A stretch of 45,721 nt of DNA from a bacterium (GTDB lineage: Bacteria; Patescibacteriota; Minisyncoccia; Sungbacterales; SURF-37). Every line of letters begins with the position of its first letter. Positions within the stretch are counted from its first letter, which is position 1. Below are positions 1 through 45,721 of this stretch, one piece after another. A program made the translations under genes and the position numbers. Location: positions 1 through 45,721 of the forward strand of contig JAUSHI010000009.1 of the NCBI GenBank assembly GCA_030648055.1. The letters run 5' to 3'. A model generated the notes under the pieces. The model made no database searches. It was given only the letters and a program-made list of their open reading frames with translations, and had not been told where the DNA came from.

Positions 1-1
1 A

Positions 2-367
2 ACGGAATATGCCACCAAAAAGCACAAGCTCATTCTCGCCAAAAAGGATTTAGAGGAAAAAATTCACCTTTTTGAGCGAAAGAGCAATAATCGGTTCGAA
101 CTTATGATTGCCTTTCTAAAAGAGGCCAACCAAGCCGAAAATATCGCTGTACAAGAAAATCCAGAAAGGATTCGGGATTTTCTCAAAAAGATTGGTTCGA
201 ACTTCCGCATTGCCGAGCGGACGGTTTCGTTCCCCCTCAAAAATGCTTGGATTCTCGCGGGAAAATACCATGCCGAGACGCAACGCGCCGAGGCAACTTC
301 TTACGATTTTTCTGAAAGTACAAATTGGCAGAGTCGTCGGGATACGACCCTAAACGCCATATTGTAG
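2..367 (+). CDS. 3' end of a gene truncated by the window edge; probable large serine (site-specific) recombinase C-terminus
   Basis: Frame is open from base 2 (TEYATKKHKLILAKKDLEEKIHLF...RDFLKKIGSNFRI...W). The coiled-coil and LKKIGSNF-like tail resemble CPR recombinase C-termini. The catalytic domain is not visible. Confidence 0.45.
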   Translation, partial: TEYATKKHKLILAKKDLEEKIHLFERKSNNRFELMIAFLKEANQAENIAVQENPERIRDFLKKIGSNFRIAERTVSFPLKNAWILAGKYHAETQRAEATSYDFSESTNWQSRRDTTLNAIL

Positions 368-533
368 AAATTTTTATAATTCCGGGCCTAACTTCAGCTA
401 TTTTTCAGCGCGCGATTGAGGAACGCATTGTGGATTATTTTAGAAAAAAGCTTGCTATCACAGGTCCCCATTAAGGGGATTTTGTTTTCCCAATTTTCTC
501 TACGAACAAATGTGAGTAGGTAGAAAATTGAGG

Positions 534-683
534 ACCCCGCATTAATTTTGCCATTTTTATTAATAACAAACATGGAGGAGAAACGGCCTGTTTTTAACAA
601 AGCGAAGCGCGTGCGCGGATAGCGCATCCCGTTATGGGCGAAGCGTTTCGCCGTGGAATATATCGCAAAATTAGTGCTGGGGT
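534..683. mobile_element. Family B inverted-repeat element without coding cargo
   Basis: ACCCCGCATTAATTTTG (534-550) versus CAAAATTAGTGCTGGGGT (666-683): near-perfect inverted repeat with one indel and one mismatch. Confidence 0.55.
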
Positions 684-725
684 GTTTGGTTTACAATAAT
701 TAGGTAGCCGTATATAATAAATATT

Positions 726-1535
726 ATGCAAATATACGAAGAATTATCTTTAGATCAAAAAATATGGGCAAAAAGGGGAGCGCTTTCATTTTTAATTTTA
801 ATTAATTTAGTTATTGCCTCTTTGTTCTTGTCTTACATGGCGGATTTTTGGACCTCGGCCAAAGCCCTTCGCGGGCCAAAGCTTCAGGTTTCATTTTCCG
901 GCGAGGGCAAGATTTCCGCTAAACCTGATGTGGTGAAATTCACGGCAACAGTTTTGAGCGACGGCAAAACAATTTCCGAAGTCCAAGGCGACAACACTAA
1001 GCGTTTTAATGATGTGATTTCTTTTCTTAAAGCAAATGGTTTTGCGGACAAAGACATGAAGACCGTGGGCTATAATGTTTTTCCTCAGTATTCTTATCCG
1101 CGTCCATGCACGGTTTTTCCCTGTCTTGAAGATGAGAAGCCGAAGATTGTCGGTTATCAAATTAGCAATACTATGGAAATAACCGTCCGCGATGTTGCAA
1201 AAACCGGCGACATTCTTTCGGGCGTCATTGATGCCGGGGCAAACGAAGTATCAGGTTTGCAGTTTACCATTGATCGCCCTAATGAATTAAAAGCTCAGGC
1301 GCGTAAGCAGGCGATTGATGACGTTAAAGCCAAAGCCGGACGTCTGGCTAAAGATTTGGGTAAAAAGCTCGGCAGGATTACGGCTTTCAGCGAATCCGGT
1401 TATGTTCCGCCGCCTGTTTATTTTAAAGCCGAATCCGCCATGGGTGGAGGGCTTGCTCCGGTCCCCGCTCCCGATATTCAGACCGGGGAAAATGAAATTA
1501 CGGCAAACGTTAATATTACTTATGAACTCAGATAA
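726..1535 (+). CDS. SIMPL/DUF541 domain protein (YggE-like) with N-terminal TM anchor
   Basis: VSFSGEGKISAKPD, GYQISNTMEITVRD and GANEVSGLQF motifs. TATAAT lies just upstream of the ATG. Confidence 0.9.
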   Translation: MQIYEELSLDQKIWAKRGALSFLILINLVIASLFLSYMADFWTSAKALRGPKLQVSFSGEGKISAKPDVVKFTATVLSDGKTISEVQGDNTKRFNDVISFLKANGFADKDMKTVGYNVFPQYSYPRPCTVFPCLEDEKPKIVGYQISNTMEITVRDVAKTGDILSGVIDAGANEVSGLQFTIDRPNELKAQARKQAIDDVKAKAGRLAKDLGKKLGRITAFSESGYVPPPVYFKAESAMGGGLAPVPAPDIQTGENEITANVNITYELR

Positions 1536-2484
1536 CGCTGGTTATTCAAAGAGCTCGCCGAGAGATGTTTTCACGCATCTTTTGGCCATCATCACCCTCT
1601 ATATTTCGGCGGTCAGTTTTGGCGTACTCGTTTTTCAGTTTATTGACCGCGCGTTTCCCGATGTTTTGACGGATTCGGTGTCCGTAACTTCCTCCGCCAT
1701 AAGATGGGCAATAGCGTCTTTGGTCATAGTTTTTCCGGTCTATGTTCTTTTGTCATGGCGCTTGGCGAAGGATGTCGTTAGTTATCCGGAAAAACGCGAA
1801 CTGAAAATTAGGAAGTGGCTTTTGTATTTCACCCTGTTTTTAGCTTCAGTTGTAATTATCGGTGACCTTGTTGCTTTGATCTATAATTTTTTAAGCGGCG
1901 ATCTTACATTCAGATTTCTTCTTAAAATCGTGACTATTCTTTTTATAGCTTTGGCTGTTTTTAGCTATTATCTTTGGAATTTGAGAAGCAAAGTTATGGC
2001 CTATAAGGATTCGCGCATGCGCGTTATGGTTTTCGGTGTGCTTGCTATTGTGGCCACTGCCACTGTTTACGGATTTTTTGTGGCCGGCTCTCCATTTGCC
2101 GAGCGAGCGCGTCGTTTTGATGAGAGCAGGGTTCAAGATTTGCAGAATATTCAATGGCAGGTGGTGAATTATTGGCAAAGGAAAGAACGGTTGCCGAAAA
2201 AAATTGACGAGTTGCGCGATGAAATTTCAGGCTATACTGTTCCAAGAGATCCGGAAACAGGCGCATCTTATGAATATCACGTATTAGCGCCTTTAAAGCT
2301 TGAACTTTGCGCGACGTTTAATACGGGAAGCGCGAATGATGGGCGCGGAGTTTCTCAGCCGGTTATGTATGGCGCGAAGATTGATGAAAATTGGATGCAT
2401 GGAACAGGTCAGGTTTGCTTTGAGCGGACGATTGATCCTGAATTGTATCCGCCCATTGAAAAGCGTGTTCCTACTAAGATGTAA
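1522..2484 (+). CDS. DUF5671-like membrane protein with a pilin-like soluble C-terminal domain
   Basis: ATG at 1522 (MNSDNAGYSKSSPRDVF) overlaps the previous stop. Five TM helices, then DESRVQDLQNI...DPETGASYEY...ELCATF. Confidence 0.7.
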   Translation: MNSDNAGYSKSSPRDVFTHLLAIITLYISAVSFGVLVFQFIDRAFPDVLTDSVSVTSSAIRWAIASLVIVFPVYVLLSWRLAKDVVSYPEKRELKIRKWLLYFTLFLASVVIIGDLVALIYNFLSGDLTFRFLLKIVTILFIALAVFSYYLWNLRSKVMAYKDSRMRVMVFGVLAIVATATVYGFFVAGSPFAERARRFDESRVQDLQNIQWQVVNYWQRKERLPKKIDELRDEISGYTVPRDPETGASYEYHVLAPLKLELCATFNTGSANDGRGVSQPVMYGAKIDENWMHGTGQVCFERTIDPELYPPIEKRVPTKM

Positions 2485-2951
2485 TGAAGGACGTTTTTTG
2501 TGTAATTTGTCATAACATTCGGAGCCGTGAAAACGTCGGCTCCGTTTTTAGAACGAGCGATGCTTTTGGTGTTTCAAAAATTTATCTCACCGGTTATACG
2601 CCCGCTCCACCGCATCCGAAGATTTCAAAAACCGCGCTTGGGGCCGAAACCTGGGTGCTGTGGGAGAAGAGAGCGTCAATTTTTGATCTTATAAAAGAAT
2701 TAAAAAAGAAGAAATTTAAAATTATCGCTCTTGAAAAGACAAAAGATAGCGGGCCGCTTTCAGGATTCCGGCCACGTTTTCCTTTAGCACTCATACTCGG
2801 CAATGAAGTAAAGGGGATTTCCCAGGCGACTCTTAAAAAAGCCGATAAAATTGTAGAGATTCCGATGCTCGGCAGAAAAGAATCTTTGAACGTTGCCGTT
2901 GCTTTCGGTGTCGCGGCCTTTAATATGCGCTTTACGAAATTTCTCCGATAA
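2484..2951 (+). CDS. SpoU/TrmH family RNA methyltransferase
   Basis: NIRSRENVGSVFRTSDAFG, LGNEVKGI and IPMLGRKESLNVAVA SPOUT motifs. Confidence 0.92.
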   Translation: MKDVFCVICHNIRSRENVGSVFRTSDAFGVSKIYLTGYTPAPPHPKISKTALGAETWVLWEKRASIFDLIKELKKKKFKIIALEKTKDSGPLSGFRPRFPLALILGNEVKGISQATLKKADKIVEIPMLGRKESLNVAVAFGVAAFNMRFTKFLR

Positions 2952-3170
2952 AAATTTTATTGTTGGCGGTTTGATATAATTATTGCCGGCATATTTATAA
3001 GGCTTATATAAGTCTCGCGGCATGTTGGGGGCCGCAAAAAGAGAAATAATTGTTTTATGGGGCTATGCGCAGTACTGTTATTTTTAAGCAAAAGCCCGAA
3101 TTTATGGATGTTTTGATAAAACGGCTTATTGAGTTAAAATAAAGTAAGATAAAAATAACTAAATTTTTTT

Positions 3171-3599
3171 ATGTTTAATCTTTTTGGTCCGTTTATATTT
3201 TTTACTTCTTATTCTAGCTTGGCGCTATTTTTTTTGCGTCTTGTGCTTGGTGCGGCTTTTATCGCCCATGGCTATCCTAAGCTTTTTAATTCGGAAAACC
3301 GGGAGAGATTTGCCGGTTGGCTCGGATCAATGGGTTTCAGGCCCGGTAAGTTTTGGGCACTTTTGGTGGGGATAGTGGAATTTTTTGGAGGGATTTTTTT
3401 AGTTGTCGGTATTTTTGTCCAGCTGGTTGCCGCTCTTATATGTATTAATATGTTTGTTGCCATGTGGAAAGTAAAGTGGGGCAAAGTAGGATTTATGGCT
3501 CAGGGTGGTTGGGAGATTGACCTTTCTTATTTTGTTATTGCTCTTTCACTTTTAGTTATGGGTTCTGGGTTATGGTCACTGGAAGCTTTTTGGTTTTAA
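3171..3599 (+). CDS. DoxX family membrane protein
   Basis: LRLVLGAAFIAHGYPKL, EFFGG and GGWEIDL. Confidence 0.88.
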   Translation: MFNLFGPFIFFTSYSSLALFFLRLVLGAAFIAHGYPKLFNSENRERFAGWLGSMGFRPGKFWALLVGIVEFFGGIFLVVGIFVQLVAALICINMFVAMWKVKWGKVGFMAQGGWEIDLSYFVIALSLLVMGSGLWSLEAFWF

Positions 3600-3620
3600 T
3601 TAAATAAATTTTAATGCGCA

Positions 3621-4115
3621 ATGATTTTTTCTGAACATTGGTTTGCGCGTTTAATTATTGTCACTTCGGCGGTAGCACTCGCTTTGATTTTTCTTTTTAG
3701 CGCGATTGTTTTTCTTCCTTCAAGCGGGCCAAATATTAAAAATGCTTCAGTGGTGTTCTCTAACGTTAAATTTACTGCTGAAGTTGCTGAAAGTCCTTCG
3801 GCGCGGATGAAAGGTCTTTCCGGCCGTGATTTAATTCCGGAATTCGGTGGCATGCTCTTTAAATTTCTGGAGCCCGGCATATATTCTTTTTGGATGAAAG
3901 ACATGCGTTTTTCTATTGATATTATTTGGCTTAGTAAGGGGCAGATTGTGTATCTTGTAAAAGATGCCGAGTTTCCGAAATCCGGAACACCCGATGTGGG
4001 GATTCGTATTTTTACGCCAAATGTAGATGCTGACGCAGTTTTGGAAGTAAGAGCGGGAATGGCTGGCCGCTATGATATAAAAATCGGGGATAAGGTAGAT
4101 GTTACCGTTAAGTGA
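3621..4115 (+). CDS. DUF192 domain protein with N-terminal TM
   Basis: AEVAESPSARMKGLSGR, GMLF, FWMKDMRFSIDIIW and VLEVRAG. Confidence 0.9.
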   Translation: MIFSEHWFARLIIVTSAVALALIFLFSAIVFLPSSGPNIKNASVVFSNVKFTAEVAESPSARMKGLSGRDLIPEFGGMLFKFLEPGIYSFWMKDMRFSIDIIWLSKGQIVYLVKDAEFPKSGTPDVGIRIFTPNVDADAVLEVRAGMAGRYDIKIGDKVDVTVK

Positions 4116-4254
4116 GCGGCTGTGCTCGGGCGTTCGTCTATTTTTAAAAAAATAAAATAACGCGTATTGCTACTGGCGATGCGCGCTTTTTTGTTTGTGA
4201 GAACAAGTTTTTGAGCGTTGATTTTTTGCTTCAGGTCTGATATCATAATTCTTA

Positions 4255-5052
4255 ATGCGCAATGATTATGTATTTGATCTTGAAACTAAATATTCTTTTG
4301 ACGAGGTTGGCGGAAGAGACCATTTGACGGATTTGGGGGTCTCTTATATAGGGCTTTATTCTTATCGCGAAGATAAATTTTTTGGATTTCGCGAAAATGA
4401 ACTTGATAAATTGAATTCTATTTTTGGCGAAGCTGACCGCGTTATCGGGTTTAATATAAATAATTTTGATTTGCCGGTGCTGGCTCCGCACGTGAGCGTT
4501 GACCTGACTAAAATTCCTGCATTGGATATTTTTGATGATGTGACGAAAGTGCTTGGCCATAGAATCGGCCTGGACGCGCTTTCCAAGGCCACGCTTGGCG
4601 CGGAAAAGCTCGGTCACGGCCTTGATTCTTTAAAGTGGTACAGAGAAGGCGATTGGGAAAGATTGGAGAAATATTGTTTGCAGGATGTCCGGCTTACACG
4701 CGACCTTTATGAATTTGGAAAAGCAAAGGGCTATCTTATGTTTGATTCCAACTATAACGGCAAGCGTGTCTCGGTGCCGGTGAAGTGGAATCACGCGCCT
4801 GAAGCTGAAATTCTTTCGCGCATTAACGAAGCGGTAAAAGAAAAAAAGGCGCTTGAAATTGATTATGTGTCGCGCGAAGACAGCGGCGGAGGGTATCAAA
4901 AGAAAAGAAAAATTGAAGTGCGCCAGATTTTAGGCGATAGCGTTGAGGCTTATTGTCATTTTCGCAAGGATGTCAGGCGCTTTAGGCTCGGCAGAATTCT
5001 TGACGCACGGGTTTTAAACGAGCCGGCGCAACTAATTCAGACGCTTTTTTAA
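4255..5052 (+). CDS. YprB/RNase_H_2-like (DEDD) exonuclease domain fused to a C-terminal WYL domain
   Basis: VFDLET, GFNINNFDLP and YCLQDV; then LEIDYVS...RKIE...VEAYCHFRKDVRRFRLGRI (WYL signature). Confidence 0.82.
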   Translation: MRNDYVFDLETKYSFDEVGGRDHLTDLGVSYIGLYSYREDKFFGFRENELDKLNSIFGEADRVIGFNINNFDLPVLAPHVSVDLTKIPALDIFDDVTKVLGHRIGLDALSKATLGAEKLGHGLDSLKWYREGDWERLEKYCLQDVRLTRDLYEFGKAKGYLMFDSNYNGKRVSVPVKWNHAPEAEILSRINEAVKEKKALEIDYVSREDSGGGYQKKRKIEVRQILGDSVEAYCHFRKDVRRFRLGRILDARVLNEPAQLIQTLF

Positions 5053-5094
5053 GGAGTTTTGTCTCCGACGTTATGTCGGAGCAACAAAACCCTT

Positions 5095-5354
5095 ACCCAA
5101 CACATAACTTTATGTATTACGTATATTTATTGAAAAATAATACAAAGAATGAGATATACATTGGATATACCGATGATTTGGAGAGAAGACTTAAAGAACA
5201 CCAACGGAAACACCCCGAGCTTGTGTATTATGAAGCATACAAAGCAGAAAAGGATGCCAGAACGCGTGAAATAAAATTAAAGCAACACGGTCAAACTAAA
5301 AGAAGATTAAAAGAGAGAATTCAGCGCTGCCTTACGTAAAGTTATGTGCTGGGT
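5095..5354. mobile_element. Family B inverted-repeat element carrying a GIY-YIG ORF
   Basis: ACCCAACACATAACTTTA (5095-5112) and TAAAGTTATGTGCTGGGT (5337-5354) are 17/18 complementary and abut the start and stop codons. Confidence 0.7.
5112..5339 (+). CDS. Small GIY-YIG nuclease
   Basis: MYYVYLL...IYIGYTDDLERRLKEH...YYEAY...ARTREIKLK. Confidence 0.9.
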   Translation: MYYVYLLKNNTKNEIYIGYTDDLERRLKEHQRKHPELVYYEAYKAEKDARTREIKLKQHGQTKRRLKERIQRCLT

Positions 5355-5395
5355 GCTAAAGTTTGTAATTACTCGCTTACGCTCGTAAACAAAAC

Positions 5396-5884
5396 ATGGC
5401 AGAAACAATTTTTCATAGTTGGACCAGTGGCGTTTTAACGCTTTCGGAGATGATTAACGAGATTGGCCAATATATAAAATCTAAGCCGGAGAGGGCTTAT
5501 CAAATTATTGTTGGTTCTGATTCTTCAACAACCAATCCGGTCAGCGTTGTCACCGCGGTTACGGTATGGCGTGTGGGCAACGGCGGAATTCATTTTTGGT
5601 TTGATGCCGAGAAAAAAACCTTTCATACTTTACAGGATCGCATTTATGAGGAAACAATCCGCTCAATAACGCTCGCTCAGGAATTGCGCGACAGAATGCG
5701 GGAAAAACTTGGAGAGGACGCGCTTTGGGATAAAAAAATAACTGTTCATATTGATGTGGGTGAGAACGGGCCGACTAAAGATTTGATTGACCAGGTGGTG
5801 GGTATGGTAAAGGGTTTCGGTTTCCAGGCGGTAATAAAACCGAATTCGTTCGGGGCATCGGTGGTGGCCGACAAACATACTTAG
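5396..5884 (+). CDS. Ribonuclease H-like YkuK (DUF458) family protein
   Basis: IIVGSDS, RIYEE, VHIDVGENGPT and KPNSFGASVVADK. Confidence 0.85.
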   Translation: MAETIFHSWTSGVLTLSEMINEIGQYIKSKPERAYQIIVGSDSSTTNPVSVVTAVTVWRVGNGGIHFWFDAEKKTFHTLQDRIYEETIRSITLAQELRDRMREKLGEDALWDKKITVHIDVGENGPTKDLIDQVVGMVKGFGFQAVIKPNSFGASVVADKHT

Positions 5885-5889
5885 CGCTC

Positions 5890-6050
5890 GCCGCCTGCAA
5901 AAATTTTCCAGCTCCAGCACGAACAAATCTGCCTTATGCGCTTCACAAAATAAATCAGGGAAATTCGAAGTAAGCGAATTTCTCTGATTTTGTTTTGCGC
6001 ATTCGTTGATTTGTATTCGTGCCTGCGCAATGGAAAATTTTTAAGGCGGC
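5890..6050. repeat. Long imperfect intergenic hairpin (~160 bp)
   Basis: Nested arms: GCCGCCT..AAAAATTTTCCA/TGGAAAATTTTT.AGGCGGC, GCACGAA..CAAATC/GATTTG..TTCGTGC and AATCAGGGAAATTCG/CGAATTTCTCTGATT. Confidence 0.7.
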
Positions 6051-6194
6051 TCGCTTTGGATAAAGACCGCGACATCCGCAATGAAAAATTTTCGTTATGC
6101 TTCGCTAGGAGAAGAAACACTAAAAAGGAATTGCTCGCTTGAGGGGGACTTTAAAAAACGGATAGAGGCCGTTTTTGATGATTTTGAGTATTGA

Positions 6195-6313
6195 CCCCGT
6201 TAGAAGTCGCGGACGCTTCTGGAGTTTTTGCAACTCTATAGCGTGGTGTCAATCAAGAAAATGTATAGCTTTTAAGGTAGAAATATTATGGCCGCGTCCT
6301 ACTTCTAACGGGG
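6195..6313. mobile_element. Family A inverted-repeat element inserted at a -35 box
   Basis: TTGA|CCCCGTTAGAAGT...ACTTCTAACGGGG|TTGA; 119 bp. Confidence 0.8.
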
Positions 6314-6370
6314 TTGACAAATACTTATTTTAGGGGTATAATTGCCGTAATAGTAAAAATGCTCTTTAAA
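6314..6370 (+). promoter_or_regulatory. Consensus sigma70 promoter followed by a boxA-like motif
   Basis: TTGACA (6314), 17 bp spacer, TATAAT (6337). TGCTCTTTAAA at 6360-6370. Confidence 0.8.
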
Positions 6371-6497
6371 TAAGTCGGTTTTTGGCGGAATTGGGGTTTC
6401 AATTTGGTTCCCGACCCTCCTCGGCGATCAAATTCCGGTTCTACCGGAGTTGAGGCCCCTATTCTGCCAAAAATCTAAAAATAAGGGGGACACTACG

Positions 6498-6740
6498 ATG
6501 TTTATGCACAACATGCTTCAGAGTGAGGTTGCCGCCTTTGTGGCGACAACATTCCCGAAGTGGGTACTCGGTGCGGCAGAAGGCGAGCAGCCCTACACGG
6601 TTGATCCGCGATGGGGTTCGTCGTTTTACTGCATATGTGACCTTTGCAAAGCACCGGTGCTCAAAGACGTGAACGCGATGCTCGGTCACCGAAATCATCA
6701 TGTCATCACAGGCGACATCGTCCTGGGAAAGGGGAAATGA
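6498..6740 (+). CDS. Small hypothetical protein with a C2H2 zinc-finger-like motif
   Basis: SD-like AAGGGGG upstream; CDLC-x13-HRNHH. Confidence 0.55.
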   Translation: MFMHNMLQSEVAAFVATTFPKWVLGAAEGEQPYTVDPRWGSSFYCICDLCKAPVLKDVNAMLGHRNHHVITGDIVLGKGK

Positions 6741-6741
6741 G

Positions 6742-6942
6742 ATGCTCAAGATTTTCGCTGGCTTCATGATCTGGTTGCTCTTTGCCGGCGTGTCGCGGAC
6801 GCGACGCCCGAGCGGCCGAAGCGAGCGAGCTTCTTCGGCTCGTGGTCCGCATTCGCCACCCCGGCTCGGCGCCCGGCCACGAGCCCGCGGGTCCAGGTCG
6901 TCCCGGCCTCCATGCTTCGCCGACTGGCGGCGAGGATGGTGA
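6742..6942 (+). CDS. Possible small protein (hydrophobic N-terminus, Arg-rich tail)
   Basis: ATG immediately after the previous stop, with AAGGGG upstream; MLKIFAGFMIWLLFAG. The tail looks like an off-frame translation. Confidence 0.3.
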   Translation: MLKIFAGFMIWLLFAGVSRTRRPSGRSERASSARGPHSPPRLGARPRARGSRSSRPPCFADWRRGW

Positions 6943-6992
6943 GGCCCTTCGCCCGCAAACCCTCGGTTTAGGAAGACCGGGAAGGAGATGCC

Positions 6993-7142
6993 ATGGCGGA
7001 GGAAGCGCAGGCCGTAACTTCCAAGAAGGAGATCGAAAAGTTCATCATTTGGCGCCGGCCCATTCGTATGGATGCCGGTCTGGTGGCGATTCCATTCGAT
7101 CTCCGCGATTCCAACCGTGGAGATCACAGCGCTACGAAGTAG
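6993..7142 (+). CDS. 49-aa hypothetical protein (not in the ORF track)
   Basis: Strong SD GAAGGAG; MAEEAQAVTSKKEIEKFIIWRRPIRMDAGLVAIPFDLRDSNRGDHSATK. Confidence 0.5.
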   Translation: MAEEAQAVTSKKEIEKFIIWRRPIRMDAGLVAIPFDLRDSNRGDHSATK

Positions 7143-7300
7143 CCCCCAACTCCCGACTACGCGCAAAACATCGCGCGCCGTCGGGACTCTATCAGATTCT
7201 GTGAGAATGCGCATGTCCAGAAACCATAAAAAAGACATTAGGCGTATTCTTGCGGAATCTGATAGGGTAGTTCGTTTCAAATTAATTTAATAAGGTTCGT

Positions 7301-7377
7301 AGGCCCGTAGCTCAAACGGTTAGAGCACGCGATCTATAATCGCGAGGTTGAGCGTTCAAATCGCCCCGGGCCTACCA
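7301..7377 (+). tRNA. tRNA-Ile(UAU), atypical
   Basis: Acceptor AGGCCCG/CGGGCCT, anticodon arm CGCGA-TCTATAA-TCGCG, T loop TTCAAAT, encoded CCA. Has C33 and one T-stem mismatch. Confidence 0.8.
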
Positions 7378-7386
7378 AAAACTTAT

Positions 7387-7463
7387 GCAGCCGTAGCCTA
7401 GTCCGGCAAGGCATCTGACTTTTAAGCAGGAGACCGCAGGTTCAAATCCTGCCGGCTACACCA
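7387..7463 (+). tRNA. tRNA-Lys(UUU), atypical
   Basis: Acceptor GCAGCCG/CGGCTAC (one C-A mismatch), loop CTTTTAA, T arm GCAGG-TTCAAAT-CCTGC, encoded CCA. Confidence 0.78.
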
Positions 7464-7486
7464 AATTTAGAGAAAAGAGAAAAGAT

Positions 7487-7570
7487 ACCGGAGTGGCGAA
7501 ATTGGGAGACGCGCCTGGTTTAAGCCCAGGTGTCCGCAAGGATGTGCGGGTTCAACCCCCGCCTCCGGTA
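7487..7570 (+). tRNA. tRNA-Leu(UAA)
   Basis: Acceptor ACCGGAG/CTCCGGT, CCTGG-TTTAAGC-CCAGG, long variable arm TCC-GCAA-GGA, discriminator A. Confidence 0.88.
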
Positions 7571-7617
7571 TCAAAAAACTGGCGGCAGTGGCTAAACGCA
7601 AAATAAAGAGAGAGGGG

Positions 7618-7836
7618 GTGAGGAAGACGGGTCGTGCGGAAGCGAAAATCTTTGAGGTGTTTGTCACCGGCGGCGGGCTGGAATCAATCGTGGAACGCGC
7701 GCTTGCCAATTACGTGGCCAAGCTCGTCGACGATCTCGTGTTTGTGGCCGAATCGGCTGGTCTATCCGAGACAGAGGCTCGGGCCACACTACGCCGCTGC
7801 GTGAGGAAGGCGTGCCGAGCGCTAGGCGGCGTCTAA
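7618..7836 (+). CDS. Small helical hypothetical protein
   Basis: GTG after purine-rich GAGAGAGGGG; protein-like amphipathic sequence; followed by a terminator. Confidence 0.5.
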   Translation: MRKTGRAEAKIFEVFVTGGGLESIVERALANYVAKLVDDLVFVAESAGLSETEARATLRRCVRKACRALGGV

Positions 7837-7841
7837 GTAAC

Positions 7842-7892
7842 ACGGCCACCGACAGTCTCGCGAAGCGGGGCAAGTCGGTGGCCGGTTTTTTT
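7842..7892 (+). terminator. Rho-independent terminator closing the accessory tRNA operon
   Basis: GGCCACCGAC...GTCGGTGGCC followed by a T run. Confidence 0.7.
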
Positions 7893-8016
7893 AATTTAAT
7901 CTCATAAAATATATCAAATAAAACCGGTCGGTTTTATTTGATACTAAGGCACGAAGCGCTGTAAAGCATGGCGATAATGAATATGTTGTACAAATATATG
8001 ATGATATAATTTAAAC

Positions 8017-9804
8017 ATGGCATCGGAGAAAAAATTACCAATTAAAGAGGGTTTGCGGGTAATCCGCCGTTCACTCCTTCCCCATAAGAAGGAGTTTTTA
8101 GTCGTGGTCGGGTTGAGCGTTGTACTTGCCGGGGCTAATGCCGTTGTACCCTATATATCCGGCCGGTTGTTTGATGCGATTCTTCATCCTGTGGAGACTG
8201 AAGTCCCTGCTGTAGCGATTAAAATTTCTTCTGTTTTTTTAATGCTCGGAATTTGGACATTTTTACAGTTAGTGGTGGATGCCATGGATTGGCAAAAAGG
8301 CGCGCGACAGGAAAAGTTAAGCGCCGAATTGGAAGCCGACTATCTTGTTCACGGTTTTTCGCGGCTTCTTGAACTGCCGCTTTCGTTTCACAAAACACAA
8401 AAAATGGGCGAAGTGATAAATCGGATTTCTCGCGGCTCCTCTTGGCTTGAAAATTTGGTGAATCGTTTGTTTATTGATCTCTTGCCGCAATTTTTGAGCA
8501 TTATTTTTGCTTTTGCCATCGTGGCATTCGTTCAATGGCGCTTGGCACTCGTGCTTTTCACGGCTATTTTACTTTACGCGCTTCTTTTAACACAGACCGC
8601 GCCGAAGCTTGGTTCAATTTCACGGAAAATGCACCGCGCTTATAACGATGCTTGGGGTTACGCGCACGATGTTGTTTTGAATGTGCAATCGGTAAAGCAG
8701 GCGACTGCCGAGAAGCATGAACGCAAGCAATTTTTTAAATATTATCATACGCGCGCGGCGAATTTGTGGACGCGCTATATGCAAATTTGGCAGCAGTTGA
8801 CACTCTATCAGCGGCTTATTGTTACCGCGATGCAGTTCGGCGTTTTTCTTTATTCAATTTTTCTTATTCAAAGAGGTGTTATTACTCCGGGTGAGCTTGT
8901 GGCGTTTAACGCGTACGCGGCCATGGTTGTCGGACCATTTGTGATTCTGGGCCGTAATTGGGATTTGGTTCAAAACGGTTTTGTAGCGATTGACCGCGCG
9001 GAAAAAATTATAAATCGCGACCCGGAGCCGTATCAGCCCAAAGGGGCAGTCATACTTTCTGACATTAACGGAGCGGTGGAGTTTCGCGATGTGTCATTTC
9101 GTTATCCGGGCAAAAAACAATATGTGCTGAAGAATGTTTCTTTTGTTGTTGAGCAGGGCAGGACCGTGGCATTGGTGGGAGAATCGGGCGTGGGCAAATC
9201 TACTCTTGCCGATTTAATTTCGCGCTATTTTACTCCGGCGGAAGGGAAAGTATATATTGACGGACACGATATTCGGCGGATTGATCTTGCCACGCTTCGC
9301 GCGCATATTGCCGTAGTGCCGCAGGAAATTTTGCTCTTCAACGAAACGGTAAAAGAAAATATCCGCTACGGTTCTTTTCTGGCTAGTGATGAAGCTGTTG
9401 TTGAGGCGGCGAAAAAAGCTCATGCCGACGATTTTATTCAGAATTTTCCTAAAAAATACGGTCAGATTGTGGGCGAGCGGGGCATTAAACTTTCGGTCGG
9501 ACAGAAACAGAGAATTGCCATTGCTCGTGCCATTCTTAGGAATCCCAAAATTTTGATTTTGGATGAGCCGACCTCTGCGCTTGATGCCGTGTCTGAACGG
9601 TTTATTCAGGAGTCGCTTGAAATTCTTATGCGCGGCAGGACCACCTTTATTATCGCCCATCGTTTAAGCACGGTCAGAGAGGCTGACACGATTTTGGTTT
9701 TGGAAAAAGGCCGGGTCATTGAGAAGGGCACCCACAACGAGTTGCTTAAAATTAAAGGAGGGGTGTATAAGAAATTATACGAGATGCAGATTGGAATGAG
9801 GTAA
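8017..9804 (+). CDS. ABC exporter, fused permease/ATPase (MsbA/Sav1866-like)
   Basis: N-terminal TM domain; [31 protein letters not shown] and IAHRLST. Confidence 0.95.
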
Positions 9805-9880
9805 ACCTTCGCACTTAATTTTATTTTTTGTGTCTTCGTAGCTTCCGCCCGAGGCGGCACTACTTTTGGCGGACAGTGGA

Positions 9881-9992
9881 CCCCGCACTAAAAATATGCG
9901 CCCGTAGCTCAACTGGATAGAGCATCGGCCTCCGAAGCTGAAGGTTACAGGTTCGAATCCTGTCGGGCGCGAATGCATATTTTAGTGCGGGG
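9881..9992. mobile_element. Family B inverted-repeat element carrying a tRNA gene
   Basis: CCCCGCACTAAAAATATGC ... GCATATTTTAGTGCGGGG (18 bp complementary, one bulge). Confidence 0.75.
9898..9971 (+). tRNA. tRNA-Arg(CCG)
   Basis: Acceptor GCGCCCG/CGGGCGC, TCGGC-CTCCGAA-GCTGA, ACAGG-TTCGAAT-CCTGT; CCA not encoded. Confidence 0.93.
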
Positions 9993-10061
9993 CAGGTGCC
10001 GCGCGGCCATCCGAGGGCTGTAATGGCAGTTCGAATCTGCCCGAGGACACAATTGTAGAAT

Positions 10062-10114
10062 TGAAGAGGCCGCAGGTTTAAATTCCTGCCTGCCGGCAGG
10101 TCGCCGAGGGTGCA
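10062..10114 (+). pseudogene. Degenerate tRNA 3' half with a CCTGCCTGCCGGCAGG palindrome
   Basis: AGGCC-GCAGG-TTTAAAT-TCCTGC...CGAGGGTGCA resembles variable loop, T arm and acceptor; palindrome at 10085-10100. Confidence 0.4.
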
Positions 10115-10151
10115 AAAATAGTTTTAAAAAAACACGCCGGTTGGCGTGTTT

Positions 10152-11171
10152 TTATTTTAGTCGGTTGTTGAAGTGGTTGAAAATTTTATAATCGGCATAG
10201 TGTCCTCCAAAAATGGTGAGCGAGAGCAAAAACGCGAATTTGTGTCCGGTGCTGTATTCAACGCGTTCCGGACGGCCGAGCGCTTCCCAGAGCGACTCAA
10301 CAGAGTATTTTCCGAACCAGCGGTCGTCCTCGGCGCTGATAAAAAGCACGCGCGCTGGATTAATCATTTTAGCCCATGTTGAGGGGTCAACGCTTGCGAG
10401 CTGCGAGAGAATTTTCTTTTCAAACATTTCCGCATTCCAGCCGAATCTGTTCATGGTTATTTCGCGGGTCCTTTTGAGGCCGGGTTCGTCCGATATCGCG
10501 AACACATTGTGAAACTCGCCGCCGCCTTTATCAAAAACTCCGGCTTTTATTCTCGGGTCGGATGCCATGGCAATTACAGAGATTGATGCCGCGATTGAGC
10601 CGCCGACGATGCCGATGTTTTTTGAATCAATTTCTTCTCTGGTTTCCGCCCAGGTTATCAGGCGGCGGACATCAATAACGTAGTTATTGATGGCATTAGC
10701 CGACGCTTCAACGGCTTGCATAAATTTTGTTTCTGTTTTCGCTCTCTGCATTTCTTCAAGATACAATATCTTTTTTGTGTCTTTAAGGAGGAGAACATTA
10801 AAATCGTCATTGTCGCCCCACGATGTCATGACATGCGCATAGTGCGCACCCACGAACGGTGTGCTATCCATAATCGGCAGAACGATGATGAGTTTTTTCT
10901 TTCCGCCAGTTTTTTGGGCCCAGTATTCGGCTTTCACCACTTCATGTTCGTTGATAGACGGAAAGGTGATGATGTGTCTGGAAATTTTTTCCTCATTGGG
11001 CGACCAGCCGCGAGTAATTGTTGCGGTGGGGATTTGCGGGCGAGAGGAGAAATTAGGAATTCTTCGCGATGGCGGTCTTTCTCCCGCAGGCGGGGATTCG
11101 TGGCGCACGGTTATACAGCTGGGCAAAAAAATAATGAGAAGAATAAGCGTAATTTTACCGAAGATACTCAT
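10152..11171 (-). CDS. Alpha/beta-hydrolase fold protein, probable lipoprotein
   Basis: Hydrophobic signal ending FLPSC; IGIVGGSIAA nucleophile elbow, AEDD acid and TGH histidine. Start taken at ATG 11171 (alternative GTG 11183). Confidence 0.75.
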   Translation of the reverse strand: MSIFGKITLILLIIFLPSCITVRHESPPAGERPPSRRIPNFSSRPQIPTATITRGWSPNEEKISRHIITFPSINEHEVVKAEYWAQKTGGKKKLIIVLPIMDSTPFVGAHYAHVMTSWGDNDDFNVLLLKDTKKILYLEEMQRAKTETKFMQAVEASANAINNYVIDVRRLITWAETREEIDSKNIGIVGGSIAASISVIAMASDPRIKAGVFDKGGGEFHNVFAISDEPGLKRTREITMNRFGWNAEMFEKKILSQLASVDPSTWAKMINPARVLFISAEDDRWFGKYSVESLWEALGRPERVEYSTGHKFAFLLSLTIFGGHYADYKIFNHFNNRLK

Positions 11172-11185
11172 TTTAGACCCCACTT

Positions 11186-11238
11186 TGTTAAAGAACCTTG
11201 TTTATTAATGTGATAGCAATATAATTCTGCGTGGTCAA
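11186..11238 (-). promoter_or_regulatory. sigma70 promoter plus boxA-like motif
   Basis: Minus strand: TTGACC, 17 bp, TATCAC, then GTTCTTTAACA. Confidence 0.6.
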
Positions 11239-11369
11239 CCCGCCCCAGCCTTACCAATTTATTAGTTCATTCAGTCAAATTTAACTGATAGGAAATTTTT
11301 GACTGAAAAAGGTGCAAGAAGAAAATGTAGCCAACATAAGGGGGGCAATTGGCAAACCCCAATGAGCAG

Positions 11370-11398
11370 TTGACAAATTAGCTGTTTTATGATAACAT
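11370..11398 (+). promoter_or_regulatory. sigma70 promoter
   Basis: TTGACA, 17 bp, TAACAT. Confidence 0.6.
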
Positions 11399-11471
11399 AG
11401 TAAATACTAGCACATTTCCATCATTGTTCGAAAACATCCACATCCAACACCCGAAAGGGAGGAGAAGAGAG

Positions 11472-12176
11472 ATGAAAAAAGTATTCGTTCTCGTGGCGTT
11501 CGCTTTCGCGGCGATGGGGGTTCTCGGGGCTCCGGTGGTGGCCACTGCTCAGCAGTGGGCTTCCCCCTACTACCATCACCAGTCGCCGGTCGTGATTTAC
11601 TCGTCGGCTCCGGTTCCCGCGCAACAGGTCATCGTGGTTCAGGTTCCTATGCCGGCGCCGCGTCAGGTGTACGTGGTGCAACAAGCACCCGTACCGGTGC
11701 CCGCACCAGCCCTGGTTCCAGTTCCGGAATCGATCATGCTTCCGACCAGTGTCGAGAGCAAGGTGACCGTGAACGCGGATTCCGCCAGTGTGGCGGTGGA
11801 CGCGAAGGTTTCCTGCTCGCACTGCAATGTGAGCGTGAAGCAGGATGTCACGGTCAACACGCCTCCTGCCAAGAAGGCCGCCGTCGCCGCGCCCGCACCG
11901 AAGAAGAAAGCCGTGGTCAAATCGGCTCCGAAGCCGGCACCTGTCAATACGCAATGGAACCGGAGATGGTTGTTGGCGGTGTTAGCGGCGTTGGCTCTCA
12001 TCATAGCCATAGCCGCGCTGTTCCCAATGCTACGACGCATGTCGTCAGCTACCGCGACCGCCATCACATCAGCACCTGCGCTGGCATCTCCGGCCTCTCT
12101 CTGGCCTCCGGCCGCGGCAAAGCCATCGGCGCCTCTATCCGACAAGCCGTCTCCTCGCCCCAGAGGAAGTAAGTAG
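11472..12176 (+). CDS. Exported Pro/Ala/Val-rich protein with a C-proximal TM anchor
   Basis: SD GGAGGAG; signal peptide MKKVFVLVAFAFAAMGVLGA; TM WLLAVLAALALIIAIAALF; GC-rich codon usage. Confidence 0.7.
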   Translation: MKKVFVLVAFAFAAMGVLGAPVVATAQQWASPYYHHQSPVVIYSSAPVPAQQVIVVQVPMPAPRQVYVVQQAPVPVPAPALVPVPESIMLPTSVESKVTVNADSASVAVDAKVSCSHCNVSVKQDVTVNTPPAKKAAVAAPAPKKKAVVKSAPKPAPVNTQWNRRWLLAVLAALALIIAIAALFPMLRRMSSATATAITSAPALASPASLWPPAAAKPSAPLSDKPSPRPRGSK

Positions 12177-12219
12177 AGGGGACGAAGTGTAGCTCGGCTA
12201 TACTCCATCAATCAGAAGC

Positions 12220-12272
12220 ATCCCGCTCCGGGTTCGCGTCTAATCTAAGACGCGAGCTCGGGCGGGATTTTT
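12220..12272 (+). terminator. Long hairpin terminator
   Basis: ATCCCGCTCCGGGTTCGCGTCT...AGACGCGAGCTCGGGCGGGAT followed by T run. Confidence 0.65.
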
Positions 12273-12352
12273 ACTTTTCCCAATTTTCTTTGCGAGCCAA
12301 GCGGGCATCTGGGAAATTGGTACTGGGGTTATTTGGGGATATAATGAACATA

Positions 12353-13702
12353 ATGGCCGACAAGAAATTTTCAATATCTTTTTATGGAGCCGCGCGCGAG
12401 GTTACGGGCAGTTGTTTTTTATTGGAAACCGATTCCCGTAAAATTCTCATTGATTGTGGAATGTTTCAGGGCCATCGCGAGGCCGAGGCGAAGAATCACA
12501 CCCCATTTCTTTTTAATCCGGTCTCTATTGAGGCGGTTATTATTACTCACGCACATCTTGACCATATCGGCAGAGTGCCTAAGTTGGTTAAAGACGGATT
12601 TAGAGGCAAAATTTTTTCTACGGCTTCCACCAGGGACCTTGCCGAAATTATGTGGAAAGACGCCGCGCACCTTGAGGCGGACGAAGAAATGCCGCTTTAT
12701 AACGACCACGATATCGGAATCGCAATGGGGCTTTTCCAAACACTTTCATATTATGAGCCCGTTTATATAGATAAAGATTTGAGTTTTCAGTTATTAAGCG
12801 CTGGCCATATTTTAGGCTCGGCTATGGTGCGTTTTCAGATTGGAGAGAGGGTGCTTACTGTTTCGGGGGATGTAGGCAACGAGCCGTCCCTTTTGATGCC
12901 GCCTCGCTCGTCGGCAACGGATACAAACATTCTTCTTGTTGAATCAACCTACGGAAACAAAACCCACCAACATGTTGATGATCGCACGCTTTTGCTTGAG
13001 CGCGCCATTGAAGACACGGTCACGCGGAAGGGCGCTTTGATTATACCGGTGTTTGCAACAGAACGGACTCAGGAAATTCTTTATGCCATAAATGAGATGT
13101 TTGTGCGGAAAAGAGTTCCCGATGTTAGGGTTTTTGTTGATTCACCCCTTGCCATTCGCTCTACGAAAATTTTTGAGCGTTATCCCGACAGTTATCGCCC
13201 CGAAATTCAAGAGCTTTTTAAAAAACATCCGCGTCTTTTTCAATTTAAGCTTCTTAAATTTACCGAGACCGTTGAGGAATCAAAAGCAATTAATGATTTG
13301 CCGCCGCCGAAAGTTATTCTTGCCGGTTCGGGCATGATGTCGGGCGGGCGGATTCTGCACCACGCCAGGCGTTATTTGAGTGACCCAAATAGTATTATTT
13401 TATTTGTAGGTTATCAGGCCTCGGGTTCAATTGGGCGCCGGATTATTGATGGCGCCAAAGAGGTAAAGATTCGCGGGGAATTAATTTCGGTAAAAGCCGA
13501 ACACAGAATGGTGGACGGATTTTCGGCCCATGCCGACGAAGAACAGCTTTTTTCTTTCGTGGAGGAGGCGCGGGACAGCTTAAAAAAAGTATTTGTGATT
13601 CACGGTGAGCTTGATGCCGCGCTAAACATGACTAATATAATTCAAGACAGATTAGGAATTCCGGCCGAGGCCCCGGAGTACGGTGAAAAAGTTGAATTAT
13701 GA
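12353..13702 (+). CDS. MBL-fold beta-CASP ribonuclease (CPSF/YSH1-like)
   Basis: GAAREVTGSC, THAHLDHIG, AGHILGS, VESTYG, FSAHAD and IHGE. ATG at 12353 follows TATAAT. Confidence 0.92.
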   Translation: MADKKFSISFYGAAREVTGSCFLLETDSRKILIDCGMFQGHREAEAKNHTPFLFNPVSIEAVIITHAHLDHIGRVPKLVKDGFRGKIFSTASTRDLAEIMWKDAAHLEADEEMPLYNDHDIGIAMGLFQTLSYYEPVYIDKDLSFQLLSAGHILGSAMVRFQIGERVLTVSGDVGNEPSLLMPPRSSATDTNILLVESTYGNKTHQHVDDRTLLLERAIEDTVTRKGALIIPVFATERTQEILYAINEMFVRKRVPDVRVFVDSPLAIRSTKIFERYPDSYRPEIQELFKKHPRLFQFKLLKFTETVEESKAINDLPPPKVILAGSGMMSGGRILHHARRYLSDPNSIILFVGYQASGSIGRRIIDGAKEVKIRGELISVKAEHRMVDGFSAHADEEQLFSFVEEARDSLKKVFVIHGELDAALNMTNIIQDRLGIPAEAPEYGEKVEL

Positions 13703-13821
13703 TATAATTATAAACATGAATCTGCCCAATTTTTTGGGTAGCCCGTAATTAGTAAAAAGACCTTTAAGGCGCAGAAGCCTTCGCAATATATGCGGATGCC
13801 TCACGCCAAAAAGTTGAGCAG

Positions 13822-14394
13822 ATGAAACCAACCCCCCATACTCATCTTAAAATTAAAATTTGCGTTTCGGGTGCCGCGGAGACCGGACACTGCGCCCCAG
13901 ACGCGCTGGAAAAGACAAAAGAGCTTGGAAGGCAAATTATAAAGCAGGGCTCGGTTCTTGTGACCGGGGCCACCACTGGTGCCCCTCTGTGGGCGGCGGT
14001 GGGCGCAAAAGAAGTCGGTGGTTTTGTGATCGGCCTGTCCCCGGCTTATTCCGAAGCTGACCATGTAAAAAAATACCGTTTGCCGATTGACTACCACGAC
14101 ATCATAATTTATACCGGCTTTGGCTATGCCGGTCGTAATCTTATGCTTACCAGAAGTTCTGACGCGGTAATAATTACTTGCGGGCGGATGGGAACTTTGA
14201 ATGAATTCACTATCGCTTTTGAAGATAATAAACCAATTGGAGTTTTGACAAAAACCGGCGGGGTGGCCGATGAACTGGAGGGAATTCTTGCGCGGGCCCA
14301 TCGCGGCAAGGGCAAGGTAATATTTGATGATGATCCCCAGAAACTAGTCAAGCGCGTGATGGAAATGGTAATGAAAGAAAAAGTAATAAAATAA
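13822..14394 (+). CDS. LOG/SLOG family Rossmann-fold nucleotide-binding protein
   Basis: LVTGATTG, GRNLML and GRMGTLNEFTIAF. Confidence 0.85.
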   Translation: MKPTPHTHLKIKICVSGAAETGHCAPDALEKTKELGRQIIKQGSVLVTGATTGAPLWAAVGAKEVGGFVIGLSPAYSEADHVKKYRLPIDYHDIIIYTGFGYAGRNLMLTRSSDAVIITCGRMGTLNEFTIAFEDNKPIGVLTKTGGVADELEGILARAHRGKGKVIFDDDPQKLVKRVMEMVMKEKVIK

Positions 14395-14405
14395 TTTAAA
14401 TTTAT

Positions 14406-14888
14406 ATGAATTTTTTACCGGCAATAGATTTTGAAACGTATCGTATCTTTTTTCAGCTTGTGCTGGCCATGCTTTTAGGCGCCGTGGTCGGCCTTGAAAG
14501 AGAAGTCCACGGCAAACCGGCCGGACTTCGCACATACGCCCTTGTTTCTTTGGGTGCCTGCCTTTTTACGGTTATTTCCATTTATGGATTTCAAGGGATG
14601 TCGGGAGGGCTACCCGTTGACCCGTCGCGTGTTGCGGCAAACATTGTTGTTGGTATTGGGTTTCTCGGTGGGGGACTTATTTTTTTAAAAGGCGATGTCG
14701 TTTATGGTCTCACGACCGCGGCCGGTCTTTGGGTCTCTGCCGCGCTCGGCACCGCGGTGGGGGCGGGTCTTTTGTGGCCGGCGATTTTCGCCACACTACT
14801 TGTCCTTTTGATTCTCACTATTTTAAAGACCATTGAAAAACGTATTCATCGCAATAACCAAGAGGGTGTTCGTCATGACCTTGCTTAA
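14406..14888 (+). CDS. MgtC/SapB family membrane protein
   Basis: GLERE...AGLRT, DPSRVAANIVVGIGFLGGG and GLTTAAGLW. Confidence 0.92.
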   Translation: MNFLPAIDFETYRIFFQLVLAMLLGAVVGLEREVHGKPAGLRTYALVSLGACLFTVISIYGFQGMSGGLPVDPSRVAANIVVGIGFLGGGLIFLKGDVVYGLTTAAGLWVSAALGTAVGAGLLWPAIFATLLVLLILTILKTIEKRIHRNNQEGVRHDLA

Positions 14889-15999
14889 TAACCGCTTTTT
14901 ACAGGCGACTTTTCTTCTTGCAGGGACGATCATTGGGGTGGGGATGTTTGCCCTCCCCTTTGTTTTTGCAAAAGCCGGGTTTTGGGTGGCAAGCGCGGAG
15001 CTTGTTTTTCTTGCGTTTGTTACGATTATGATGAACCTCTTTTACGGTGAGGTCATTTTAAGGACCCCTGGCCGCCACCTCCTTCCTGGATTCGTCCGGA
15101 TGTATCTCGGCGATAAATGGTTTTATTTTGAAAGTCTCTCGGCGTTTGTGGGTTTTTCGGGAGGTATATTTGTCTACATTCTTCTTGGCGGTATTTTTCT
15201 GGCAAACCTTCTGGGTCTTTCTCACGGCTTGGGACAGATTTTGTTTTTTGCCGCCGGAGCCTTATTGGTGCTTGCTAATCTGAAAACCGAGACAAAAATT
15301 AACTACATCCTCACCGTGTTTCTAGTGTTTTTTATTCTTATTCTCTCGGGTCTTTCGCTTCGGCATTTTGAAAGCGCAAATATTGTCTCCAGTTTTGATC
15401 TGAAAAACATTTTTATTCCGTATGGCGTAATTCTTTTTGCGCTGGCCGGCGGAGCCATAATCCCTGAAATAGTTGCGTTTCTGGGCGCGGAAAAGCGGCT
15501 GCTTCCGAAGGTCTTGGTGTTCGGCGTTCTTATTCCGGCGGCGGTATATTTTGTTTTTGCCATCGGGGTTTTGGGCGCAACCGGTGCCTTGACTACGCCG
15601 GAAGCGCTTGAAGGGCTCCGGTCTTTCCTGGGCCGCCCCTTGTTTTTTCTTGGCAACGCCATCGGGTTTCTCGCCGCCTTTACTTCGTTCATAGTTTTTG
15701 GTTTCACGTTTGAAGACATTTTGCGCTCGGATTTCGGTTTGAAAAAAATTGTGGCTTGGCTGGTTTTTGTTTCCATCCCACTTGTTTTATTTTTTTTGCC
15801 TACCCGTAATTTCGTTCAAATAATGAATTTTCTGGGCGCGATAGCCATTGGCATCGACAGCATATTTATTCTTTGGCTATACCAAAGGACAAAAATTGCC
15901 GGCACGCGCGTTCCCGAGTATGCGTTGGCGGTACCGCTTTGGGCAGTGGTTCTTTTCGGTTTTCTGTTCTTTTTGGGATTTGCCGCGCCTTTTATCTAA
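14875..15999 (+). CDS. Aromatic amino acid (Trp/Tyr) permease family transporter
   Basis: LLAGTIIGVGMFALP; about 11 TM helices; PYGVILFALAG. Confidence 0.82.
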   Translation: MTLLNNRFLQATFLLAGTIIGVGMFALPFVFAKAGFWVASAELVFLAFVTIMMNLFYGEVILRTPGRHLLPGFVRMYLGDKWFYFESLSAFVGFSGGIFVYILLGGIFLANLLGLSHGLGQILFFAAGALLVLANLKTETKINYILTVFLVFFILILSGLSLRHFESANIVSSFDLKNIFIPYGVILFALAGGAIIPEIVAFLGAEKRLLPKVLVFGVLIPAAVYFVFAIGVLGATGALTTPEALEGLRSFLGRPLFFLGNAIGFLAAFTSFIVFGFTFEDILRSDFGLKKIVAWLVFVSIPLVLFFLPTRNFVQIMNFLGAIAIGIDSIFILWLYQRTKIAGTRVPEYALAVPLWAVVLFGFLFFLGFAAPFI

Positions 16000-16042
16000 A
16001 AAGAGAGCGGGGAAATATTTTAAAATATAAAATTTTATTTTA

Positions 16043-16561
16043 ATGAAAAACAAAAATCGTTCAGTTGAAGGGAGATACATGATGGGCAAGAAACAGTCGC
16101 GCCATGCCGGAGAAGAATTCGGTCCGGGAAGCGTTGAATTTGTGGTCTGCTCGGAGGGTGGAGAGGCCTATTTCCATAAGAGTTGGCACCACGCATTATC
16201 GGATTTTAAGCATCTGGGAGAGAAGAAAAAACTTTCTTTTAAACTTTGTCCTTTTCATCAGATGGTAAAAAATAAGCAATACGAGGGCGAGCTTATTGTG
16301 GAAAATGTGCCGGTGAAAGATCATTCCGAACTCGTGCGTCTTATAGAAAAAAGCGGGGAACACGGTTATAGAGCCGACCCGATGGATAGGATTATTAAAA
16401 TAGAAAGCAAAGGAAATGCGATTCGCGTTGAGCTTTCCGAGAATCAGCTGACTCAAAAAATTGCCAATAAAATTCGCGATAGATTTAAAAAAACGACTCG
16501 GAAAGTAAGCCGCGGCAAAGATAATTCCGATCTGGTGCGAATTAAGGTCACATTTTCTTAA
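16043..16561 (+). CDS. BCAM0308/NMD3-like hypothetical protein
   Basis: VCSE...YFHKSWHH...LCPF...YEGEL, DPMDRIIKI and ENQLTQKIA pattern. Confidence 0.55.
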   Translation: MKNKNRSVEGRYMMGKKQSRHAGEEFGPGSVEFVVCSEGGEAYFHKSWHHALSDFKHLGEKKKLSFKLCPFHQMVKNKQYEGELIVENVPVKDHSELVRLIEKSGEHGYRADPMDRIIKIESKGNAIRVELSENQLTQKIANKIRDRFKKTTRKVSRGKDNSDLVRIKVTFS

Positions 16562-16637
16562 AAATAAAGGATTTGTTTTTATTTTCTTTGTGTGATACTA
16601 ATATAGTGATCTTTGATAAAAATACCGGAGGTGGATA

Positions 16638-17084
16638 ATGACGCGTTATGGTATGGCTGTTCTTTTTGCCGCTTATACTTGTTTTGCGTGGGGGATGATT
16701 ACGCCCATGGCGGTAAGATTGACGAAAGAGCTTGGCGATAAATATCATCCCGCACTTCCGTTTTTATGGAACACATTTGGCAATCTTGTATTTTCAATTC
16801 TTTTGATTGTTATAACCTGGGGCGCGCCACTTAAGGTATGGAGCTGGCATTGGTCGGGGTGGTGTATTTTCTTTTTTTGGACCTCGGGAAGTTTGGTCTT
16901 TGCTCTTGCTCTCTATTTCGCGCCAGAACGTGAATCAGTGCCTATGCTTATTGCGGCGGCATATCCCGCGCTCGTAAGCGCCGGCGCACTTTGGTATTTT
17001 TTTGGAGAAACGATGACGTTGCAGAAAATTATCGGTTTTGTTGTCGCGTTTGTTGGCGTTGCCCTGGTTGTTCTTTCAAAGTAA
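16638..17084 (+). CDS. DMT/EamA-like small membrane transporter
   Basis: Five TM helices; AYPAL...FFGETMTLQKIIG; SD GGAGG. Confidence 0.75.
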   Translation: MTRYGMAVLFAAYTCFAWGMITPMAVRLTKELGDKYHPALPFLWNTFGNLVFSILLIVITWGAPLKVWSWHWSGWCIFFFWTSGSLVFALALYFAPERESVPMLIAAAYPALVSAGALWYFFGETMTLQKIIGFVVAFVGVALVVLSK

Positions 17085-17181
17085 TAAATTTCGCCGCACT
17101 ACGCGGCCTTTTTTATTTACGATAAGTGAGTTATAATTTTGATAACAAATGTGCGTATTTTAGTCGTTAAAATTATAAATT

Positions 17182-17841
17182 ATGGAGTGGATTAATGGTG
17201 TAATTAAAAAATTAAGGATGCCGCCCATCAATCAGGTGATTTTAATAATCATTTTTGCTGAATTCGTTTTCACCATCGGGTCCGCACTCATTGGCCCGCT
17301 TGTGGCCATTTTTGTCACCAAAGACATCGGCGCGCCGGTCACGGTAGTCGGGTTTTCGGTTGCCATTTATTGGGTTATCAAGTCAGTATTACAGCTTCCG
17401 GTCGCGCGGTATTTGGATAAGAACCACGGAGAAATTGATGATTATTACTCAACCCTTATCGGGCTTGCTATCAGTATCACGGCGGTCTATTTATATTATT
17501 TTGTGCAATCAGCTTGGCATATTTACGCGCTTCAGGCCCTTATCGGCATCGGGGATGCTTTGGTTGTTCCCGCTTTTCAGGCGATTTTTACCCGCCATCT
17601 TGATAAAGACCAGGAAGCGTCTGAATTGGCGCTTCGTTCAAGTTTTTCATACGGAATTGGTTCAGCATTGGGCGGGGCTCTTTCCGGCATTCTCGCTTTA
17701 GCCATCGGCATTCGTTCAATTTATCTTATTAACGGAACCCTTTTGCTTATCGGTTTTTTCATACTTTTATTTTTACGGCCGTATGTGAGGCCGAGGGTGC
17801 CGAAAAATACGCCTGAATTATACATACCCCAGAGCAGATGA
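17182..17841 (+). CDS. Half-size (6 TM) MFS transporter
   Basis: QLPVARYLDK motif A variant; six hydrophobic segments. Confidence 0.75.
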   Translation: MEWINGVIKKLRMPPINQVILIIIFAEFVFTIGSALIGPLVAIFVTKDIGAPVTVVGFSVAIYWVIKSVLQLPVARYLDKNHGEIDDYYSTLIGLAISITAVYLYYFVQSAWHIYALQALIGIGDALVVPAFQAIFTRHLDKDQEASELALRSSFSYGIGSALGGALSGILALAIGIRSIYLINGTLLLIGFFILLFLRPYVRPRVPKNTPELYIPQSR

Positions 17842-17849
17842 AAACTAAT

Positions 17850-17878
17850 AAGCCCCGACTGAGGTCGGGGCTTATTTG
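17850..17878 (+). terminator. Hairpin terminator
   Basis: AAGCCCCGAC-TGAG-GTCGGGGCTT. Confidence 0.65.
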
Positions 17879-17979
17879 TGATAGAATGTAGATATGTCCT
17901 CCCGCCCGTAAAATTGGGGCGGGATGGTCATGTTTGTAGCGAAATTTTCTGCGCTACAAGCTTGTAAATTTCTACAAAC

Positions 17980-19698
17980 ATGCCAAATCGGGAAATCTCA
18001 AAAATACTTTTAGAAATGGCTGAGCTTTACGAAATGGACGGAGTTCAATTTAAGCCACGGATTTATGAGAAAGCCTCTCTTTCAGTTGAAGCGACTGACG
18101 AAGACGTGCGCGATCTTTATAAAAAAGACGGCACGAAAGGTCTTATGCAAATTCCCGGTGTCGGCAAGGGTATAGCCGAACACATTGAGGAATATTTGAA
18201 GACCGGCCATTTTAAAGAATACGACCGATTGAAGAAAAAAATGCCGGTAAATATTTCTGAACTCACCGCGGTTGAGGGCGTGGGGCCGAAGATGATAAAA
18301 GTTCTGTGGGATAAACTACATATTAGAAATCTTAATGATCTTGAAAAAGCGGCGCGCGCCGGAAAAATAAAAAAACTCGCGCGTTTTGGAGAAAAATCAG
18401 AACAAAAAATATTAAAAGGCATAGAATTTTTGAAAAAGGCGGGAGGCCGGGCCGTGCTGGGACTAATTTTGCCGGAAATACGCGCAATGGAAAAAGTACT
18501 GAAAACATTTCCGGAGATAGGTAATCTTGCTGTTGCGGGTTCTACGCGGCGGATGAAAGAAACCATCGGCGACATTGATATTCTTGCGACGTCAAAAAAA
18601 CCAGAAAAAGTCATGGAGTGCTTTATGGCGTTACCTCACATCGCGCATGTTTACGCACGCGGTTTAACCAAAACCATGGTGAAATTGAAGAACGGCCTTG
18701 ATGTTGACCTTCGCGTGGTGCCGGAAGAATCGTTTGGCGCCGCGCTTAATTATTTTACCGGCTCCAAAGATCACAATATCGCATTGCGTGAGATTGCCGT
18801 TAAAAAAGGATGGAAATTGAATGAGTACGGCATTTTCCGTGGGAAAAAAATGATCGCCGGAAAAACAGAAGAAGAGGTTTATAAAGCGCTCGGGCTTCGG
18901 TATATAGAACCGGAAATGCGCGAGAATACCGGAGAGATTGAGGCCTCCCGCCGAAATAAACTGCCAAAACTTATAGGTTACGGGGACTTGAAGGGCGATC
19001 TGCAAATTCAAACCAACTGGACCGATGGAGAAAATTCTATTGAAGAAATGGCGGAAGCCGCCAAAATTGCCGGGCTTGAATATATCGTTATAACTGACCA
19101 CACGAAATCGCTTGCCATGACCGGCGGGGCGGATGAGAAAAAGCTCACGCGCCAAATGGCTGAAATTGATAAGATCCAAAAAGAAGTATCGGGAATCAGA
19201 ATATTAAAAGGAGCGGAGGTGAATATCGGAAAAGATGGGTCTCTTGATATTGACGATAAGACGCTTGTGAAATTGGACGTGGTGGGCGCGGCGGTGCACT
19301 CCAGTTTTAGGGGCGAGATGAGCAGGAGCGATCAAACGAAAAGAGTCATTCGCGCCATGGAAAATCCCAACATAGATATAATTTTTCACTTAACCACTAG
19401 AATCATTAACAAACGCGAGCCGATAGAATTGGATATAGATGAGATTGTAAAAGCCGCCAAACGTACAGGGACCGTTTTAGAGATTGACGCCTACCCCGAA
19501 CGCTCAGATATCAAAGATGAATATATAAGAAAGTGCGTTGAGGCAGACGTAAAGATGTCTATTGATTCTGACGCGCATTCTGTTCAGCATATAAAATATC
19601 TTGAATTTGGAGTTGCCCAGGCCAGACGCGGGTGGGCCGAGAAAAAGGATATTATTAACGCCTGGCCGGTTGAGAAAATGCTTAATTTTTTAAAGTAA
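17980..19698 (+). CDS. polX: DNA polymerase X with C-terminal PHP domain
   Basis: HhH IPGVGK; AGSTRR...GDIDIL; YFTGSKDHN; PHP motifs ITDH and DSDAH. Confidence 0.95.
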   Translation: MPNREISKILLEMAELYEMDGVQFKPRIYEKASLSVEATDEDVRDLYKKDGTKGLMQIPGVGKGIAEHIEEYLKTGHFKEYDRLKKKMPVNISELTAVEGVGPKMIKVLWDKLHIRNLNDLEKAARAGKIKKLARFGEKSEQKILKGIEFLKKAGGRAVLGLILPEIRAMEKVLKTFPEIGNLAVAGSTRRMKETIGDIDILATSKKPEKVMECFMALPHIAHVYARGLTKTMVKLKNGLDVDLRVVPEESFGAALNYFTGSKDHNIALREIAVKKGWKLNEYGIFRGKKMIAGKTEEEVYKALGLRYIEPEMRENTGEIEASRRNKLPKLIGYGDLKGDLQIQTNWTDGENSIEEMAEAAKIAGLEYIVITDHTKSLAMTGGADEKKLTRQMAEIDKIQKEVSGIRILKGAEVNIGKDGSLDIDDKTLVKLDVVGAAVHSSFRGEMSRSDQTKRVIRAMENPNIDIIFHLTTRIINKREPIELDIDEIVKAAKRTGTVLEIDAYPERSDIKDEYIRKCVEADVKMSIDSDAHSVQHIKYLEFGVAQARRGWAEKKDIINAWPVEKMLNFLK

Positions 19699-19741
19699 AG
19701 AAAAAGTTGTGCCGGCGATAAAAATGGGTTAATTTTAATAG

Positions 19742-20188
19742 ATGAATAGAACCCAGCAGGAAATTTCGGCCGGTGCGGTAATTTTTAGAAGAGACGCTGG
19801 CGCGATTAAGTTTTTACTTTTGTATCACGGTAAGGGTTATTGGAATTTTCCAAAAGGAAAGCTGGAAAAAGGCGAGCAGTCGTATCAGGCGTTTTTAAGG
19901 GAGGTTGAAGAAGAAACAGGTATTGCAAGGCGGGATATGAAAGTAATTCCTGGCTTTCGTCTGGCTGACAAGTTTTTTTTCACAAGAGAAAAGCGGCCAA
20001 TATTCAAAATAGTTATTTTTTATCTGGTGGAGACCAGAAAATTAGATATTAAAGTTTCTGATGAGCATGAAGGATATGGATGGTTTTTGCCAGGGGACGC
20101 GGTTCGCATATCAAAATTCCGAAATTCAAAAGAAATGATAAGAAAGGCATATAATTTTATTAAGAACCCTAAAGATGGGAAAAAGTAA
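19742..20188 (+). CDS. NUDIX hydrolase (Ap4A hydrolase-like)
   Basis: WNFPKGKLEKGE...REVEEETG Nudix box; VSDEH. Confidence 0.9.
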   Translation: MNRTQQEISAGAVIFRRDAGAIKFLLLYHGKGYWNFPKGKLEKGEQSYQAFLREVEEETGIARRDMKVIPGFRLADKFFFTREKRPIFKIVIFYLVETRKLDIKVSDEHEGYGWFLPGDAVRISKFRNSKEMIRKAYNFIKNPKDGKK

Positions 20189-20495
20189 TAAACGGCTGGC
20201 TAGTGATTTTGAAAAGCGGGTATGGGGGGCTACACAAAAAATTCCATCAGGAAAAGTGGCAACTTATACTGATATCGCGCGGATGTTAAAGCTACCTCGG
20301 GCGGCTCGCGCCATAGGAAGCGCATTGAATAAAAATCCGTTTGCCGCGGTTCCTTGTCATCGAGTGGTGCGTTCCGACGGTATTGTCGGCGGATACGCGC
20401 GGGGAAATGTTGAAAAAATCAGGAAACTTCGCCGCGAGGGAATTGTAATTAAGGGTGGGAAAATTAATCTGGTAATGTTTCGTGTTTGGCTATGA
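20175..20495 (+). CDS. MGMT family (O6-methylguanine-DNA methyltransferase) protein
   Basis: IPSGKVATY, ARAIG and PCHRVV active site. Confidence 0.9.
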   Translation: MGKSNKRLASDFEKRVWGATQKIPSGKVATYTDIARMLKLPRAARAIGSALNKNPFAAVPCHRVVRSDGIVGGYARGNVEKIRKLRREGIVIKGGKINLVMFRVWL

Positions 20496-21211
20496 ATTCC
20501 GAAGGCACAATATTAGATGTAAAAAATCTTTCGGTTACTCTTGACGGGGAGCAGATACTCCATGATATTTCATTTTCGGTAAAAAAGGGTGAAGCGCTCG
20601 CGGTTATCGGACCCAATGGCGCCGGCAAGACCGTGCTTTTTAAGGCTTTGCTTGGATTGTTGCCGAAACAAGGGGAGGTGAATTGGCTGGAAGGTTTGCG
20701 CATTGGTTATGTGCCGCAAAGATTTTTTGTTGATAAGGCAATTCCATTGACCGTAAGAGAGTTCTTTTTGCTTAAGTCGCCTTATTTCTGGTTTCCGTCT
20801 AAATCATTTGTTGGCCACTTGAATCACGAATTGTCTTTGGTCGGCCTGGATGAAAAAATTATGGACAAACAGCTTGCTGAAATTTCCGGAGGGCAGTTTC
20901 AGCGGGTGGCAGTTTCGTGGGCCATGCTTAATCACCCGGATGTGCTTCTTTTTGATGAACCCACGGTAGGAATAGATATCGGCGCGCAGGAGACAATTTA
21001 TAATATTATGCATCGCCTTCAGGACGAGCGGGGAACTACTATTCTTTTAATATCGCATGAGTTGAATATTGTTTATCGTTACGCTCAAAGCGTTTTGTGC
21101 CTTAATAAGAAACGAATTTGTTATGGGCCGCCGGTTGAGGTGTTGAATCCTAAAGAACTTTCCGCGCTTTACGGCGAAGGAGGTTTTTATCATCATCCCG
21201 AACATAAATAA
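20492..21211 (+). CDS. Metal (Zn/Mn) ABC transporter ATPase, ZnuC-like
   Basis: GPNGAGKT, GYVPQR, SGGQFQR, DEPTVGID and His-rich tail. Confidence 0.9.
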   Translation: MNSEGTILDVKNLSVTLDGEQILHDISFSVKKGEALAVIGPNGAGKTVLFKALLGLLPKQGEVNWLEGLRIGYVPQRFFVDKAIPLTVREFFLLKSPYFWFPSKSFVGHLNHELSLVGLDEKIMDKQLAEISGGQFQRVAVSWAMLNHPDVLLFDEPTVGIDIGAQETIYNIMHRLQDERGTTILLISHELNIVYRYAQSVLCLNKKRICYGPPVEVLNPKELSALYGEGGFYHHPEHK

Positions 21212-21222
21212 ATAGCGATTTT

Positions 21223-21993
21223 ATGGAAAACGCCGTCTTAATACAATCTTTGATAGTTGCCGGCATAATAGGCATTGCTTCCGGAGCAATTGGCGCGTTT
21301 ATTATTTTACGGCGTATGGCGCTTGTCGGGGACGCACTTTCTCATGTAGCACTTCCGGGTATCGCGCTCGCTCTTATATATAAAATTGACCCCTTTTGGG
21401 GAGTGCTCGTGTTCCTTCTTGGCGCGGCCTTACTTATTTGGTGGCTTGAGGGCAAAACAAAACTGCCGACCGAAGCCATTGTCGGACTTCTTTTTACAAC
21501 AAGTCTCGCGATAGGTGTTATGCTTATTCCCGACATTGAACTAATTGAATCTCTTTTTGGCGCCTTCCCGAAGCTTTCTTTGTTTGAATTTATTTTTATT
21601 CTTGTTTTCGCGAGTGCTTCAGTTGTTTGTGTGTTTTTGCTCACGAAGAAATTTCTATTCAGCGTTGCCTCGCCTGAACTTTTTCAGTTGGATGACCCGA
21701 AAAGGCGCGTCCAGCTTTTGCTGTTGATTATTTTTTCTTTTACCGTAGCCCTCGGCATCAAGCTTTTGGGGGCACTTCTTATGGGCGCTTTAACCATAAT
21801 TCCCGCAGCTATCGCTAAAAATATGGTGAGATCCGCAACTGGCTATATTATTGCGAGTATTCTTTTGGGTGGCGGAATTGCGCTCTCCGGCTTTTTAATC
21901 GCTTTTTATTATGGATTTTTGCCGGGGCCTACTATTATACTTTTTGGGGTAGCCGTTTTTTTGCTTTCGCTTGTGGTAAAAAGAAGGAGTTGA
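21223..21993 (+). CDS. Metal (Zn/Mn) ABC transporter permease, ZnuB-like
   Basis: RRMALVGDALSHVALPGIA (ABC-3 motif). Confidence 0.9.
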   Translation: MENAVLIQSLIVAGIIGIASGAIGAFIILRRMALVGDALSHVALPGIALALIYKIDPFWGVLVFLLGAALLIWWLEGKTKLPTEAIVGLLFTTSLAIGVMLIPDIELIESLFGAFPKLSLFEFIFILVFASASVVCVFLLTKKFLFSVASPELFQLDDPKRRVQLLLLIIFSFTVALGIKLLGALLMGALTIIPAAIAKNMVRSATGYIIASILLGGGIALSGFLIAFYYGFLPGPTIILFGVAVFLLSLVVKRRS

Positions 21994-22050
21994 TTAAGCC
22001 GCAAATAACAACAAAAAATACCCCCGTCGGGGGGATTGTGAAAGCAGTTT

Positions 22051-22395
22051 TTATTTAACCGCTTCAACTATTTTTTTGAATATCTGCGGCTCTTTTTCGG
22101 CAAATTCCGCCAGAATTTTCCGGTCTAGTTCAATATTTTTCTTCTTTAACGCCGCTATAAATTTTCCGTAAGGCAGGCCATTTTCGCGCGAGGCGGCGTT
22201 AATTTGCACGTTCCATAATTTTCTAAAGTCGCGTTTTTTTAACTTCCGCGATTTGAATTGATACGCCCAGGCGTGAAGCACGGCTTCTTGGGCGGCGCGC
22301 GCTTTGGATTTTCTACCCCATTTAAATCCTCTGGTATGGCGAAGCAGGCGCTCTCTTTTTTTGTGGGCTATTGTTCCTCGTTTTACTCTGGTCAT
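22051..22395 (-). CDS. rplT: 50S ribosomal protein L20
   Basis: MTRVKRG...KKRDFRKLW...INAA...LDRKILA. Confidence 0.97.
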   Translation of the reverse strand: MTRVKRGTIAHKKRERLLRHTRGFKWGRKSKARAAQEAVLHAWAYQFKSRKLKKRDFRKLWNVQINAASRENGLPYGKFIAALKKKNIELDRKILAEFAEKEPQIFKKIVEAVK

Positions 22396-22449
22396 AAATT
22401 TTTTATTGAAATTACCGCGCGTTAAATTTTTGCGCCGCCCCCGCGTTTA

Positions 22450-22641
22450 TTATATTGACTGAAGGTAACGCTTCATCATTTTTCCGTATGTTCCTGTCAC
22501 TTCTACCTTTTCCGAATGGCGGCGTTGGGCCCGGCGCGACTCTTTGGCGTTAAAATGGTTCACGTGACTTTTCCGCCGAATGAGTTTTCCGGTTTTGGTT
22601 ATTCTGATGCGTTTTTGAATTGATTTATTTGGTTTATTCAT
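22450..22641 (-). CDS. rpmI: 50S ribosomal protein L35
   Basis: KRIRITKTGKL...H; located between infC and rplT. Confidence 0.92.
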   Translation of the reverse strand: MNKPNKSIQKRIRITKTGKLIRRKSHVNHFNAKESRRAQRRHSEKVEVTGTYGKMMKRYLQSI

Positions 22642-22763
22642 CCCATTAGAAGCAGGTCACGGTCTGCGCCTGTTGATTACTATATTGATGGTTTATAATT
22701 TTCTTTGTCATAATATTAATGATGCATAATATTTCCCGTACTGCGGCCGCGGCTTCTAACGGG
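22642..22763. mobile_element. Family A element inserted at the rpmI start codon
   Basis: Minus strand: ATGAAT|CCCGTTAGAAGC...GCTTCTAATGGG|ATGAAT; 122 bp. Confidence 0.85.
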
Positions 22764-23286
22764 ATTCATCGGCTTTTTTTGTTTGGGTTAGCCCGTGAAT
22801 AGTAACCGTAAATCCTTGCGGGCTTGATTTAATCGGCGCTTCTTTTTCGTGGCCCGGGATAAGCGCTAAAAATTCTTCAAATCTTTTTTTAGCGAAATCG
22901 CGATGCGCTTTTTCTCTGCCTCTTAAAACGATATCTATGCGGACTTTATTTCTGCCTTCTAAGAATTTTTTTGCCTGATTGGCGCGCATTTCAAGATCGT
23001 GCAGGCCGGTGGCATAGCCGATTCTCAGCATTTTGGTTTCAACCTCCTTTTGCTTTGAGCGGTGTTCGCGCTCGCCCCGTTCGCGCTCGTATTTGAATTT
23101 ACCGAAATCGGCGATTTTTACGACTGGCGGGTTGGCGGTCGGCGAGATCTCAATAACATCAAGACCGCGTTCCTGGGCGATTTTAAGTGCTTCCTCAATC
23201 GGCATGACGCCGAGTTGGCCCTTATCGTCAACCACTCTTACCGGGGAAAGCCGTATTTGTTGATTTATGCGGTAACGTTTTTGGAT
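22756..23286 (-). CDS. infC: Translation initiation factor IF-3, probable ATC start
   Basis: Frame extends upstream of GTG 23235 to give (I)QKRYRINQQIR..VRVVD. An in-frame TAA lies four codons before ATC 23286. PPVVKIADFGKFKYE and LRGRE are present. Confidence 0.93.
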   Translation of the reverse strand: MQKRYRINQQIRLSPVRVVDDKGQLGVMPIEEALKIAQERGLDVIEISPTANPPVVKIADFGKFKYERERGEREHRSKQKEVETKMLRIGYATGLHDLEMRANQAKKFLEGRNKVRIDIVLRGREKAHRDFAKKRFEEFLALIPGHEKEAPIKSSPQGFTVTIHGLTQTKKADESR

Positions 23287-23433
23287 AGTATAAAATTATT
23301 TATAATTTAAGATATGTAGGCAATATATGCGATTTATCGCTGGAAGTCAACACTGATCATGTTTAAGTTTGAAAATGAAAAAGCCGTCGATACACTGACG
23401 ACTTCTTCGTCGTGGTGTGTCGGCGGCGACCGC

Positions 23434-23991
23434 TTAGCGGTAGATGATGAGAAGAACCGTTATTTGTAGCGCGAGGAAACATATAGGCGTGAGTGCTCCA
23501 GCGATATTCCATTTCTTTATTGCCAGAACCCCGCATGCGCTACCTGCCACAATGAGAAGCCATGGAAGGGGCGGTTCGCGCCCTGGATCCGTCCAGACGC
23601 TGGTGATCGTTGGGATGGTGCCGATGGTGGTCGCCACGAGGCAGAGAACGATGAGGACGTTGGGCTCTTTCGAGATGGTCCAGAGCGCCACGGCGACGAT
23701 CACAATGGCGAAACAGGCGAAATCGAGCCGAGTCCATCCCATGGCCGCACCCTTCCAGACACTCGTCATGACGACGACGGCGGCACCGGTGATGTAGGCG
23801 ACCATCTGCCAGGCCATTTCGCCAGCGGCGATCACGCCGACGAGGATCGCTACATCCATGATCCCCCATGAAATCCAGGAGGAGATCGTTGGATGAGCAT
23901 CGCCGCTGAGCACGGATGCCGTGTACGGAACGTAGGCGACTGCAGAGAGTAGAAACGCCAGAGCGGTAAAGACGGACTTGTGATTTACCAT
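23434..23991 (-). CDS. Hypothetical multi-TM membrane protein (PQ-loop-like)
   Basis: AYVPY...PTISSW...IPTI...W.DP..EP pattern; SD GAGGAG; GC-rich; own promoter TTGACA-18-TACAAT (24075-24046). Confidence 0.7.
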   Translation of the reverse strand: MVNHKSVFTALAFLLSAVAYVPYTASVLSGDAHPTISSWISWGIMDVAILVGVIAAGEMAWQMVAYITGAAVVVMTSVWKGAAMGWTRLDFACFAIVIVAVALWTISKEPNVLIVLCLVATTIGTIPTITSVWTDPGREPPLPWLLIVAGSACGVLAIKKWNIAGALTPICFLALQITVLLIIYR

Positions 23992-24166
23992 GATTTACTC
24001 CTCTCTTCTTTTCGTTGGTGTTGGTTTGGCGGTTTGATTATGGTAATTGTACCACAACTATTAGCTATATGTCAATAGTAGAAATCAAAATAGCACGATT
24101 GTGCTGTTTTTTGATGCAAAATTTGGATGACCTTTAAATGGTTCGTCCAAAGTTCAGAATATCCCA

Positions 24167-24207
24167 TTTTATAAAACAACCGCTACTGTAGCGGTTGTTT
24201 TATAAAA
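24167..24207 (-). terminator. Terminator palindrome after ssrA
   Basis: TTTTATAAAACAACCGCTAC-T-GTAGCGGTTGTTTTATAAAA. Confidence 0.75.
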
Positions 24208-24699
24208 TGGAGGTGGTCGGAATTGAACCGGCGTCCGGACCATATTTTTCCAAGATGTACTACGAAGATATCTCCATTGGTGTTTCACCGAGCCGGTAAT
24301 AATGGAGCAAAAACCGGTTTGGATAAAGTTCGCTTTTTGTCGTCCCGATCCACGAACGAAAATTGGGACCAAGCTTTATGTATGACACCCGTGATCCTAA
24401 GTCATCATATTGCTTTCGCAATTTGATGACCGGACGATCAATCCCGCAAGCGGGATTGATTTAGTCTGCCTATTAAGCTTCGGCAGGCGGATGGTCTACG
24501 TGGCCGAACCGTTAGGTTCTAGGCTTAGGCGTAAACAGGAGCGAGCTTATCGTTGCCACCACCAAAAGCGGCCGCAAAGACATTACTCACTTTCGTAAAT
24601 AAGTTTGCACTTATTGTTGTGCCGATGATTTACGAGGATACGGCACCTCCTCGCCTCGCATCTTGAATTTTCAATGATTCGTCGAAGCCTTTCACCCCC
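24208..24699 (-). ncRNA. ssrA: tmRNA
   Basis: 5' GGGGGTGAAAGGCTTCGAC; 3' GACGCCGGTTCAATTCCGACCACCTCCA with G3-U70. Tag frame ANLFTKVSNVFAAAFGGGNDKLAPVYA* (24608-24525). Near smpB. Confidence 0.93.
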
Positions 24700-24769
24700 C
24701 TAGAACACCCAATCACGATTGGGTGTTCGGGCGAGCCCCCATTCAATAAACTAATAATTTGAGTGGGGC

Positions 24770-24823
24770 TTTAGCCTAAAATGTTCGGGCGATCAATCCC
24801 GCCTTGGCGGGATTGATTTAGCC
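24770..24823. repeat. Family C hairpin repeat
   Basis: TTTAGCCTAAAA..TCGGGCGATCAATCCCGC-CTTG-GCGGGATTGATTTAGCC; homologous to 28616-28672 and 24435-24464. Confidence 0.75.
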
Positions 24824-25075
24824 CTTTCTAAATTTTTTTATCAGATTTTTCTTAAATCTGCCAGCCCATAAACTTTTCAGAAATCTTTCTCGGTTAAAGG
24901 CCGCGCCTTTATTTTCGAAACTTTCTGAATGTATAATTGTAAACGGTCTTCGCGTACTAGTTGAACTAACTTTTCCAGAGTTGTGTTTTTGCAGTCTCTT
25001 TTTCAGGTTAGTAGTACATCCAGTATAGAGCTTGCCGTCTTTCCCGCTTAGCAATATATACACGAAATAGGGCAT
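24818..25075 (-). CDS. Small GIY-YIG nuclease
   Basis: MPYFVYILLSGKDGKLYTGCTTNLKKRLQKHNSG...ST..RRPF...RERFLKS. Confidence 0.9.
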   Translation of the reverse strand: MPYFVYILLSGKDGKLYTGCTTNLKKRLQKHNSGKVSSTSTRRPFTIIHSESFENKGAAFNRERFLKSLWAGRFKKNLIKKFRKG

Positions 25076-25076
25076 A

Positions 25077-25529
25077 TTAACCAATCTGATTTTTTATCGC
25101 GCGTTCTATTTTTCTTGCGTCTTCGCGTTCGCGAATCGCCTGGCGTTTATCGCGCCCTTGTTTGTGTCGCGCTAATGCCAGTTCTATCTTGATTCGCGAT
25201 TTCTTATCATACACCCGAATTGGCACTAAAGTCAAGCCCTTTTCGGCAGTTTTTCCTATCAGTTCTTTTATTTCCGATTTGTGGAGCAGTAATTTTCGCG
25301 AGCGGTCCGGGTCATAATTTGCCGGAGTGTTTTTTGCCTGGTATGGCGGAATTGAGGCGTTTATAAGCCAGGCCTCGCTACCCTTAATTACAACATAAGA
25401 CCCCGCGAGATTGACGCGGCCGTTTTTGATCGCTTTGACTTCAAAACCGAAAAGCTCAATCCCGGCCTCGTATTTTTCAAGGACCTCGTAATCAAAAAGC
25501 GCCCGTTTGTTGACTGAATATATTTTCAT
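25077..25529 (-). CDS. smpB: SsrA-binding protein
   Basis: NKRALFDY..LEKYEAGIELFGFEVKAIK, RSRKLLLHKSEI and DKRQAI. True start is ATG 25529; the extra N-terminus in the track derives from the repeat. Confidence 0.97.
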   Translation of the reverse strand: MKIYSVNKRALFDYEVLEKYEAGIELFGFEVKAIKNGRVNLAGSYVVIKGSEAWLINASIPPYQAKNTPANYDPDRSRKLLLHKSEIKELIGKTAEKGLTLVPIRVYDKKSRIKIELALARHKQGRDKRQAIREREDARKIERAIKNQIG

Positions 25530-25651
25530 CCCGTTAGAGATGGGAAATGCTTTAGGCATTCCCGTTTGTTGTGATATGTGGCTATGGTTTTTGACATGAT
25601 AATGTTGCTGAACGATTGTGCGGGCAAAGTAAAGCCCGGATCTTTAACGGG
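25530..25651. mobile_element. Family A element inserted at the smpB start codon
   Basis: Minus strand: ATGAAT|CCCGTTAAAGAT...ATCTCTAACGGG|ATGAAA; 122 bp. Confidence 0.85.
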
Positions 25652-25744
25652 ATTCATCTCTAATTCAAAGGTAGCACACGCTGGCTGTTTTTTGAAAAAG
25701 AAAAAACGAGGCATTGCCTCGTTTATTTTGTCTGCTGGTTTTTA

Positions 25745-26701
25745 TTAAGGCGAATTTCTGGTGTCGGTACGGCACAAACGGTCTCGTTCCGACTCAAGGA
25801 ATTTTCTGAAATCGGCAAATACTTTGTGCCGGCTTGCCGACTTTGTTGCGTCGAAGCGCCTGATTGCTTCTTCAAAAAAGCACTCAACTGTTCCTTGGAG
25901 ATTATCGTTTGCTAGTCGGTACTGATTTAACTCTCTCGTGCGGGCTTCAAATCCGGTGATTTCTTTCCGAAGTTCGCCAATGGCACGCGCCAAAACTTTT
26001 TCGCGCCAGCCGGATGTATCCTGGAACATGGATAGGAGCGTCGCGAGAGGACTTTGTAGTGTGTCAATCAATACAGTTTTCTCGTTTCCTTCAGTAAAAA
26101 TGAGTTCAACCATGGAGATATTGTTGTATTCTTTTCTCTCAAGGCGCAGTTCTGGGCTGTTGATAAGGTCATTATGCGCGTATGAGGTAAGGCGGCGCGG
26201 ATAGGTATAGTGCGTCGGCGAGAGAATTTTTAAGTTCGGATGTAATCTGCGAAGAGAGGGAAACCACTGCTTTTTGTAAAAAACAACCGGAACATCATCG
26301 CCTTCGGCGGTGACCAGCCAGAACCCGTAGTAGTTGTCAAAGCTCCAGTTTTCTCCAGTCCAATACGCGGGAAGGAGGAGCGCGGCGCAGTAGTATGAAA
26401 AGATATGGCGCGTCTCCCAGCGCATATGCTCATTGGGAACAAGAGATTTTTCTTCAGAAAGACTCACTACGCTGTCAGAATCAATCGCTTTGCCTCTGCT
26501 GTTGAAGTATGTTCTGGTGAGGCATACGCGGAGTATTGGTACCATGTTGAATTTGTAATGCGCGCCCCACATTTTTTGGAGATGAGGCCAATCTTTCGCG
26601 GGTTGCTCAAGGATAGCAGTATTCAACGAAAGTTTTGTTGAGACTCTTCCATTCAGGTCTCTTTTGAGCTCTTCAGGTTTAAGATTTTTTGACCAGCGCA
26701 T
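25745..26701 (-). CDS. Hypothetical protein with C-terminal coiled coil
   Basis: 318-aa ORF; SD GAGGAGG; promoter TTGACG-17-TATTTT (26923-26895); terminator near 25696-25725. Confidence 0.7.
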   Translation of the reverse strand: MRWSKNLKPEELKRDLNGRVSTKLSLNTAILEQPAKDWPHLQKMWGAHYKFNMVPILRVCLTRTYFNSRGKAIDSDSVVSLSEEKSLVPNEHMRWETRHIFSYYCAALLLPAYWTGENWSFDNYYGFWLVTAEGDDVPVVFYKKQWFPSLRRLHPNLKILSPTHYTYPRRLTSYAHNDLINSPELRLERKEYNNISMVELIFTEGNEKTVLIDTLQSPLATLLSMFQDTSGWREKVLARAIGELRKEITGFEARTRELNQYRLANDNLQGTVECFFEEAIRRFDATKSASRHKVFADFRKFLESERDRLCRTDTRNSP

Positions 26702-26963
26702 AACCCCTCCTCGGGCCTACGCTCGCGCTCTCGCCACCGTTCTCTCCTTGTCCGATTGCAAGCTTACGGCTTGCGACTTAGGACTTGCCAATGGAGACCT
26801 GTGAAAATGAGCCGAGTTTCGGAGCGCCACCACTTCTTTCGTCCCGGCGTCGTAGGACTTTTTTCTTCAGCGAATTTTCAACGAACTAGACCATAAAATA
26901 GCATTGTAAAATAACAGCGTCAAGTTCTTTTTAATTGTTCATTGATTCCAGTACACTAAAACC

Positions 26964-28565
26964 ATGGTTCGCGATGAAATAAAACATGCGGTTAGCACTA
27001 CTTTGCGGGAAATGTTTCCTGGAATCACTATTCCTGATTTTTCGGTTGAAGTTTCCGAAAGCGCGGAACACGGAGATTACGCGACGAATGCTGCGTTTCT
27101 TTTGGCTAAATTAGCAAAAAAAGCTCCGATGGAAATTGCCCAATTTCTTGTTCCTCAATTAATGGTTGACCCTTTTGAAAGGGTTGTGGCCTCACCCCCG
27201 GGCTTTCTTAATTTCTGGCTCACCGAAGAAGCGTTTCAAAAAGAATTAAAAGAAATTATCAAGAAAAATAATAAGTACGGAATGGGAAAAAAAATACAGG
27301 AAAAAATAAATTTGGAATTTGTTTCGGCCAACCCGACCGGCCTGCTCACCCTCGGCAACGGCAGAGGCGGGTTTTATGGCGACACGCTTGCCAATGTCCT
27401 TGAGTTCGCGGGCTTTAATGTGACCCGCGAATATTATGTGAACGACGGCAAGGTAAGTACGCAAATAAAAGAGCTTGGCAAGACCGGACTTGGGGAAGGC
27501 GTTACATATTTAACGCCGGAGCTCAAAAAGGTGGTTAAAAAACTAAAGAAAAAGATTGATGCCTTAAAAAAGAAACAGCCGAAAAATATAAGAGGCGAGG
27601 CGGGATATTTTATTGCCCAGGAAATTCATAAACAAAATAAAATTTTCCTTCAAAAGAAGGCAAAAATTAATTTTAACGTTTTCTTTTCGGAAGAACGGCT
27701 TTATCAAAAAAATGACGTTGATAAACTGCTTGCACTTTTGAAGAAAAAAAAGCTTGTCTACGAAAAAGAGGGCGCCACGTGGTTTGAGTCAAAAAAATTT
27801 GGAGATTCCGAAGACCGCGTGCTTGTGCGTTCCAGCGGTGAGCCGGCCTATTTCTTGCCTGACTTGGCGTACCACCTGAATAAGTTTTTTGCGCGGAAGT
27901 TCAACCGCGCCATTGATATATGGGGCGCGGACCATCATGGCTATGCCCAGCGGTTATCGGGCGCGCTTACCGCTCTTGAAGTTCCGGCAGGGAAATTAAA
28001 AATTATTATCACTCAGCTTGTGCGGCTTATCCGTAACGGAGTGGAGGTGAAAATGTCAAAGCGCAAGGGTGAATTTGTAACGCTTGAGGAAGTGATTGAC
28101 GAGGTTGGGGTGGACGCCGCGCGGTTTTTCTTTTTGATGTATTCTCCCGATTCGCACATGGATTTTGACTTGGAACTTGCCAAGGAGCGCTCGGTTAAAA
28201 ACCCTGTTTATTATGTTCAATATGCCCATGCGCGCATTATCAGTATTTTTAAAAAGGCAAAAAAACAAAAACTAGGCGTTGCAGATTTTTCGCTACTTAA
28301 AGAAAAAGAGGAGGTCTCGTTAATTAAAAAACTTATTCAATTTCCGGAAGCGGCCGAGGACGCGGCCCGGGATTATCAGGTTATGCGCCTTACGCGCTAT
28401 GCGATGGAGCTTGCGCGAAGTTTTCATAATTTTTATGAGAAAAATAGGGTGATAACCGAGGATAAAAATTTGACGGCAACACGCCTTCAGCTTGTAAAAG
28501 CAACTCAAATTGTATTGCAAAATGTTTTGGCGCTTTTAGGTATTTCAGCGCCCGAGAAAATGTAA
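26964..28565 (+). CDS. argS: Arginine--tRNA ligase
   Basis: HGDYATN, EFVSANPTG.LTLGNGR, WGADHHGY, KMSKRKG and YVQYAHAR. Confidence 0.97.
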   Translation: MVRDEIKHAVSTTLREMFPGITIPDFSVEVSESAEHGDYATNAAFLLAKLAKKAPMEIAQFLVPQLMVDPFERVVASPPGFLNFWLTEEAFQKELKEIIKKNNKYGMGKKIQEKINLEFVSANPTGLLTLGNGRGGFYGDTLANVLEFAGFNVTREYYVNDGKVSTQIKELGKTGLGEGVTYLTPELKKVVKKLKKKIDALKKKQPKNIRGEAGYFIAQEIHKQNKIFLQKKAKINFNVFFSEERLYQKNDVDKLLALLKKKKLVYEKEGATWFESKKFGDSEDRVLVRSSGEPAYFLPDLAYHLNKFFARKFNRAIDIWGADHHGYAQRLSGALTALEVPAGKLKIIITQLVRLIRNGVEVKMSKRKGEFVTLEEVIDEVGVDAARFFFLMYSPDSHMDFDLELAKERSVKNPVYYVQYAHARIISIFKKAKKQKLGVADFSLLKEKEEVSLIKKLIQFPEAAEDAARDYQVMRLTRYAMELARSFHNFYEKNRVITEDKNLTATRLQLVKATQIVLQNVLALLGISAPEKM

Positions 28566-28615
28566 AAAGCGAAGTGACGGCACGCGCTTTCCATTCGGCA
28601 TCGGGCCTTTTTTAT

Positions 28616-28672
28616 TTGATTTAGCCCTAAAAGTAATCGGGCGATCAATTCGCTGTGCGAATTGATTTAGCC
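28616..28672. repeat. Family C hairpin repeat
   Basis: TTGATTTAGCC...TCGGGCGATCAATTCGC-TGT-GCGAATTGATTTAGCC. Confidence 0.72.
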
Positions 28673-28691
28673 AGGAAAATTAGTATTATAA

Positions 28692-31600
28692 ATGAATATG
28701 TCGGCGGAAGATAAACAGCTGAATTTACCGCAACGAGAAGAAGAAATTCTCGCTTTTTGGGATAAAGAAAAGATTTTTGAGAAATCTCTTAAAAAAACGC
28801 GCCGCGGCAAGCTGTTTGTTTTTTACGAAGGGCCGCCAACCGCCAATGGCAATCCGGGCATACATCACTTTGAGGCGCGCGCTTTTAAAGATGTTATTCC
28901 GCGTTATAAAACAATGCGCGGATTTTTTGTACCAAGAAAAGCGGGATGGGACACACACGGCCTGCCCGTGGAGATTCAAGTTGAAAAAGAGCTCGGGCTA
29001 AAAACAAAAAAGGATGTTGAGCGCTATGGCATCGCTGAATTTAATGAAAAGTGCCGCGAGTCCGTATGGAGATATAAAGAAGAATGGGATCGCTTCACCC
29101 GCCGCATCGGGTTTTGGCTTGACCTTGCCCATCCTTATATTACTTACGAGACGCCGTATATAGAAACTCTTTGGTGGGTCACAAAAAAAGTTTGGGAAAA
29201 GAATTTACTTTATCAGGATTTTAAAACATTGCCGTGGTGCCCAAGATGCCAGACCGGACTCTCAACGCATGAGCTTGGCATGCCGGGAGCGTATAAAAAA
29301 ACAAAAGACGATTCGGTATTCGTTCGTTTTCGGATAAAGGGCAAGCCCAAAGAATCGCTTTTGATATGGACGACAACGCCATGGACGCTTTCCGCCAACG
29401 TTGCCATAGCGGCAAATCCGCAAATAGAATACACGAAGTGGAAAATAGGCGACGAATATGTGTGGTCGGCAACTACGCCTCCTTATGATTCTAAGGGCGC
29501 CAAGCCGAATATAGTTGAAAAAATTTCCGGCAAGGCGTTGATTGGTATGGAGTATGAACCGATTTATACGCCGGAACTTGATGTGAAAATCAAAACAGCG
29601 GTTCCTTATAAAGTGGTTGGGGCTGATTTTGTGGAGACTAATGAGGGAACCGGCTTCGTGCATTTAGCGCCCGCGTTCGGCGAGGAAGATTTGCAGACGA
29701 TAAAAAAAGAATATGGCGCGAAATATCCGATTCTTGAAACGGTGGAGTTGGATGGCACAATGAAAAAGGGAGTAATCGGCGAAGGAAAGCCCGTAAGGAA
29801 TGCGAACACCGCTGTTATTGAGGACTTGAAAAAACGCGGACTGCTTTTTTGGCTTTTGCCGTACGAGCACGAGTATCCACATTGCTGGCGGTGCGATACG
29901 CCTTTGATCTATTACGCAAAAAATTCGTGGTGGATTCGCATGACGGCGTTGAAAAAAGAACTTATAGCTAATAACCAAACGATTGATTGGGTTCCGGAAC
30001 ACATAAAAGACGGTCGTTTCGGGGAATTTCTGCGGGAAGTGCGCGATTGGGCATTTTCTCGCGAAAGATATTGGGGCACGCCTCTTCCGGTATGGGAGTG
30101 TTCAGTTTGTCATTCTCTTGATGTAATCGGTTCTATTGATGAGCTTGCTTCCCGCGCGACGAGGTCGGGAAATACATATATTGCGATGCGCCACGGCCAG
30201 TCGGAAACCCAGCTTCTTGGAATTGCCGCGGACAGCGACTCAAAATATCACTTGACCGATAAAGGTAGAAAACAGGCGGAGCGCGCCGCGGAAAAATTAA
30301 AAAAAGAAAAAATTAACGTCATAATTTATTCCGATGTTTTACGCACAAAAGAGACTTCCCAAATTGTTGCCAGAATTTTAGGCGTGGAAATGGTTGTTCC
30401 GGACCGGCGCATTCATGAATTGAATGTTGGCATTTTTGACGGCAGGCCAACCAAAGAATATCACGATTTTTACCGATCAATGGAAGAAAAATTTGTTAAG
30501 CCGGTGCCCGAGGGCGAATCTTTGAGTGATTTGAAAAAACGGGTGATGGATTTTATGCGCGAAACCGATGAAAGGTTTAAGAACAAAAAAATTCTTATTA
30601 TAAGTCATGAATATCCGATCTGGATTCTTGACGGCGCCTCTAGGGGATTGGATGCGGGAGGGATTATTGCTCTCCGTGGTAAAAAGGATGACTACATCGG
30701 GCTTGCTCAGACAATGCGCATTCCGTTTCTCCGTCTCCCAAGGGACGCAAGGGGTAGCGTGGATTTGCATCGCCCGCATATTGATTCGTTTGAAATTCCT
30801 TGCAATAAGTGTAATGGCATGATGAAGCGCGTTTCCGAAGTAATTGACGTGTGGTTTGATTCTGGTGCTATGCCTTTCGCTCAAACGCATTTTCCATTTG
30901 ATAAAAAAGAAAAACTATATTATCCGGCAGACTACATTTCCGAGGCGGTAGATCAGACAAGGGGATGGTTTTACACTCTTCTTGCCGTAGCCACACTTCT
31001 TGGCCGGGGCGCTCCATATCGTCATGTAATTTCGCTTGGTCATGTGCTTGATAAAAACGGTCAGAAGATGTCCAAGTCAAAGGGTAATGTTGTAAACCCA
31101 CAGGAGATGATTCAAAAATATGGAGCAGATACGATTCGGTGGTATTTCTATACCATCAACCCGCCCGGCGAGCCGAAACGTTTTGATGAAAAAGATTTGG
31201 GAAACAAGCCCCGCGGAACGCTCGCAACGTTTTGGAATAGTTTCGTATTTTTTGATACTTACGTTGAGAAAGTGAATCTTGGAAGCGGAAAGCGGCCGAA
31301 ATCTAAAAATATTATGGACAGGTGGGTACTCGCGCGCCTTGATGAAATTGTTTTAGCGGTTACCGATTGTCTGGAGAAATACGACATTACCGGGGCGGCG
31401 AGGATTCTTGATTCTTTTATTGTTGAGGATTTTTCGCGCTGGTATTTGCGGCGTTCCAGAAGAAGATTTCAGAAGCCGGAAACAAAAGAGGAAAAAGACG
31501 AGGCGGCTTCGGTTATGGGGTACGCGCTTTTAACGCTTGTCTCGCTTTTCGCGCCGTTTACTCCGTTTCTGTCTGAAGTGGTTTGGAGAGAGTTGAGAAA

Positions 31601-32168
31601 AAAGACGGGCGCAAAGGATGCAAGTATTCATTTGAAATCATGGCCCAAGGCGGAAAAAATTGGAGAAAGAGAAAAAATAATTCTTTCAAACATGAAAACT
31701 GCTCGCGAGCTGGCCACACTTGCTCTGGCTGAAAGAGCGAAGGCGGCCCTCAGGGTGCGCCAGCCATTGTCACTTCTTGAAATTCCCAAAGCATCTTTTC
31801 AGAATTTGGACAAAGATACGCTGGGTATTATCAAAGACGAAGTGAATGTTAAAAATATTTTCTCGGGTGAAATCTTGCGGCTTGATATCGTGCTTACACG
31901 TGAGCTTACCGAGGAGGGCTGGGTTCGCGAGATTCTTCGCAATGTTCAGGAGATGCGCAAAGAGTTGGGATTTCATCCCACGCACCGGATGCGGCTTCAG
32001 GTGGTAGGCAACTCTGAATTTGATGACATCATCGGGCGATGGAAGGCATTTATAGTTAAAGAGGCCGGAGCTAAGTTGATAGTTATTGGCGGCAAAAAGA
32101 TTTTTAAAATTGAGCGTGAGTTTTCTCTTGATGGGCGCGAGGTGTGGGTAGGTGTTGATAAAATATAA
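28692..32168 (+). CDS. ileS: Isoleucine--tRNA ligase (type 2) with an inserted histidine phosphatase domain
   Basis: EGPPTANGNPGIHH, GWDTHGLP, WTTTPWTL, SRERYWG and KMSKS; RHG domain at about 30165-30730. Confidence 0.96.
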   Translation: MNMSAEDKQLNLPQREEEILAFWDKEKIFEKSLKKTRRGKLFVFYEGPPTANGNPGIHHFEARAFKDVIPRYKTMRGFFVPRKAGWDTHGLPVEIQVEKELGLKTKKDVERYGIAEFNEKCRESVWRYKEEWDRFTRRIGFWLDLAHPYITYETPYIETLWWVTKKVWEKNLLYQDFKTLPWCPRCQTGLSTHELGMPGAYKKTKDDSVFVRFRIKGKPKESLLIWTTTPWTLSANVAIAANPQIEYTKWKIGDEYVWSATTPPYDSKGAKPNIVEKISGKALIGMEYEPIYTPELDVKIKTAVPYKVVGADFVETNEGTGFVHLAPAFGEEDLQTIKKEYGAKYPILETVELDGTMKKGVIGEGKPVRNANTAVIEDLKKRGLLFWLLPYEHEYPHCWRCDTPLIYYAKNSWWIRMTALKKELIANNQTIDWVPEHIKDGRFGEFLREVRDWAFSRERYWGTPLPVWECSVCHSLDVIGSIDELASRATRSGNTYIAMRHGQSETQLLGIAADSDSKYHLTDKGRKQAERAAEKLKKEKINVIIYSDVLRTKETSQIVARILGVEMVVPDRRIHELNVGIFDGRPTKEYHDFYRSMEEKFVKPVPEGESLSDLKKRVMDFMRETDERFKNKKILIISHEYPIWILDGASRGLDAGGIIALRGKKDDYIGLAQTMRIPFLRLPRDARGSVDLHRPHIDSFEIPCNKCNGMMKRVSEVIDVWFDSGAMPFAQTHFPFDKKEKLYYPADYISEAVDQTRGWFYTLLAVATLLGRGAPYRHVISLGHVLDKNGQKMSKSKGNVVNPQEMIQKYGADTIRWYFYTINPPGEPKRFDEKDLGNKPRGTLATFWNSFVFFDTYVEKVNLGSGKRPKSKNIMDRWVLARLDEIVLAVTDCLEKYDITGAARILDSFIVEDFSRWYLRRSRRRFQKPETKEEKDEAASVMGYALLTLVSLFAPFTPFLSEVVWRELRKKTGAKDASIHLKSWPKAEKIGEREKIILSNMKTARELATLALAERAKAALRVRQPLSLLEIPKASFQNLDKDTLGIIKDEVNVKNIFSGEILRLDIVLTRELTEEGWVREILRNVQEMRKELGFHPTHRMRLQVVGNSEFDDIIGRWKAFIVKEAGAKLIVIGGKKIFKIEREFSLDGREVWVGVDKI

Positions 32169-32765
32169 ATGTACGTTACTGACGCTATTATTCTAAAAAA
32201 AGAACCGGTGGGTGAAGCCGATGTGCTCGTGACCGCGCTTACTGATCGCTTCGTCAGAATTCGGCTTGTCGCGCAAGGGGCGCGCAAGGTCGGCGCCAAG
32301 CTCAAGGGTCACCTTGAGCCGTTGTCTCTTTCGCGGTTTTCTTTTGTCGTGGGAAGGAAAAATTATCGCCTGATAGGCGCGGAACTTCAGGATTTTTTTC
32401 CGATAATTAAAAATGAACCCGAGCGTTTTCGCGTCGCAACGGAAATTGCGTCAGTTTTAGACAGCGTTCTTTTTGAAGATGTTGCCGAAAAGAACGGTAA
32501 TTTTTTTGCCATCGCTCATGAAGCGCTTAAATTTATTAATGAGCCGTTAAATTCCATAAAGGATTGCGAGCTGGCGTTTCTTTGGTTTAGAACACAATTT
32601 TTACGGGAGTCGGGCCTTCTTCCTGAAAATGCGGAGGAGTTATTTGTTGCGAAAGGGGGCGAATATACGCCCTGCGGCGATTTTGTGTCGCTTTGCGGCG
32701 AGCCGCAAGCATTAAGGCTTAGAGAGTCTATCTCACAGATTTTTAGAGAATACTTACCCCGTTAG
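32169..32765 (+). CDS. recO: DNA repair protein RecO
   Basis: AIILKK..VGEAD...AQGARK..AKLKGHLEP. Confidence 0.85.
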   Translation: MYVTDAIILKKEPVGEADVLVTALTDRFVRIRLVAQGARKVGAKLKGHLEPLSLSRFSFVVGRKNYRLIGAELQDFFPIIKNEPERFRVATEIASVLDSVLFEDVAEKNGNFFAIAHEALKFINEPLNSIKDCELAFLWFRTQFLRESGLLPENAEELFVAKGGEYTPCGDFVSLCGEPQALRLRESISQIFREYLPR

Positions 32766-32793
32766 AACAGCCTTCTGTGTTATAATAAAAAGC

Positions 32794-34695
32794 ATGGTGA
32801 CACTTGAAGAATTGCGCCGTAAGCTTTATGGCCCGAAAGAGCCCGAAAATAAGGGCGGGCCAAGGGATATTGCTCGTGAGTATGGCAAAGGAACGGACGA
32901 AGAGCCGAAGAAATTTTGGAACACAACTGAAATAAAGATATTGAAGAAAACAATCAAAGAACATAAAACAAGCCGCTTGCTCGCCAATATCATTATTTTT
33001 TCTCTTGTTCTTCTTTTTGGGCTAGGTGTTTATATAGCGTATGAGATCTTTTTTGTTCAGGAAGAAGTTAATTTGACGATTGCCGGTCCGGACGGGGTTG
33101 AAACCGGCGAGCGCACTGATTTCGTGGCTCTCATTAAAAATACCGGCAAGATCGCCCTGTATGATGTTGAGCTTAATATTACTTACCCCGAGCACACCAT
33201 TGCCGTTGCCAACACCGGCGAGGCAAAAGGAGTAGCCAGAGAAAAAATTACTTTTGATAAAGTTTTACCGGGCGAAGAGGTGAAATACGACATCTCGGTG
33301 AAATTTTTTGGCAAGATCGGGGACGAAGAAACGCTTACCGTGCTCATAATTTATCGCCCCGAGAACATACAAAGCCGCCTTATAAAAAAAACCGACTTTA
33401 CTACCCATATCGCGCGCTCGCCTTTTGTTATAACGCTTTCTTCGCCAGAGGAAATTTCACAGAACCAGCGCATTGAACTGTCATTTCAAATAAATTCGGA
33501 GGCAAAGGTTATTATGGCGAATACTTCATTCAGGGCGGACTATCCCAGCGGGTTTGATTTTGAGTCAGCCGAGCCGAGTCCTGGTTTTGAAAACAATATT
33601 TGGTTTTTGGGGGATTTTGCTGCTGGCGACTCAAAGAAAATTACCATTCGCGGAACGATTCACGGACAACCTGAGGAGGTGAAGTCGTTCAACGGCGTTT
33701 TTGGACAATATAATCAGGCGACCAAGGAGTGGCTGGTGTTTCTTGAAGAGGCTAAGGGACCGAAAATCGCCTCACCCTTTCTTTTTGTCCGTCAGGACAT
33801 AAACGGGAAAAGAGAAGGAACAGTTAATGGTGGGGAGGGCGTGCGCTTTACCATATTTTATAAAAATAATCTTTCAAAAAAAATAAATGATATCGTTATT
33901 TCCGAGAAAGTTTCGGAAGACGTTTTAAATCTCAATACTTTGAGAGTTGATAGTGGCGCTTACGATCCGGTTGCTCACGAGATACGCTGGACTGGGGCAA
34001 CATTGTCGGAGTTAAAGGATGTTGGTCCGGGCGTGTCTGGGACGGTCAGTTTTTACGCAAATTTAAGGCCTTCACCGCCGCTAAAAAGCTTCTCTGATAA
34101 AAATTTTGTATTGGCCGCAAAAGCGGTAATTGATACCAAAAACATTCCTGAGGAATTTAGCGGAGTAAAACTTCGTTATGAAGATAATTTAGAGTTTAAA
34201 ATAAATACGAAATTAACGCTGAACACGCGCGTTGTTTATTTTGATTCGCCCGTTAAAAATACCGGGCCTCTTCCACCAAAAGTGCGGAAGGAAACAACTT
34301 ATACCATTATTTGGCAGCTCGCTAATCAGTCTAATGACGCTACAGCCGTTGAGGTTAAAGGCGGCTTGCCAGCGAATGTGAAGTGGCTCGGGACGGTGGG
34401 TGATGTTCCGGGGGTCGCGATGTTCAACAGCGCTTCAAATGAAATTGTGTGGAATATTCCAAGGGTAAGTGCTGGCACAGGCATTTTAAAGCCGCAGGCG
34501 ACACTTATTTTCAGAGTTGCTCTTGTTCCGGGCGAGGACCAAACAGGCACCTCGCCAGTCTTGGTGTCCCGTATTATCGCCGACGGCGCAGACAGTTTTA
34601 CAGGTGAAAAACTTCACGACGAAAAAGAGGATATTGTAACAGTTCTTGATACCGACACTACGCGCGATTTTGATCAATGGCGTGTTGTGCCGTAG
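32794..34695 (+). CDS. Membrane-anchored surface protein with multiple Ig-like beta-sandwich domains
   Basis: Single TM; repeated Y/IKNTG, W.LG and GPLPPKV...TTYTIIW motifs. Confidence 0.7.
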   Translation: MVTLEELRRKLYGPKEPENKGGPRDIAREYGKGTDEEPKKFWNTTEIKILKKTIKEHKTSRLLANIIIFSLVLLFGLGVYIAYEIFFVQEEVNLTIAGPDGVETGERTDFVALIKNTGKIALYDVELNITYPEHTIAVANTGEAKGVAREKITFDKVLPGEEVKYDISVKFFGKIGDEETLTVLIIYRPENIQSRLIKKTDFTTHIARSPFVITLSSPEEISQNQRIELSFQINSEAKVIMANTSFRADYPSGFDFESAEPSPGFENNIWFLGDFAAGDSKKITIRGTIHGQPEEVKSFNGVFGQYNQATKEWLVFLEEAKGPKIASPFLFVRQDINGKREGTVNGGEGVRFTIFYKNNLSKKINDIVISEKVSEDVLNLNTLRVDSGAYDPVAHEIRWTGATLSELKDVGPGVSGTVSFYANLRPSPPLKSFSDKNFVLAAKAVIDTKNIPEEFSGVKLRYEDNLEFKINTKLTLNTRVVYFDSPVKNTGPLPPKVRKETTYTIIWQLANQSNDATAVEVKGGLPANVKWLGTVGDVPGVAMFNSASNEIVWNIPRVSAGTGILKPQATLIFRVALVPGEDQTGTSPVLVSRIIADGADSFTGEKLHDEKEDIVTVLDTDTTRDFDQWRVVP

Positions 34696-34722
34696 ACGTG
34701 TTATTATTTTAACTTCATGAAT

Positions 34723-34840
34723 CCTGTTAGAGATCCAAATGTTATGTATTGCAAACAGCTTAAAATATATCTTAAAAAGCCGAGTCGTTTGTTATCCGTC
34801 GTTAACCAACGGAAATCTTTGATTTCCTATTTCTAACAGG
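34723..34840. mobile_element. Family A element inserted at the glyQS start codon
   Basis: ATGAAT|CCTGTTAGAGAT...ATTTCTAACAGG|ATGAAG; 118 bp; compensatory C>T/G>A change in both arms. Confidence 0.85.
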
Positions 34841-36223
34841 ATGAAGTCTCAAGAAAATCCGCTGATGGAAAAAATTATGTCGCTTGCCAAGCGCAGGGGG
34901 TTTATATTTCAAGGTTCGGAAATTTACGGTGGTCTTGCGGGCACATGGGACTACGGTCCGATGGGTGCTCTTTTAAAACAAAACATTAAACGCGAGTGGT
35001 GGCGGATGTTTGTTACTCTGCGGGAAGACATGTACGGTGTTGATACGGCGATTTTGATGAACGAGAAAGTGTGGGCGGTCTCCGGGCATATTAAAAATTT
35101 TGTTGACCCGATGGTTGATTGCAAGAAATGCAAAATGCGGTATCGGGCGGATAAATTAGCTGGGGTCACTATTACTCCCACGAAGCATCAAGAATCAAAT
35201 GTAAATAGTTATTTTATTGAAGGATGGGAAAATATTGAATGTCCGAATTGCCATACAAAAGGCGACTGGACTGCGGTGCGTCCGTTCAACATGATGTTCA
35301 AAACCCACGTCGGGCCGGTGGAGGACACTTCCGCGGAAACGTATCTTCGTCCGGAGACCGCGCAGGGCATGTTTGTTAATTTTAAAAATGTGCTTGATTC
35401 CATGCATCCGAAACTGCCTTTTGGAATGGCGCAAATAGGCAAGGCGTTTAGAAATGAAATTACGCCGGGAAATTTTATTTTCCGCACGCGGGAATTTGAG
35501 CAGATGGAAATTGAATATTTTATAAGGGCCGAAGAATGGGAAACGCAATTTGAATATTGGCAAGCTCAAATAAAATCTTGGCTCGCGCATATCGGAATTG
35601 CGAATGGGGTGCATGAGCGCGAGGTGCCCAAAGAGGAGAGAGCGCACTATTCACAGAGAACCGTGGATATTGATTTTGATTTTCCGTTTGGCCGCGAAGA
35701 ATTATACGGCCTTGCGTATCGGGGAGATTTTGATTTGAAAAATCACACTGAAAAATCCGGCGTTTCGCTTGAGTATTTTGATGAAGAGATAAAGAAAAAG
35801 TTTATTCCTCACGTAATTGAGCCGACTTTTGGGGTGGATAGGACCGTTTTAGCCCTTCTGGCCTCGGCTTTTAGCGAGGAAGAAGACAAAGACGGGATGC
35901 GAATAGTATTAAAATTATCTCCACGCGTCGCGCCTTTTACAGCCGCTGTGTTTCCACTGCTTGCCAATAAGCCCGCGCTTATTGACAAAGCAAAGGATAT
36001 ATTTCATAATTTAAATACGCATTTCTCCGCGGCTTGGGACGACATAGGCAATATCGGCAAGCGTTATCGCCGACAGGACGAGATCGGCACGCCGTGGTGC
36101 GTTACCGTGGACTTTCAGACGCTTGAAGACGAGACGGTAACTGTTCGCGACAGGGATACGATGAAACAGGAGCGGATTCCACTTAAAGAGCTGGTTCAGT
36201 ATTTTTCAGAGAAATTAAAATAA
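34841..36223 (+). CDS. glyQS: Glycine--tRNA ligase (alpha2 type)
   Basis: KRRGF...IYGG, YLRPETAQG, FRNEITP, REFEQME and IGKRYRRQDEIGTP. Confidence 0.97.
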   Translation: MKSQENPLMEKIMSLAKRRGFIFQGSEIYGGLAGTWDYGPMGALLKQNIKREWWRMFVTLREDMYGVDTAILMNEKVWAVSGHIKNFVDPMVDCKKCKMRYRADKLAGVTITPTKHQESNVNSYFIEGWENIECPNCHTKGDWTAVRPFNMMFKTHVGPVEDTSAETYLRPETAQGMFVNFKNVLDSMHPKLPFGMAQIGKAFRNEITPGNFIFRTREFEQMEIEYFIRAEEWETQFEYWQAQIKSWLAHIGIANGVHEREVPKEERAHYSQRTVDIDFDFPFGREELYGLAYRGDFDLKNHTEKSGVSLEYFDEEIKKKFIPHVIEPTFGVDRTVLALLASAFSEEEDKDGMRIVLKLSPRVAPFTAAVFPLLANKPALIDKAKDIFHNLNTHFSAAWDDIGNIGKRYRRQDEIGTPWCVTVDFQTLEDETVTVRDRDTMKQERIPLKELVQYFSEKLK

Positions 36224-36228
36224 ATAGT

Positions 36229-37500
36229 ATGTTCAAAAAAGAAGTTCTTCCGAGCGGACTCCGCATATTAACGGCCCCGATGAGCGGTACCAATACCGTA
36301 ACGGTTTTGATTTTTGTCGGCACCGGTTCTAACTTTGAAACTAAACAAAATAATGGCATTTCGCATTTTTTGGAGCACATGTTTTTTAAGGGCACTACGC
36401 TTCGTCCTTCAAAAGTGCAGATTTCAACCGAGCTTGATGGCATGGGTGCGGTCTATAACGCTTTTACTTCAAGCGAGTATACGGGTTATTTTGCCAAAGT
36501 GGGGTATCAGTATTTTGACCGGGCCTTTGATATCGTTACCGATATTTTTTTGAACTCAACTCTGCCCGATGAAGAAATTGAACGCGAACGGGGGGTGATT
36601 ATTGAGGAAATGCATATGCGCCACGACGACCCGCAGTCGCGGGTAGCGTTTCTTTGGGAGAAATTGCTTTACGGAGACCAGCCGGCCGGATGGGAGACGC
36701 TTGGCGAGGAGCCGGTTATCCGCGTGTTGAAGCGAAATGATTTCATGGATTATTTCCACGGTCAGTATGTTGCGCGAAACACCGCGGTAATCGTCGCCGG
36801 CAATATCAAAGACGAACAGGCGGTGGTTGAAAAAATAAAAAAGACTTTCTCCGGTCTTCGTGATGGCGAGCCGCGGAAACAGCCAAAAGTTGTTGAAGCG
36901 CAAGTTCGCCCTGGGATTATTAGTGAGGACAAAAAAACGGATCAGACCAACCTTATTATCGGGTTTCGTGGTTTTGGAAAGAATGATCCGCGGATATGGC
37001 CGGCCTCCCTTCTTGCTACGGTTCTTGGAGGAGGAATGAGTTCAAGAATGTTTTTGGAGATTCGTGAAGAGTTGGGGCTTGCTTACAATATCAGCACCGG
37101 TTTTGACGATTACAGCACTTACGGATATTTTGCGACTGGAGCCGGAGTTCCCAATGATAAGTTGGACAAAGCCATTCCGGCAATTTTAGGAGAGTATAAA
37201 AAGGTAAGAGACGAGGTGGTCCCCCAAAGTGAACTTAATAAGGCCCGTGATTTCGTTAAAGGCACGAGCTTAATAGGCCTTGAATCCTCTTCGTCTCTGG
37301 CTACGTTTATAGGTGGCGAGGAAATTCTTACCGGAAAGCCGATGACTATTGAAGAAGTATTTGCTAAACTGGACGCAGTAACACCCGAATCGCTCCAGGC
37401 CGCCGCCAGGGATATAATTAAAGAAGAGGGGCTGAATTTGGCGCTGGTTGGCCCCAAGAATGATGAAAAAAACTTAAAGAAGCTTCTCGTACTTTCGTAA
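36229..37500 (+). CDS. M16 family zinc peptidase
   Basis: GISHFLEHMFFKGT (HxxEH), NAFT and GGGMSSRMF.EIRE. Confidence 0.93.
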   Translation: MFKKEVLPSGLRILTAPMSGTNTVTVLIFVGTGSNFETKQNNGISHFLEHMFFKGTTLRPSKVQISTELDGMGAVYNAFTSSEYTGYFAKVGYQYFDRAFDIVTDIFLNSTLPDEEIERERGVIIEEMHMRHDDPQSRVAFLWEKLLYGDQPAGWETLGEEPVIRVLKRNDFMDYFHGQYVARNTAVIVAGNIKDEQAVVEKIKKTFSGLRDGEPRKQPKVVEAQVRPGIISEDKKTDQTNLIIGFRGFGKNDPRIWPASLLATVLGGGMSSRMFLEIREELGLAYNISTGFDDYSTYGYFATGAGVPNDKLDKAIPAILGEYKKVRDEVVPQSELNKARDFVKGTSLIGLESSSSLATFIGGEEILTGKPMTIEEVFAKLDAVTPESLQAAARDIIKEEGLNLALVGPKNDEKNLKKLLVLS

Positions 37501-37509
37501 AAATAATTT

Positions 37510-38565
37510 ATGCCCGTAAAACAGATTCAAAAAATAGATGTTACACTTGGAACATTTCTCCGATTTTTTGCCGTGGCGATTTTGATTTTTCTTGCTTATT
37601 ATCTTTTGCAAATGATCGCGGCTATACTTTTTGCCATCGTTATCGCCTCAGCCATTGAGCCGATTATTAACTGGTTAGGCCGGCGCCATGTTTCACGCAT
37701 TATCACCGTTATACTGATTTATCTTTTTGCGGCTATGGTTTTTGCGGGGTTGGTTTATCTTGTTTTACCGGCAGTCGCGACCGAATTGCAGAATTTTATT
37801 TCTTCATATCCGATTTATCAGCGCGAGCTTCTCAGTGAAATCCAAGCAGTAACAGGCATTCCGCTACTTAGTTTTTTGTCGGATAATTCGCAGAGCATTT
37901 TAATTTCATCCCCCGACCAGCTGACCCAGCTTGCCCAGAGTACATTTCAGTTAACGATTAATGTTTTTGGAGGATTGATGCTGGCGATTATAACGGCAGT
38001 TATCTCTTTTTATCTTGCCACGCAAAAAAATGGGATTGAAAATTTTTTGCGGCTTGTCACACCTCTTGAGTATGAGGAATACGCGGTTGACCTTTGGATA
38101 AGGGCGCAGAAAAAAATGGGACAGTGGTTGCGAGCCCAGCTTATTCTCGGCCTCATTGTCGGTGTTTTAGTTTATATCGCCTTAACACTTCTTGGCATAC
38201 GCTTCGCGCTTATATTTGCGGCACTTACCGCTATTCTTGAAATTATACCGGTTATCGGGCCTATTCTTGCCGCGGTACCCGCGGTAGTCATTGCTTTTGT
38301 ACAGAGCCCCGTTTTGGGTCTCACCGTTATTGTGACTTATTTCATTATTCAGCAAATTGAAAGTCACTTAATAGTTCCGACCGTGATGCGGAGAACTGTT
38401 GGATTGAATCCTCTCGTGGTTATTTTAGCGCTTCTTATCGGCGGAAAGCTCGGCGGAGTGTTGGGACTTCTTTTGGCCGTTCCCCTAGCCAGCGTCGTGG
38501 TTGAATTTTTGAGCGATACTGACAGAAAAAAGCGCGGCCTTTTTCAATACGGCGGAGGCAGTTAA
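37510..38565 (+). CDS. AI-2E family transporter
   Basis: EIIPVIGP and QQIESHLIVP...GLNPL motifs. Confidence 0.9.
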   Translation: MPVKQIQKIDVTLGTFLRFFAVAILIFLAYYLLQMIAAILFAIVIASAIEPIINWLGRRHVSRIITVILIYLFAAMVFAGLVYLVLPAVATELQNFISSYPIYQRELLSEIQAVTGIPLLSFLSDNSQSILISSPDQLTQLAQSTFQLTINVFGGLMLAIITAVISFYLATQKNGIENFLRLVTPLEYEEYAVDLWIRAQKKMGQWLRAQLILGLIVGVLVYIALTLLGIRFALIFAALTAILEIIPVIGPILAAVPAVVIAFVQSPVLGLTVIVTYFIIQQIESHLIVPTVMRRTVGLNPLVVILALLIGGKLGGVLGLLLAVPLASVVVEFLSDTDRKKRGLFQYGGGS

Positions 38566-38638
38566 AATTTCCAAGAAGTACAATTTTTATGTAAGATAGA
38601 AAGGGTTTACGCCCTTTTTATTAATAGGCTATAAAACA

Positions 38639-40114
38639 ATGAAGAAAAGCAAAAAGTATTATATAACTACGGCTATTGATTATGTGAATGCCAAGCCACA
38701 TATTGGACATGCCTTAGAAAAAATTCAGGCAGATGTTTTGGCTCGTTTTCACCGTATTAAAGGTGAGGATGTTTTCTTTTTAACCGGAACTGACGAGCAT
38801 GGGGTGAAAATTGTCCGCGCGGCTGAATTAGCTGGTAAAAACCCCAAAGATTTTGTTGATGAAAATGCGGAGAGTTTTAAGGCCTTAAAAAAGGCGCTGA
38901 ATTTATCTTGGGATTCATTTTTAAGAACTTCAGATCAAAAGCGGCATTGGCCGGGGGCGGAAAAGCTATGGCTAAAGCTTAAAGAAGCGGACGACCTGTA
39001 TAAAAAAAAATATCGCGGATTTTATTGCGTGGGTCATGAGGCGTTTGTGACGGAAAAAGATCTGGAGGACGGAAAGTGCCGCGATCATCAAAAGGCGCCG
39101 GAGACGGTTGAAGAAGAGAACTGGTTTTTCCGGCTTTCTAAATACGGCGAGAGGATTAAAGAAGAGATTGAGTCAGGGCGTCTAAAAATTATTCCGGAAT
39201 CGCGTAAAAACGAGATTCTTTCTTTGATTAACGAAGGCCTTGAAGATGTGAGTTTTTCCCGTCCGCGCAAGGATTTGTCGTGGGGCATTCCTGTTCCAGA
39301 CGACCCTGAGCACACCATGTATGTTTGGTGCGACGCGCTTGCCAACTATATTACCGCCATCGGCTATGGCCAAGAGCAATCTACAACCTTTGACAAATGG
39401 TGGCCTGCCGACCTTCATGTAATAGGCAAGGATATTTTGAGATTTCATTCCGCGATTTGGCCGGGCATGCTTTTGTCAGCCGGGCTTCCCCTGCCGAAGG
39501 CAATTTTTGTTCACGGCTTTATCACCGTTGAGGGCCAGAAAATGTCTAAAACCATCGGCAATGTGATTGACCCGCTTGAGCTTGTAAAAAAATACGGCAC
39601 CGATCCGGTGCGTTATTATTTGCTTCGCGAAATTCCTTCCCACGAAGACGGCGATTTTAGTTATAAAAAATTTGAAGAACGATATAACGGAGATCTTGCC
39701 AATGGTATCGGCAATCTCACGGCGAGAGTCGCCACTTTAGGGGAGAAGACCGGCGAGATACATTTTGGTTTTGAAAAAGACATTGAAGAGACGATCCGTG
39801 TTTTGTGTCAGGCCGAGTTTAAGGAGTACGAGCGTCATATTGATAAGTTCTGTTTTAATGAAGCGCTTGCAAATGTTTGGCGGCTTGTTTCGTTGGGAGA
39901 CAAATATATTAACGATAAAAAGCCGTGGACGGTAAAAGACGGCGGGGAATTAAAAAAAATACTTTTAAACGCGGGTTATATTATTTCCACCATTGCCAAT
40001 CTCTTAGAGCCATTTTTACCGGAAACGGCGGCAAAGATAAAAGAGCAGATTTATATTGAGGACTCGGTTTTGAAAATAAAAAAAGGCGGGAATTTATTCC
40101 CGCGACTTGCTTGA
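38639..40114 (+). CDS. metG: Methionine--tRNA ligase
   Basis: YVNAKPHIGH, GTDEHG, YVWCDAL, GKDILRFH and KMSKT. Confidence 0.97.
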   Translation: MKKSKKYYITTAIDYVNAKPHIGHALEKIQADVLARFHRIKGEDVFFLTGTDEHGVKIVRAAELAGKNPKDFVDENAESFKALKKALNLSWDSFLRTSDQKRHWPGAEKLWLKLKEADDLYKKKYRGFYCVGHEAFVTEKDLEDGKCRDHQKAPETVEEENWFFRLSKYGERIKEEIESGRLKIIPESRKNEILSLINEGLEDVSFSRPRKDLSWGIPVPDDPEHTMYVWCDALANYITAIGYGQEQSTTFDKWWPADLHVIGKDILRFHSAIWPGMLLSAGLPLPKAIFVHGFITVEGQKMSKTIGNVIDPLELVKKYGTDPVRYYLLREIPSHEDGDFSYKKFEERYNGDLANGIGNLTARVATLGEKTGEIHFGFEKDIEETIRVLCQAEFKEYERHIDKFCFNEALANVWRLVSLGDKYINDKKPWTVKDGGELKKILLNAGYIISTIANLLEPFLPETAAKIKEQIYIEDSVLKIKKGGNLFPRLA

Positions 40115-40115
40115 T

Positions 40116-41018
40116 ATGACATCCTTGAAACTTTTTGATGTTCATACTCATGTGCAGTTCGCCGCGTTTGAAAAAGATTATGATGCGGTAATTAGACGTG
40201 CCCTTGGCGGCGGCGTCTGGCTGGTAAATGTTGGTACGCAAAAAGATACTTCCGCAAGCGCGGTTAAAATCGCGGAGCAATTTTCCGAAGGCGTATACGC
40301 AACAGTTGGTTTGCATCCGATTCATACCGAGAAGTCGTATCACGATGAAAAGGAACTTGGCGTGCCGCCTTTTGTATTCTCTAATTCGAGCGAATTAGAG
40401 AATAGCTCGGGAGGATTTAAGAGCCGCGGCCTCGCCTTCGTTAAAACTTCGGCGGACAAGGAGGATTTCGATTATAAATATTACAAAAAACTTGCTCTGC
40501 ATCCGAAAGTCGTTGCCATAGGCGAGTGCGGTCTTGATTATTACCGGCTTGAGCCTGAATCAAAAAAGAAACAAGAAGAGGTGTTTATTCAGCATGTGGA
40601 GCTGAGTCATGAGGTTAAAAAACCCCTGATGATTCACTGCCGCGATGCTTTTGGCGATTTAGTTAAAATTCTAGATGATAGGTCTCGGTTTCTAAATTCT
40701 CGGCCGGGCATTATCCATTTTTTCAGCGGAAATCTTGATAACGCGAAAAAACTTTTGAATCTCGGTTTTTCGTTTTCTTTCGGCGGGGTTATAACTTTTA
40801 CTCGCGACTATGACGAGGTTATAAAATATCTTCCGCTTGATCGCATATTGCTTGAAACCGACGCGCCCTATGTTACTCCTATACCTTATCGCGGAAAGCG
40901 CAATGAGCCGGCATATATTGCGGAGGTTGCCAAGAAACTCGCTGACATTAAAGGCGTTCCTTTTGAGGAAGTAGCGGATAGCACCACGAAAAATTCAAGG
41001 AGTATGTTCGTAGTTTAA
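40116..41018 (+). CDS. tatD: TatD family DNase with two in-frame repeat insertions
   Basis: DVHTH, GLHP, AIGECGLDY, IHCR and ETDAPY...GKRNEP. Start is ATG 40116 or TTG 40107. Confidence 0.93.
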   Translation: MTSLKLFDVHTHVQFAAFEKDYDAVIRRALGGGVWLVNVGTQKDTSASAVKIAEQFSEGVYATVGLHPIHTEKSYHDEKELGVPPFVFSNSSELENSSGGFKSRGLAFVKTSADKEDFDYKYYKKLALHPKVVAIGECGLDYYRLEPESKKKQEEVFIQHVELSHEVKKPLMIHCRDAFGDLVKILDDRSRFLNSRPGIIHFFSGNLDNAKKLLNLGFSFSFGGVITFTRDYDEVIKYLPLDRILLETDAPYVTPIPYRGKRNEPAYIAEVAKKLADIKGVPFEEVADSTTKNSRSMFVV

Positions 41019-41054
41019 TATAAAAATAAAATCCCCGGATAGGGGATTTTTCAT

Positions 41055-41150
41055 CCCCACACCCAGAAGACGCAAGCATTCAGATTGTGGGCAATGGGCG
41101 GGCCAAAAAGTAATTTTAAAAAATGCCCAGCCTTTGGGCTGGGTGTGGGG
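41055..41150. mobile_element. Family B inverted-repeat element without coding cargo
   Basis: CCCCACACCCAG ... CTGGGTGTGGGG, a perfect 12-bp inverted repeat. Confidence 0.65.
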
Positions 41151-41153
41151 GGT

Positions 41154-41651
41154 TTATTTTTCGCCTAGGTCTTCCAGCCCCATGCTTTTTAAAAATCTTC
41201 GCGTCTCTTCGTTCGATAAGAGTTTACCGTCTGATGGAGGGTTAAGCGTTCGTTCTTCCCCGTCTTTGTGGTCAGCCCGTGCGTCGGTTTGTTCCCCATA
41301 GAACATTGATAGGTCGACTTCTATACCTTCCGCCCGTACTTCAACGTGTCCGGTATAAGAGAACCGGTAACATAGCGTCAGGTGGGCGTGTATGGCCGAT
41401 TTGTCTTCCGCGGGCCAGTCTTGAACGATAAGATGTTTGACTGTGAATGTGTTACCTTCCATGGTCAAATAGCTACTTTTTTGGTAAACACACACGGATA
41501 CCTTTACTGCGAGAAATTGCTCTTCAAATTCTTTATTTTTTGGGAAAAGTCTGTCAGCTTCAGAAGTTTTGCCATTGAACCGCAGAATAAGCAGTTTTTG
41601 CAAAAAACTGCCGAATTCTTGCATAAGACTCGCAAGCTCAGCGTGGTTCAT
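41154..41651 (-). CDS. Hypothetical protein
   Basis: 165-aa ORF; SD AAGGTGG; promoter TAGACC-17-TATGCT; boxA-like TGTTCTTTAAAC. Confidence 0.7.
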   Translation of the reverse strand: MNHAELASLMQEFGSFLQKLLILRFNGKTSEADRLFPKNKEFEEQFLAVKVSVCVYQKSSYLTMEGNTFTVKHLIVQDWPAEDKSAIHAHLTLCYRFSYTGHVEVRAEGIEVDLSMFYGEQTDARADHKDGEERTLNPPSDGKLLSNEETRRFLKSMGLEDLGEK

Positions 41652-41767
41652 GGGACGCCACCTTTTTGTAATTTAGTTTAAAGAACAATATATTACGAGC
41701 ATACCATTAAATTATGCCGCGGTCTATTTTTTGTAATTTAAAGCGCGGCTTATTTTGGCGGGACTTG

Positions 41768-41884
41768 CCCCGTTAGAAATAGAACGCGCGCATTCTGAGT
41801 ATCGTCGCGGGAAATAATACGGTGTAATTGCTGCGACAGCATAAATATAAAATAAAAGACCCGTGTTCGCGATTTCTAACGGGG
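41768..41884. mobile_element. Family A element next to a -35 box
   Basis: CTTG|CCCCGTTAGAAAT...ATTTCTAACGGGG|CTTG, then TTGAGA-16-TATAAT; 117 bp. Confidence 0.8.
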
Positions 41885-41943
41885 CTTGAGAAAAACGCAT
41901 TAATGACTATAATATGAAGAGCTTTGTCTATGCGTTCATAACT

Positions 41944-42058
41944 CCCGTTAGAAATAGAATGCGAACATCACACCATCGTTGCAAGTGTATAGTACAGCAT
42001 TATTACTGCGACAGCATAAATATAAAATAAATATACGCGTTCGCGATTTTTGACTTGG
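41944..42058. mobile_element. Decayed Family A element, paralog of 41768-41884
   Basis: Left arm CCCGTTAGAAATAGAA; shared CTGCGACAGCATAAATATAAAATAAA and GTTCGCGATTT; right arm eroded to TTTGACTTGG. Confidence 0.75.
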
Positions 42059-42072
42059 TAAATAAAATTCGT

Positions 42073-44502
42073 ATGCGCTATAACCCAAAAAAAATAGAGG
42101 CGAAGTGGCAGAAGAAGTGGCTTAGTTCAAAAATTTATGAGCCCGATTTAAAGCACTCCAAAAAGCCATTTTATAATTTGATGATGTTTCCCTATCCTTC
42201 GGCCGACGGACTTCATGTCGGCAATATGTATGCCTTTGTTGGGGCTGACATTTACGGTAGGACCAAAAGAATGCAGGGGTACGACGTTTTTGAACCGATC
42301 GGGCTTGATGGGTTCGGAATAAACGCCGAAAATTATGCTCTTAAGGTGGGTGTGCATCCGATGAAGCGCGCCGAAATATCGGAAAAAAGATTTTACGAAC
42401 AGCTCGCCATGATTGGCGGCGGATTTTCTTGGAACGAACGTCTGGAAACTTATGACCCCGAATATTATAAATGGACTCAGTGGATTTTTACTGAAATGTT
42501 TAAGCGCGGTTTGGCTTATCGTAAAAAAGCGCTGGTTAATTGGTGTCCGCAGTGCCTGACCGTGCTTGCCGATGAGCAGGTTCTTGTTGGAGAATGCGAG
42601 CGGTGTGATACGAAAGTAATTAAAAAAGAACTTGAACAGTGGTTTTTCAAAATAACAAAATACGCGGAACGGCTTCTGGGGAATTTAGAAAAAATTGACT
42701 GGTCGGAGCGGGTAAAGATTGCTCAAAGAAATTGGATAGGGAAATCGGAGGGCGCGGAAATTGAATTTGCGGTGGCGGAAGCAAGCCAAAAAATAAAAGT
42801 TTTTACCACGCGCGCCGATACTGTTTTCGGGGCGACGTATATTGTTTTAGCCCCAGAGCACCCGCTTGTTTCGGTTTTAACCACAAAGGAGCGGAAAGAC
42901 GCGGTTCAGAATTATGTCGGCGAAGTTTTGAGGAAAAGCGATGCGGAGAGGGCGGACGCCAAAAAAATAAAAACCGGAGTTGCCAGTGGCTCATTTGCGG
43001 TCAATCCGGCGACGAGCGAGGCAATTCCGATTTGGATTGCCGATTACGTTCTTTCAAGCGTAGGGATGGGGGCGATTATGGCTGTTCCGGCCCATGACGA
43101 GCGCGATTTTGAATTTGCCAAGAAATTTAATTTGCCGATTCGTGAGGTGATTTCTGATGACGGCGAGCCGCACGCGTTGTTGAAAGAGCCGTATTTGGCC
43201 GAGGGCCGGCTTTTGAATTCTAACTGGGCTAATGGCATGCGTTCTTCCGAGGCGCGTAAGACCATCGCCGAAAGTTTGCACGCGAAGTTTAAAACGCAAT
43301 ACCGGCTCCGCGATTGGCTTATTTCTCGCCAGCGTTATTGGGGACCTCCGATTCCGATGATTTTTTGCGAGGACTGTGAAAAGCGCCGCCGCGGGCCAAG
43401 GTCAGATATGCCCGGATGGTATCCTGTTCCGGAAAAAAGTTTGCCCGTTAAACTCCCTTTTATTAAAAATTTTCGCCCCACCGGCACTAATCAGTCGCCT
43501 CTTGCTACGGTTGAGTCGTTTTATCGCGTTGGGTGCCCAGACTGCGGAAAGACAGCACGGAGAGAGACGGATGTTTCCGACACCTTTTTGGATTCTGCTT
43601 GGTATTACTATCGCTACATTGACCCTCAAAATAAAAAGCAACCCTTTGGCAAGCCCATAGCAAGAAAATGGTTGCCAGTGAATATGTATATCGGCGGAGC
43701 TGAACACTCCGTGCTTCATCTTTTGTATACCCGCTTTTTGACGATGGTATTTCACGACTGGAAAATGATTAGTTTTGATGAGCCCTTTAAAAGTTTTCGC
43801 GCTCATGGCCTTTTGATCAAAGATGGCGCTAAAATGTCTAAATCCAGAGGCAATGTGGTTAATCCCGACGAATACATTAAAAAATACGGCACGGACGCGG
43901 TGCGGATGTATTTGATGTTTTTGGGGCCATTCACCCAGGGCGGGGATTTTCGGGATAACGGAATCGCCGGCATTACAAGATTTCTTGACCATGTCTGGAA
44001 TTTTGTCACTAAAATAAAAACAGCAAACCGTAAAACTGATGAAAATCTTGAGCGGGCAATTCATCAGACAATCAAAAAAGTTACCGAAGATATTGAAGGG
44101 CTTCGCTACAATACTGCGGTGTCGGCCATGATGATACTTTTAAATGTTTTTGGGGCTTATCCCGTGGGAGCAACTAAAGATCAGGCTGGGACGTTTATAA
44201 AAATACTCGCTCCGTTTGCCCCGTTTATTTCTGAAGAGCTTTGGGTATTTTTAGGCAACAAGGGCAGTATTCACAAAGCAAGCTGGCCTGCTTTTAATAA
44301 AAAATATCTTCAGGAGGAAACGTTTCAATTGGTGGTTCAGATTAACGGCAAAACCCGCGCTGTATTGAAGGCCGCGACGGATATAGACGAAGAAGGCGCC
44401 CGCAAGCTTGTTTTAGAAAATGAAATAGTGAAAAAATATATTTCGGATGTGCCGAAAAAAGTTATTTTTGTGAAAAACCGGCTGATTAATTTCGTGGTTT
44501 AA
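42073..44502 (+). CDS. leuS: Leucine--tRNA ligase
   Basis: MFPYPS..GLHVGN, FTTRADT, SRQRYWG and KMSKS; start ATG 42073 (MRYNPKKIE). Confidence 0.97.
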   Translation: MRYNPKKIEAKWQKKWLSSKIYEPDLKHSKKPFYNLMMFPYPSADGLHVGNMYAFVGADIYGRTKRMQGYDVFEPIGLDGFGINAENYALKVGVHPMKRAEISEKRFYEQLAMIGGGFSWNERLETYDPEYYKWTQWIFTEMFKRGLAYRKKALVNWCPQCLTVLADEQVLVGECERCDTKVIKKELEQWFFKITKYAERLLGNLEKIDWSERVKIAQRNWIGKSEGAEIEFAVAEASQKIKVFTTRADTVFGATYIVLAPEHPLVSVLTTKERKDAVQNYVGEVLRKSDAERADAKKIKTGVASGSFAVNPATSEAIPIWIADYVLSSVGMGAIMAVPAHDERDFEFAKKFNLPIREVISDDGEPHALLKEPYLAEGRLLNSNWANGMRSSEARKTIAESLHAKFKTQYRLRDWLISRQRYWGPPIPMIFCEDCEKRRRGPRSDMPGWYPVPEKSLPVKLPFIKNFRPTGTNQSPLATVESFYRVGCPDCGKTARRETDVSDTFLDSAWYYYRYIDPQNKKQPFGKPIARKWLPVNMYIGGAEHSVLHLLYTRFLTMVFHDWKMISFDEPFKSFRAHGLLIKDGAKMSKSRGNVVNPDEYIKKYGTDAVRMYLMFLGPFTQGGDFRDNGIAGITRFLDHVWNFVTKIKTANRKTDENLERAIHQTIKKVTEDIEGLRYNTAVSAMMILLNVFGAYPVGATKDQAGTFIKILAPFAPFISEELWVFLGNKGSIHKASWPAFNKKYLQEETFQLVVQINGKTRAVLKAATDIDEEGARKLVLENEIVKKYISDVPKKVIFVKNRLINFVV

Positions 44503-44634
44503 GTTTCTTTTGCCGTTATCCGCCATTATTAAATAAGAGCCGCTTTTTGCGGCTGTGTTTTATATAGTTTATTTACAAAATATTGCTATTGTGCGATCCT
44601 AAAGGCACGTTCTTTAATAAAAAAGGAGGGTGAT

Positions 44635-44784
44635 ATGAAAAAGGGGTTGATTTTTTTTGGAGGAGCTGCGGCCGGATTTTTACTTGTAACCCTCGCGGTG
44701 GAATTATTTTTTACCGATAAATTACTTAAGCGGGGCGAAGACGATGTTGAGCGGCGAATTGCCGAATGGGGGGTGGGCTCATGA
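44635..44784 (+). CDS. 49-aa single-TM protein (not in the ORF track)
   Basis: SD AAGGAGG; MKKGLIFFGGAAAGFLLVTLAVELFF...; stop overlaps the next start (ATGA). Confidence 0.65.
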   Translation: MKKGLIFFGGAAAGFLLVTLAVELFFTDKLLKRGEDDVERRIAEWGVGS

Positions 44785-45281
44785 AATTTGATTGGGAGGG
44801 AGGATGGAATCAGGAGGTGTTTGATGAGCCGCTCTATTTTGAAGATTTTCATCCCGACCTCAGGTTTAATTCCTTGCCCCGGGCGCATGTCTCATCGGGC
44901 GACATAATCAATTTCGGACTTGCCACCGGCGACCGGAACGCTTTGCATACCAATGAATCATTTGCTAAAACTTCCATTCTCGGCGGGATTGTCGCGCACG
45001 GCGAGCTTGTTGCCAATTCACTTTTCGGGGCGCTACACTTTGTTGGTTTTTGGGAAAAGACATTGGGGGCGCTTTGCGAGAAATATGTGAAGTTCATCTT
45101 ACCGGTACGGCCGGGGGACAGGGTCAAGCATTTTCTGCATGTCATTGAGACAAAGGAGATTAAGAATCACTCCGACTACGGCTTTGTAAAATTTGAGTTC
45201 TTTACGCAGAATCAAAGGTATGAGCGTGTTGCTGAGGGATGGTTTTCTGTCGTTATCCGGAAGAAAAATACAAAAAAATAG
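44781..45281 (+). CDS. MaoC family dehydratase (hot-dog fold)
   Basis: YFEDF, FGLATGDRNALH, IVAHG, KFILPVRPGD and NQR.E.V. Confidence 0.9.
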   Translation: MKFDWEGGWNQEVFDEPLYFEDFHPDLRFNSLPRAHVSSGDIINFGLATGDRNALHTNESFAKTSILGGIVAHGELVANSLFGALHFVGFWEKTLGALCEKYVKFILPVRPGDRVKHFLHVIETKEIKNHSDYGFVKFEFFTQNQRYERVAEGWFSVVIRKKNTKK

Positions 45282-45304
45282 AAGGCTACCACGAGTAGCC
45301 TTTT
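45281..45304 (+). terminator. Rho-independent terminator
   Basis: AAGGCTAC-CACGA-GTAGCCTTTT. Confidence 0.65.
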
Positions 45305-45358
45305 GAATTTCTGGTAAAACGGCGCTAGTCCATAAATGGTAGTATAATATATCTAAAT

Positions 45359-45721
45359 ATGTGTGGAATTGTCGGCTACATTGGAAAACAAAAAGCATTG
45401 CCGGTTTTGATGGACGGCATAAAGAATCTTGAATACCGGGGTTATGACTCGGCTGGTTTGGCTATTCTTGAAGACGATGGAAGTGTTAAAAGTGAAAAAG
45501 CGATAGGCAAGGTCGTAGCGTTGGAAGAAAAAATTTCTGGGAAAAGTTTTAACGGCCGGAGGGGTATAGTTCATTCGCGCTGGGCAACACATGGAGGGGT
45601 AACAGAGGCCAACGCTCATCCGCATGGAGACTGTTCCGGAAAAATTTGGCTTGTGCATAACGGCATTATAGAAAACTATAAAGAGCTGAAGACCGGGCTT
45701 TTGGCGTGCGGTCATAAATTT
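45359..45721 (+). CDS. glmS: Glutamine--fructose-6-phosphate aminotransferase, 5' part (runs off the window; not in the ORF track)
   Basis: MCGIVGYIG...LEYRGYDSAG...HSRWATHG...NAHPH...VHNGIIENY. Confidence 0.95.
   Translation, partial: MCGIVGYIGKQKALPVLMDGIKNLEYRGYDSAGLAILEDDGSVKSEKAIGKVVALEEKISGKSFNGRRGIVHSRWATHGGVTEANAHPHGDCSGKIWLVHNGIIENYKELKTGLLACGHKF

Follow-up and report, generated by a model that had tools for sequence, protein, structure and literature searches.

The segment at 5051-5393 of a 45,721 nt stretch of DNA (contig JAUSHI010000009.1 of assembly GCA_030648055.1, hereafter 'the window') from a member of the Sungbacterales is probably, with a probability of roughly 0.6, the full-length, gene-bearing form of a family of three-hairpin insertion cassettes in CPR/Patescibacteria, spread in a homing-like manner through the nuclease they encode. 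The gene for this nuclease, which consists of a single GIY-YIG domain, fills the loop of the middle hairpin, and putative cassettes of this kind occur between unrelated genes in many ultra-small groundwater bacteria. With a length of roughly 340 bases, the cassette seems to rank among the smallest mobile elements that are complete in themselves. An earlier inspection of the letters alone (the sequence-only reading) had suggested a minimal nuclease cassette at this point, and both of the checks it proposed, for inverted repeats flanking related genes and for patchy presence at a syntenic locus, gave results in its favour. The anatomy and distribution agree with a small mobile cassette, and are a poor match for a stem that is purely regulatory, for a fixed host system and for passive cargo.

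The whole spacer between the stop codon of the upstream host gene (5050-5052) and the start of the downstream host gene (5396) folds into three back-to-back hairpins, at 5051-5094, 5095-5354, with the open reading frame (ORF) in its loop, and 5362-5393. As DNA, the spacer folds at -42.7 kcal/mol (z -4.05), and the RNA fold, which has these three hairpins too, reaches -79.4 kcal/mol (z -4.26); 0/100 shuffles folded as well in either case. The upstream gene (4255-5052, forward strand) encodes WYL and RNase H-like exonuclease domains (Pfam WYL, 1.2e-07; RNase_H_2, 5.8e-06), is found in 12/12 genomes of the taxonomic family, and has its TAA at the foot of hairpin 1, which contains AAGGAG and an inner 7 bp stem with a 5 nt loop and is predicted in both the DNA and RNA folds. 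This first hairpin is nearly identical in a relative (L027) whose cassette sits between parA and parB and whose protein is 68-69% identical to that encoded here. The left arm of hairpin 2 (5095-5116) ends on the ATG of the GIY-YIG gene (5112-5339, forward strand, stop codon included; Pfam PF01541), while the right arm (5333-5354) starts in the last codons and covers the TAA. Hairpin 3 ends 2 nt ahead of the downstream ATG, and is homologous, with compensatory changes, to the third hairpins of the corresponding element in the closest relative (L010) and of a gene-less element on another contig of the same genome (C9:90490). The downstream gene (5396-5884, forward strand) encodes an RNase H-like protein of family PF04308 (Pfam, 1e-43) and is syntenic in 12/12 family genomes. 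The inverted repeat (IR) at 5095-5354 is hence the middle hairpin of a three-hairpin cassette and no free-standing stem. An Rfam scan of the window assigned no family to the cassette, a promoter scan of 4800-5600 returned 0 promoter-like sites, and the sequence ahead of the ATG at 5112 contains no Shine-Dalgarno sequence.

A repeat search delimited the IR as two 22 nt arms, 91% complementary with 2 mismatches and 216 nt apart. This is the same stem that had been described from the letters as 18 bp arms hugging the ATG and TAA of a 75 aa GIY-YIG ORF, including the continuation of pairing through ATGT/ACGT with one G-U pair, which corresponds to the one G-T pair of the 22 nt arms. Watson-Crick pairing fails at two positions, with an A:C at position 6 of the arm and a T:G within the ATG. 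The left arm contains the ATG (5112-5114) and the right arm the TAA (5337-5339), so that the start and stop codons of the enclosed ORF pair together. The local alignment score of the arms, 17.0, was reached by 0/1000 shuffles of the two flanks (maximum 12.5) and exceeds the 99th percentile (15.5) obtained from 600 cross-locus pairings, a null that is itself inflated because arm families recur between loci; a chance origin is ruled out on both counts. The two stem mismatches are found exactly where the arms depart from those of relatives, and this copy may therefore be ageing. A longer ORF of 88 aa, starting from an ATG at 5073, was rejected, as homologs begin at the M-[FY]-Y-V-Y motif of the 5112 start.

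The 75 aa protein matches the Pfam GIY-YIG family (PF01541) with an E-value of 8.8e-12 and 45.6 bits, against a cut-off of 22.6, and the Pfam matches to the ORF are exclusively of GIY-YIG type, making up a single domain. Y5, Y16, G18, R26 and E53 show no variation across 72 sequences, and H30 almost none. An AlphaFold2 model (mean pLDDT 93.3) predicts strands at residues 2-9, 15-20 and 35-43 and helices at 23-29 and 46-58, giving the beta-beta-alpha-beta-alpha core of such domains. Profile searches with the family matched 1zg2 (E 2e-17) and 1ywl (7e-16), of the UPF0213 group, and Foldseek matched the model to UPF0213, the nuclease domain of Slx1 (TM 0.65-0.68, rmsd about 2-3 A) and I-TevI, with E-values that are weak for so small a domain. 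Matches in the ESM Atlas were to generic GIY-YIG clusters only, and those to NCBIfam were weak and all below threshold, as with a group I intron endonuclease that scored 24 bits (cut-off 56). Relatives are mostly 83-88 aa in length, and in comparison with most of them the 75 aa form is missing about 9 residues after the conserved histidine; this form is nevertheless a conserved sub-family rather than a private deletion. Where dS allowed an estimate, ratios of dN/dS lay between 0 and 0.16 (the 45 closest of 134 pairs of relatives), indicating purifying selection on the protein family; these pairs cover relatives only, the 75 aa gene itself having no close enough relative.

A search with a three-sequence alignment collected 80 loci from species-representative genomes, nearly all of them Patescibacteria, to which a metagenome set of 80 loci was added. 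Within the genome set, 77/80 ORFs have a callable start codon, 5 of those being truncated to less than 70 aa, and 3/80 have none. Loci with a full ORF and enough flanking sequence numbered 68 in the genome set, and 72 metagenome loci were likewise usable. With the threshold for relatives placed above the 99th percentile (15.5) of the 600 cross-locus pairings, an ORF-hugging IR was found in 39/68 genome and 42/72 metagenome loci, such that the GIY-YIG gene is enclosed by an IR in 81/140 usable loci combined, the arrangement for which the sequence-only reading had proposed testing such genes in CPR genomes. In 30 of the 39 genome loci and 37 of the 42 metagenome loci (67/81), the arms adjoin both ends of the ORF. 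The left arm has CCC among its first 8 nt in 32 of the 39 and 26 of the 42, and the fuller motif CCC.RCAC was found in 11 and 30, respectively.

Within the sub-family of the 75 aa form, the arms are almost unchanged among relatives with 62-76% identical proteins; for instance, each arm of a metagenome locus with a 74% identical protein (L102) differs at 1/22 positions. Arm tips are also kept across sub-families whose inner stems differ. Metagenome relatives share a layout in which a variable hairpin 1, a short conserved linker, conserved arms around the gene, a second conserved linker and a variable hairpin 3 follow one another, the last reaching into the ATG of the next gene; in three of them (L120, L122 and L101), pairing lengthens to about 60 nt per side. 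At a minority of loci, complete hairpins stand on both sides of the gene. One such locus (L026) has closed 13 bp hairpins flanking the gene, and the same arm family encloses the gene in L024 and L027.

The contexts of these relatives are diverse. Neither a WYL nor a PF04308 neighbour was found at any fetched locus (0/80 genome and 0/80 metagenome). It had been stated in advance that homologs with stable synteny and without flanking IRs would speak against a mobile cassette; instead, neighbours are shared at 0/160 loci and IRs are present at 81/140. A Pfam family was matched by 16/20 of the flanking ORFs scanned, and neighbour pairs include parA and parB, nusG and L11, an EPSP_synthase-family gene and mreB, an H+-PPase and trigger factor, and a methyltransferase and a dehydrogenase. 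A sub-group of relatives has a co-oriented tRNA gene 6-18 nt downstream of the GIY-YIG gene, and a tRNA lies within 300 nt in 18/77 genome-set loci. In a number of tRNA-linked loci (L050:1340-1800, L058, L061 and L087), the right arm of the IR reaches the first bases of an intact tRNA gene, and upstream of the left arm is a 17 nt copy of the leader and tRNA 5' end, which pairs with the left arm as a local 10 bp hairpin. The resulting 17 nt direct repeat in L050 may be a carried tRNA fragment.

The genome from which the window derives (assembly of 614 kb, 85% complete) is densely populated with similar structures. A count of IRs tipped by CCC/GGG, with arms no shorter than 12 nt and loops between 3 and 450 nt, gave 60, compared with 3-4 in five Markov controls, and these 60 sort into a few arm families. 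One family has 13 gene-less copies in which the left arm ends in an ATG, the right arm begins with a TAG, and the outer linkers are those of gene-bearing cassettes. Sub-groups of these share interiors, and copies therefore also multiply without the gene; the arms of this family enclose a gene in three relatives (L043, L054 and L100). Similarly, 3 gene-less hairpins share the arms of a GIY-YIG gene located on contig C4. The element at C9:90490-90599 is a gene-less sister of the 5095-5354 copy, with similar arms and a similar third hairpin, and C5:149211 is a closed short hairpin of the same arm type. The assembly contains no exact second copy of the 5095-5354 cassette, and matches to its arms within 2 mismatches comprise its own two arms and one unrelated site. 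For the most abundant gene-less families (CCCAGCCCTCTATGC, CCCGTTAGA and CCCCACACC), no gene-bearing copy with those arms was found in the 85%-complete assembly. The genome harbours seven small GIY-YIG genes, paralogs with different arms; 4/7, linked to tRNA or tmRNA genes, have no ORF-hugging IR by the same measure, sit next to those genes and are surrounded by tRNA fragments.

Within the window, gene-less CCC/GGG-tipped hairpins of other arm families are found at 535-681, 6194-6314, 25528-25653, 41055-41150 and 41767-41885. The sequence-only reading had likened the ends of the cassette's IR to those of repeats at 534-683, 9881-9992 and 41055-41150: the likeness holds for the CCC...GGG tips, which all three possess, and stops there, as they belong to other sub-families. 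At 9821-10052, a degenerate outer tRNA-Arg(CCG) is apparently split in its D region by the IR-bounded module at 9881-9992, which has no nuclease gene and contains an intact tRNA-Arg(CCG) at 9897-9972; the 3' remnant (9979-10050) is a second tRNA-Arg according to ARAGORN, though not according to Rfam. A second small GIY-YIG gene in the window (24821-25075, reverse strand, 85 aa) has no ORF-hugging IR, and lies between the end of a smpB-like gene, which we take to be smpB from its translation, and a tmRNA gene (Rfam, 24205-24699, reverse strand).

Other arrangements were observed both on further contigs and in the window. The GIY-YIG gene at C4:23029-23307 contains a 10-codon in-frame insert, itself a hairpin with the arms of the gene's flanking repeat, recalling the in-frame palindromic elements of Rickettsia. 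At C7:48978-49500, a tRNA-Ala(TGC) is broken in the anticodon loop by two abutting IR-bounded modules, one with a GIY-YIG gene and the other with an intact tRNA-Ala; when both modules are taken out, the anticodon loop is exactly restored, and the T-loop of the outer tRNA-Ala holds two more small hairpin inserts. A tRNA-Ile with anticodon TAT, an unusual way of reading AUA, is present at 7301-7377. Over the assembly as a whole, ARAGORN found only 30 tRNA genes and missed the tmRNA, which Rfam detects. Just upstream of the tRNA cluster, 6450-7290 is covered by long overlapping ORFs on both strands with arginine-rich translations; it has no Rfam matches, and looks like non-coding DNA rather than genes.

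With both the ATG and the TAA of the 75 aa ORF inside the stem, it is conceivable that the stem acts mainly in RNA, where pairing of the start codon with the stop region could keep translation of a dangerous nuclease low or provide a processing mark. Conservation of the stem would then reflect regulation of the gene, and not a DNA site for spread. Such hairpins often silence the homing-endonuclease genes of phages, and both the missing Shine-Dalgarno sequence and the persistence of all three hairpins in the RNA fold (-79.4 kcal/mol, z -4.26) are compatible with this. However, gene-less hairpins with the same arms persist and multiply where there is nothing to regulate, in L026 the gene is flanked by short closed hairpins belonging to the same arm family, and it is the arm tips that are kept across sub-families with different inner stems. 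There is also no sense-strand wobble bias: the 24 mismatches in ungapped in-loop stems include 10 of G:T type and 8 of A:C type. Furthermore, the gene is oriented nearly at random with respect to its neighbours, being co-oriented with the upstream gene at 33 loci and opposite at 23, and with the downstream gene at 29 and 30, respectively. A primarily regulatory stem is consequently judged unlikely.

The site itself differs among relatives. The WYL/RNase H-like gene and the PF04308 gene are adjacent in 12/12 genomes of the family, and a GIY-YIG gene stands between them in 2/12, bearing out the patchy presence at a syntenic locus that had been proposed as a check. The second of these (L013) encodes an 87 aa protein, 46% identical in the BLAST match, within its own 21 nt IR of different sequence, the right arm of which encodes the last residues of the protein. 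The closest relative (L010, neighbour protein 75% identical) instead has a 56 nt gene-less IR element at the same point, with alignable flanks, and this element is homologous to one at C7:63694 in the genome studied here. Another spacer holds a different hairpin element of about 105 nt (L016), two hold other repeats (L014 and L019), and 6 of the 12 genomes have plain spacers of 13-51 nt. In a check for target site duplications, the empty spacers of relatives were unalignable to the flanks of the cassette. No empty or alternative allele of the locus was found, at 85% likeness, in Logan contigs from three DNA sequencing runs belonging to a single study, from one of which the window's DNA may derive; one of these contigs spans the whole stretch, and the short pieces represent related cassettes of other organisms. 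An exact 27-mer covering arm and start had 0 matches in metagenome contigs.

Such variation is difficult to reconcile with the proposal that the cassettes are old, fixed components of a domesticated, immobile host system resembling the Ssn/NTS pair, which would police incoming or replicating single-stranded DNA (ssDNA) at hairpins. Domestication has been proposed by the authors of the Ssn study for Neisseria (PMC11893778), the purifying selection on the protein is strong, and genes for DNA uptake, encoding ComEC and DprA, are present in the assembly. Yet the gene occupies the WYL/PF04308 site in just 2/12 genomes, with different arm sequences in each; syntenic relatives number 0/160; decay is evident in the 5 truncated ORFs and the 3 without a start codon among the 80 genome loci; seven paralogs with different arms coexist in 0.6 Mb; and cassettes split tRNA genes and carry a spare tRNA, all of which makes a fixed host function improbable. 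It is very unlikely that the nuclease gene is 'simply cargo', an option left by the sequence-only reading, passively carried by a MITE-like hairpin element that another enzyme moves: most hairpin copies in the genome are gene-less and the assembly is just 85% complete, but the loop is occupied by the same gene family in 81/140 usable loci, in 67 of which the arms adjoin its start and stop; the ATG and stop of the ORF survive in gene-less copies, which points to gene loss rather than capture; and none of four transposase and integrase families (Y1_Tnp, rve, DDE_Tnp_1 and Phage_integrase) was matched by profile searches of that assembly. As a separate observation, Phage_integrase (the Xer-type tyrosine recombinases) has no match in these 614 kb of an 85%-complete assembly and is present in 14/14 control genomes.

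The preferred reading, a cassette propagated by its own nuclease, can be laid out as a sequence of putative steps. Cassettes would land in the junction between two genes, with the arms, through their CCC...GGG tips, forming a conserved sequence-specific site, and the nuclease gene filling the loop of the middle hairpin. By analogy with Ssn, the GIY-YIG protein may recognise hairpins in ssDNA, exposed during replication or on uptake through ComEC and DprA, and nick beside them. Repair of the nick by recombination with a cassette-bearing copy would then copy in the cassette, or the gene alone within an existing hairpin, amounting to homing-like spread. The resident copy should be a poor substrate, its arms being held 216 nt apart by the gene in the loop, and gene-less hairpins of the same families would represent decayed or non-autonomous derivatives. 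GIY-YIG enzymes hydrolyse DNA with no covalent intermediate; they therefore cannot join strands, and we infer that the copying step would have to be supplied by the host. A more ambitious version holds that this is an autonomous mobile element of about 260-340 bp working on a new principle, in which the nuclease gene resides in the loop of its own ssDNA recognition hairpin, closed gene-less hairpins are nicked, repair copies the gene in, and the separated arms protect the resident copy; this is put forward tentatively, as possible rather than probable.

Should these hairpins indeed spread through the action of the nuclease, the cassette would be a very small self-propagating DNA element that relies on a hydrolytic ssDNA nuclease and host repair, with no transposase. 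It would also suggest an evolutionary origin and a biological rationale for the Ssn enzymes, the cassettes being free-living mobile relatives of the Ssn/NTS pair. This would account for the density of hairpin repeats in CPR genomes and for their split tRNA genes with spare copies, as well as for a sizeable share of the non-coding DNA in these streamlined genomes, the one studied here having 60 hairpins and seven nuclease genes in 0.6 Mb. Each combination of arm family and nuclease clade would be a candidate enzyme-site pair for ssDNA tools, such as the Ssn authors propose (PMC11893778).

Comparison with known systems places the cassette closer to some than to others. The families with which the sequence-only reading had compared it, homing endonucleases and Penelope retroelements, turned out not to be the closest, UPF0213/Slx1-like proteins and single-domain nucleases of the Ssn type being nearer. 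Penelope-like retroelements join a reverse transcriptase to GIY-YIG, whereas the ORF here is of 75 aa with host genes on both sides. The free-standing GIY-YIG homing endonucleases of T4-like phages (Seg proteins) are encoded by selfish nuclease genes between host genes. The cassette gene resembles these in lying between host genes, in being patchy at a syntenic site (2/12) and in a decay cycle with truncated copies. Seg and I-TevI enzymes have a separate DNA-binding domain and cut double-stranded DNA, in contrast to the 75 aa protein, which is the catalytic domain alone, with a terminal hairpin.

Like IS elements and MITEs, the family has terminal IRs and copies in unrelated contexts (81/140 loci, diverse neighbours); a transposase of known family was not found among the four families searched in the 85%-complete assembly. 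As those systems are outlined in their published descriptions, REP/REPIN sequences with their RAYT enzymes, IS200/IS605 elements and the cassette all tie dispersed intergenic hairpins to one small repeat-flanked enzyme gene, and are alike in a proposed action on single-stranded hairpins. By contrast, the RAYT and IS200/IS605 enzymes are, by those descriptions, HUH/Y1 transposases that join DNA, and the genome studied here has no Y1_Tnp match; the cassette enzyme is a predicted hydrolytic GIY-YIG nuclease, encoded inside the hairpin. UPF0213 (YhbQ-like) proteins and the nuclease domain of Slx1 are the best sequence and fold matches of the 75 aa protein. Slx1 cuts branched and stem-loop DNA; unlike the 75 aa protein, it has extra domains and a partner, Slx4. 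The UPF0213 proteins have no described tie to repeats, unlike the cassette nuclease.

Full-text searches of the literature yielded no description of GIY-YIG genes in hairpin loops, or of such cassettes in CPR bacteria; a study of Patescibacteria (PMC12455944) lists a GIY-YIG protein among transferred genes. The Ssn/NTS pair is the closest published system (Chenal et al. 2025, PMC11893778). That study drew on RefSeq genomes, and its main text makes no mention of Patescibacteria, CPR or tRNA, nor do 12/14 of its supplementary files mention Patescibacteria, Parcubacteria or Saccharibacteria. Ssn enzymes, according to this study, are single-domain GIY-YIG nucleases whose binding is restricted to hairpin repeats in ssDNA and which cut next to them; the repeats flank their genes, and the authors liken the NTS-ssnA-NTS layout to an insertion sequence (PMC11893778). 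Shared with the cassette nuclease, as far as that description extends, is a single GIY-YIG domain of about 75-95 aa; the description of Ssn enzymes as about 90-100 aa with no other domain was taken to extend to the 75 aa protein and to its relatives, mostly of 83-88 aa. Both systems also have hairpin repeats whose 5' arm is C-rich and whose 3' arm is G-rich, with numerous gene-less copies in the genome, in the published account of Ssn/NTS (PMC11893778). The SRM motif published for Ssn/NTS is not enriched in the genome studied here (1 match, compared with 0-5 in ten Markov controls, and none near the gene at 5112-5339), other hairpin repeats being enriched instead (60 vs 3-4). The two further differ in arrangement: where the Ssn gene is described as lying between complete hairpins, the cassette gene is usually inside one hairpin with an arm on each side, and this hairpin, unlike those of Ssn/NTS as described, is the middle of a three-hairpin unit wedged between genes (PMC11893778).

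Follow-up and report, generated by a model that had tools for sequence, protein, structure and literature searches.

Inverted-repeat elements in the window

The DNA analysed here (the window, 45,721 nt) is the forward strand of contig JAUSHI010000009.1 of assembly GCA_030648055.1, from a member of the Patescibacteriota (Sungbacterales, SURF-37) whose 614 kb assembly is 85%-complete. It includes the genes infC (IF3), rpmI, smpB, recO, glyQS and leuS, and carries six copies of an inverted-repeat element, a solo arm and two sigma-70-like promoters.

6195..6313, + strand: copy 1, C..G-ended; TTGA duplicated at 6191-6194 and 6314-6317; right end abuts a -35 hexamer
6314..6342, + strand: sigma-70-like promoter TTGACA-17-TATAAT, 12/12 consensus matches
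22641..22764, - strand: copy 2, subfamily A, T..A-ended; TTCA duplicated at 22637-22640 and 22765-22768
22646..22711, - strand: upstream ORF inside copy 2, 21 codons, MTKKIINHQYSNQQAQTVTCF and stop
22756..22758, - strand: TAG stop of infC, from the distal arm of copy 2; ORF 22756..23235 comprises IF3_N and IF3_C
25529..25652, - strand: copy 3, family B/D, T..A-ended; TTCA duplicated at 25525-25528 and 25653-25656
25526..25657, - strand: upstream ORF through copy 3 from the old (distal) ATG, 43 codons (ORF listing 25526..25714)
32758..32766, + strand: solo arm CCCGTTAGA; its TAG is the stop codon of recO (32169..32765)
34722..34841, + strand: copy 4, family B/D, T..A-ended; TGAA duplicated at 34718-34721 and 34842-34845
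34717..34836, + strand: upstream ORF through copy 4 from the old ATG, 39 codons
41768..41884, strand not assigned: copy 5, C..G-ended; CTTG duplicated at 41764-41767 and 41885-41888
41886..41913, + strand: sigma-70-like promoter TTGAGA-16-TATAAT directly after copy 5, 11/12 consensus matches
41944..42058, strand not assigned: copy 6, 77% identical to copy 5; right arm decayed; fold z -1.1

All six copies proposed by a sequence-only reading of the window are present. The five intact ones share the cores CC(C/T)(G/A)TTAGA...TCTAA(C/T)(G/A)GG over 115–122 bp and fold better than shuffled sequences, with z scores of -4.9 for copy 1 (-47.8 kcal/mol as RNA) and of -3.0, -4.65, -4.7 and -4.0 for copies 2 to 5. 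The sixth had been called decayed, and its right end is indeed degraded, with a fold no better than shuffles. The flanking duplications, described earlier as 4–6 bp, are real repeats, best read as 4 bp (TTGA, TTCA, TTCA, TGAA and CTTG) plus an outermost complementary pair, C..G or T..A. The CCTG/CAGG ends of copy 4 form a compensated pair, as had been noticed. The interiors had been regarded as largely unrelated, which does not hold: copy 2, read on the minus strand, belongs to an eight-member host-genome subfamily with 70–87% identity, and the glyQS copy shares 86% identity with one on contig 1 and 66% with the reversed smpB copy.

Three copies lie on start codons and two on -35 hexamers, in agreement with the earlier placement. 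The outermost bases 22641 (copy 2), 25529 (copy 3) and 34841 (copy 4) are the A of the start codons of rpmI (minus strand), smpB and glyQS, respectively, and Pfam identifies these neighbours as L35, SmpB and class-II GlyRS, with LeuRS downstream of copies 5 and 6 (15 nt separate the end of copy 6 from the leuS ATG at 42073). The right TTGA duplicate of copy 1 provides the first four bases of the -35 box of the 6314..6342 promoter. Copy 1 has a pyrimidine bulge (TCCT) in its right arm; the purine bulge of copy 5 is on the left arm, so this copy is reversed relative to the promoter at its right.

All three start-codon copies of the window contain an upstream ORF. In copy 2 it ends with a TAA within the proximal arm, 4 nt ahead of the rpmI ATG, and an ORF of the same 21-codon length is kept in six of the eight subfamily-A copies of the host genome, with a weakly conserved peptide. 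The ORF of copy 4 also stops at a proximal-arm TAA, 4 nt ahead of the glyQS ATG, and that of copy 3 is open across the entire element, its TGA overlapping the smpB ATG (ATGA). Judging from the sequence, the infC stop before the insertion of copy 2 would have been a TAA two codons earlier.

Distribution of the family and search for an enzyme

The termini of the family read (T/C)CCCGTTAGA...TCTAACGGG(A/G), a 10-bp inverted repeat flanked by a 4-bp direct repeat. The host genome carries about 23 copies in 614 kb, and a scan of 401 genomes of the phylum found up to 28 strict copies (perfect 9-bp ends) in one 0.8-Mb genome. Identical ends are present in 29 of 41 relatives, in 33 of the 401 phylum genomes (368 are without), and in public-genome records labelled Omnitrophota, Planctomycetota, Deltaproteobacteria and Nitrospinota. 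This is far more than chance would give: the reversed terminal pattern, run on both sets as a control, gave 0 matches in the 41 genomes, against up to 19 real ones per genome, and matched 1 genome of the 401-genome sample, against 33.

Among the matches listed, 172 strict copies are distinct; they are drawn from related genomes, so the copy statistics are not independent. Their lengths span 91–137 bp among the matches listed (about 105–135 bp is usual), and the terminal 9–10 bp are invariant across the collected copies. Amplified interior families differ from genome to genome among the 41 relatives. The outermost base pair is complementary in 162 of the 172 (T..A 91, C..G 69, G..C 2), and an exact 4-bp flanking repeat is found in 115 of them, again among the matches listed; the repeat is variable in sequence, with 23 different 4-mers, all YNNR. 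Tandem copies have one duplication in common. Single, element-free starts of glyQS and smpB were found in 22 and 23 relatives, which are different genera rather than strains, so that empty sites with one target copy, which the sequence-only reading had proposed to look for, do occur. Together with the patchy distribution, these features suggest that family members were transposed by an enzyme. Identity between host-genome copies is only 70–87% and thus gives no sign of recent movement.

Terminal inverted repeats, a duplication of fixed length and variable sequence, small multi-copy elements without an internal transposase, and presence or absence at orthologous sites are all as in MITEs. No copy matched an Rfam covariance model at the gathering threshold or at E≤5, in line with the earlier failure to recognise a named Rfam family, and a literature search found no publication describing the family. 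We consider it probable that the elements make up a large MITE-like superfamily of mobile, non-autonomous hairpins that had no name before; the earlier MITE-like reading is supported by the scan of genome and relatives, the empty sites, the placement null and the regeneration of the host signal by the terminal base.

The longer, same-ended element enclosing a nuclease or transposase that this reading would lead one to look for did not turn up, either among arm pairs 0.7–5 kb apart in three copy-rich genomes (G023, G026 and G234), where long-range pairs enclose ordinary genes, or in 1 Mb of fetched loci. The window had been said to lack a transposase, and Y1_Tnp, DDE_Tnp_1, Phage_integrase, Resolvase and rve were not found anywhere in the 85%-complete assembly; each of these families, and RVT_1, is missing from some copy-rich genomes. 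Neither Y1_Tnp (11/12 element-free genomes vs 18/29 carriers, hence absent in 11/29) nor Resolvase (4/12 vs 14/29) tracks the element. Phage_integrase was found in three of five copy-rich genomes, never adjoining a copy, and not in G000 or G023.

The host genome has one RVT_1 gene, on contig 4. A reverse transcriptase acting on leaderless mRNA might switch at the 5′-terminal AUGAA to an element-bearing leader, with the cDNA then recombining into the genome, and this would suit the sense-only orientation and the position exactly at the presumed mRNA 5′ end that are described below. However, RVT_1 is present in just two of the five copy-rich genomes, the repeat is fixed in length rather than variable, and insertions at -35 boxes and TAAA are left unexplained, making spread through RNA highly improbable.

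Placement, orientation and RNA structure

Beyond the host genome, starts were called from ORF length alone (at least 60 codons). The outermost base and flank make up the start codon of such an ORF in 99 of the 172 strict copies, compared with 0–9 copies at each of 16 other offsets (among the matches listed), so the placement check bears out the earlier reading. Copies with a TGAA/TTCA duplication number 44 at starts and 4 elsewhere, T..A-ended copies 82 and 10, and C..G-ended copies 16 (giving GTG) and 53, all among the matches listed. Only about 26% of the non-coding-compatible ATGAA sites in the host genome are starts, and the excess at starts over sequence-matched sites is 2.5–5-fold. In the host genome, 10 of the roughly 23 copies abut ORFs of 63–460 aa with unrelated functions. 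A script matched eight copies abutting -35 boxes at offsets 1–2, five of them judged credible, with 0–3 at other offsets. Shine-Dalgarno-like motifs precede 51/352 crude gene starts in the host genome and 8/70 insertion sites. Sequences resembling -10 boxes lie 7–10 nt ahead of smpB starts in relatives and begin 11–14 nt ahead of the old start codon at 25/70 insertion sites, against 14/70 in a control window, with a peak at -12 (13 sites).

Orientation relative to the gene is near-fixed (38/38 in family A, 15/16 in family B/D), and related pairs of copies share it in 379 cases and oppose it in 6. The gene-sense strand of the interior is A-rich in 77 of the 99 start copies among the matches listed. 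The arms fold into a stem of 12 bp followed by one of 7 bp, with a 4-nt bulge (AYCT/TCCT) between them in the gene-proximal arm, and compensatory pairs at stem positions 10, 11, 12 and 17 answer the earlier call for a covariation check. Among the matches listed, 43/99 copies have an ATG-initiated ORF (10 codons or more) that stops at the proximal TAA, vs 12/99 when read in reverse orientation. This frame is free of stops for 23 codons on average, compared with means of 14 and 11 for the two remaining frames and 16 for the reverse (paired Wilcoxon p = 5e-5). The old-ATG frame terminates at -7 or +1 in 19/70 copies. One or the other kind of upstream ORF is found in 53 of the 99 start copies among the matches listed, and 46 are without a qualifying ORF. 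The near-fixed orientation, the covarying stem-bulge-stem and the frequent upstream ORF ending 4 nt before the ATG or at ATGA are new here.

The fixed orientation, the covarying fold and the upstream-ORF enrichment indicate that the elements have been shaped as RNA too, and to that extent the structured-RNA alternative raised earlier stands; as a true rival to the MITE-like reading it does not. In its full form, the arms would serve primarily as an RNA signal of the host, either a stem for processing or stability (e.g., one for RNase III) or a regulator of translation located in 5′ leaders and between tRNAs, and the elements would be exapted leaders under selection, however spread. RNase III is named where a portion of PMC12641178 discusses factors analysed in Patescibacteria. 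Such an origin would fit the arm pairs that enclose whole tRNA genes without a flanking repeat (tRNA-Thr at L008, tRNA-Leu at L011 and several more), arms that are identical between lineages around wholly different interiors, the covarying stems with their fixed sense orientation and A-rich sense strand, and the narrow length range (107–131 bp) despite unrelated interiors. However, the element-bearing genes are functionally unrelated, their orthologues in 22–23 other genera and 368 of 401 phylum genomes do without the element, and the variable flanking duplications require insertion events. We therefore think this origin unlikely.

The duplications bear on how the elements insert. TGAA makes up 57% of duplications at starts and 19% of the available sites, and the fourth base of the 4-mer at starts is a purine in 94/99 copies among the matches listed. 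The fifth base is also repeated in 36/45 non-start copies (44% expected; p = 7e-7), which a plain 4-bp staggered cut does not predict. Joined, the ends read TCTAACGGG-R-YNNR-Y-CCCGTTAGA, i.e., two inverted arms around 6 bp.

Insertion machinery, rather than later selection, might set placement and orientation. The candidate enzyme would act on a folded single-stranded hairpin or a recombinase-type core, with its insertions all in a single orientation and directed at ATGAA-like sequence where leaderless genes begin or at promoter-bound DNA (-35 boxes, +2 to +5). The biased 4-mer and the fifth-base repeat favour this, as do the orientation lock, the -10-like boxes before old starts, the cluster of copies at -35 boxes, the failure to find a classical transposase in the families searched, and the asymmetric conserved bulge on one arm only, which is reminiscent of integron attC sites, where extrahelical bases determine polarity. 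On the other hand, the candidate enzyme was not found, TGAA, TGGA and TGAG occur within one family with no covarying 'guide' position in the arms, and one -35 copy (41768-41884) is reversed. A double-stranded DNA circle of 120 bp is also physically unfavourable, and outside genes the orientation of element and duplication could be compared in only three informative pairs, of which two were concordant and one was not. Placement by machinery is thus a tentative explanation, less probable than the one developed below.

Proposed mechanism and comparison with known systems

In the MITE-like reading, the surviving copies are probably silent, because the start codon is regenerated and translation would be coupled. 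The element would insert into a TGAA/TTCA-like target (in general YNNR), duplicating 4 bp, and in compact genomes where Shine-Dalgarno motifs are little used, the copies that persist would mostly be those whose insertion was silent. The duplicated bases would be bases 2–5 of the gene, and the last base of the element (A, less often G) would restore the start codon. The element would be transcribed as a 5′ leader in a single orientation, folding as a stem-bulge-stem hairpin, with a small upstream ORF beginning at the old ATG or at an ATG within the A-rich loop and terminating at the proximal-arm TAA (TAA-CGGG-ATG) or at an ATGA overlap. Ribosomes on this ORF would open the stem and re-initiate on the gene, and such translational coupling may be the reason that insertions are tolerated. 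The distal arm could supply a TAG stop for an upstream gene that formerly overlapped the start, and the minority of copies on -35 boxes (TTGA|C) would be equally conservative. Selection alone may not be enough to cause both the start excess and the near-absolute orientation lock, since a symmetric cut-and-paste transposase would insert both ways.

Few free-standing genomes are smaller or denser than those of Patescibacteria, in which mobile elements are considered scarce. The family attains dozens of copies per 0.6–1 Mb by using the one base-exact position at which an insertion need do no harm, and this may explain how a parasite persists in tiny groundwater bacteria whose genomes have hardly any DNA to spare. 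If coupling is true, the element would be a natural, portable 'start-codon adaptor' for Shine-Dalgarno-independent, leaderless translation, a marker of true start codons and promoters in hard-to-annotate genomes, and a route to the putative DNA-handling enzyme. Should placement prove enzymatic, the family would be one of the few bacterial examples in which insertion targets the starts of genes. A bolder and less probable reading is a new class: a mobile hairpin of specific orientation that homes in on -35 boxes and on the first codons of leaderless genes (promoter-bound or 5′-end DNA), uses an enzyme outside known transposase and recombinase families, and has become distributed across Patescibacteria and no fewer than four further phyla sharing groundwater and sediment habitats. 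It would bring its own ribosome-delivery device, an upstream ORF whose stop lies in the terminal repeat, which would make insertion at the start of an essential gene silent.

REPs have GTAG or CGTC tags, lie mostly after genes and show no target duplication, and RAYT is a Y1 HUH transposase. The present elements resemble REP/REPIN with RAYT (see PMC3733652) in being hairpins of about 100 nt with two inverted arms, a variable middle, long-term residence and no internal transposase. Membership was rejected, as target duplications are present and Y1_Tnp is absent in 11 of 29 carriers and present in 11 of 12 non-carriers. Sites of the attC type have the box order RYYYAAC...GTTRRRY and stand in arrays beside intI. 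They too are imperfect palindromes (about 60–140 bp) in which only ends and shape are conserved and unpaired bases on one strand give polarity, located where one gene ends and the following one begins. The boxes of the present family are in inverted order (GTTAGA...TCTAAC) and scattered at housekeeping genes without arrays; with reversed boxes, dispersed copies and no integrase in G000 or G023, an integron attC or gene cassette was rejected. IS200/IS605-type elements insert 3′ of a fixed, guide-matched tetra- or pentanucleotide without true duplication; the one-sided 5-nt repeat and fixed orientation fit this type, but the arms contain no position that varies in step with the repeated 4-mer, and the distribution of Y1_Tnp does not follow that of the element.

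The best-studied functional analogue is the Correia element (CREE/NEMIS) of Neisseria, which has a TA target duplication. Like it and other bacterial MITEs, the present elements are about 100–150 bp long with terminal inverted repeats, a short target duplication and many copies near gene starts; Correia elements are transcribed as hairpins, as the present ones probably are, and the ends of both can recreate expression signals. They differ in that the present family has other termini, a 4-bp TGAA-like duplication instead of TA, a position exactly on the start codon, near-absolute orientation and an upstream ORF ending in the arm, and is spread over several phyla without a known parent insertion sequence. 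Other selfish elements that survive in gene-dense genomes by neutralisation at the level of expression are Rickettsia palindromic elements, IStrons and mitochondrial 'byp'. These sit within genes and are dealt with by in-frame translation, splicing or bypass, whereas copies of the present family stay out of the coding sequence, restore the start codon and seem to depend on re-initiation.

Anatomy, copies and distribution of the element

Six copies of the inverted-repeat element had been placed by the sequence-only reading, and direct inspection gave the same coordinates for all six:

6195–6313: copy 1, at a −35 box; outer pair C..G, direct repeat TTGA
22642–22763 (minus strand): copy 2, at the start of rpmI (L35); outer pair T..A, direct repeat TTCA
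25530–25651: copy 3, at the start of smpB; outer pair T..A, direct repeat TTCA
34723–34840: copy 4, at the start of glyQS; outer pair T..A, direct repeat TGAA
41768–41884: copy 5, at a −35 box; outer pair C..G, direct repeat CTTG
41944–42058: copy 6, decayed

Each intact copy has a core of 115–122 bp, CC(C/T)(G/A)TTAGA...TCTAA(C/T)(G/A)GG, outside which lie one more complementary base pair and the 4 bp repeat. The neighbouring genes, by Pfam, encode L35, SmpB, class-II GlyRS, LeuRS, IF3 and RecO. By RNA folding the five intact copies each form a single long hairpin closed by the termini (z −3.0 to −4.9), and copy 6 forms no such hairpin (z −1.1). No copy matches an Rfam family, either at the gathering threshold or with the cut-off relaxed to E ≤ 5, in keeping with the sequence-only reading, which had recognised no named family.

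The window forms contig 5 in the assembly of its genome (614.5 kb in 9 contigs, 85% complete), which carries about 23 copies, by strict and relaxed scans with manual curation. These include a 64 bp copy and the following variants:

Contig 1, 39950–39977: 28 bp mini-palindrome
Contig 1, 8531–8874: composite copy of about 220 bp, in a tandem pair with the next copy, one TTCA being common to both
Contig 3, 4720–4941: composite copy of about 220 bp, 70% identical to the first

Further mini-palindromes occur in relatives (G023:C3:22588–22614, G026:C3:8656–8687) and in fetched loci (L046, 162–188; L047, 5795–5821; L102, 6015–6041). In all of them just 6–10 bases separate the two arms; they may represent minimal elements, the remains of internal deletions, or footprints. 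The interiors had been described as largely unrelated because only one strand was read; families emerge once the copies are read in the right orientation. Subfamily A, to which copy 2 belongs, has 8 copies in this genome (70–87% identity), and the partner of copy 4, with 86% identity, is found on contig 1. Identities of 70–87% within the genome argue against recent bursts there.

Evidence for insertion comes from 172 distinct copies with perfect 9 bp arms, drawn from the window's genome and the fetched loci among the matches listed; they were chosen for those arms and are a phylogenetically clustered sample. An exact 4 bp flanking repeat is present in 115 of the 172. It takes 23 forms, all of them YNNR, and most differ from TGAA/TTCA by no more than one change. 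Of the 172 listed copies, 91 have T..A as the outermost pair and 69 have C..G. Empty sites of the kind expected for an insertion were found: orthologues of glyQS in 22 relatives and of smpB in 23 start with a single ATG and without the element, all in other genera (52–77% protein identity), so that the insertions are lineage-specific. In one of these smpB loci (L200, 1042–1117, from G004) a 76 bp arm pair with one mismatched arm lies about 380 bp upstream of smpB, away from the start.

The same ends recur in many genomes. An arm pair 85–125 bp apart was found in 29 of 41 relatives (11/11 in the same family, 17/29 in the rest of the order), with at most 19 copies per genome and none with a reversed-pattern control. 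An even sample of the phylum gave 33 of 401 genomes, concentrated in certain families, with a maximum of 28 copies in 0.8 Mb. In both sets the amplified interiors differ from genome to genome. When one genome per species was scanned, an arm pair turned up in at least 117 stretches, mostly from Patescibacteria of many named classes; the matches listed include records labelled Omnitrophota, Planctomycetota/Scalinduaceae, Deltaproteobacteria/Syntrophobacter and Nitrospinota, for which binning errors are possible. DNA contigs of four groundwater runs carry copies from other organisms with common arms, and none of these contigs bridges an element of the window's own strain. The viral contigs searched held only 4 stretches with the element, and phages are thus not the main carriers.

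Placement at start codons and −35 boxes

In 99 of the 172 listed copies the outermost base and the first two flanking bases form an ATG or GTG that opens at least 60 codons, start codons beyond the window's genome being called by ORF length alone. The identical test at 16 other offsets gave 0–9, the 9 (offset +2) being TATG duplications that contain the start. Among the listed copies, those ending in T..A are found at starts in 82 cases and elsewhere in 10; for C..G the figures are 16 (ATG changed to GTG in 11) and 53. In the window's genome 10 copies adjoin ORFs of 63–460 aa with unrelated functions.

Sequence preference accounts for part of this placement. The duplicated 4-mer at starts is TGAA in 57%, although TGAA stands at only 19% of the starts available, and in 94 of the 99 listed start copies the 4-mer ends in a purine. 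Outside the crude coding calls of the window's genome (567 genes, 82.5% coding), 110 of 416 ATGAA sites (26%) are gene starts, whereas listed copies flanked by TGAA or TTCA lie at starts in 44 cases and elsewhere in 4. An excess therefore remains, which requires selection or targeting.

A smaller class of copies adjoins a −35 box. The two well-spaced sigma70 promoters reported beside copies 1 and 5 were recovered by a promoter scan:

6314–6342: TTGACA-17-TATAAT, scan 12/12
41886–41913: TTGAGA-16-TATAAT, scan 11/12

Three copies of the window's genome have a computed promoter, two more show TTGA(C/G) only, by reading, and there are a few others elsewhere. In all, a script gave 8 matches at offsets 1–2 (5 judged credible) compared with 0–3 at other offsets. 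It is not obvious what the promoter beside copy 1 serves (6314–7300). The largest ORF 3′ of it (6459–7280) is on the opposite strand and lacks a Pfam match, and an Rfam search between the promoter and the tRNA cluster at 7301–7570 gave no match.

Orientation, upstream reading frames and putative leaders

The arms are asymmetric past 12 bp. In 44 'A-type' copies a 12 bp stem is followed by a 4 nt bulge on one arm alone (ACCT in 18, ATCT in 17, TCCT in 6) and then by a 7 bp stem. Two-sided changes occur at stem positions 10 (A-T 34, G-C 10), 11 (G-C 24, A-T 17), 12 (C-G 35, T-A 7) and 17 (G-C 18, A-T 17). The bulge is on the gene-proximal arm in all 38 start-adjacent A-type copies and in 15 of 16 of a second family, and 379 of 385 related pairs of start-adjacent copies have a common orientation. 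The gene-sense strand of the interior is A-rich in 77 of the 99. Outside genes, 3 pairs were informative on whether the element follows the orientation of the duplicated 4-mer, 2 agreeing and 1 disagreeing.

At starts the proximal arm always reads TAA-CGGG-ATG. In 43 of 99 copies this TAA closes an ORF that opens with ATG and has 10 codons or more, compared with 12 of 99 when the elements are read backwards. Stop-free runs are longest in the TAA frame, with a mean of 23 codons; the other two frames reach 14 and 11, and the backward reading about 16 (paired Wilcoxon p = 5e-5). The frame of the old ATG, the start codon copy left across the element (peptides beginning MNPVR), runs to the TAA in 13 of 70 copies; in 6 of 70 it stops instead at a TGA that overlaps the new ATG. 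One or other kind of upstream ORF is present in 53 of the 99. All three start-codon copies of the window have one:

Copy 2 (rpmI): internal ORF, 21 codons
Copy 3 (smpB): ORF opened by the old ATG, 43 codons, closing at an ATGA overlap
Copy 4 (glyQS): ORF opened by the old ATG, 39 codons, closing at the TAA

A length of exactly 21 codons is kept in 6 of 8 subfamily-A copies, with little peptide conservation; of the two without the ATG, one adjoins a promoter rather than a gene and the other (C5, 235752) a gene start. The peptide sequence is weakly conserved: differences by codon position are 67/55/76, with 24 synonymous and 98 non-synonymous codon pairs. It seems to be the open frame that matters, not its product. 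The distal arm, in turn, provides a TAG stop to upstream genes, in the arm sequence CCCGTTAG:

22756–22758: stop codon of infC, the end of IF3 being shifted, by reading, two codons later into copy 2
32763–32765: stop codon of recO, in a solo arm at 32758

Of 352 crude starts in the window's genome just 51 have an SD-like motif ahead of them, and of 70 insertion sites just 8. A −10-like box ends 6–10 nt upstream of many old starts and of the smpB starts of relatives, where in 23 loci (L200–L222) it lies 7–10 nt ahead of the ATG and is often TGnTAnnnT; a −10-like hexamer starts 11–14 nt upstream of 25 of 70 old starts, compared with 14 of 70 in a control window. Since SD motifs are rare and −10-like boxes close by, many target genes are probably leaderless or nearly so, and the element, if transcribed as we infer, would become their 5′ leader. 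The same features suggest that leaderless or near-leaderless mRNAs are widespread in the order. Two other roles were discarded. Bridging of an SD by the hairpin, for which T4 gene 38 is a precedent, is not general, given the 8 of 70 old starts; for an internal promoter, sigma-70-like promoters face the gene in 5 of 99 copies and in 12 of 99 when reversed.

Origin of the element and comparison with known systems

These findings are most simply explained by a MITE-like superfamily in which it is the harmless copies that survive. The terminal A or G, with the 4 bp duplication of bases 2–5 of the gene, would rebuild the start, and the TAG and TAA in the arms would close neighbouring reading frames. 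Where an upstream ORF stops 4 nt short of the start or overlaps it, ribosomes could melt the stem and re-initiate; such coupling would be available in one orientation only, which would explain the orientation lock.

Plain cut-and-paste transposition with selection is nevertheless strained by that lock and by the conserved one-sided bulge. It is strained also by a repeat of the fifth base in 36 of 45 listed non-start copies (44% expected, p = 7e-7), and by the enzyme search, which found no co-occurrence with, or adjacency to, the element for Y1_Tnp, DDE_Tnp_1, Phage_integrase, Resolvase, RVT_1 or rve. Y1_Tnp even occurs more often where the element is missing (11/12 genomes) than where it is present (18/29). 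These same four points would suit a mechanism that is targeted and orientation-specific and that works on a folded strand or a recombinase-like core, which we consider possible but less likely. Guide-target covariation of the IS608 kind was rejected, there being no signal among TGAA, TGGA and TGAG; the signals seen do no more than set apart the TAAA class, whose copies belong to other families.

ORFs of 220–290 aa that match part of Y1_Tnp (roughly profile positions 30–120) are multicopy in 28 of the order's 41 genomes, with a distribution among G001–G040 unrelated to that of the element. The sole match to the six families in the window's assembly is a 338 aa reverse transcriptase (RVT_1, E 7.5e-28; L196, contig 4, 21504–22103, near the contig end). 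The longer transposase-bearing element with the same ends that had been envisaged was not found among arm pairs 1–5 kb apart in three copy-rich genomes; these enclose peptidase-like, cytochrome-like, FemAB-like and ribosomal protein genes, and also a restriction-modification pair with a transporter, which may be cargo or coincidence:

L031 (G023:C9:36900–43000): arms 5.1 kb apart, around a LexA-fused DNA methyltransferase, a probable restriction enzyme and a large transporter

Arm pairs also surround whole tRNA genes, lengthening the acceptor stem by 9–12 bp, without a flanking direct repeat:

L008, 1501–1603: tRNA-Thr (1519–1591), with more tRNA genes as neighbours
L011, 1501–1607: tRNA-Leu (1512–1597)
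G023:C13:19450–19554, G027:C3:67469–67571, G032:C1:255550–255652 and G038:C4:194988–195123: tRNA-enclosing arm pairs

These could be tRNA cargo or a common processing stem, and they would fit a purely host function of the arms. That reading is weakened in that most genomes of the phylum lack the element, as do the orthologous genes.

No description of these elements was found in the literature searched. MITE-like in their features, they can be compared with Correia elements, REPINs, attC sites, Rickettsia palindromic elements, IStrons and byp elements.

Follow-up and report, generated by a model that had tools for sequence, protein, structure and literature searches.

The DNA analyzed here (“the window”) is the first 45.7 kb (45,721 nt) of a 245-kb contig from a 614-kb bacterial genome that is ∼85% complete in 9 contigs. 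The size and the relatives of this genome agree with Patescibacteria/CPR, and the presence of a tmRNA gene marks the organism as a bacterium. The window contains a tRNA-Arg(CCG) gene that is interrupted twice in its D arm, the second time by a short cassette bounded by inverted repeats and carrying another, intact tRNA-Arg(CCG) gene. From its sequence, we regard the outer gene with considerable confidence as a relic and the inner gene as the working gene. The resident tRNA-Arg(CCG) was probably overwritten at the DNA level by a cassette that follows a “replace what you break” logic.

Architecture of the nested tRNA-Arg(CCG) locus

All elements that the initial annotation had described between 9832 and 10049 were found at those positions (Table 1). 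The inner gene was matched by the Rfam tRNA model at 9898-9971 with 69.5 bits (gathering score 29) and was called tRNA-Arg(ccg) by ARAGORN at 9897-9972. It is carried in a 112-nt insert (9881-9992) that lies in the D loop of the outer gene. The inverted ends of this insert, given previously as 18 bp, consist of two perfect blocks of 13 nt (9881-9893 / 9980-9992) and 9 nt (9891-9899 / 9975-9983) that are offset by one A/T and together give ∼18 pairs, slipped by 1 nt. Nucleotides 1 and 2 of the inner tRNA take part in the final two pairs of this stalk. The outer acceptor stem, which had been reported as fully paired, pairs 9832-9838 with 10042-10048 through six Watson-Crick pairs and one G-U, and complementarity extends to as much as 11 nt. 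The outer anticodon arm, with CCG at 10011-10013, and the T arm are intact, again as described. When the smaller hairpin at 9844-9873 was deleted in silico, its flanks joined as a normal-looking 5′ part running from the acceptor to the D loop, in agreement with the earlier reading of this element as an insertion into the D arm. Orthologous loci 3′ of the ABC-transporter gene were located by tblastn, and in two relatives (G039 and G001:C42) the same transporter gene lies directly 5′ of a nested tRNA-Arg(CCG).

Table 1. Features of the nested locus in the window and of related nests on other contigs of the same genome (prefix G000)
Feature	Position	Strand	Remarks
ABC-transporter gene	8017..9804	+	From ORF list; synteny marker of the locus, 5′ of the nested unit
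Outer tRNA-Arg(CCG), whole	9832-10049	+	218-nt unit, interrupted twice in the D arm
Outer gene, 5′ piece	9832..9843	+	Acceptor 5′ strand (9832-9838), positions 8-9, first three D-stem bases
Palindromic insert in outer D stem	9844..9873	no strand	30 nt, GC-rich, TCCGCC...GGCGGA family
Outer gene, last base of D-stem 5′ strand and D loop to A20	9874..9880	+	Cassette directly 3′
Stalk 5′ arm	9881..9897	+	CCCCGCAC... family; abuts nucleotide 1 of the inner tRNA
Inner tRNA-Arg(CCG), intact	9898..9971	+	Rfam, ARAGORN
Unpaired 3′ spacer, discriminator base to stalk	9972..9976	+	Five bases; CCA not encoded
Stalk 3′ arm	9977..9992	+	Inverted-repeat pairing
Cassette-linked segment	9993..10002	+	10 nt; in place of host D-loop end and D-stem 3′ strand
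Outer gene, 3′ part	10003..10049	+	Position 26, anticodon arm (10004-10020), variable loop, T arm (10025-10041), acceptor 3′ strand (10042-10048), discriminator
Terminator-like hairpin and T run	10128..10153	+	3′ of the whole unit
Nests with a GIY-YIG ORF and an intact tRNA (Ile-GAU, Lys-UUU, Ala-UGC, Arg-UCG) in or beside cognate halves	Next three rows		Four nests
GIY-YIG nest	G000:C9:28250-28900	-	Ile nest
GIY-YIG nests	G000:C7:48271-48880 and 48980-49450		
GIY-YIG nest	G000:C8:7740-8190	-	
ORF-less nest or remnant, Val(CAC)	G000:C2:22756-23011		
ORF-less nest or remnant, Glu(CUC)	G000:C9:84722-85000	-	
ORF-less nest or remnant, Glu(UUC)	G000:C2:46172-46391		

No protein ORF was present in 9805-10151 except for mechanical antisense frames, and a simple promoter scan of the + strand found no sigma-70-like site 5′ of the unit; use of the A/T-rich inner part of the stalk as a -10 element is a speculation. 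The predicted folding energy of a 236-nt region containing the unit was -104.6 kcal/mol versus -81.3 ± 4.4 kcal/mol for shuffled sequences (z = -5.3), and none of 200 shuffles equaled it.

Several candidate features were rejected. A second ARAGORN call at 9979-10050 combines the outer 3′ part with a stalk arm, has a bad acceptor stem and gave no Rfam signal, and was not accepted as a gene. Weak Rfam matches to Plastid-ycf2 (antisense to the tRNA), YrlA (13.5 bits) and isrK (on the terminator) were attributed to chance. A 7-nt complementarity between 9854-9860 and 9996-10002 was also treated as chance because it is absent from homologous loci.

Condition and origin of the outer and inner genes

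The 3′ part of the outer gene is 89-91% identical to the uninterrupted tRNA-Arg(CCG) genes of three relatives (G052, G027 and G042), a divergence no greater than that among working orthologues. Due to this identity and to the shared position beside the ABC-transporter gene, the outer gene is, by sequence comparison, the resident tRNA-Arg(CCG). For its 5′ part, identity to intact tRNA-Arg(CCG) genes in relatives is 68-84%. Uninterrupted genes with a normal 3′ part of the D arm are known in relatives (L013, L014 and L016); the outer gene has lost the host D-loop end and D-stem 3′ strand, and the 9993-10002 segment occupies their place. Its anticodon loop carries A32 and G38; the intact Arg(CCG) genes compared have C and A there.

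With both inserts deleted in silico, a test set beforehand, ARAGORN scored the outer gene as a 77-nt tRNA-Arg(ccg), and deletion of either insert alone gave no call. In the ARAGORN fold of the excised gene, the D stem pairs at 1-2 of 4 positions. Compared with a bacterial tRNA, the gene therefore retains the 7-bp acceptor stem, T arm and anticodon arm, and the D stem of 3-4 pairs is absent after excision. A search of 9750-10150 with RF00005 at E≤10, in which the outer gene was scored as it stands and not in uninterrupted form, returned no match besides the inner gene. We read the outer gene as a relic because of the lost D-stem 3′ strand, the A32/G38 loop and the palindrome in the D stem; an imperfect D-arm 3′ strand had earlier been taken to favor a pseudogene, and the additional defects strengthen that view.

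The palindrome belongs to a family, TCCGCC(3-20 nt)GGCGGA, with 17 copies in the genome versus 0-3 in 20 Markov shuffles; examples begin at 9844 and 10645 in the window and span 64346-64375 of contig C7. Some copies precede T runs and resemble terminators, some are in tandem, and two lie in a tRNA-Lys gene read as dead. Look-alikes occupy many sites in relatives. One relative (G004) has a tandem double hairpin of equal length at the site of the window palindrome, and another (G034) has the same outer 5′ part with no palindrome.

The inner tRNA is the only good Arg(CCG) gene found in the assembly by a whole-genome Rfam search, and is presumably functional. It is 69-74% identical to the resident Arg(CCG) type, versus 88-89% to tRNA-Arg(GCG) genes carried by the same stalk in three relatives (G004, G001:C6 and G044) and 84-86% to free tRNA-Arg(TCG/GCG) genes. 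Judged by these identities, the inner gene is foreign to the locus and comes from another tRNA-Arg lineage that travels with the inverted repeat. The enclosed gene had been annotated as complete and divergent, and both properties were borne out. The damaged outer gene and the separate lineage of the inner one also lend support to the proposal, made with that annotation, of a mini-element that replaces the tRNA it disrupts.

The same stalk, 3′ segment and GCG cargo occur in a metagenome contig (L207), the single locus returned by a metagenome pattern scan for the cassette. Segments identical or nearly identical to 9993-10002 follow the cassette in other hosts (G001:C6, G044, L207 and G001:C42). 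The genes that house GCG cargo are readable as Arg(GCG) in G001:C6 and L207; in G044 the acceptor stem is of the Arg(GCG) type and the anticodon arm is unreadable. In G034, the CCG cassette lies in a gene that is of the resident Arg(CCG) type by its acceptor stem, with the anticodon arm deleted and the whole partly collapsed by recombination. One cassette lineage thus occupies two isoacceptor genes, with CCG cargo in Arg(CCG) hosts and GCG cargo in Arg(GCG) hosts, and the anticodon stem-loop is where the differences between the two cargoes are concentrated. The pattern is repeated by a second stalk family, whose cargo is TCG in an Arg(TCG) gene (G024) and CCG in the Arg(CCG) gene of G039, with identical junction sequence. 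Cargo and host anticodons were the same in all 15 nests that are legible for both, as judged by eye; several other nests are too decayed. The G039 stalk is wholly different in sequence from that of the window, has 17 perfect pairs, and is inserted a few bases earlier in the D loop, which suggests that this gene was interrupted independently in G039. Every arm of the G039 outer tRNA-Arg(CCG) is intact around the insert.

The stalk 5′ arm is flush with cargo nucleotide 1 in other stalked cassettes as well, and their 3′ spacers measure 1-5 nt. The window cassette is single-copy, and no second copy of its arms exists in the genome. Its flanks are not direct repeats, so no target-site duplication was seen, and no empty-site allele was present among contigs aligned to the locus from three DNA runs of one study.

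Recurrence of nests and their association with GIY-YIG ORFs

At least eight nests or remnants, including the window locus, were found among the 30 tRNA genes of this genome. The other seven or more involve Val(CAC), Glu(CUC), Glu(UUC), Ile(GAU), Lys(UUU), Ala(UGC) and Arg(UCG) (Table 1). In the tRNA-Val(CAC) nest the insert lies 3′ of the anticodon, the tRNA-Glu(UUC) remnant has a duplicated 12-nt 5′ end, and the Ile nest on contig C9 is flanked by a ∼34-nt direct repeat of host sequence. ARAGORN and Rfam gave a total of 29-30 tRNA genes, and found none for Met, Phe, Tyr, Trp, Asp, Arg(ACG/GCG) and several other anticodons in this ∼85%-complete genome. These genes may lie in the missing 15% or may be interrupted beyond recognition. 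A tight cluster of tRNA-Ile(UAU), tRNA-Lys(UUU) and tRNA-Leu(UAA), two of which encode CCA, is also present in the window (7301-7572, + strand). Its Lys(UUU) and Leu(UAA) genes duplicate genes at other loci of the genome, a CCCGAC...GTCGGG palindrome (7152-7185) immediately precedes it, and it may have been acquired horizontally.

A strict pattern for the CCCCGCAC stalk matched 9 of 62 genomes of the order (8 of 61 besides the present genome), with no matches for the reversed control, and, when the phylum was sampled evenly, 1 of 400 further genomes. Cargo within the order comprised Arg, Val, Lys, Asp and Pro tRNAs; over all matches, Thr is added. A looser pattern scan of genome contigs gave chance matches in GC-rich genomes, with one Patescibacteria-like record among the matches listed, and was set aside. 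The same stalk and 3′ extension with related cargo were found in different hosts and contexts, in several genera and two families. Other stalk families share the C-rich outer end and A/T-rich inner end. When 11 insert junctions were mapped by script, eight fell in loops, three at helix boundaries and none inside a helix. This avoidance of helices hints either at recognition of a folded nucleic acid or at a stage when folding of the outer tRNA was still required. The 23 stalks contained 15 mismatches, a small sample, of which two were of the G-U type and three of the A-C type.

In G032, a relative with a closed genome of 923 kb, the 70 intact tRNA genes cover all amino acids and include three CAT genes; 11 of the 70 have a flanking stalk. 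All eight of the stalked tRNAs inspected there lie inside remnants of the same identity, nested up to four deep (for example, the four-layer Ile(GAU) nest at ∼683700-684250). Since the tRNA set of this genome is intact and full, the outer genes are needed for none of it. The same genome has a 21-gene tRNA array (G032:C1:439820-442718) that duplicates much of its tRNA set. Separately, a cargo-less hairpin with CCCCG... termini interrupts the anticodon of an Arg(GCG) host in L207 (∼950-990) and at the homologous site in L003 (G001:C6). The two hairpins differ by several compensatory double changes, so pairing has been maintained even inside a dead Arg(GCG) gene.

Small GIY-YIG ORFs are a second recurrent component. 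In the present genome, five of the seven have a tRNA or tmRNA gene at a distance of 15-170 nt, and four of the five are inside nests; some GIY-YIG ORFs of G032 likewise adjoin tRNA genes. The proteins are 80-121 aa long, consist of the nuclease domain alone, and give a weak, below-cut-off match to a group I intron endonuclease model. These positions suggest a link between the nucleases and the nests. A tblastn search with the seven small proteins found no GIY-YIG ORF within ∼1.5 kb of cassettes of the window's own family at 38 loci in relatives. Two GIY-YIG ORFs are bracketed by inverted repeats: an 88-aa ORF in the window (5073-5336, + strand; 2 kb from any tRNA gene, repeat of ∼16 nt) and one at G000:C7:49035-49247. 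Stalks thus clamp nuclease ORFs as well as tRNAs.

In the window, smpB and the tmRNA gene (24205-24699) are separated by an 85-aa GIY-YIG ORF (24821-25075, - strand). At 495 nt, the tmRNA match is longer than its model of 374 positions, a similar palindrome is present just 5′ of the gene and within it, and the gene may have been invaded in the way that tRNA genes are. The genome also encodes a 332-aa group II intron-like reverse transcriptase (L208, G000:C4:21504-23307). It scored 142.7 bits, where the family cut-off is 300, and a GIY-YIG ORF at the contig end is ∼1 kb away; nothing was found to connect the enzyme with the nests.

Proposed mechanism, alternatives and related systems

The cassette consists of the CCCCGCAC-family stalk and a full tRNA-Arg gene, with a short extension on the 3′ side. 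We propose that it entered the D loop at the DNA level, after A20, and replaced the host D-stem 3′ strand, and that this replacement killed the host gene. The cargo tRNA, which reads the same codon, would then be transcribed from the position of the old gene and released by the ordinary tRNA end-processing enzymes. Once dead, the outer gene would have gained the further small palindrome and the loop mutations. The lineage would have passed from one tRNA-Arg isoacceptor gene to another, the anticodon agreeing with the host in each case; gene conversion, or homing into homologous tRNA genes, is the likeliest route. The small GIY-YIG nucleases of sister nests may help in this, the window cassette itself coding for no protein; that homing driven by these nucleases moves the cassette is a tentative suggestion, and we would not favor it at present. 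Several observations count against the cassette model: the cassette encodes no nuclease or transposase, is single-copy and lacks a target-site duplication, no empty-site allele was seen among the aligned contigs, and the outer 3′ part has diverged no further than working orthologues have from each other. A stalk that is flush with cargo nucleotide 1 and followed by a short 3′ spacer is also more than a DNA terminal repeat needs, and this flushness and the avoidance of helices do not fit a plain DNA transposon.

A different reading of these last features, which we consider unlikely, is that a stalk-clamped tRNA is a structure-guided invader of the single-stranded loops of tRNA genes or transcripts and has no transposase of its own. 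The stalk would mark the unit for processing by tRNA enzymes and RNase III and would join the host halves, so that freshly invaded outer tRNAs, such as the intact-looking one of G039, might for some time work in two pieces. The GIY-YIG proteins would then be nucleases that recognize the structure of the extruded stalk, not sequence-specific homing enzymes.

The nest could also have arisen in place and with no mobile element, by duplication or recombination of tRNA-Arg paralogues followed by the addition of palindromes, the stalk being a leader-trailer processing helix. Inner and outer layers do recombine frequently, giving chimeras in G034 and G001:C42, the C9 Ile nest has its 34-nt direct repeat, small palindromes occur genome-wide, and the genome holds one copy of the cassette. 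We nevertheless judge this origin quite improbable: the same stalk and 3′ extension with related cargo recur across hosts, contexts, genera and both families, one stalk family carries six kinds of tRNA, and the inner gene belongs to another tRNA-Arg lineage than the gene around it.

Removal of the inserts from RNA, the second option raised by the initial annotation, fares slightly worse and is a distinctly doubtful reading. A 218-nt precursor would have its inserts removed, or its outer halves held together by the stalk, and would yield both the inner and the outer tRNA-Arg(CCG); the insert would in effect be an intron of a bacterial tRNA and a tRNA at the same time, a notion to which we give equally little credence. 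The flush stalk and the spacer of 1-5 nt where CCA belongs agree with such a precursor, as do the location of all 11 mapped junctions in loops or at helix boundaries, the intact arms of the G039 outer gene, the RNase III encoded in the genome, the strong structure of the region and the ARAGORN call obtained after excision. In the window, however, excision still leaves the outer gene unable to form its D stem and positions 32 and 38 are abnormal, and many outer genes elsewhere are truncated, chimeric or missing whole arms. Searches of the 85%-complete genome for RtcB (PF01139) and the tRNA splicing endonuclease (tRNA_int_endo, PF01974) returned no match, with positive controls. G032 needs no outer gene, and stalk mismatches show no excess of G-U, given the small sample. 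Cargo and host read the same codon, so a second product adds nothing.

An assembly chimera of two strains' tRNA-Arg loci is scarcely credible. The window does belong to a metagenome-assembled genome, cross-mapping is favored in tRNA regions, and tRNAs of other organisms raise the depth over 9874-9955. But a 35,222-nt contig, built with another assembler from a public run that may be of the source sample (and so possibly from the same reads), has no differences over 9300-10500 and no alternative joint, so that the misassembly earlier named as a refutation was not observed, and the same architecture recurs in several relatives, a closed genome and a metagenome contig.

Among described systems, the nearest is, by analogy, SegB of phage T4. 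SegB is reported to be a free-standing GIY-YIG homing endonuclease in a tRNA gene cluster that recognizes a tRNA T-loop motif and, by “intronless homing”, drives inheritance of itself and of neighboring tRNA genes (PMC2330249). The two systems share a GIY-YIG gene among tRNA genes (here in sister nests), a tRNA gene as target and replacement of the recipient region. They differ in that the window cassette has no ORF, that replacement takes place inside the cognate gene with both halves kept and a conserved stalk clamping the cargo, and that the GIY-YIG proteins here are domain-only, their cleavage being putative.

Archaeal non-canonical introns and split or tri-split tRNA genes are processed by bulge-helix-bulge splicing. 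They resemble the nests in interrupting D, anticodon and T loops, in having a helix that joins exon halves and in their apparent mobility among tRNA genes. Here, however, the organism is a bacterium, its outer genes decay, and the insert is a complete tRNA whose anticodon is that of the host. No bulge-helix-bulge motif was seen on inspection of the predicted fold, in which the junctions flank a continuous helix with 1-nt bulges, and the archaeal-type splicing enzymes are those sought above with no match in the 85%-complete genome.

Integrative elements target tRNA genes and restore them with their own copy of the 3′ part, which is the same logic applied to an essential tRNA gene. In contrast, the present element has no integrase and no att-type direct repeats, supplies a whole tRNA, and is ∼120 bp long and located in gene loops. 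Bacterial MITEs, REP, Correia and RPE-type elements are short, ORF-less, bounded by inverted repeats and hairpin-forming. The cassette shares their terminal inverted repeats, and the cargo-less palindromes in outer genes resemble this class; the cassette differs in lacking a target-site duplication, in being single-copy and in carrying a presumably functional, target-matched tRNA, and no Y1 transposase (Y1_Tnp) was found in the genome. Bacterial tRNA group I introns have a ribozyme core and are inserted in the anticodon loop. No intron family was among the Rfam matches at the locus, where the 112-nt insert lies in the D loop.

Insertions in rRNA genes of CPR bacteria include short ORF-less inserts at the tips or bases of stem-loops, and some encode GIY-YIG proteins outside introns, according to a survey in which tRNA is not mentioned (PMC11270868). 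These inserts likewise interrupt stable-RNA genes in the same group of organisms, but carry no replacement gene. In a preprint that maps bacterial tRNA group I introns, no mention of nested tRNA genes was found. The archaeal introns and split tRNAs, the integrative elements and the MITE or REP-type palindromes each have one aspect in common with the window cassette, which lacks a defining feature of each. No published description of tRNA genes nested in tRNA genes was found in searches of open full-text articles, and the overwriting of essential tRNA genes by small cassettes is apparently undescribed.

In these groundwater bacteria, with genomes of 0.6-1 Mb, tRNA genes are single-copy and essential, yet a considerable fraction seem to have been overwritten by cassettes that supply a replacement of their own. 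If this is correct, it would be a third way for a selfish element to persist in an essential gene, beside self-splicing introns and inteins and the restoration of 3′ ends by integrase elements. It would account for duplicate, weak and fragmentary tRNA calls in the annotation of Patescibacteria. It would also provide a route for the exchange of tRNA backbones and anticodons between isoacceptor genes; in the present genome, a GCG-type backbone would now be the sole tRNA-Arg(CCG). Finally, the nests would be natural test cases of how far the tRNA fold and its processing enzymes tolerate insertions.

Follow-up and report, generated by a model that had tools for sequence, protein, structure and literature searches.

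The smpB gene of this bacterium begins directly behind a small mobile element which, as judged from its sequence, is a new member of a family of inverted-repeat elements that encode a GIY-YIG nuclease and insert into start codons. We propose that a non-autonomous copy of this very small element inserted at the TGAA of smpB's own ATGAA start. The gene would natively be transcribed from an extended -10 promoter, giving a near-leaderless mRNA without a Shine-Dalgarno (SD) sequence. In full-length elements the nuclease frame runs through both terminal repeats and takes its stop TGA from the element's last A and the duplicated TGA, so that the end of the nuclease gene always coincides with the restored ATG of the host. 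In the smpB copy the central part of this gene was probably lost without a frame shift, and a relic of 43 codons remains. The native promoter would still fire, with transcription beginning at the old site. Ribosomes may then load on the 5'-proximal old AUG, as on leaderless mRNAs, melt the terminal stem holding the A and U of the smpB AUG while translating the relic frame, terminate at the UGA and re-initiate on the overlapping smpB AUG.

We give this account as a whole, from the insertion and the native start through the relic frame to termination-reinitiation on smpB, a probability of roughly 55%. Its part on insertion and ancestry is highly probable, and the odds that coupling is the main route of smpB expression seem about even.

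Organization of the smpB locus

The window, that is the whole stretch of 45,721 nucleotides that was analysed, is contig C5:1-45721 of a genome assembly of 614 kb in nine contigs, which is 85% complete. Its features around the smpB start are:

25704..25724, minus strand: terminator-like hairpin with T-run; 9-bp stem with five G-C pairs, then TTTCTTTTTC; ends the upstream gene 25745-26701
25668..25676, minus strand: extended -10 box TGCTACCTT, native smpB promoter, from its position and the comparison with relatives
25655..25657, minus strand: native smpB start codon ('captured' ATG), now the start of the upstream open reading frame (uORF), from the comparison with relatives
25653..25656, minus strand: upstream TGAA copy of the 4-bp target duplication, from the flanks ATGAAT / core / ATGAAA
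25529..25652, minus strand: non-autonomous element, 124 nt including the terminal T...A pair, with inverted ends TCCCGTTAAAGATC and GATCTCTAACGGGA
25530-25651, minus strand: element core, 122 nt, CCCGTTAAAGA to TCTCTAACGGG, from the inverted ends
25526..25657, minus strand: uORF of 43 codons plus TGA, N-terminus MNPVKD, C-terminus LKHFPSLTG*; relic of the element's GIY-YIG frame
25557..25559, minus strand: element-internal ATG in the smpB frame, from the list of open reading frames; would add ten residues, MPKAFPISNG; an unlikely start, as the relatives' N-termini align to MKIY
25542..25563, minus strand: inner hairpin GGGAATGC-CTAAA-GCATTTCCC, counterpart, in collapsed form, of an inverted repeat which in full-length copies lies on both sides of the central part of the nuclease gene
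25525..25528, minus strand: downstream TGAA copy of the duplication; rebuilds the ATG with the element's last A and supplies the uORF stop TGA
25077..25529, minus strand: smpB, 150 codons plus stop, intact; PF01668, E 3e-52

Read along the minus strand, the order around the insertion is ...gtgTGCTACCTTtgaattagagATGAAT-CCCGTTAAAGATCC...CCCATCTCTAACGGG-ATGAAAATA..., and the terminator-like hairpin (25724-25704) sets the upstream gene (25745-26701) apart from the smpB promoter. A preliminary description of this DNA had reported a 43-codon frame from the ATG at 25657 with a TGA overlapping the smpB ATG. Its coordinates and description are correct: the peptide is MNPVKDPGFTLPAQSFSNIIMSKTIATYHNKRECLKHFPSLTG (43 codons, MNPVKDPG...FPSLTG), and the TGA at 25528-25526 overlaps the smpB ATG at 25529-25527 within GGGATGA. 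The extended -10 that it placed about 10 nt before the upstream ATG is found as TGCTACCTT at 25676-25668, with a gap of exactly 10 nt, and the smpB start is indeed regenerated, its ATGAA consisting of the element's last A and the duplicated TGAA. By our own estimate, an arbitrary 122-nt insert would rarely hold an open 43-codon frame ending on ATGA, with a chance of about 1/3 x 0.1; among the short ATG-bearing copies of the element family such frames are common (27 of 154).

The flanks ATGAAT and ATGAAA fit a 4-bp TGAA duplication plus a terminal T...A pair, and the same flanks recur at six other copies in the genome. The terminal inverted repeats of the family are CCCGTTAGA...TCTAACGGG; the right arm of the smpB copy matches exactly, and the left arm, CCCGTTAAA, has one mismatch. 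When the contigs of three DNA runs were compared with window positions 22000-41999, no joint skipping 25530-25651 was found.

In the predicted RNA fold of the smpB element the two ends pair (dG -45.5 kcal/mol, z -3.3; one of 200 shuffles folded as well), and the terminal stem takes in the A and U of the smpB AUG. Inspection of the 16 nt before the ATG at 25529 revealed no SD-like tetramer.

Just downstream of smpB lies the tmRNA gene (24205-24699, minus strand; Rfam RF00023, 114 bits, 495 nt). Since the Rfam model matches the tmRNA where ARAGORN gave none, the blank of ARAGORN is a miss. With smpB intact and its tmRNA partner adjacent, the cell can be expected to need this gene.

Between the smpB stop and the tmRNA gene we also noted an 84-aa GIY-YIG gene (24818-25072, minus strand; PF01541, E 4e-15) without CCCGTTAGA ends. 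Of a 22-nt direct repeat, one copy (24426-24447) falls within the tmRNA match and the other (24781-24802) directly follows the GIY-YIG gene; these features may be the mark of another cassette. The tmRNA match is followed closely on its 3' side by a perfect palindrome of 23 nt around a 1-nt centre (24164-24210).

The native start of smpB

A search with SmpB gave matches in 40 of the 41 genomes of the family and order, in a comparison set without a same-genus genome, and the best match was 72% identical. We compared the smpB loci of 29 relatives upstream of the start. A TAnnnT hexamer ends 5-13 nt before the smpB ATG in 22 of them, 15 of these being TG-extended, and three further relatives carry TGCTA or TGATA slightly more distant, as seen by eye. 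An SD-like tetramer precedes smpB in only one of the 29. The closeness of the -10 to the ATG in 22 relatives, together with the single SD-like motif, indicates that smpB is natively near-leaderless. The SmpB N-termini at the 29 loci align to MKIYSVNKRA, and none of these loci has the element's repeat directly before the smpB start codon.

In the window, too, the -10 ends 10 nt before the ATG at 25657 and an SD motif is absent, as in the 22 relatives. Because the arrangement of TGCTACCTT, 10 nt and ATG is preserved at the upstream ATG, both the former start and the promoter belonging to it are intact. The proposal that the insertion captured the native start thus stands: the upstream ATG keeps the geometry of the relatives, in which TGnTAnnnT ends 9-11 nt before the ATG. 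The transcript is predicted to begin 2-5 nt before the ATG at 25657. On leaderless mRNAs, 5'-terminal AUGs are used for initiation.

The uORF descends from a GIY-YIG nuclease gene

An exact scan for ATGAATCCCGTTAGA in one genome per species yielded at least 125 loci, which we refer to as the upstream-anchored sample. Among the matches listed, nearly all loci belong to Patescibacteria, and 100 of 128 matches have the far repeat within 320 nt. Two of the copies are long, L039 with 284 nt and L096 with 281 nt. In both, the frame from the captured ATG runs for 94-95 codons, MNPVRD...KRFLSLTG*, to a TGA overlapping the host ATG, and both frames belong to the GIY-YIG family (PF01541, E 1e-17 and 2e-15). 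Against NCBIfam, the parent nuclease matched nothing but a group I intron endonuclease, and this below the threshold.

A protein search with the parent nuclease found 3320 homologues at E <= 1e-5. Among the best 120 of these, 76 start with MNPVRD and 11 with MSPVRD, and 104 end in LSLTG; 81 have 95 aa, and 10 have 86 aa and start at an internal Met. From these starts and ends it follows that NPVRD is the translated left repeat and LSLTG* the translated right repeat, with the stop coming from the duplication. Full-length copies of 268-284 nt (about 278) carry the same inverted repeats and a single gene, which encodes a GIY-YIG nuclease of 86-95 aa.

The smpB element resembles L039 at both termini, with 27 of 30 nt matching at the 3' end and 23 of 30 at the 5' end (alignment counted by eye). 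Its uORF peptide has the ends MNPVKD and FPSLTG*, where the nuclease has MNPVRD and FLSLTG*. The presence of both nuclease ends, the L039-like termini and the equivalent of the inner hairpin identify the uORF as the relic of an in-frame internal deletion. The insertion had been described as creating the uORF; this wording has to be corrected, since what remains as the uORF is the element's own GIY-YIG nuclease gene in a decayed state, and not a frame produced by chance. In Pfam the 43-aa peptide has no match, which makes the smpB copy a non-autonomous derivative.

The family also has very short members of about 27-48 nt (L048, L071, L094, L273 and L283), which consist essentially of the two repeats only. 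These read in frame into the host protein and add an N-terminal MNPVR...SNG.

Stop/start overlap across the family

In a second, downstream-anchored sample the upstream ATG was not required. Here, TCTAACGGGATGA was found in 109 of 401 genomes of the class, and the reversed control gave about five matches in all. From the 410 places, 150 were listed, eight near contig ends were left out, and 142 places in 140 loci were kept. Among these places listed, 123 of 142 have the near repeat, 101 have a downstream frame of at least 50 codons, and 64 of these 101 elements show the ATGAAT flank.

All ten long copies of this sample (268-280 nt) have an intact nuclease frame that ends at the overlapping TGA, and hence the 3' overlap is universal in gene-carrying copies. 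At the other end, the nuclease frame is open back to the upstream 6-mer in five of the ten, and three of these five have an ATG there; use of the captured ATG by the nuclease frame is frequent, not universal. The stop-on-start overlap, seen in the preliminary description at smpB, proved to be a fixed feature of full-length elements, as it occurs in all ten of these copies and in both long upstream-anchored copies, in line with the LSLTG ends of 104 of the best 120 homologues. Coupling to the host gene accordingly has the appearance of a design feature of the element family.

Retention of the bridging frame in short copies

It had been anticipated that the first stop in the captured-ATG frame would be enriched at the distal arm. 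Within this genome, the first stops of the eight copies with an upstream ATG lie at -177, -7, -92, -77, +1 (smpB), -7, -75 and -41 relative to the downstream ATG. Three of the eight frames are open to the far arm, whereas five stop early, and only smpB ends on ATGA. Across the family about 42% of the frames are open, compared with 14-18% in controls, while 58% stop early. The outcome for the anticipated enrichment is mixed.

In the upstream-anchored sample, 15 of 100 copies were left out because they had no start codon, no frame of 50 codons or less than 60 nt of flank. Among the 85 copies kept from the matches listed, the frame is open to the far arm in 39, against 13.9 +/- 3.1 expected from dinucleotide shuffles; for the two remaining inner forward frames the numbers are 12 and 13. 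In the 91 short copies of the downstream-anchored sample, open frames occur in 28 of 72 with an upstream start codon versus 1 of 19 without (p 0.005); under a broader definition the relation between open frame and ATG retention weakens to 25 of 69 versus 4 of 25 (p 0.078). The age of the element could also produce this link.

We pooled both samples with the genome's own copies and de-replicated the resulting 191 short copies at 72% identity into 145 clusters; clustering at 60% merged 60 of 85 copies and was discarded. Counted by cluster, open frames number 59.2 for the captured-ATG frame, compared with 24.4 and 26.6 for the two other forward frames, 37.6, 22.3 and 29.4 for the three reverse frames and 19.7 for the shuffles. 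Among 154 short ATG-bearing copies, 27 frames end on ATGA, 28 on a TAA 7 nt upstream, nine fuse in frame and 90 stop early; when the 64 open copies were examined for joining in frame to the host protein, only eight did so. The stop positions are not random: the far arm has 2-3 times more of them than expected, and few frames fuse with the host protein. Coding ancestry and shared descent of the copies, rather than selection, can explain the excess of open frames. With 90 of 154 frames stopping early, the bridging frame is not obligatory.

At the rpmI gene (L35), the copy at window positions 22642-22763 (minus strand) contains a frame of 17 codons with its stop 77 nt short of the restored ATG, so translation of rpmI must do without a bridge.

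In the 154 copies, -10-like hexamers ending 6 or 7 nt before the captured ATG were counted 24 and 15 times, respectively, over a background of about 4-5 per offset. SD-like motifs are found at 15 of 85 captured starts among the matches listed. Together, the excess of -10 hexamers at 6-7 nt and the few SD-like motifs indicate that many hosts are truly leaderless. Open frames are not significantly commoner behind promoters of the leaderless type (22 of 44 versus 42 of 110, p 0.21), and we found no significant association between open frames and SD-bearing leaders (p 0.18).

Translation of smpB behind the element

The smpB AUG now lies inside a transcript, lacks an SD motif and is half paired in the terminal stem. 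The gene itself is intact, and the only promoter-like site found by a promoter scan of the smpB strand has its -10 inside smpB codons 3-4. These facts together argue for some route of the proposed kind. ATGA overlaps support termination-reinitiation, and re-initiation on smpB after translation of the uORF is a plausible mechanism for this arrangement.

The strongest alternative is that the uORF and the ATGA arise automatically from the sequence of the repeat, from the TGAA duplication and from the length of the element (2 mod 3). Ribosomes would then start independently, without an SD, at the AUG at 25529; a stem-opening ribosome or a helicase might help, and termination-reinitiation would play no part. 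We consider this unlikely, though it accounts for several observations. The 90 of 154 short ATG-bearing copies (58%) whose frame stops early end it 15-268 nt before the host ATG, and their hosts include rpmI, a family member of the class II aminoacyl-tRNA synthetase type and others. In 19 of 91 short copies the upstream start codon has been lost altogether, and in two of three frames the right repeat brings a stop to 7 nt or less from the host ATG, whatever the function. SD-like motifs are so rare (15 of 85 captured starts, 1 of 29 smpB starts) that SD-less initiation must be routine. What this reading would leave unexplained is that, after de-replication, open frames from the captured ATG outnumber those in the other forward frames about 2.3-fold, and that in-frame fusions are so scarce (8 of 64) among open copies. 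Moreover, the native near-leaderless mode of initiation cannot apply to an smpB AUG that is internal, SD-less and half in a stem.

Much less probable is a new 5' end, produced by transcription from inside the element or by a cut in the stem (e.g. by RNase III), so that a short-leader or leaderless smpB mRNA bypasses the uORF. The ends of the smpB element form an interrupted stem of 13-15 bp, and other subfamilies in the genome have longer arms and, by eye, TATAAT-like strings in AT-rich centres. RNase III cleavage of the long terminal stem has been reported for Correia elements. The promoter scan, however, found nothing in the interior of the smpB copy that resembles a promoter for expression from the smpB ATG, its single match having the -10 within the coding region; inspection of the right repeat likewise gave no TAnnnT hexamer at 5-8 nt from the ATG, and cleavage is pure conjecture.

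A start at the second ATG within the element, at 25559, is very improbable: it lies in the smpB frame and opens a listed frame of 160 aa, but it has no SD-like motif, sits in the inner hairpin and would give SmpB ten additional N-terminal residues encoded by the element's repeat, whereas all 29 relatives start within a few residues of MKIY.

Returning to termination-reinitiation as the preferred reading, we can tentatively extend it to the family, at rather less than even odds. An element of about 278 bp with coding repeats would borrow the promoter and start of its host and obtain its stop from the duplication, so that the host gene becomes a second cistron. After decay of the nuclease, selection might keep a stop-free bridge where near-leaderless hosts can be reached only by relayed ribosomes.

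Comparison with known systems

The closest published system that we found is that of the Ssn nucleases (SsnA of Neisseria meningitidis; Chenal et al. 2025, PMC11893778), single-domain GIY-YIG proteins associated with NTS/SRM hairpin repeats, whose authors remark on the IS-like layout NTS-ssnA-NTS. As in the Ssn system described there, the sole protein of the element is a single-domain GIY-YIG nuclease of about 90 aa, and the gene is bracketed by short inverted or hairpin repeats, many of which also occur gene-free. Unlike in the Ssn system as described there, the smpB-element family has true terminal inverted repeats that are themselves coding, a 4-bp duplication, and insertion at start codons and -35 boxes. 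The published SRM motif (PMC11893778) has no match in the smpB element, L039 or L096. In the text of PMC11893778, Patescibacteria and start codons have zero occurrences each. A nuclease of the Ssn system would belong to CDD family cd10448 and cut single-stranded DNA beside its hairpin; for the parent nuclease of our element, membership in PF01541 is shown. In our whole genome the SRM motif gave one match, equal to the shuffle. A full-text literature search retrieved no paper on GIY-YIG inverted-repeat elements at start codons and nothing specific on leaderless translation in Patescibacteria.

Bacterial MITEs that are co-transcribed with neighbouring genes include the Correia elements (CREE) of Neisseria, ERIC and RUP. 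Like these, the smpB element has about 120 nt, terminal inverted repeats, a short target duplication, no own gene and many copies, and folds into a hairpin within the host mRNA. In form it is a classical MITE, with inverted repeats, a short duplication, fewer than 300 bp and no own open reading frame; it departs from the class in its parent, as all 12 long copies encode only a GIY-YIG protein and no DDE transposase. Unlike MITEs, it targets the start codon itself, which is rebuilt, and its relic frame bridges the old and the new start. Readings of the ends as IS200/IS605-like, IS110-like or integron attC-like were dropped because both flanks carry the duplication and the long copies encode GIY-YIG only.

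As in known cases of coupling by termination-reinitiation, the uORF stop overlaps the main start, the main gene is SD-less and its AUG is partly paired. The upstream frame differs from those cases in being the remnant of a mobile-element gene, not a host gene or an evolved leader peptide, and the initiating AUG is the former near-leaderless start of the host gene.

The solved structure nearest to the nuclease of the full-length element is PDB 1zg2 (BH0048, UPF0213; E 1.9e-8). Minimal GIY-YIG proteins of the UPF0213 / YhbQ type are encoded by separate genes of the cell, for which neither terminal repeats nor mobility have been described, and in contrast to these the smpB copy encodes no nuclease.

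Our data provide new comparative evidence for a natively near-leaderless smpB, and a controlled family-wide test of the bridging frame with its limits. If the relay works, a selfish element can land on a housekeeping start codon in a 0.6-Mb genome and the host survives, as the element exploits the host promoter and start for its own gene and then hands the ribosome over. The relay would offer a model for translation start in ultra-small Patescibacteria, in which we see near-leaderless genes and few SD motifs, as well as for DNA movement by single-domain GIY-YIG nucleases. For annotation, the family accounts for many 95-aa 'GIY-YIG' or 'excinuclease' calls starting with MNPVRD and for short spurious open reading frames before real genes.

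Other copies of the element in the genome

Searching for pairs of the 9-mer at a spacing of 60-400 nt, with no more than one mismatch in each arm, gave 24 combinations, nested and chance pairs among them; of 23 intervals from this search, 17 were analysed. Two types of flank were found. Elements with ATGAAT / core / ATGAAN lie directly on the starts of real genes, the hosts by Pfam being L35 at 22641, a class II aminoacyl-tRNA synthetase at 34841, RsmA, LigT and others. Those with NTTGAC / core / GTTGAC lie directly on -35 boxes. Both types are consistent with a duplication of 4 bp, which is TGAA, TTGA or CTTG, and one further base pair at the termini. Three copies have lost the upstream ATG and carry TTTAAT, ATTAGT or ATAAAT in its place.

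At the copy 6196-6312 (plus strand), which sits on a -35 box, TTGACA-N17-TATAAT is rebuilt downstream. Further copies on -35 boxes are located in the window at 41769-41883 (plus strand), followed by a truncated second copy at 41944-42065, and elsewhere in the genome (G000) at C2:48331-48449 and C3:4720-4941. At C1:8531-8874 (minus strand), two elements of 118 and 219 nt stand head to tail on one start codon with ATGAAT before each, which suggests repeated insertion into a rebuilt target.

The 85%-complete assembly contains seven GIY-YIG matches, none with CCCGTTAGA ends, a result that does not imply the absence of a cognate nuclease. The closest of the seven, at C4:23029-23316 (minus strand), is 63% identical and has the variant ends CCCGTACGAAAT. 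It is a full-length GIY-YIG element of a sister lineage, and its nuclease frame holds an in-frame 29-nt mini-hairpin made up of the two repeats only (...NDPVRNFLFRTGRL...).
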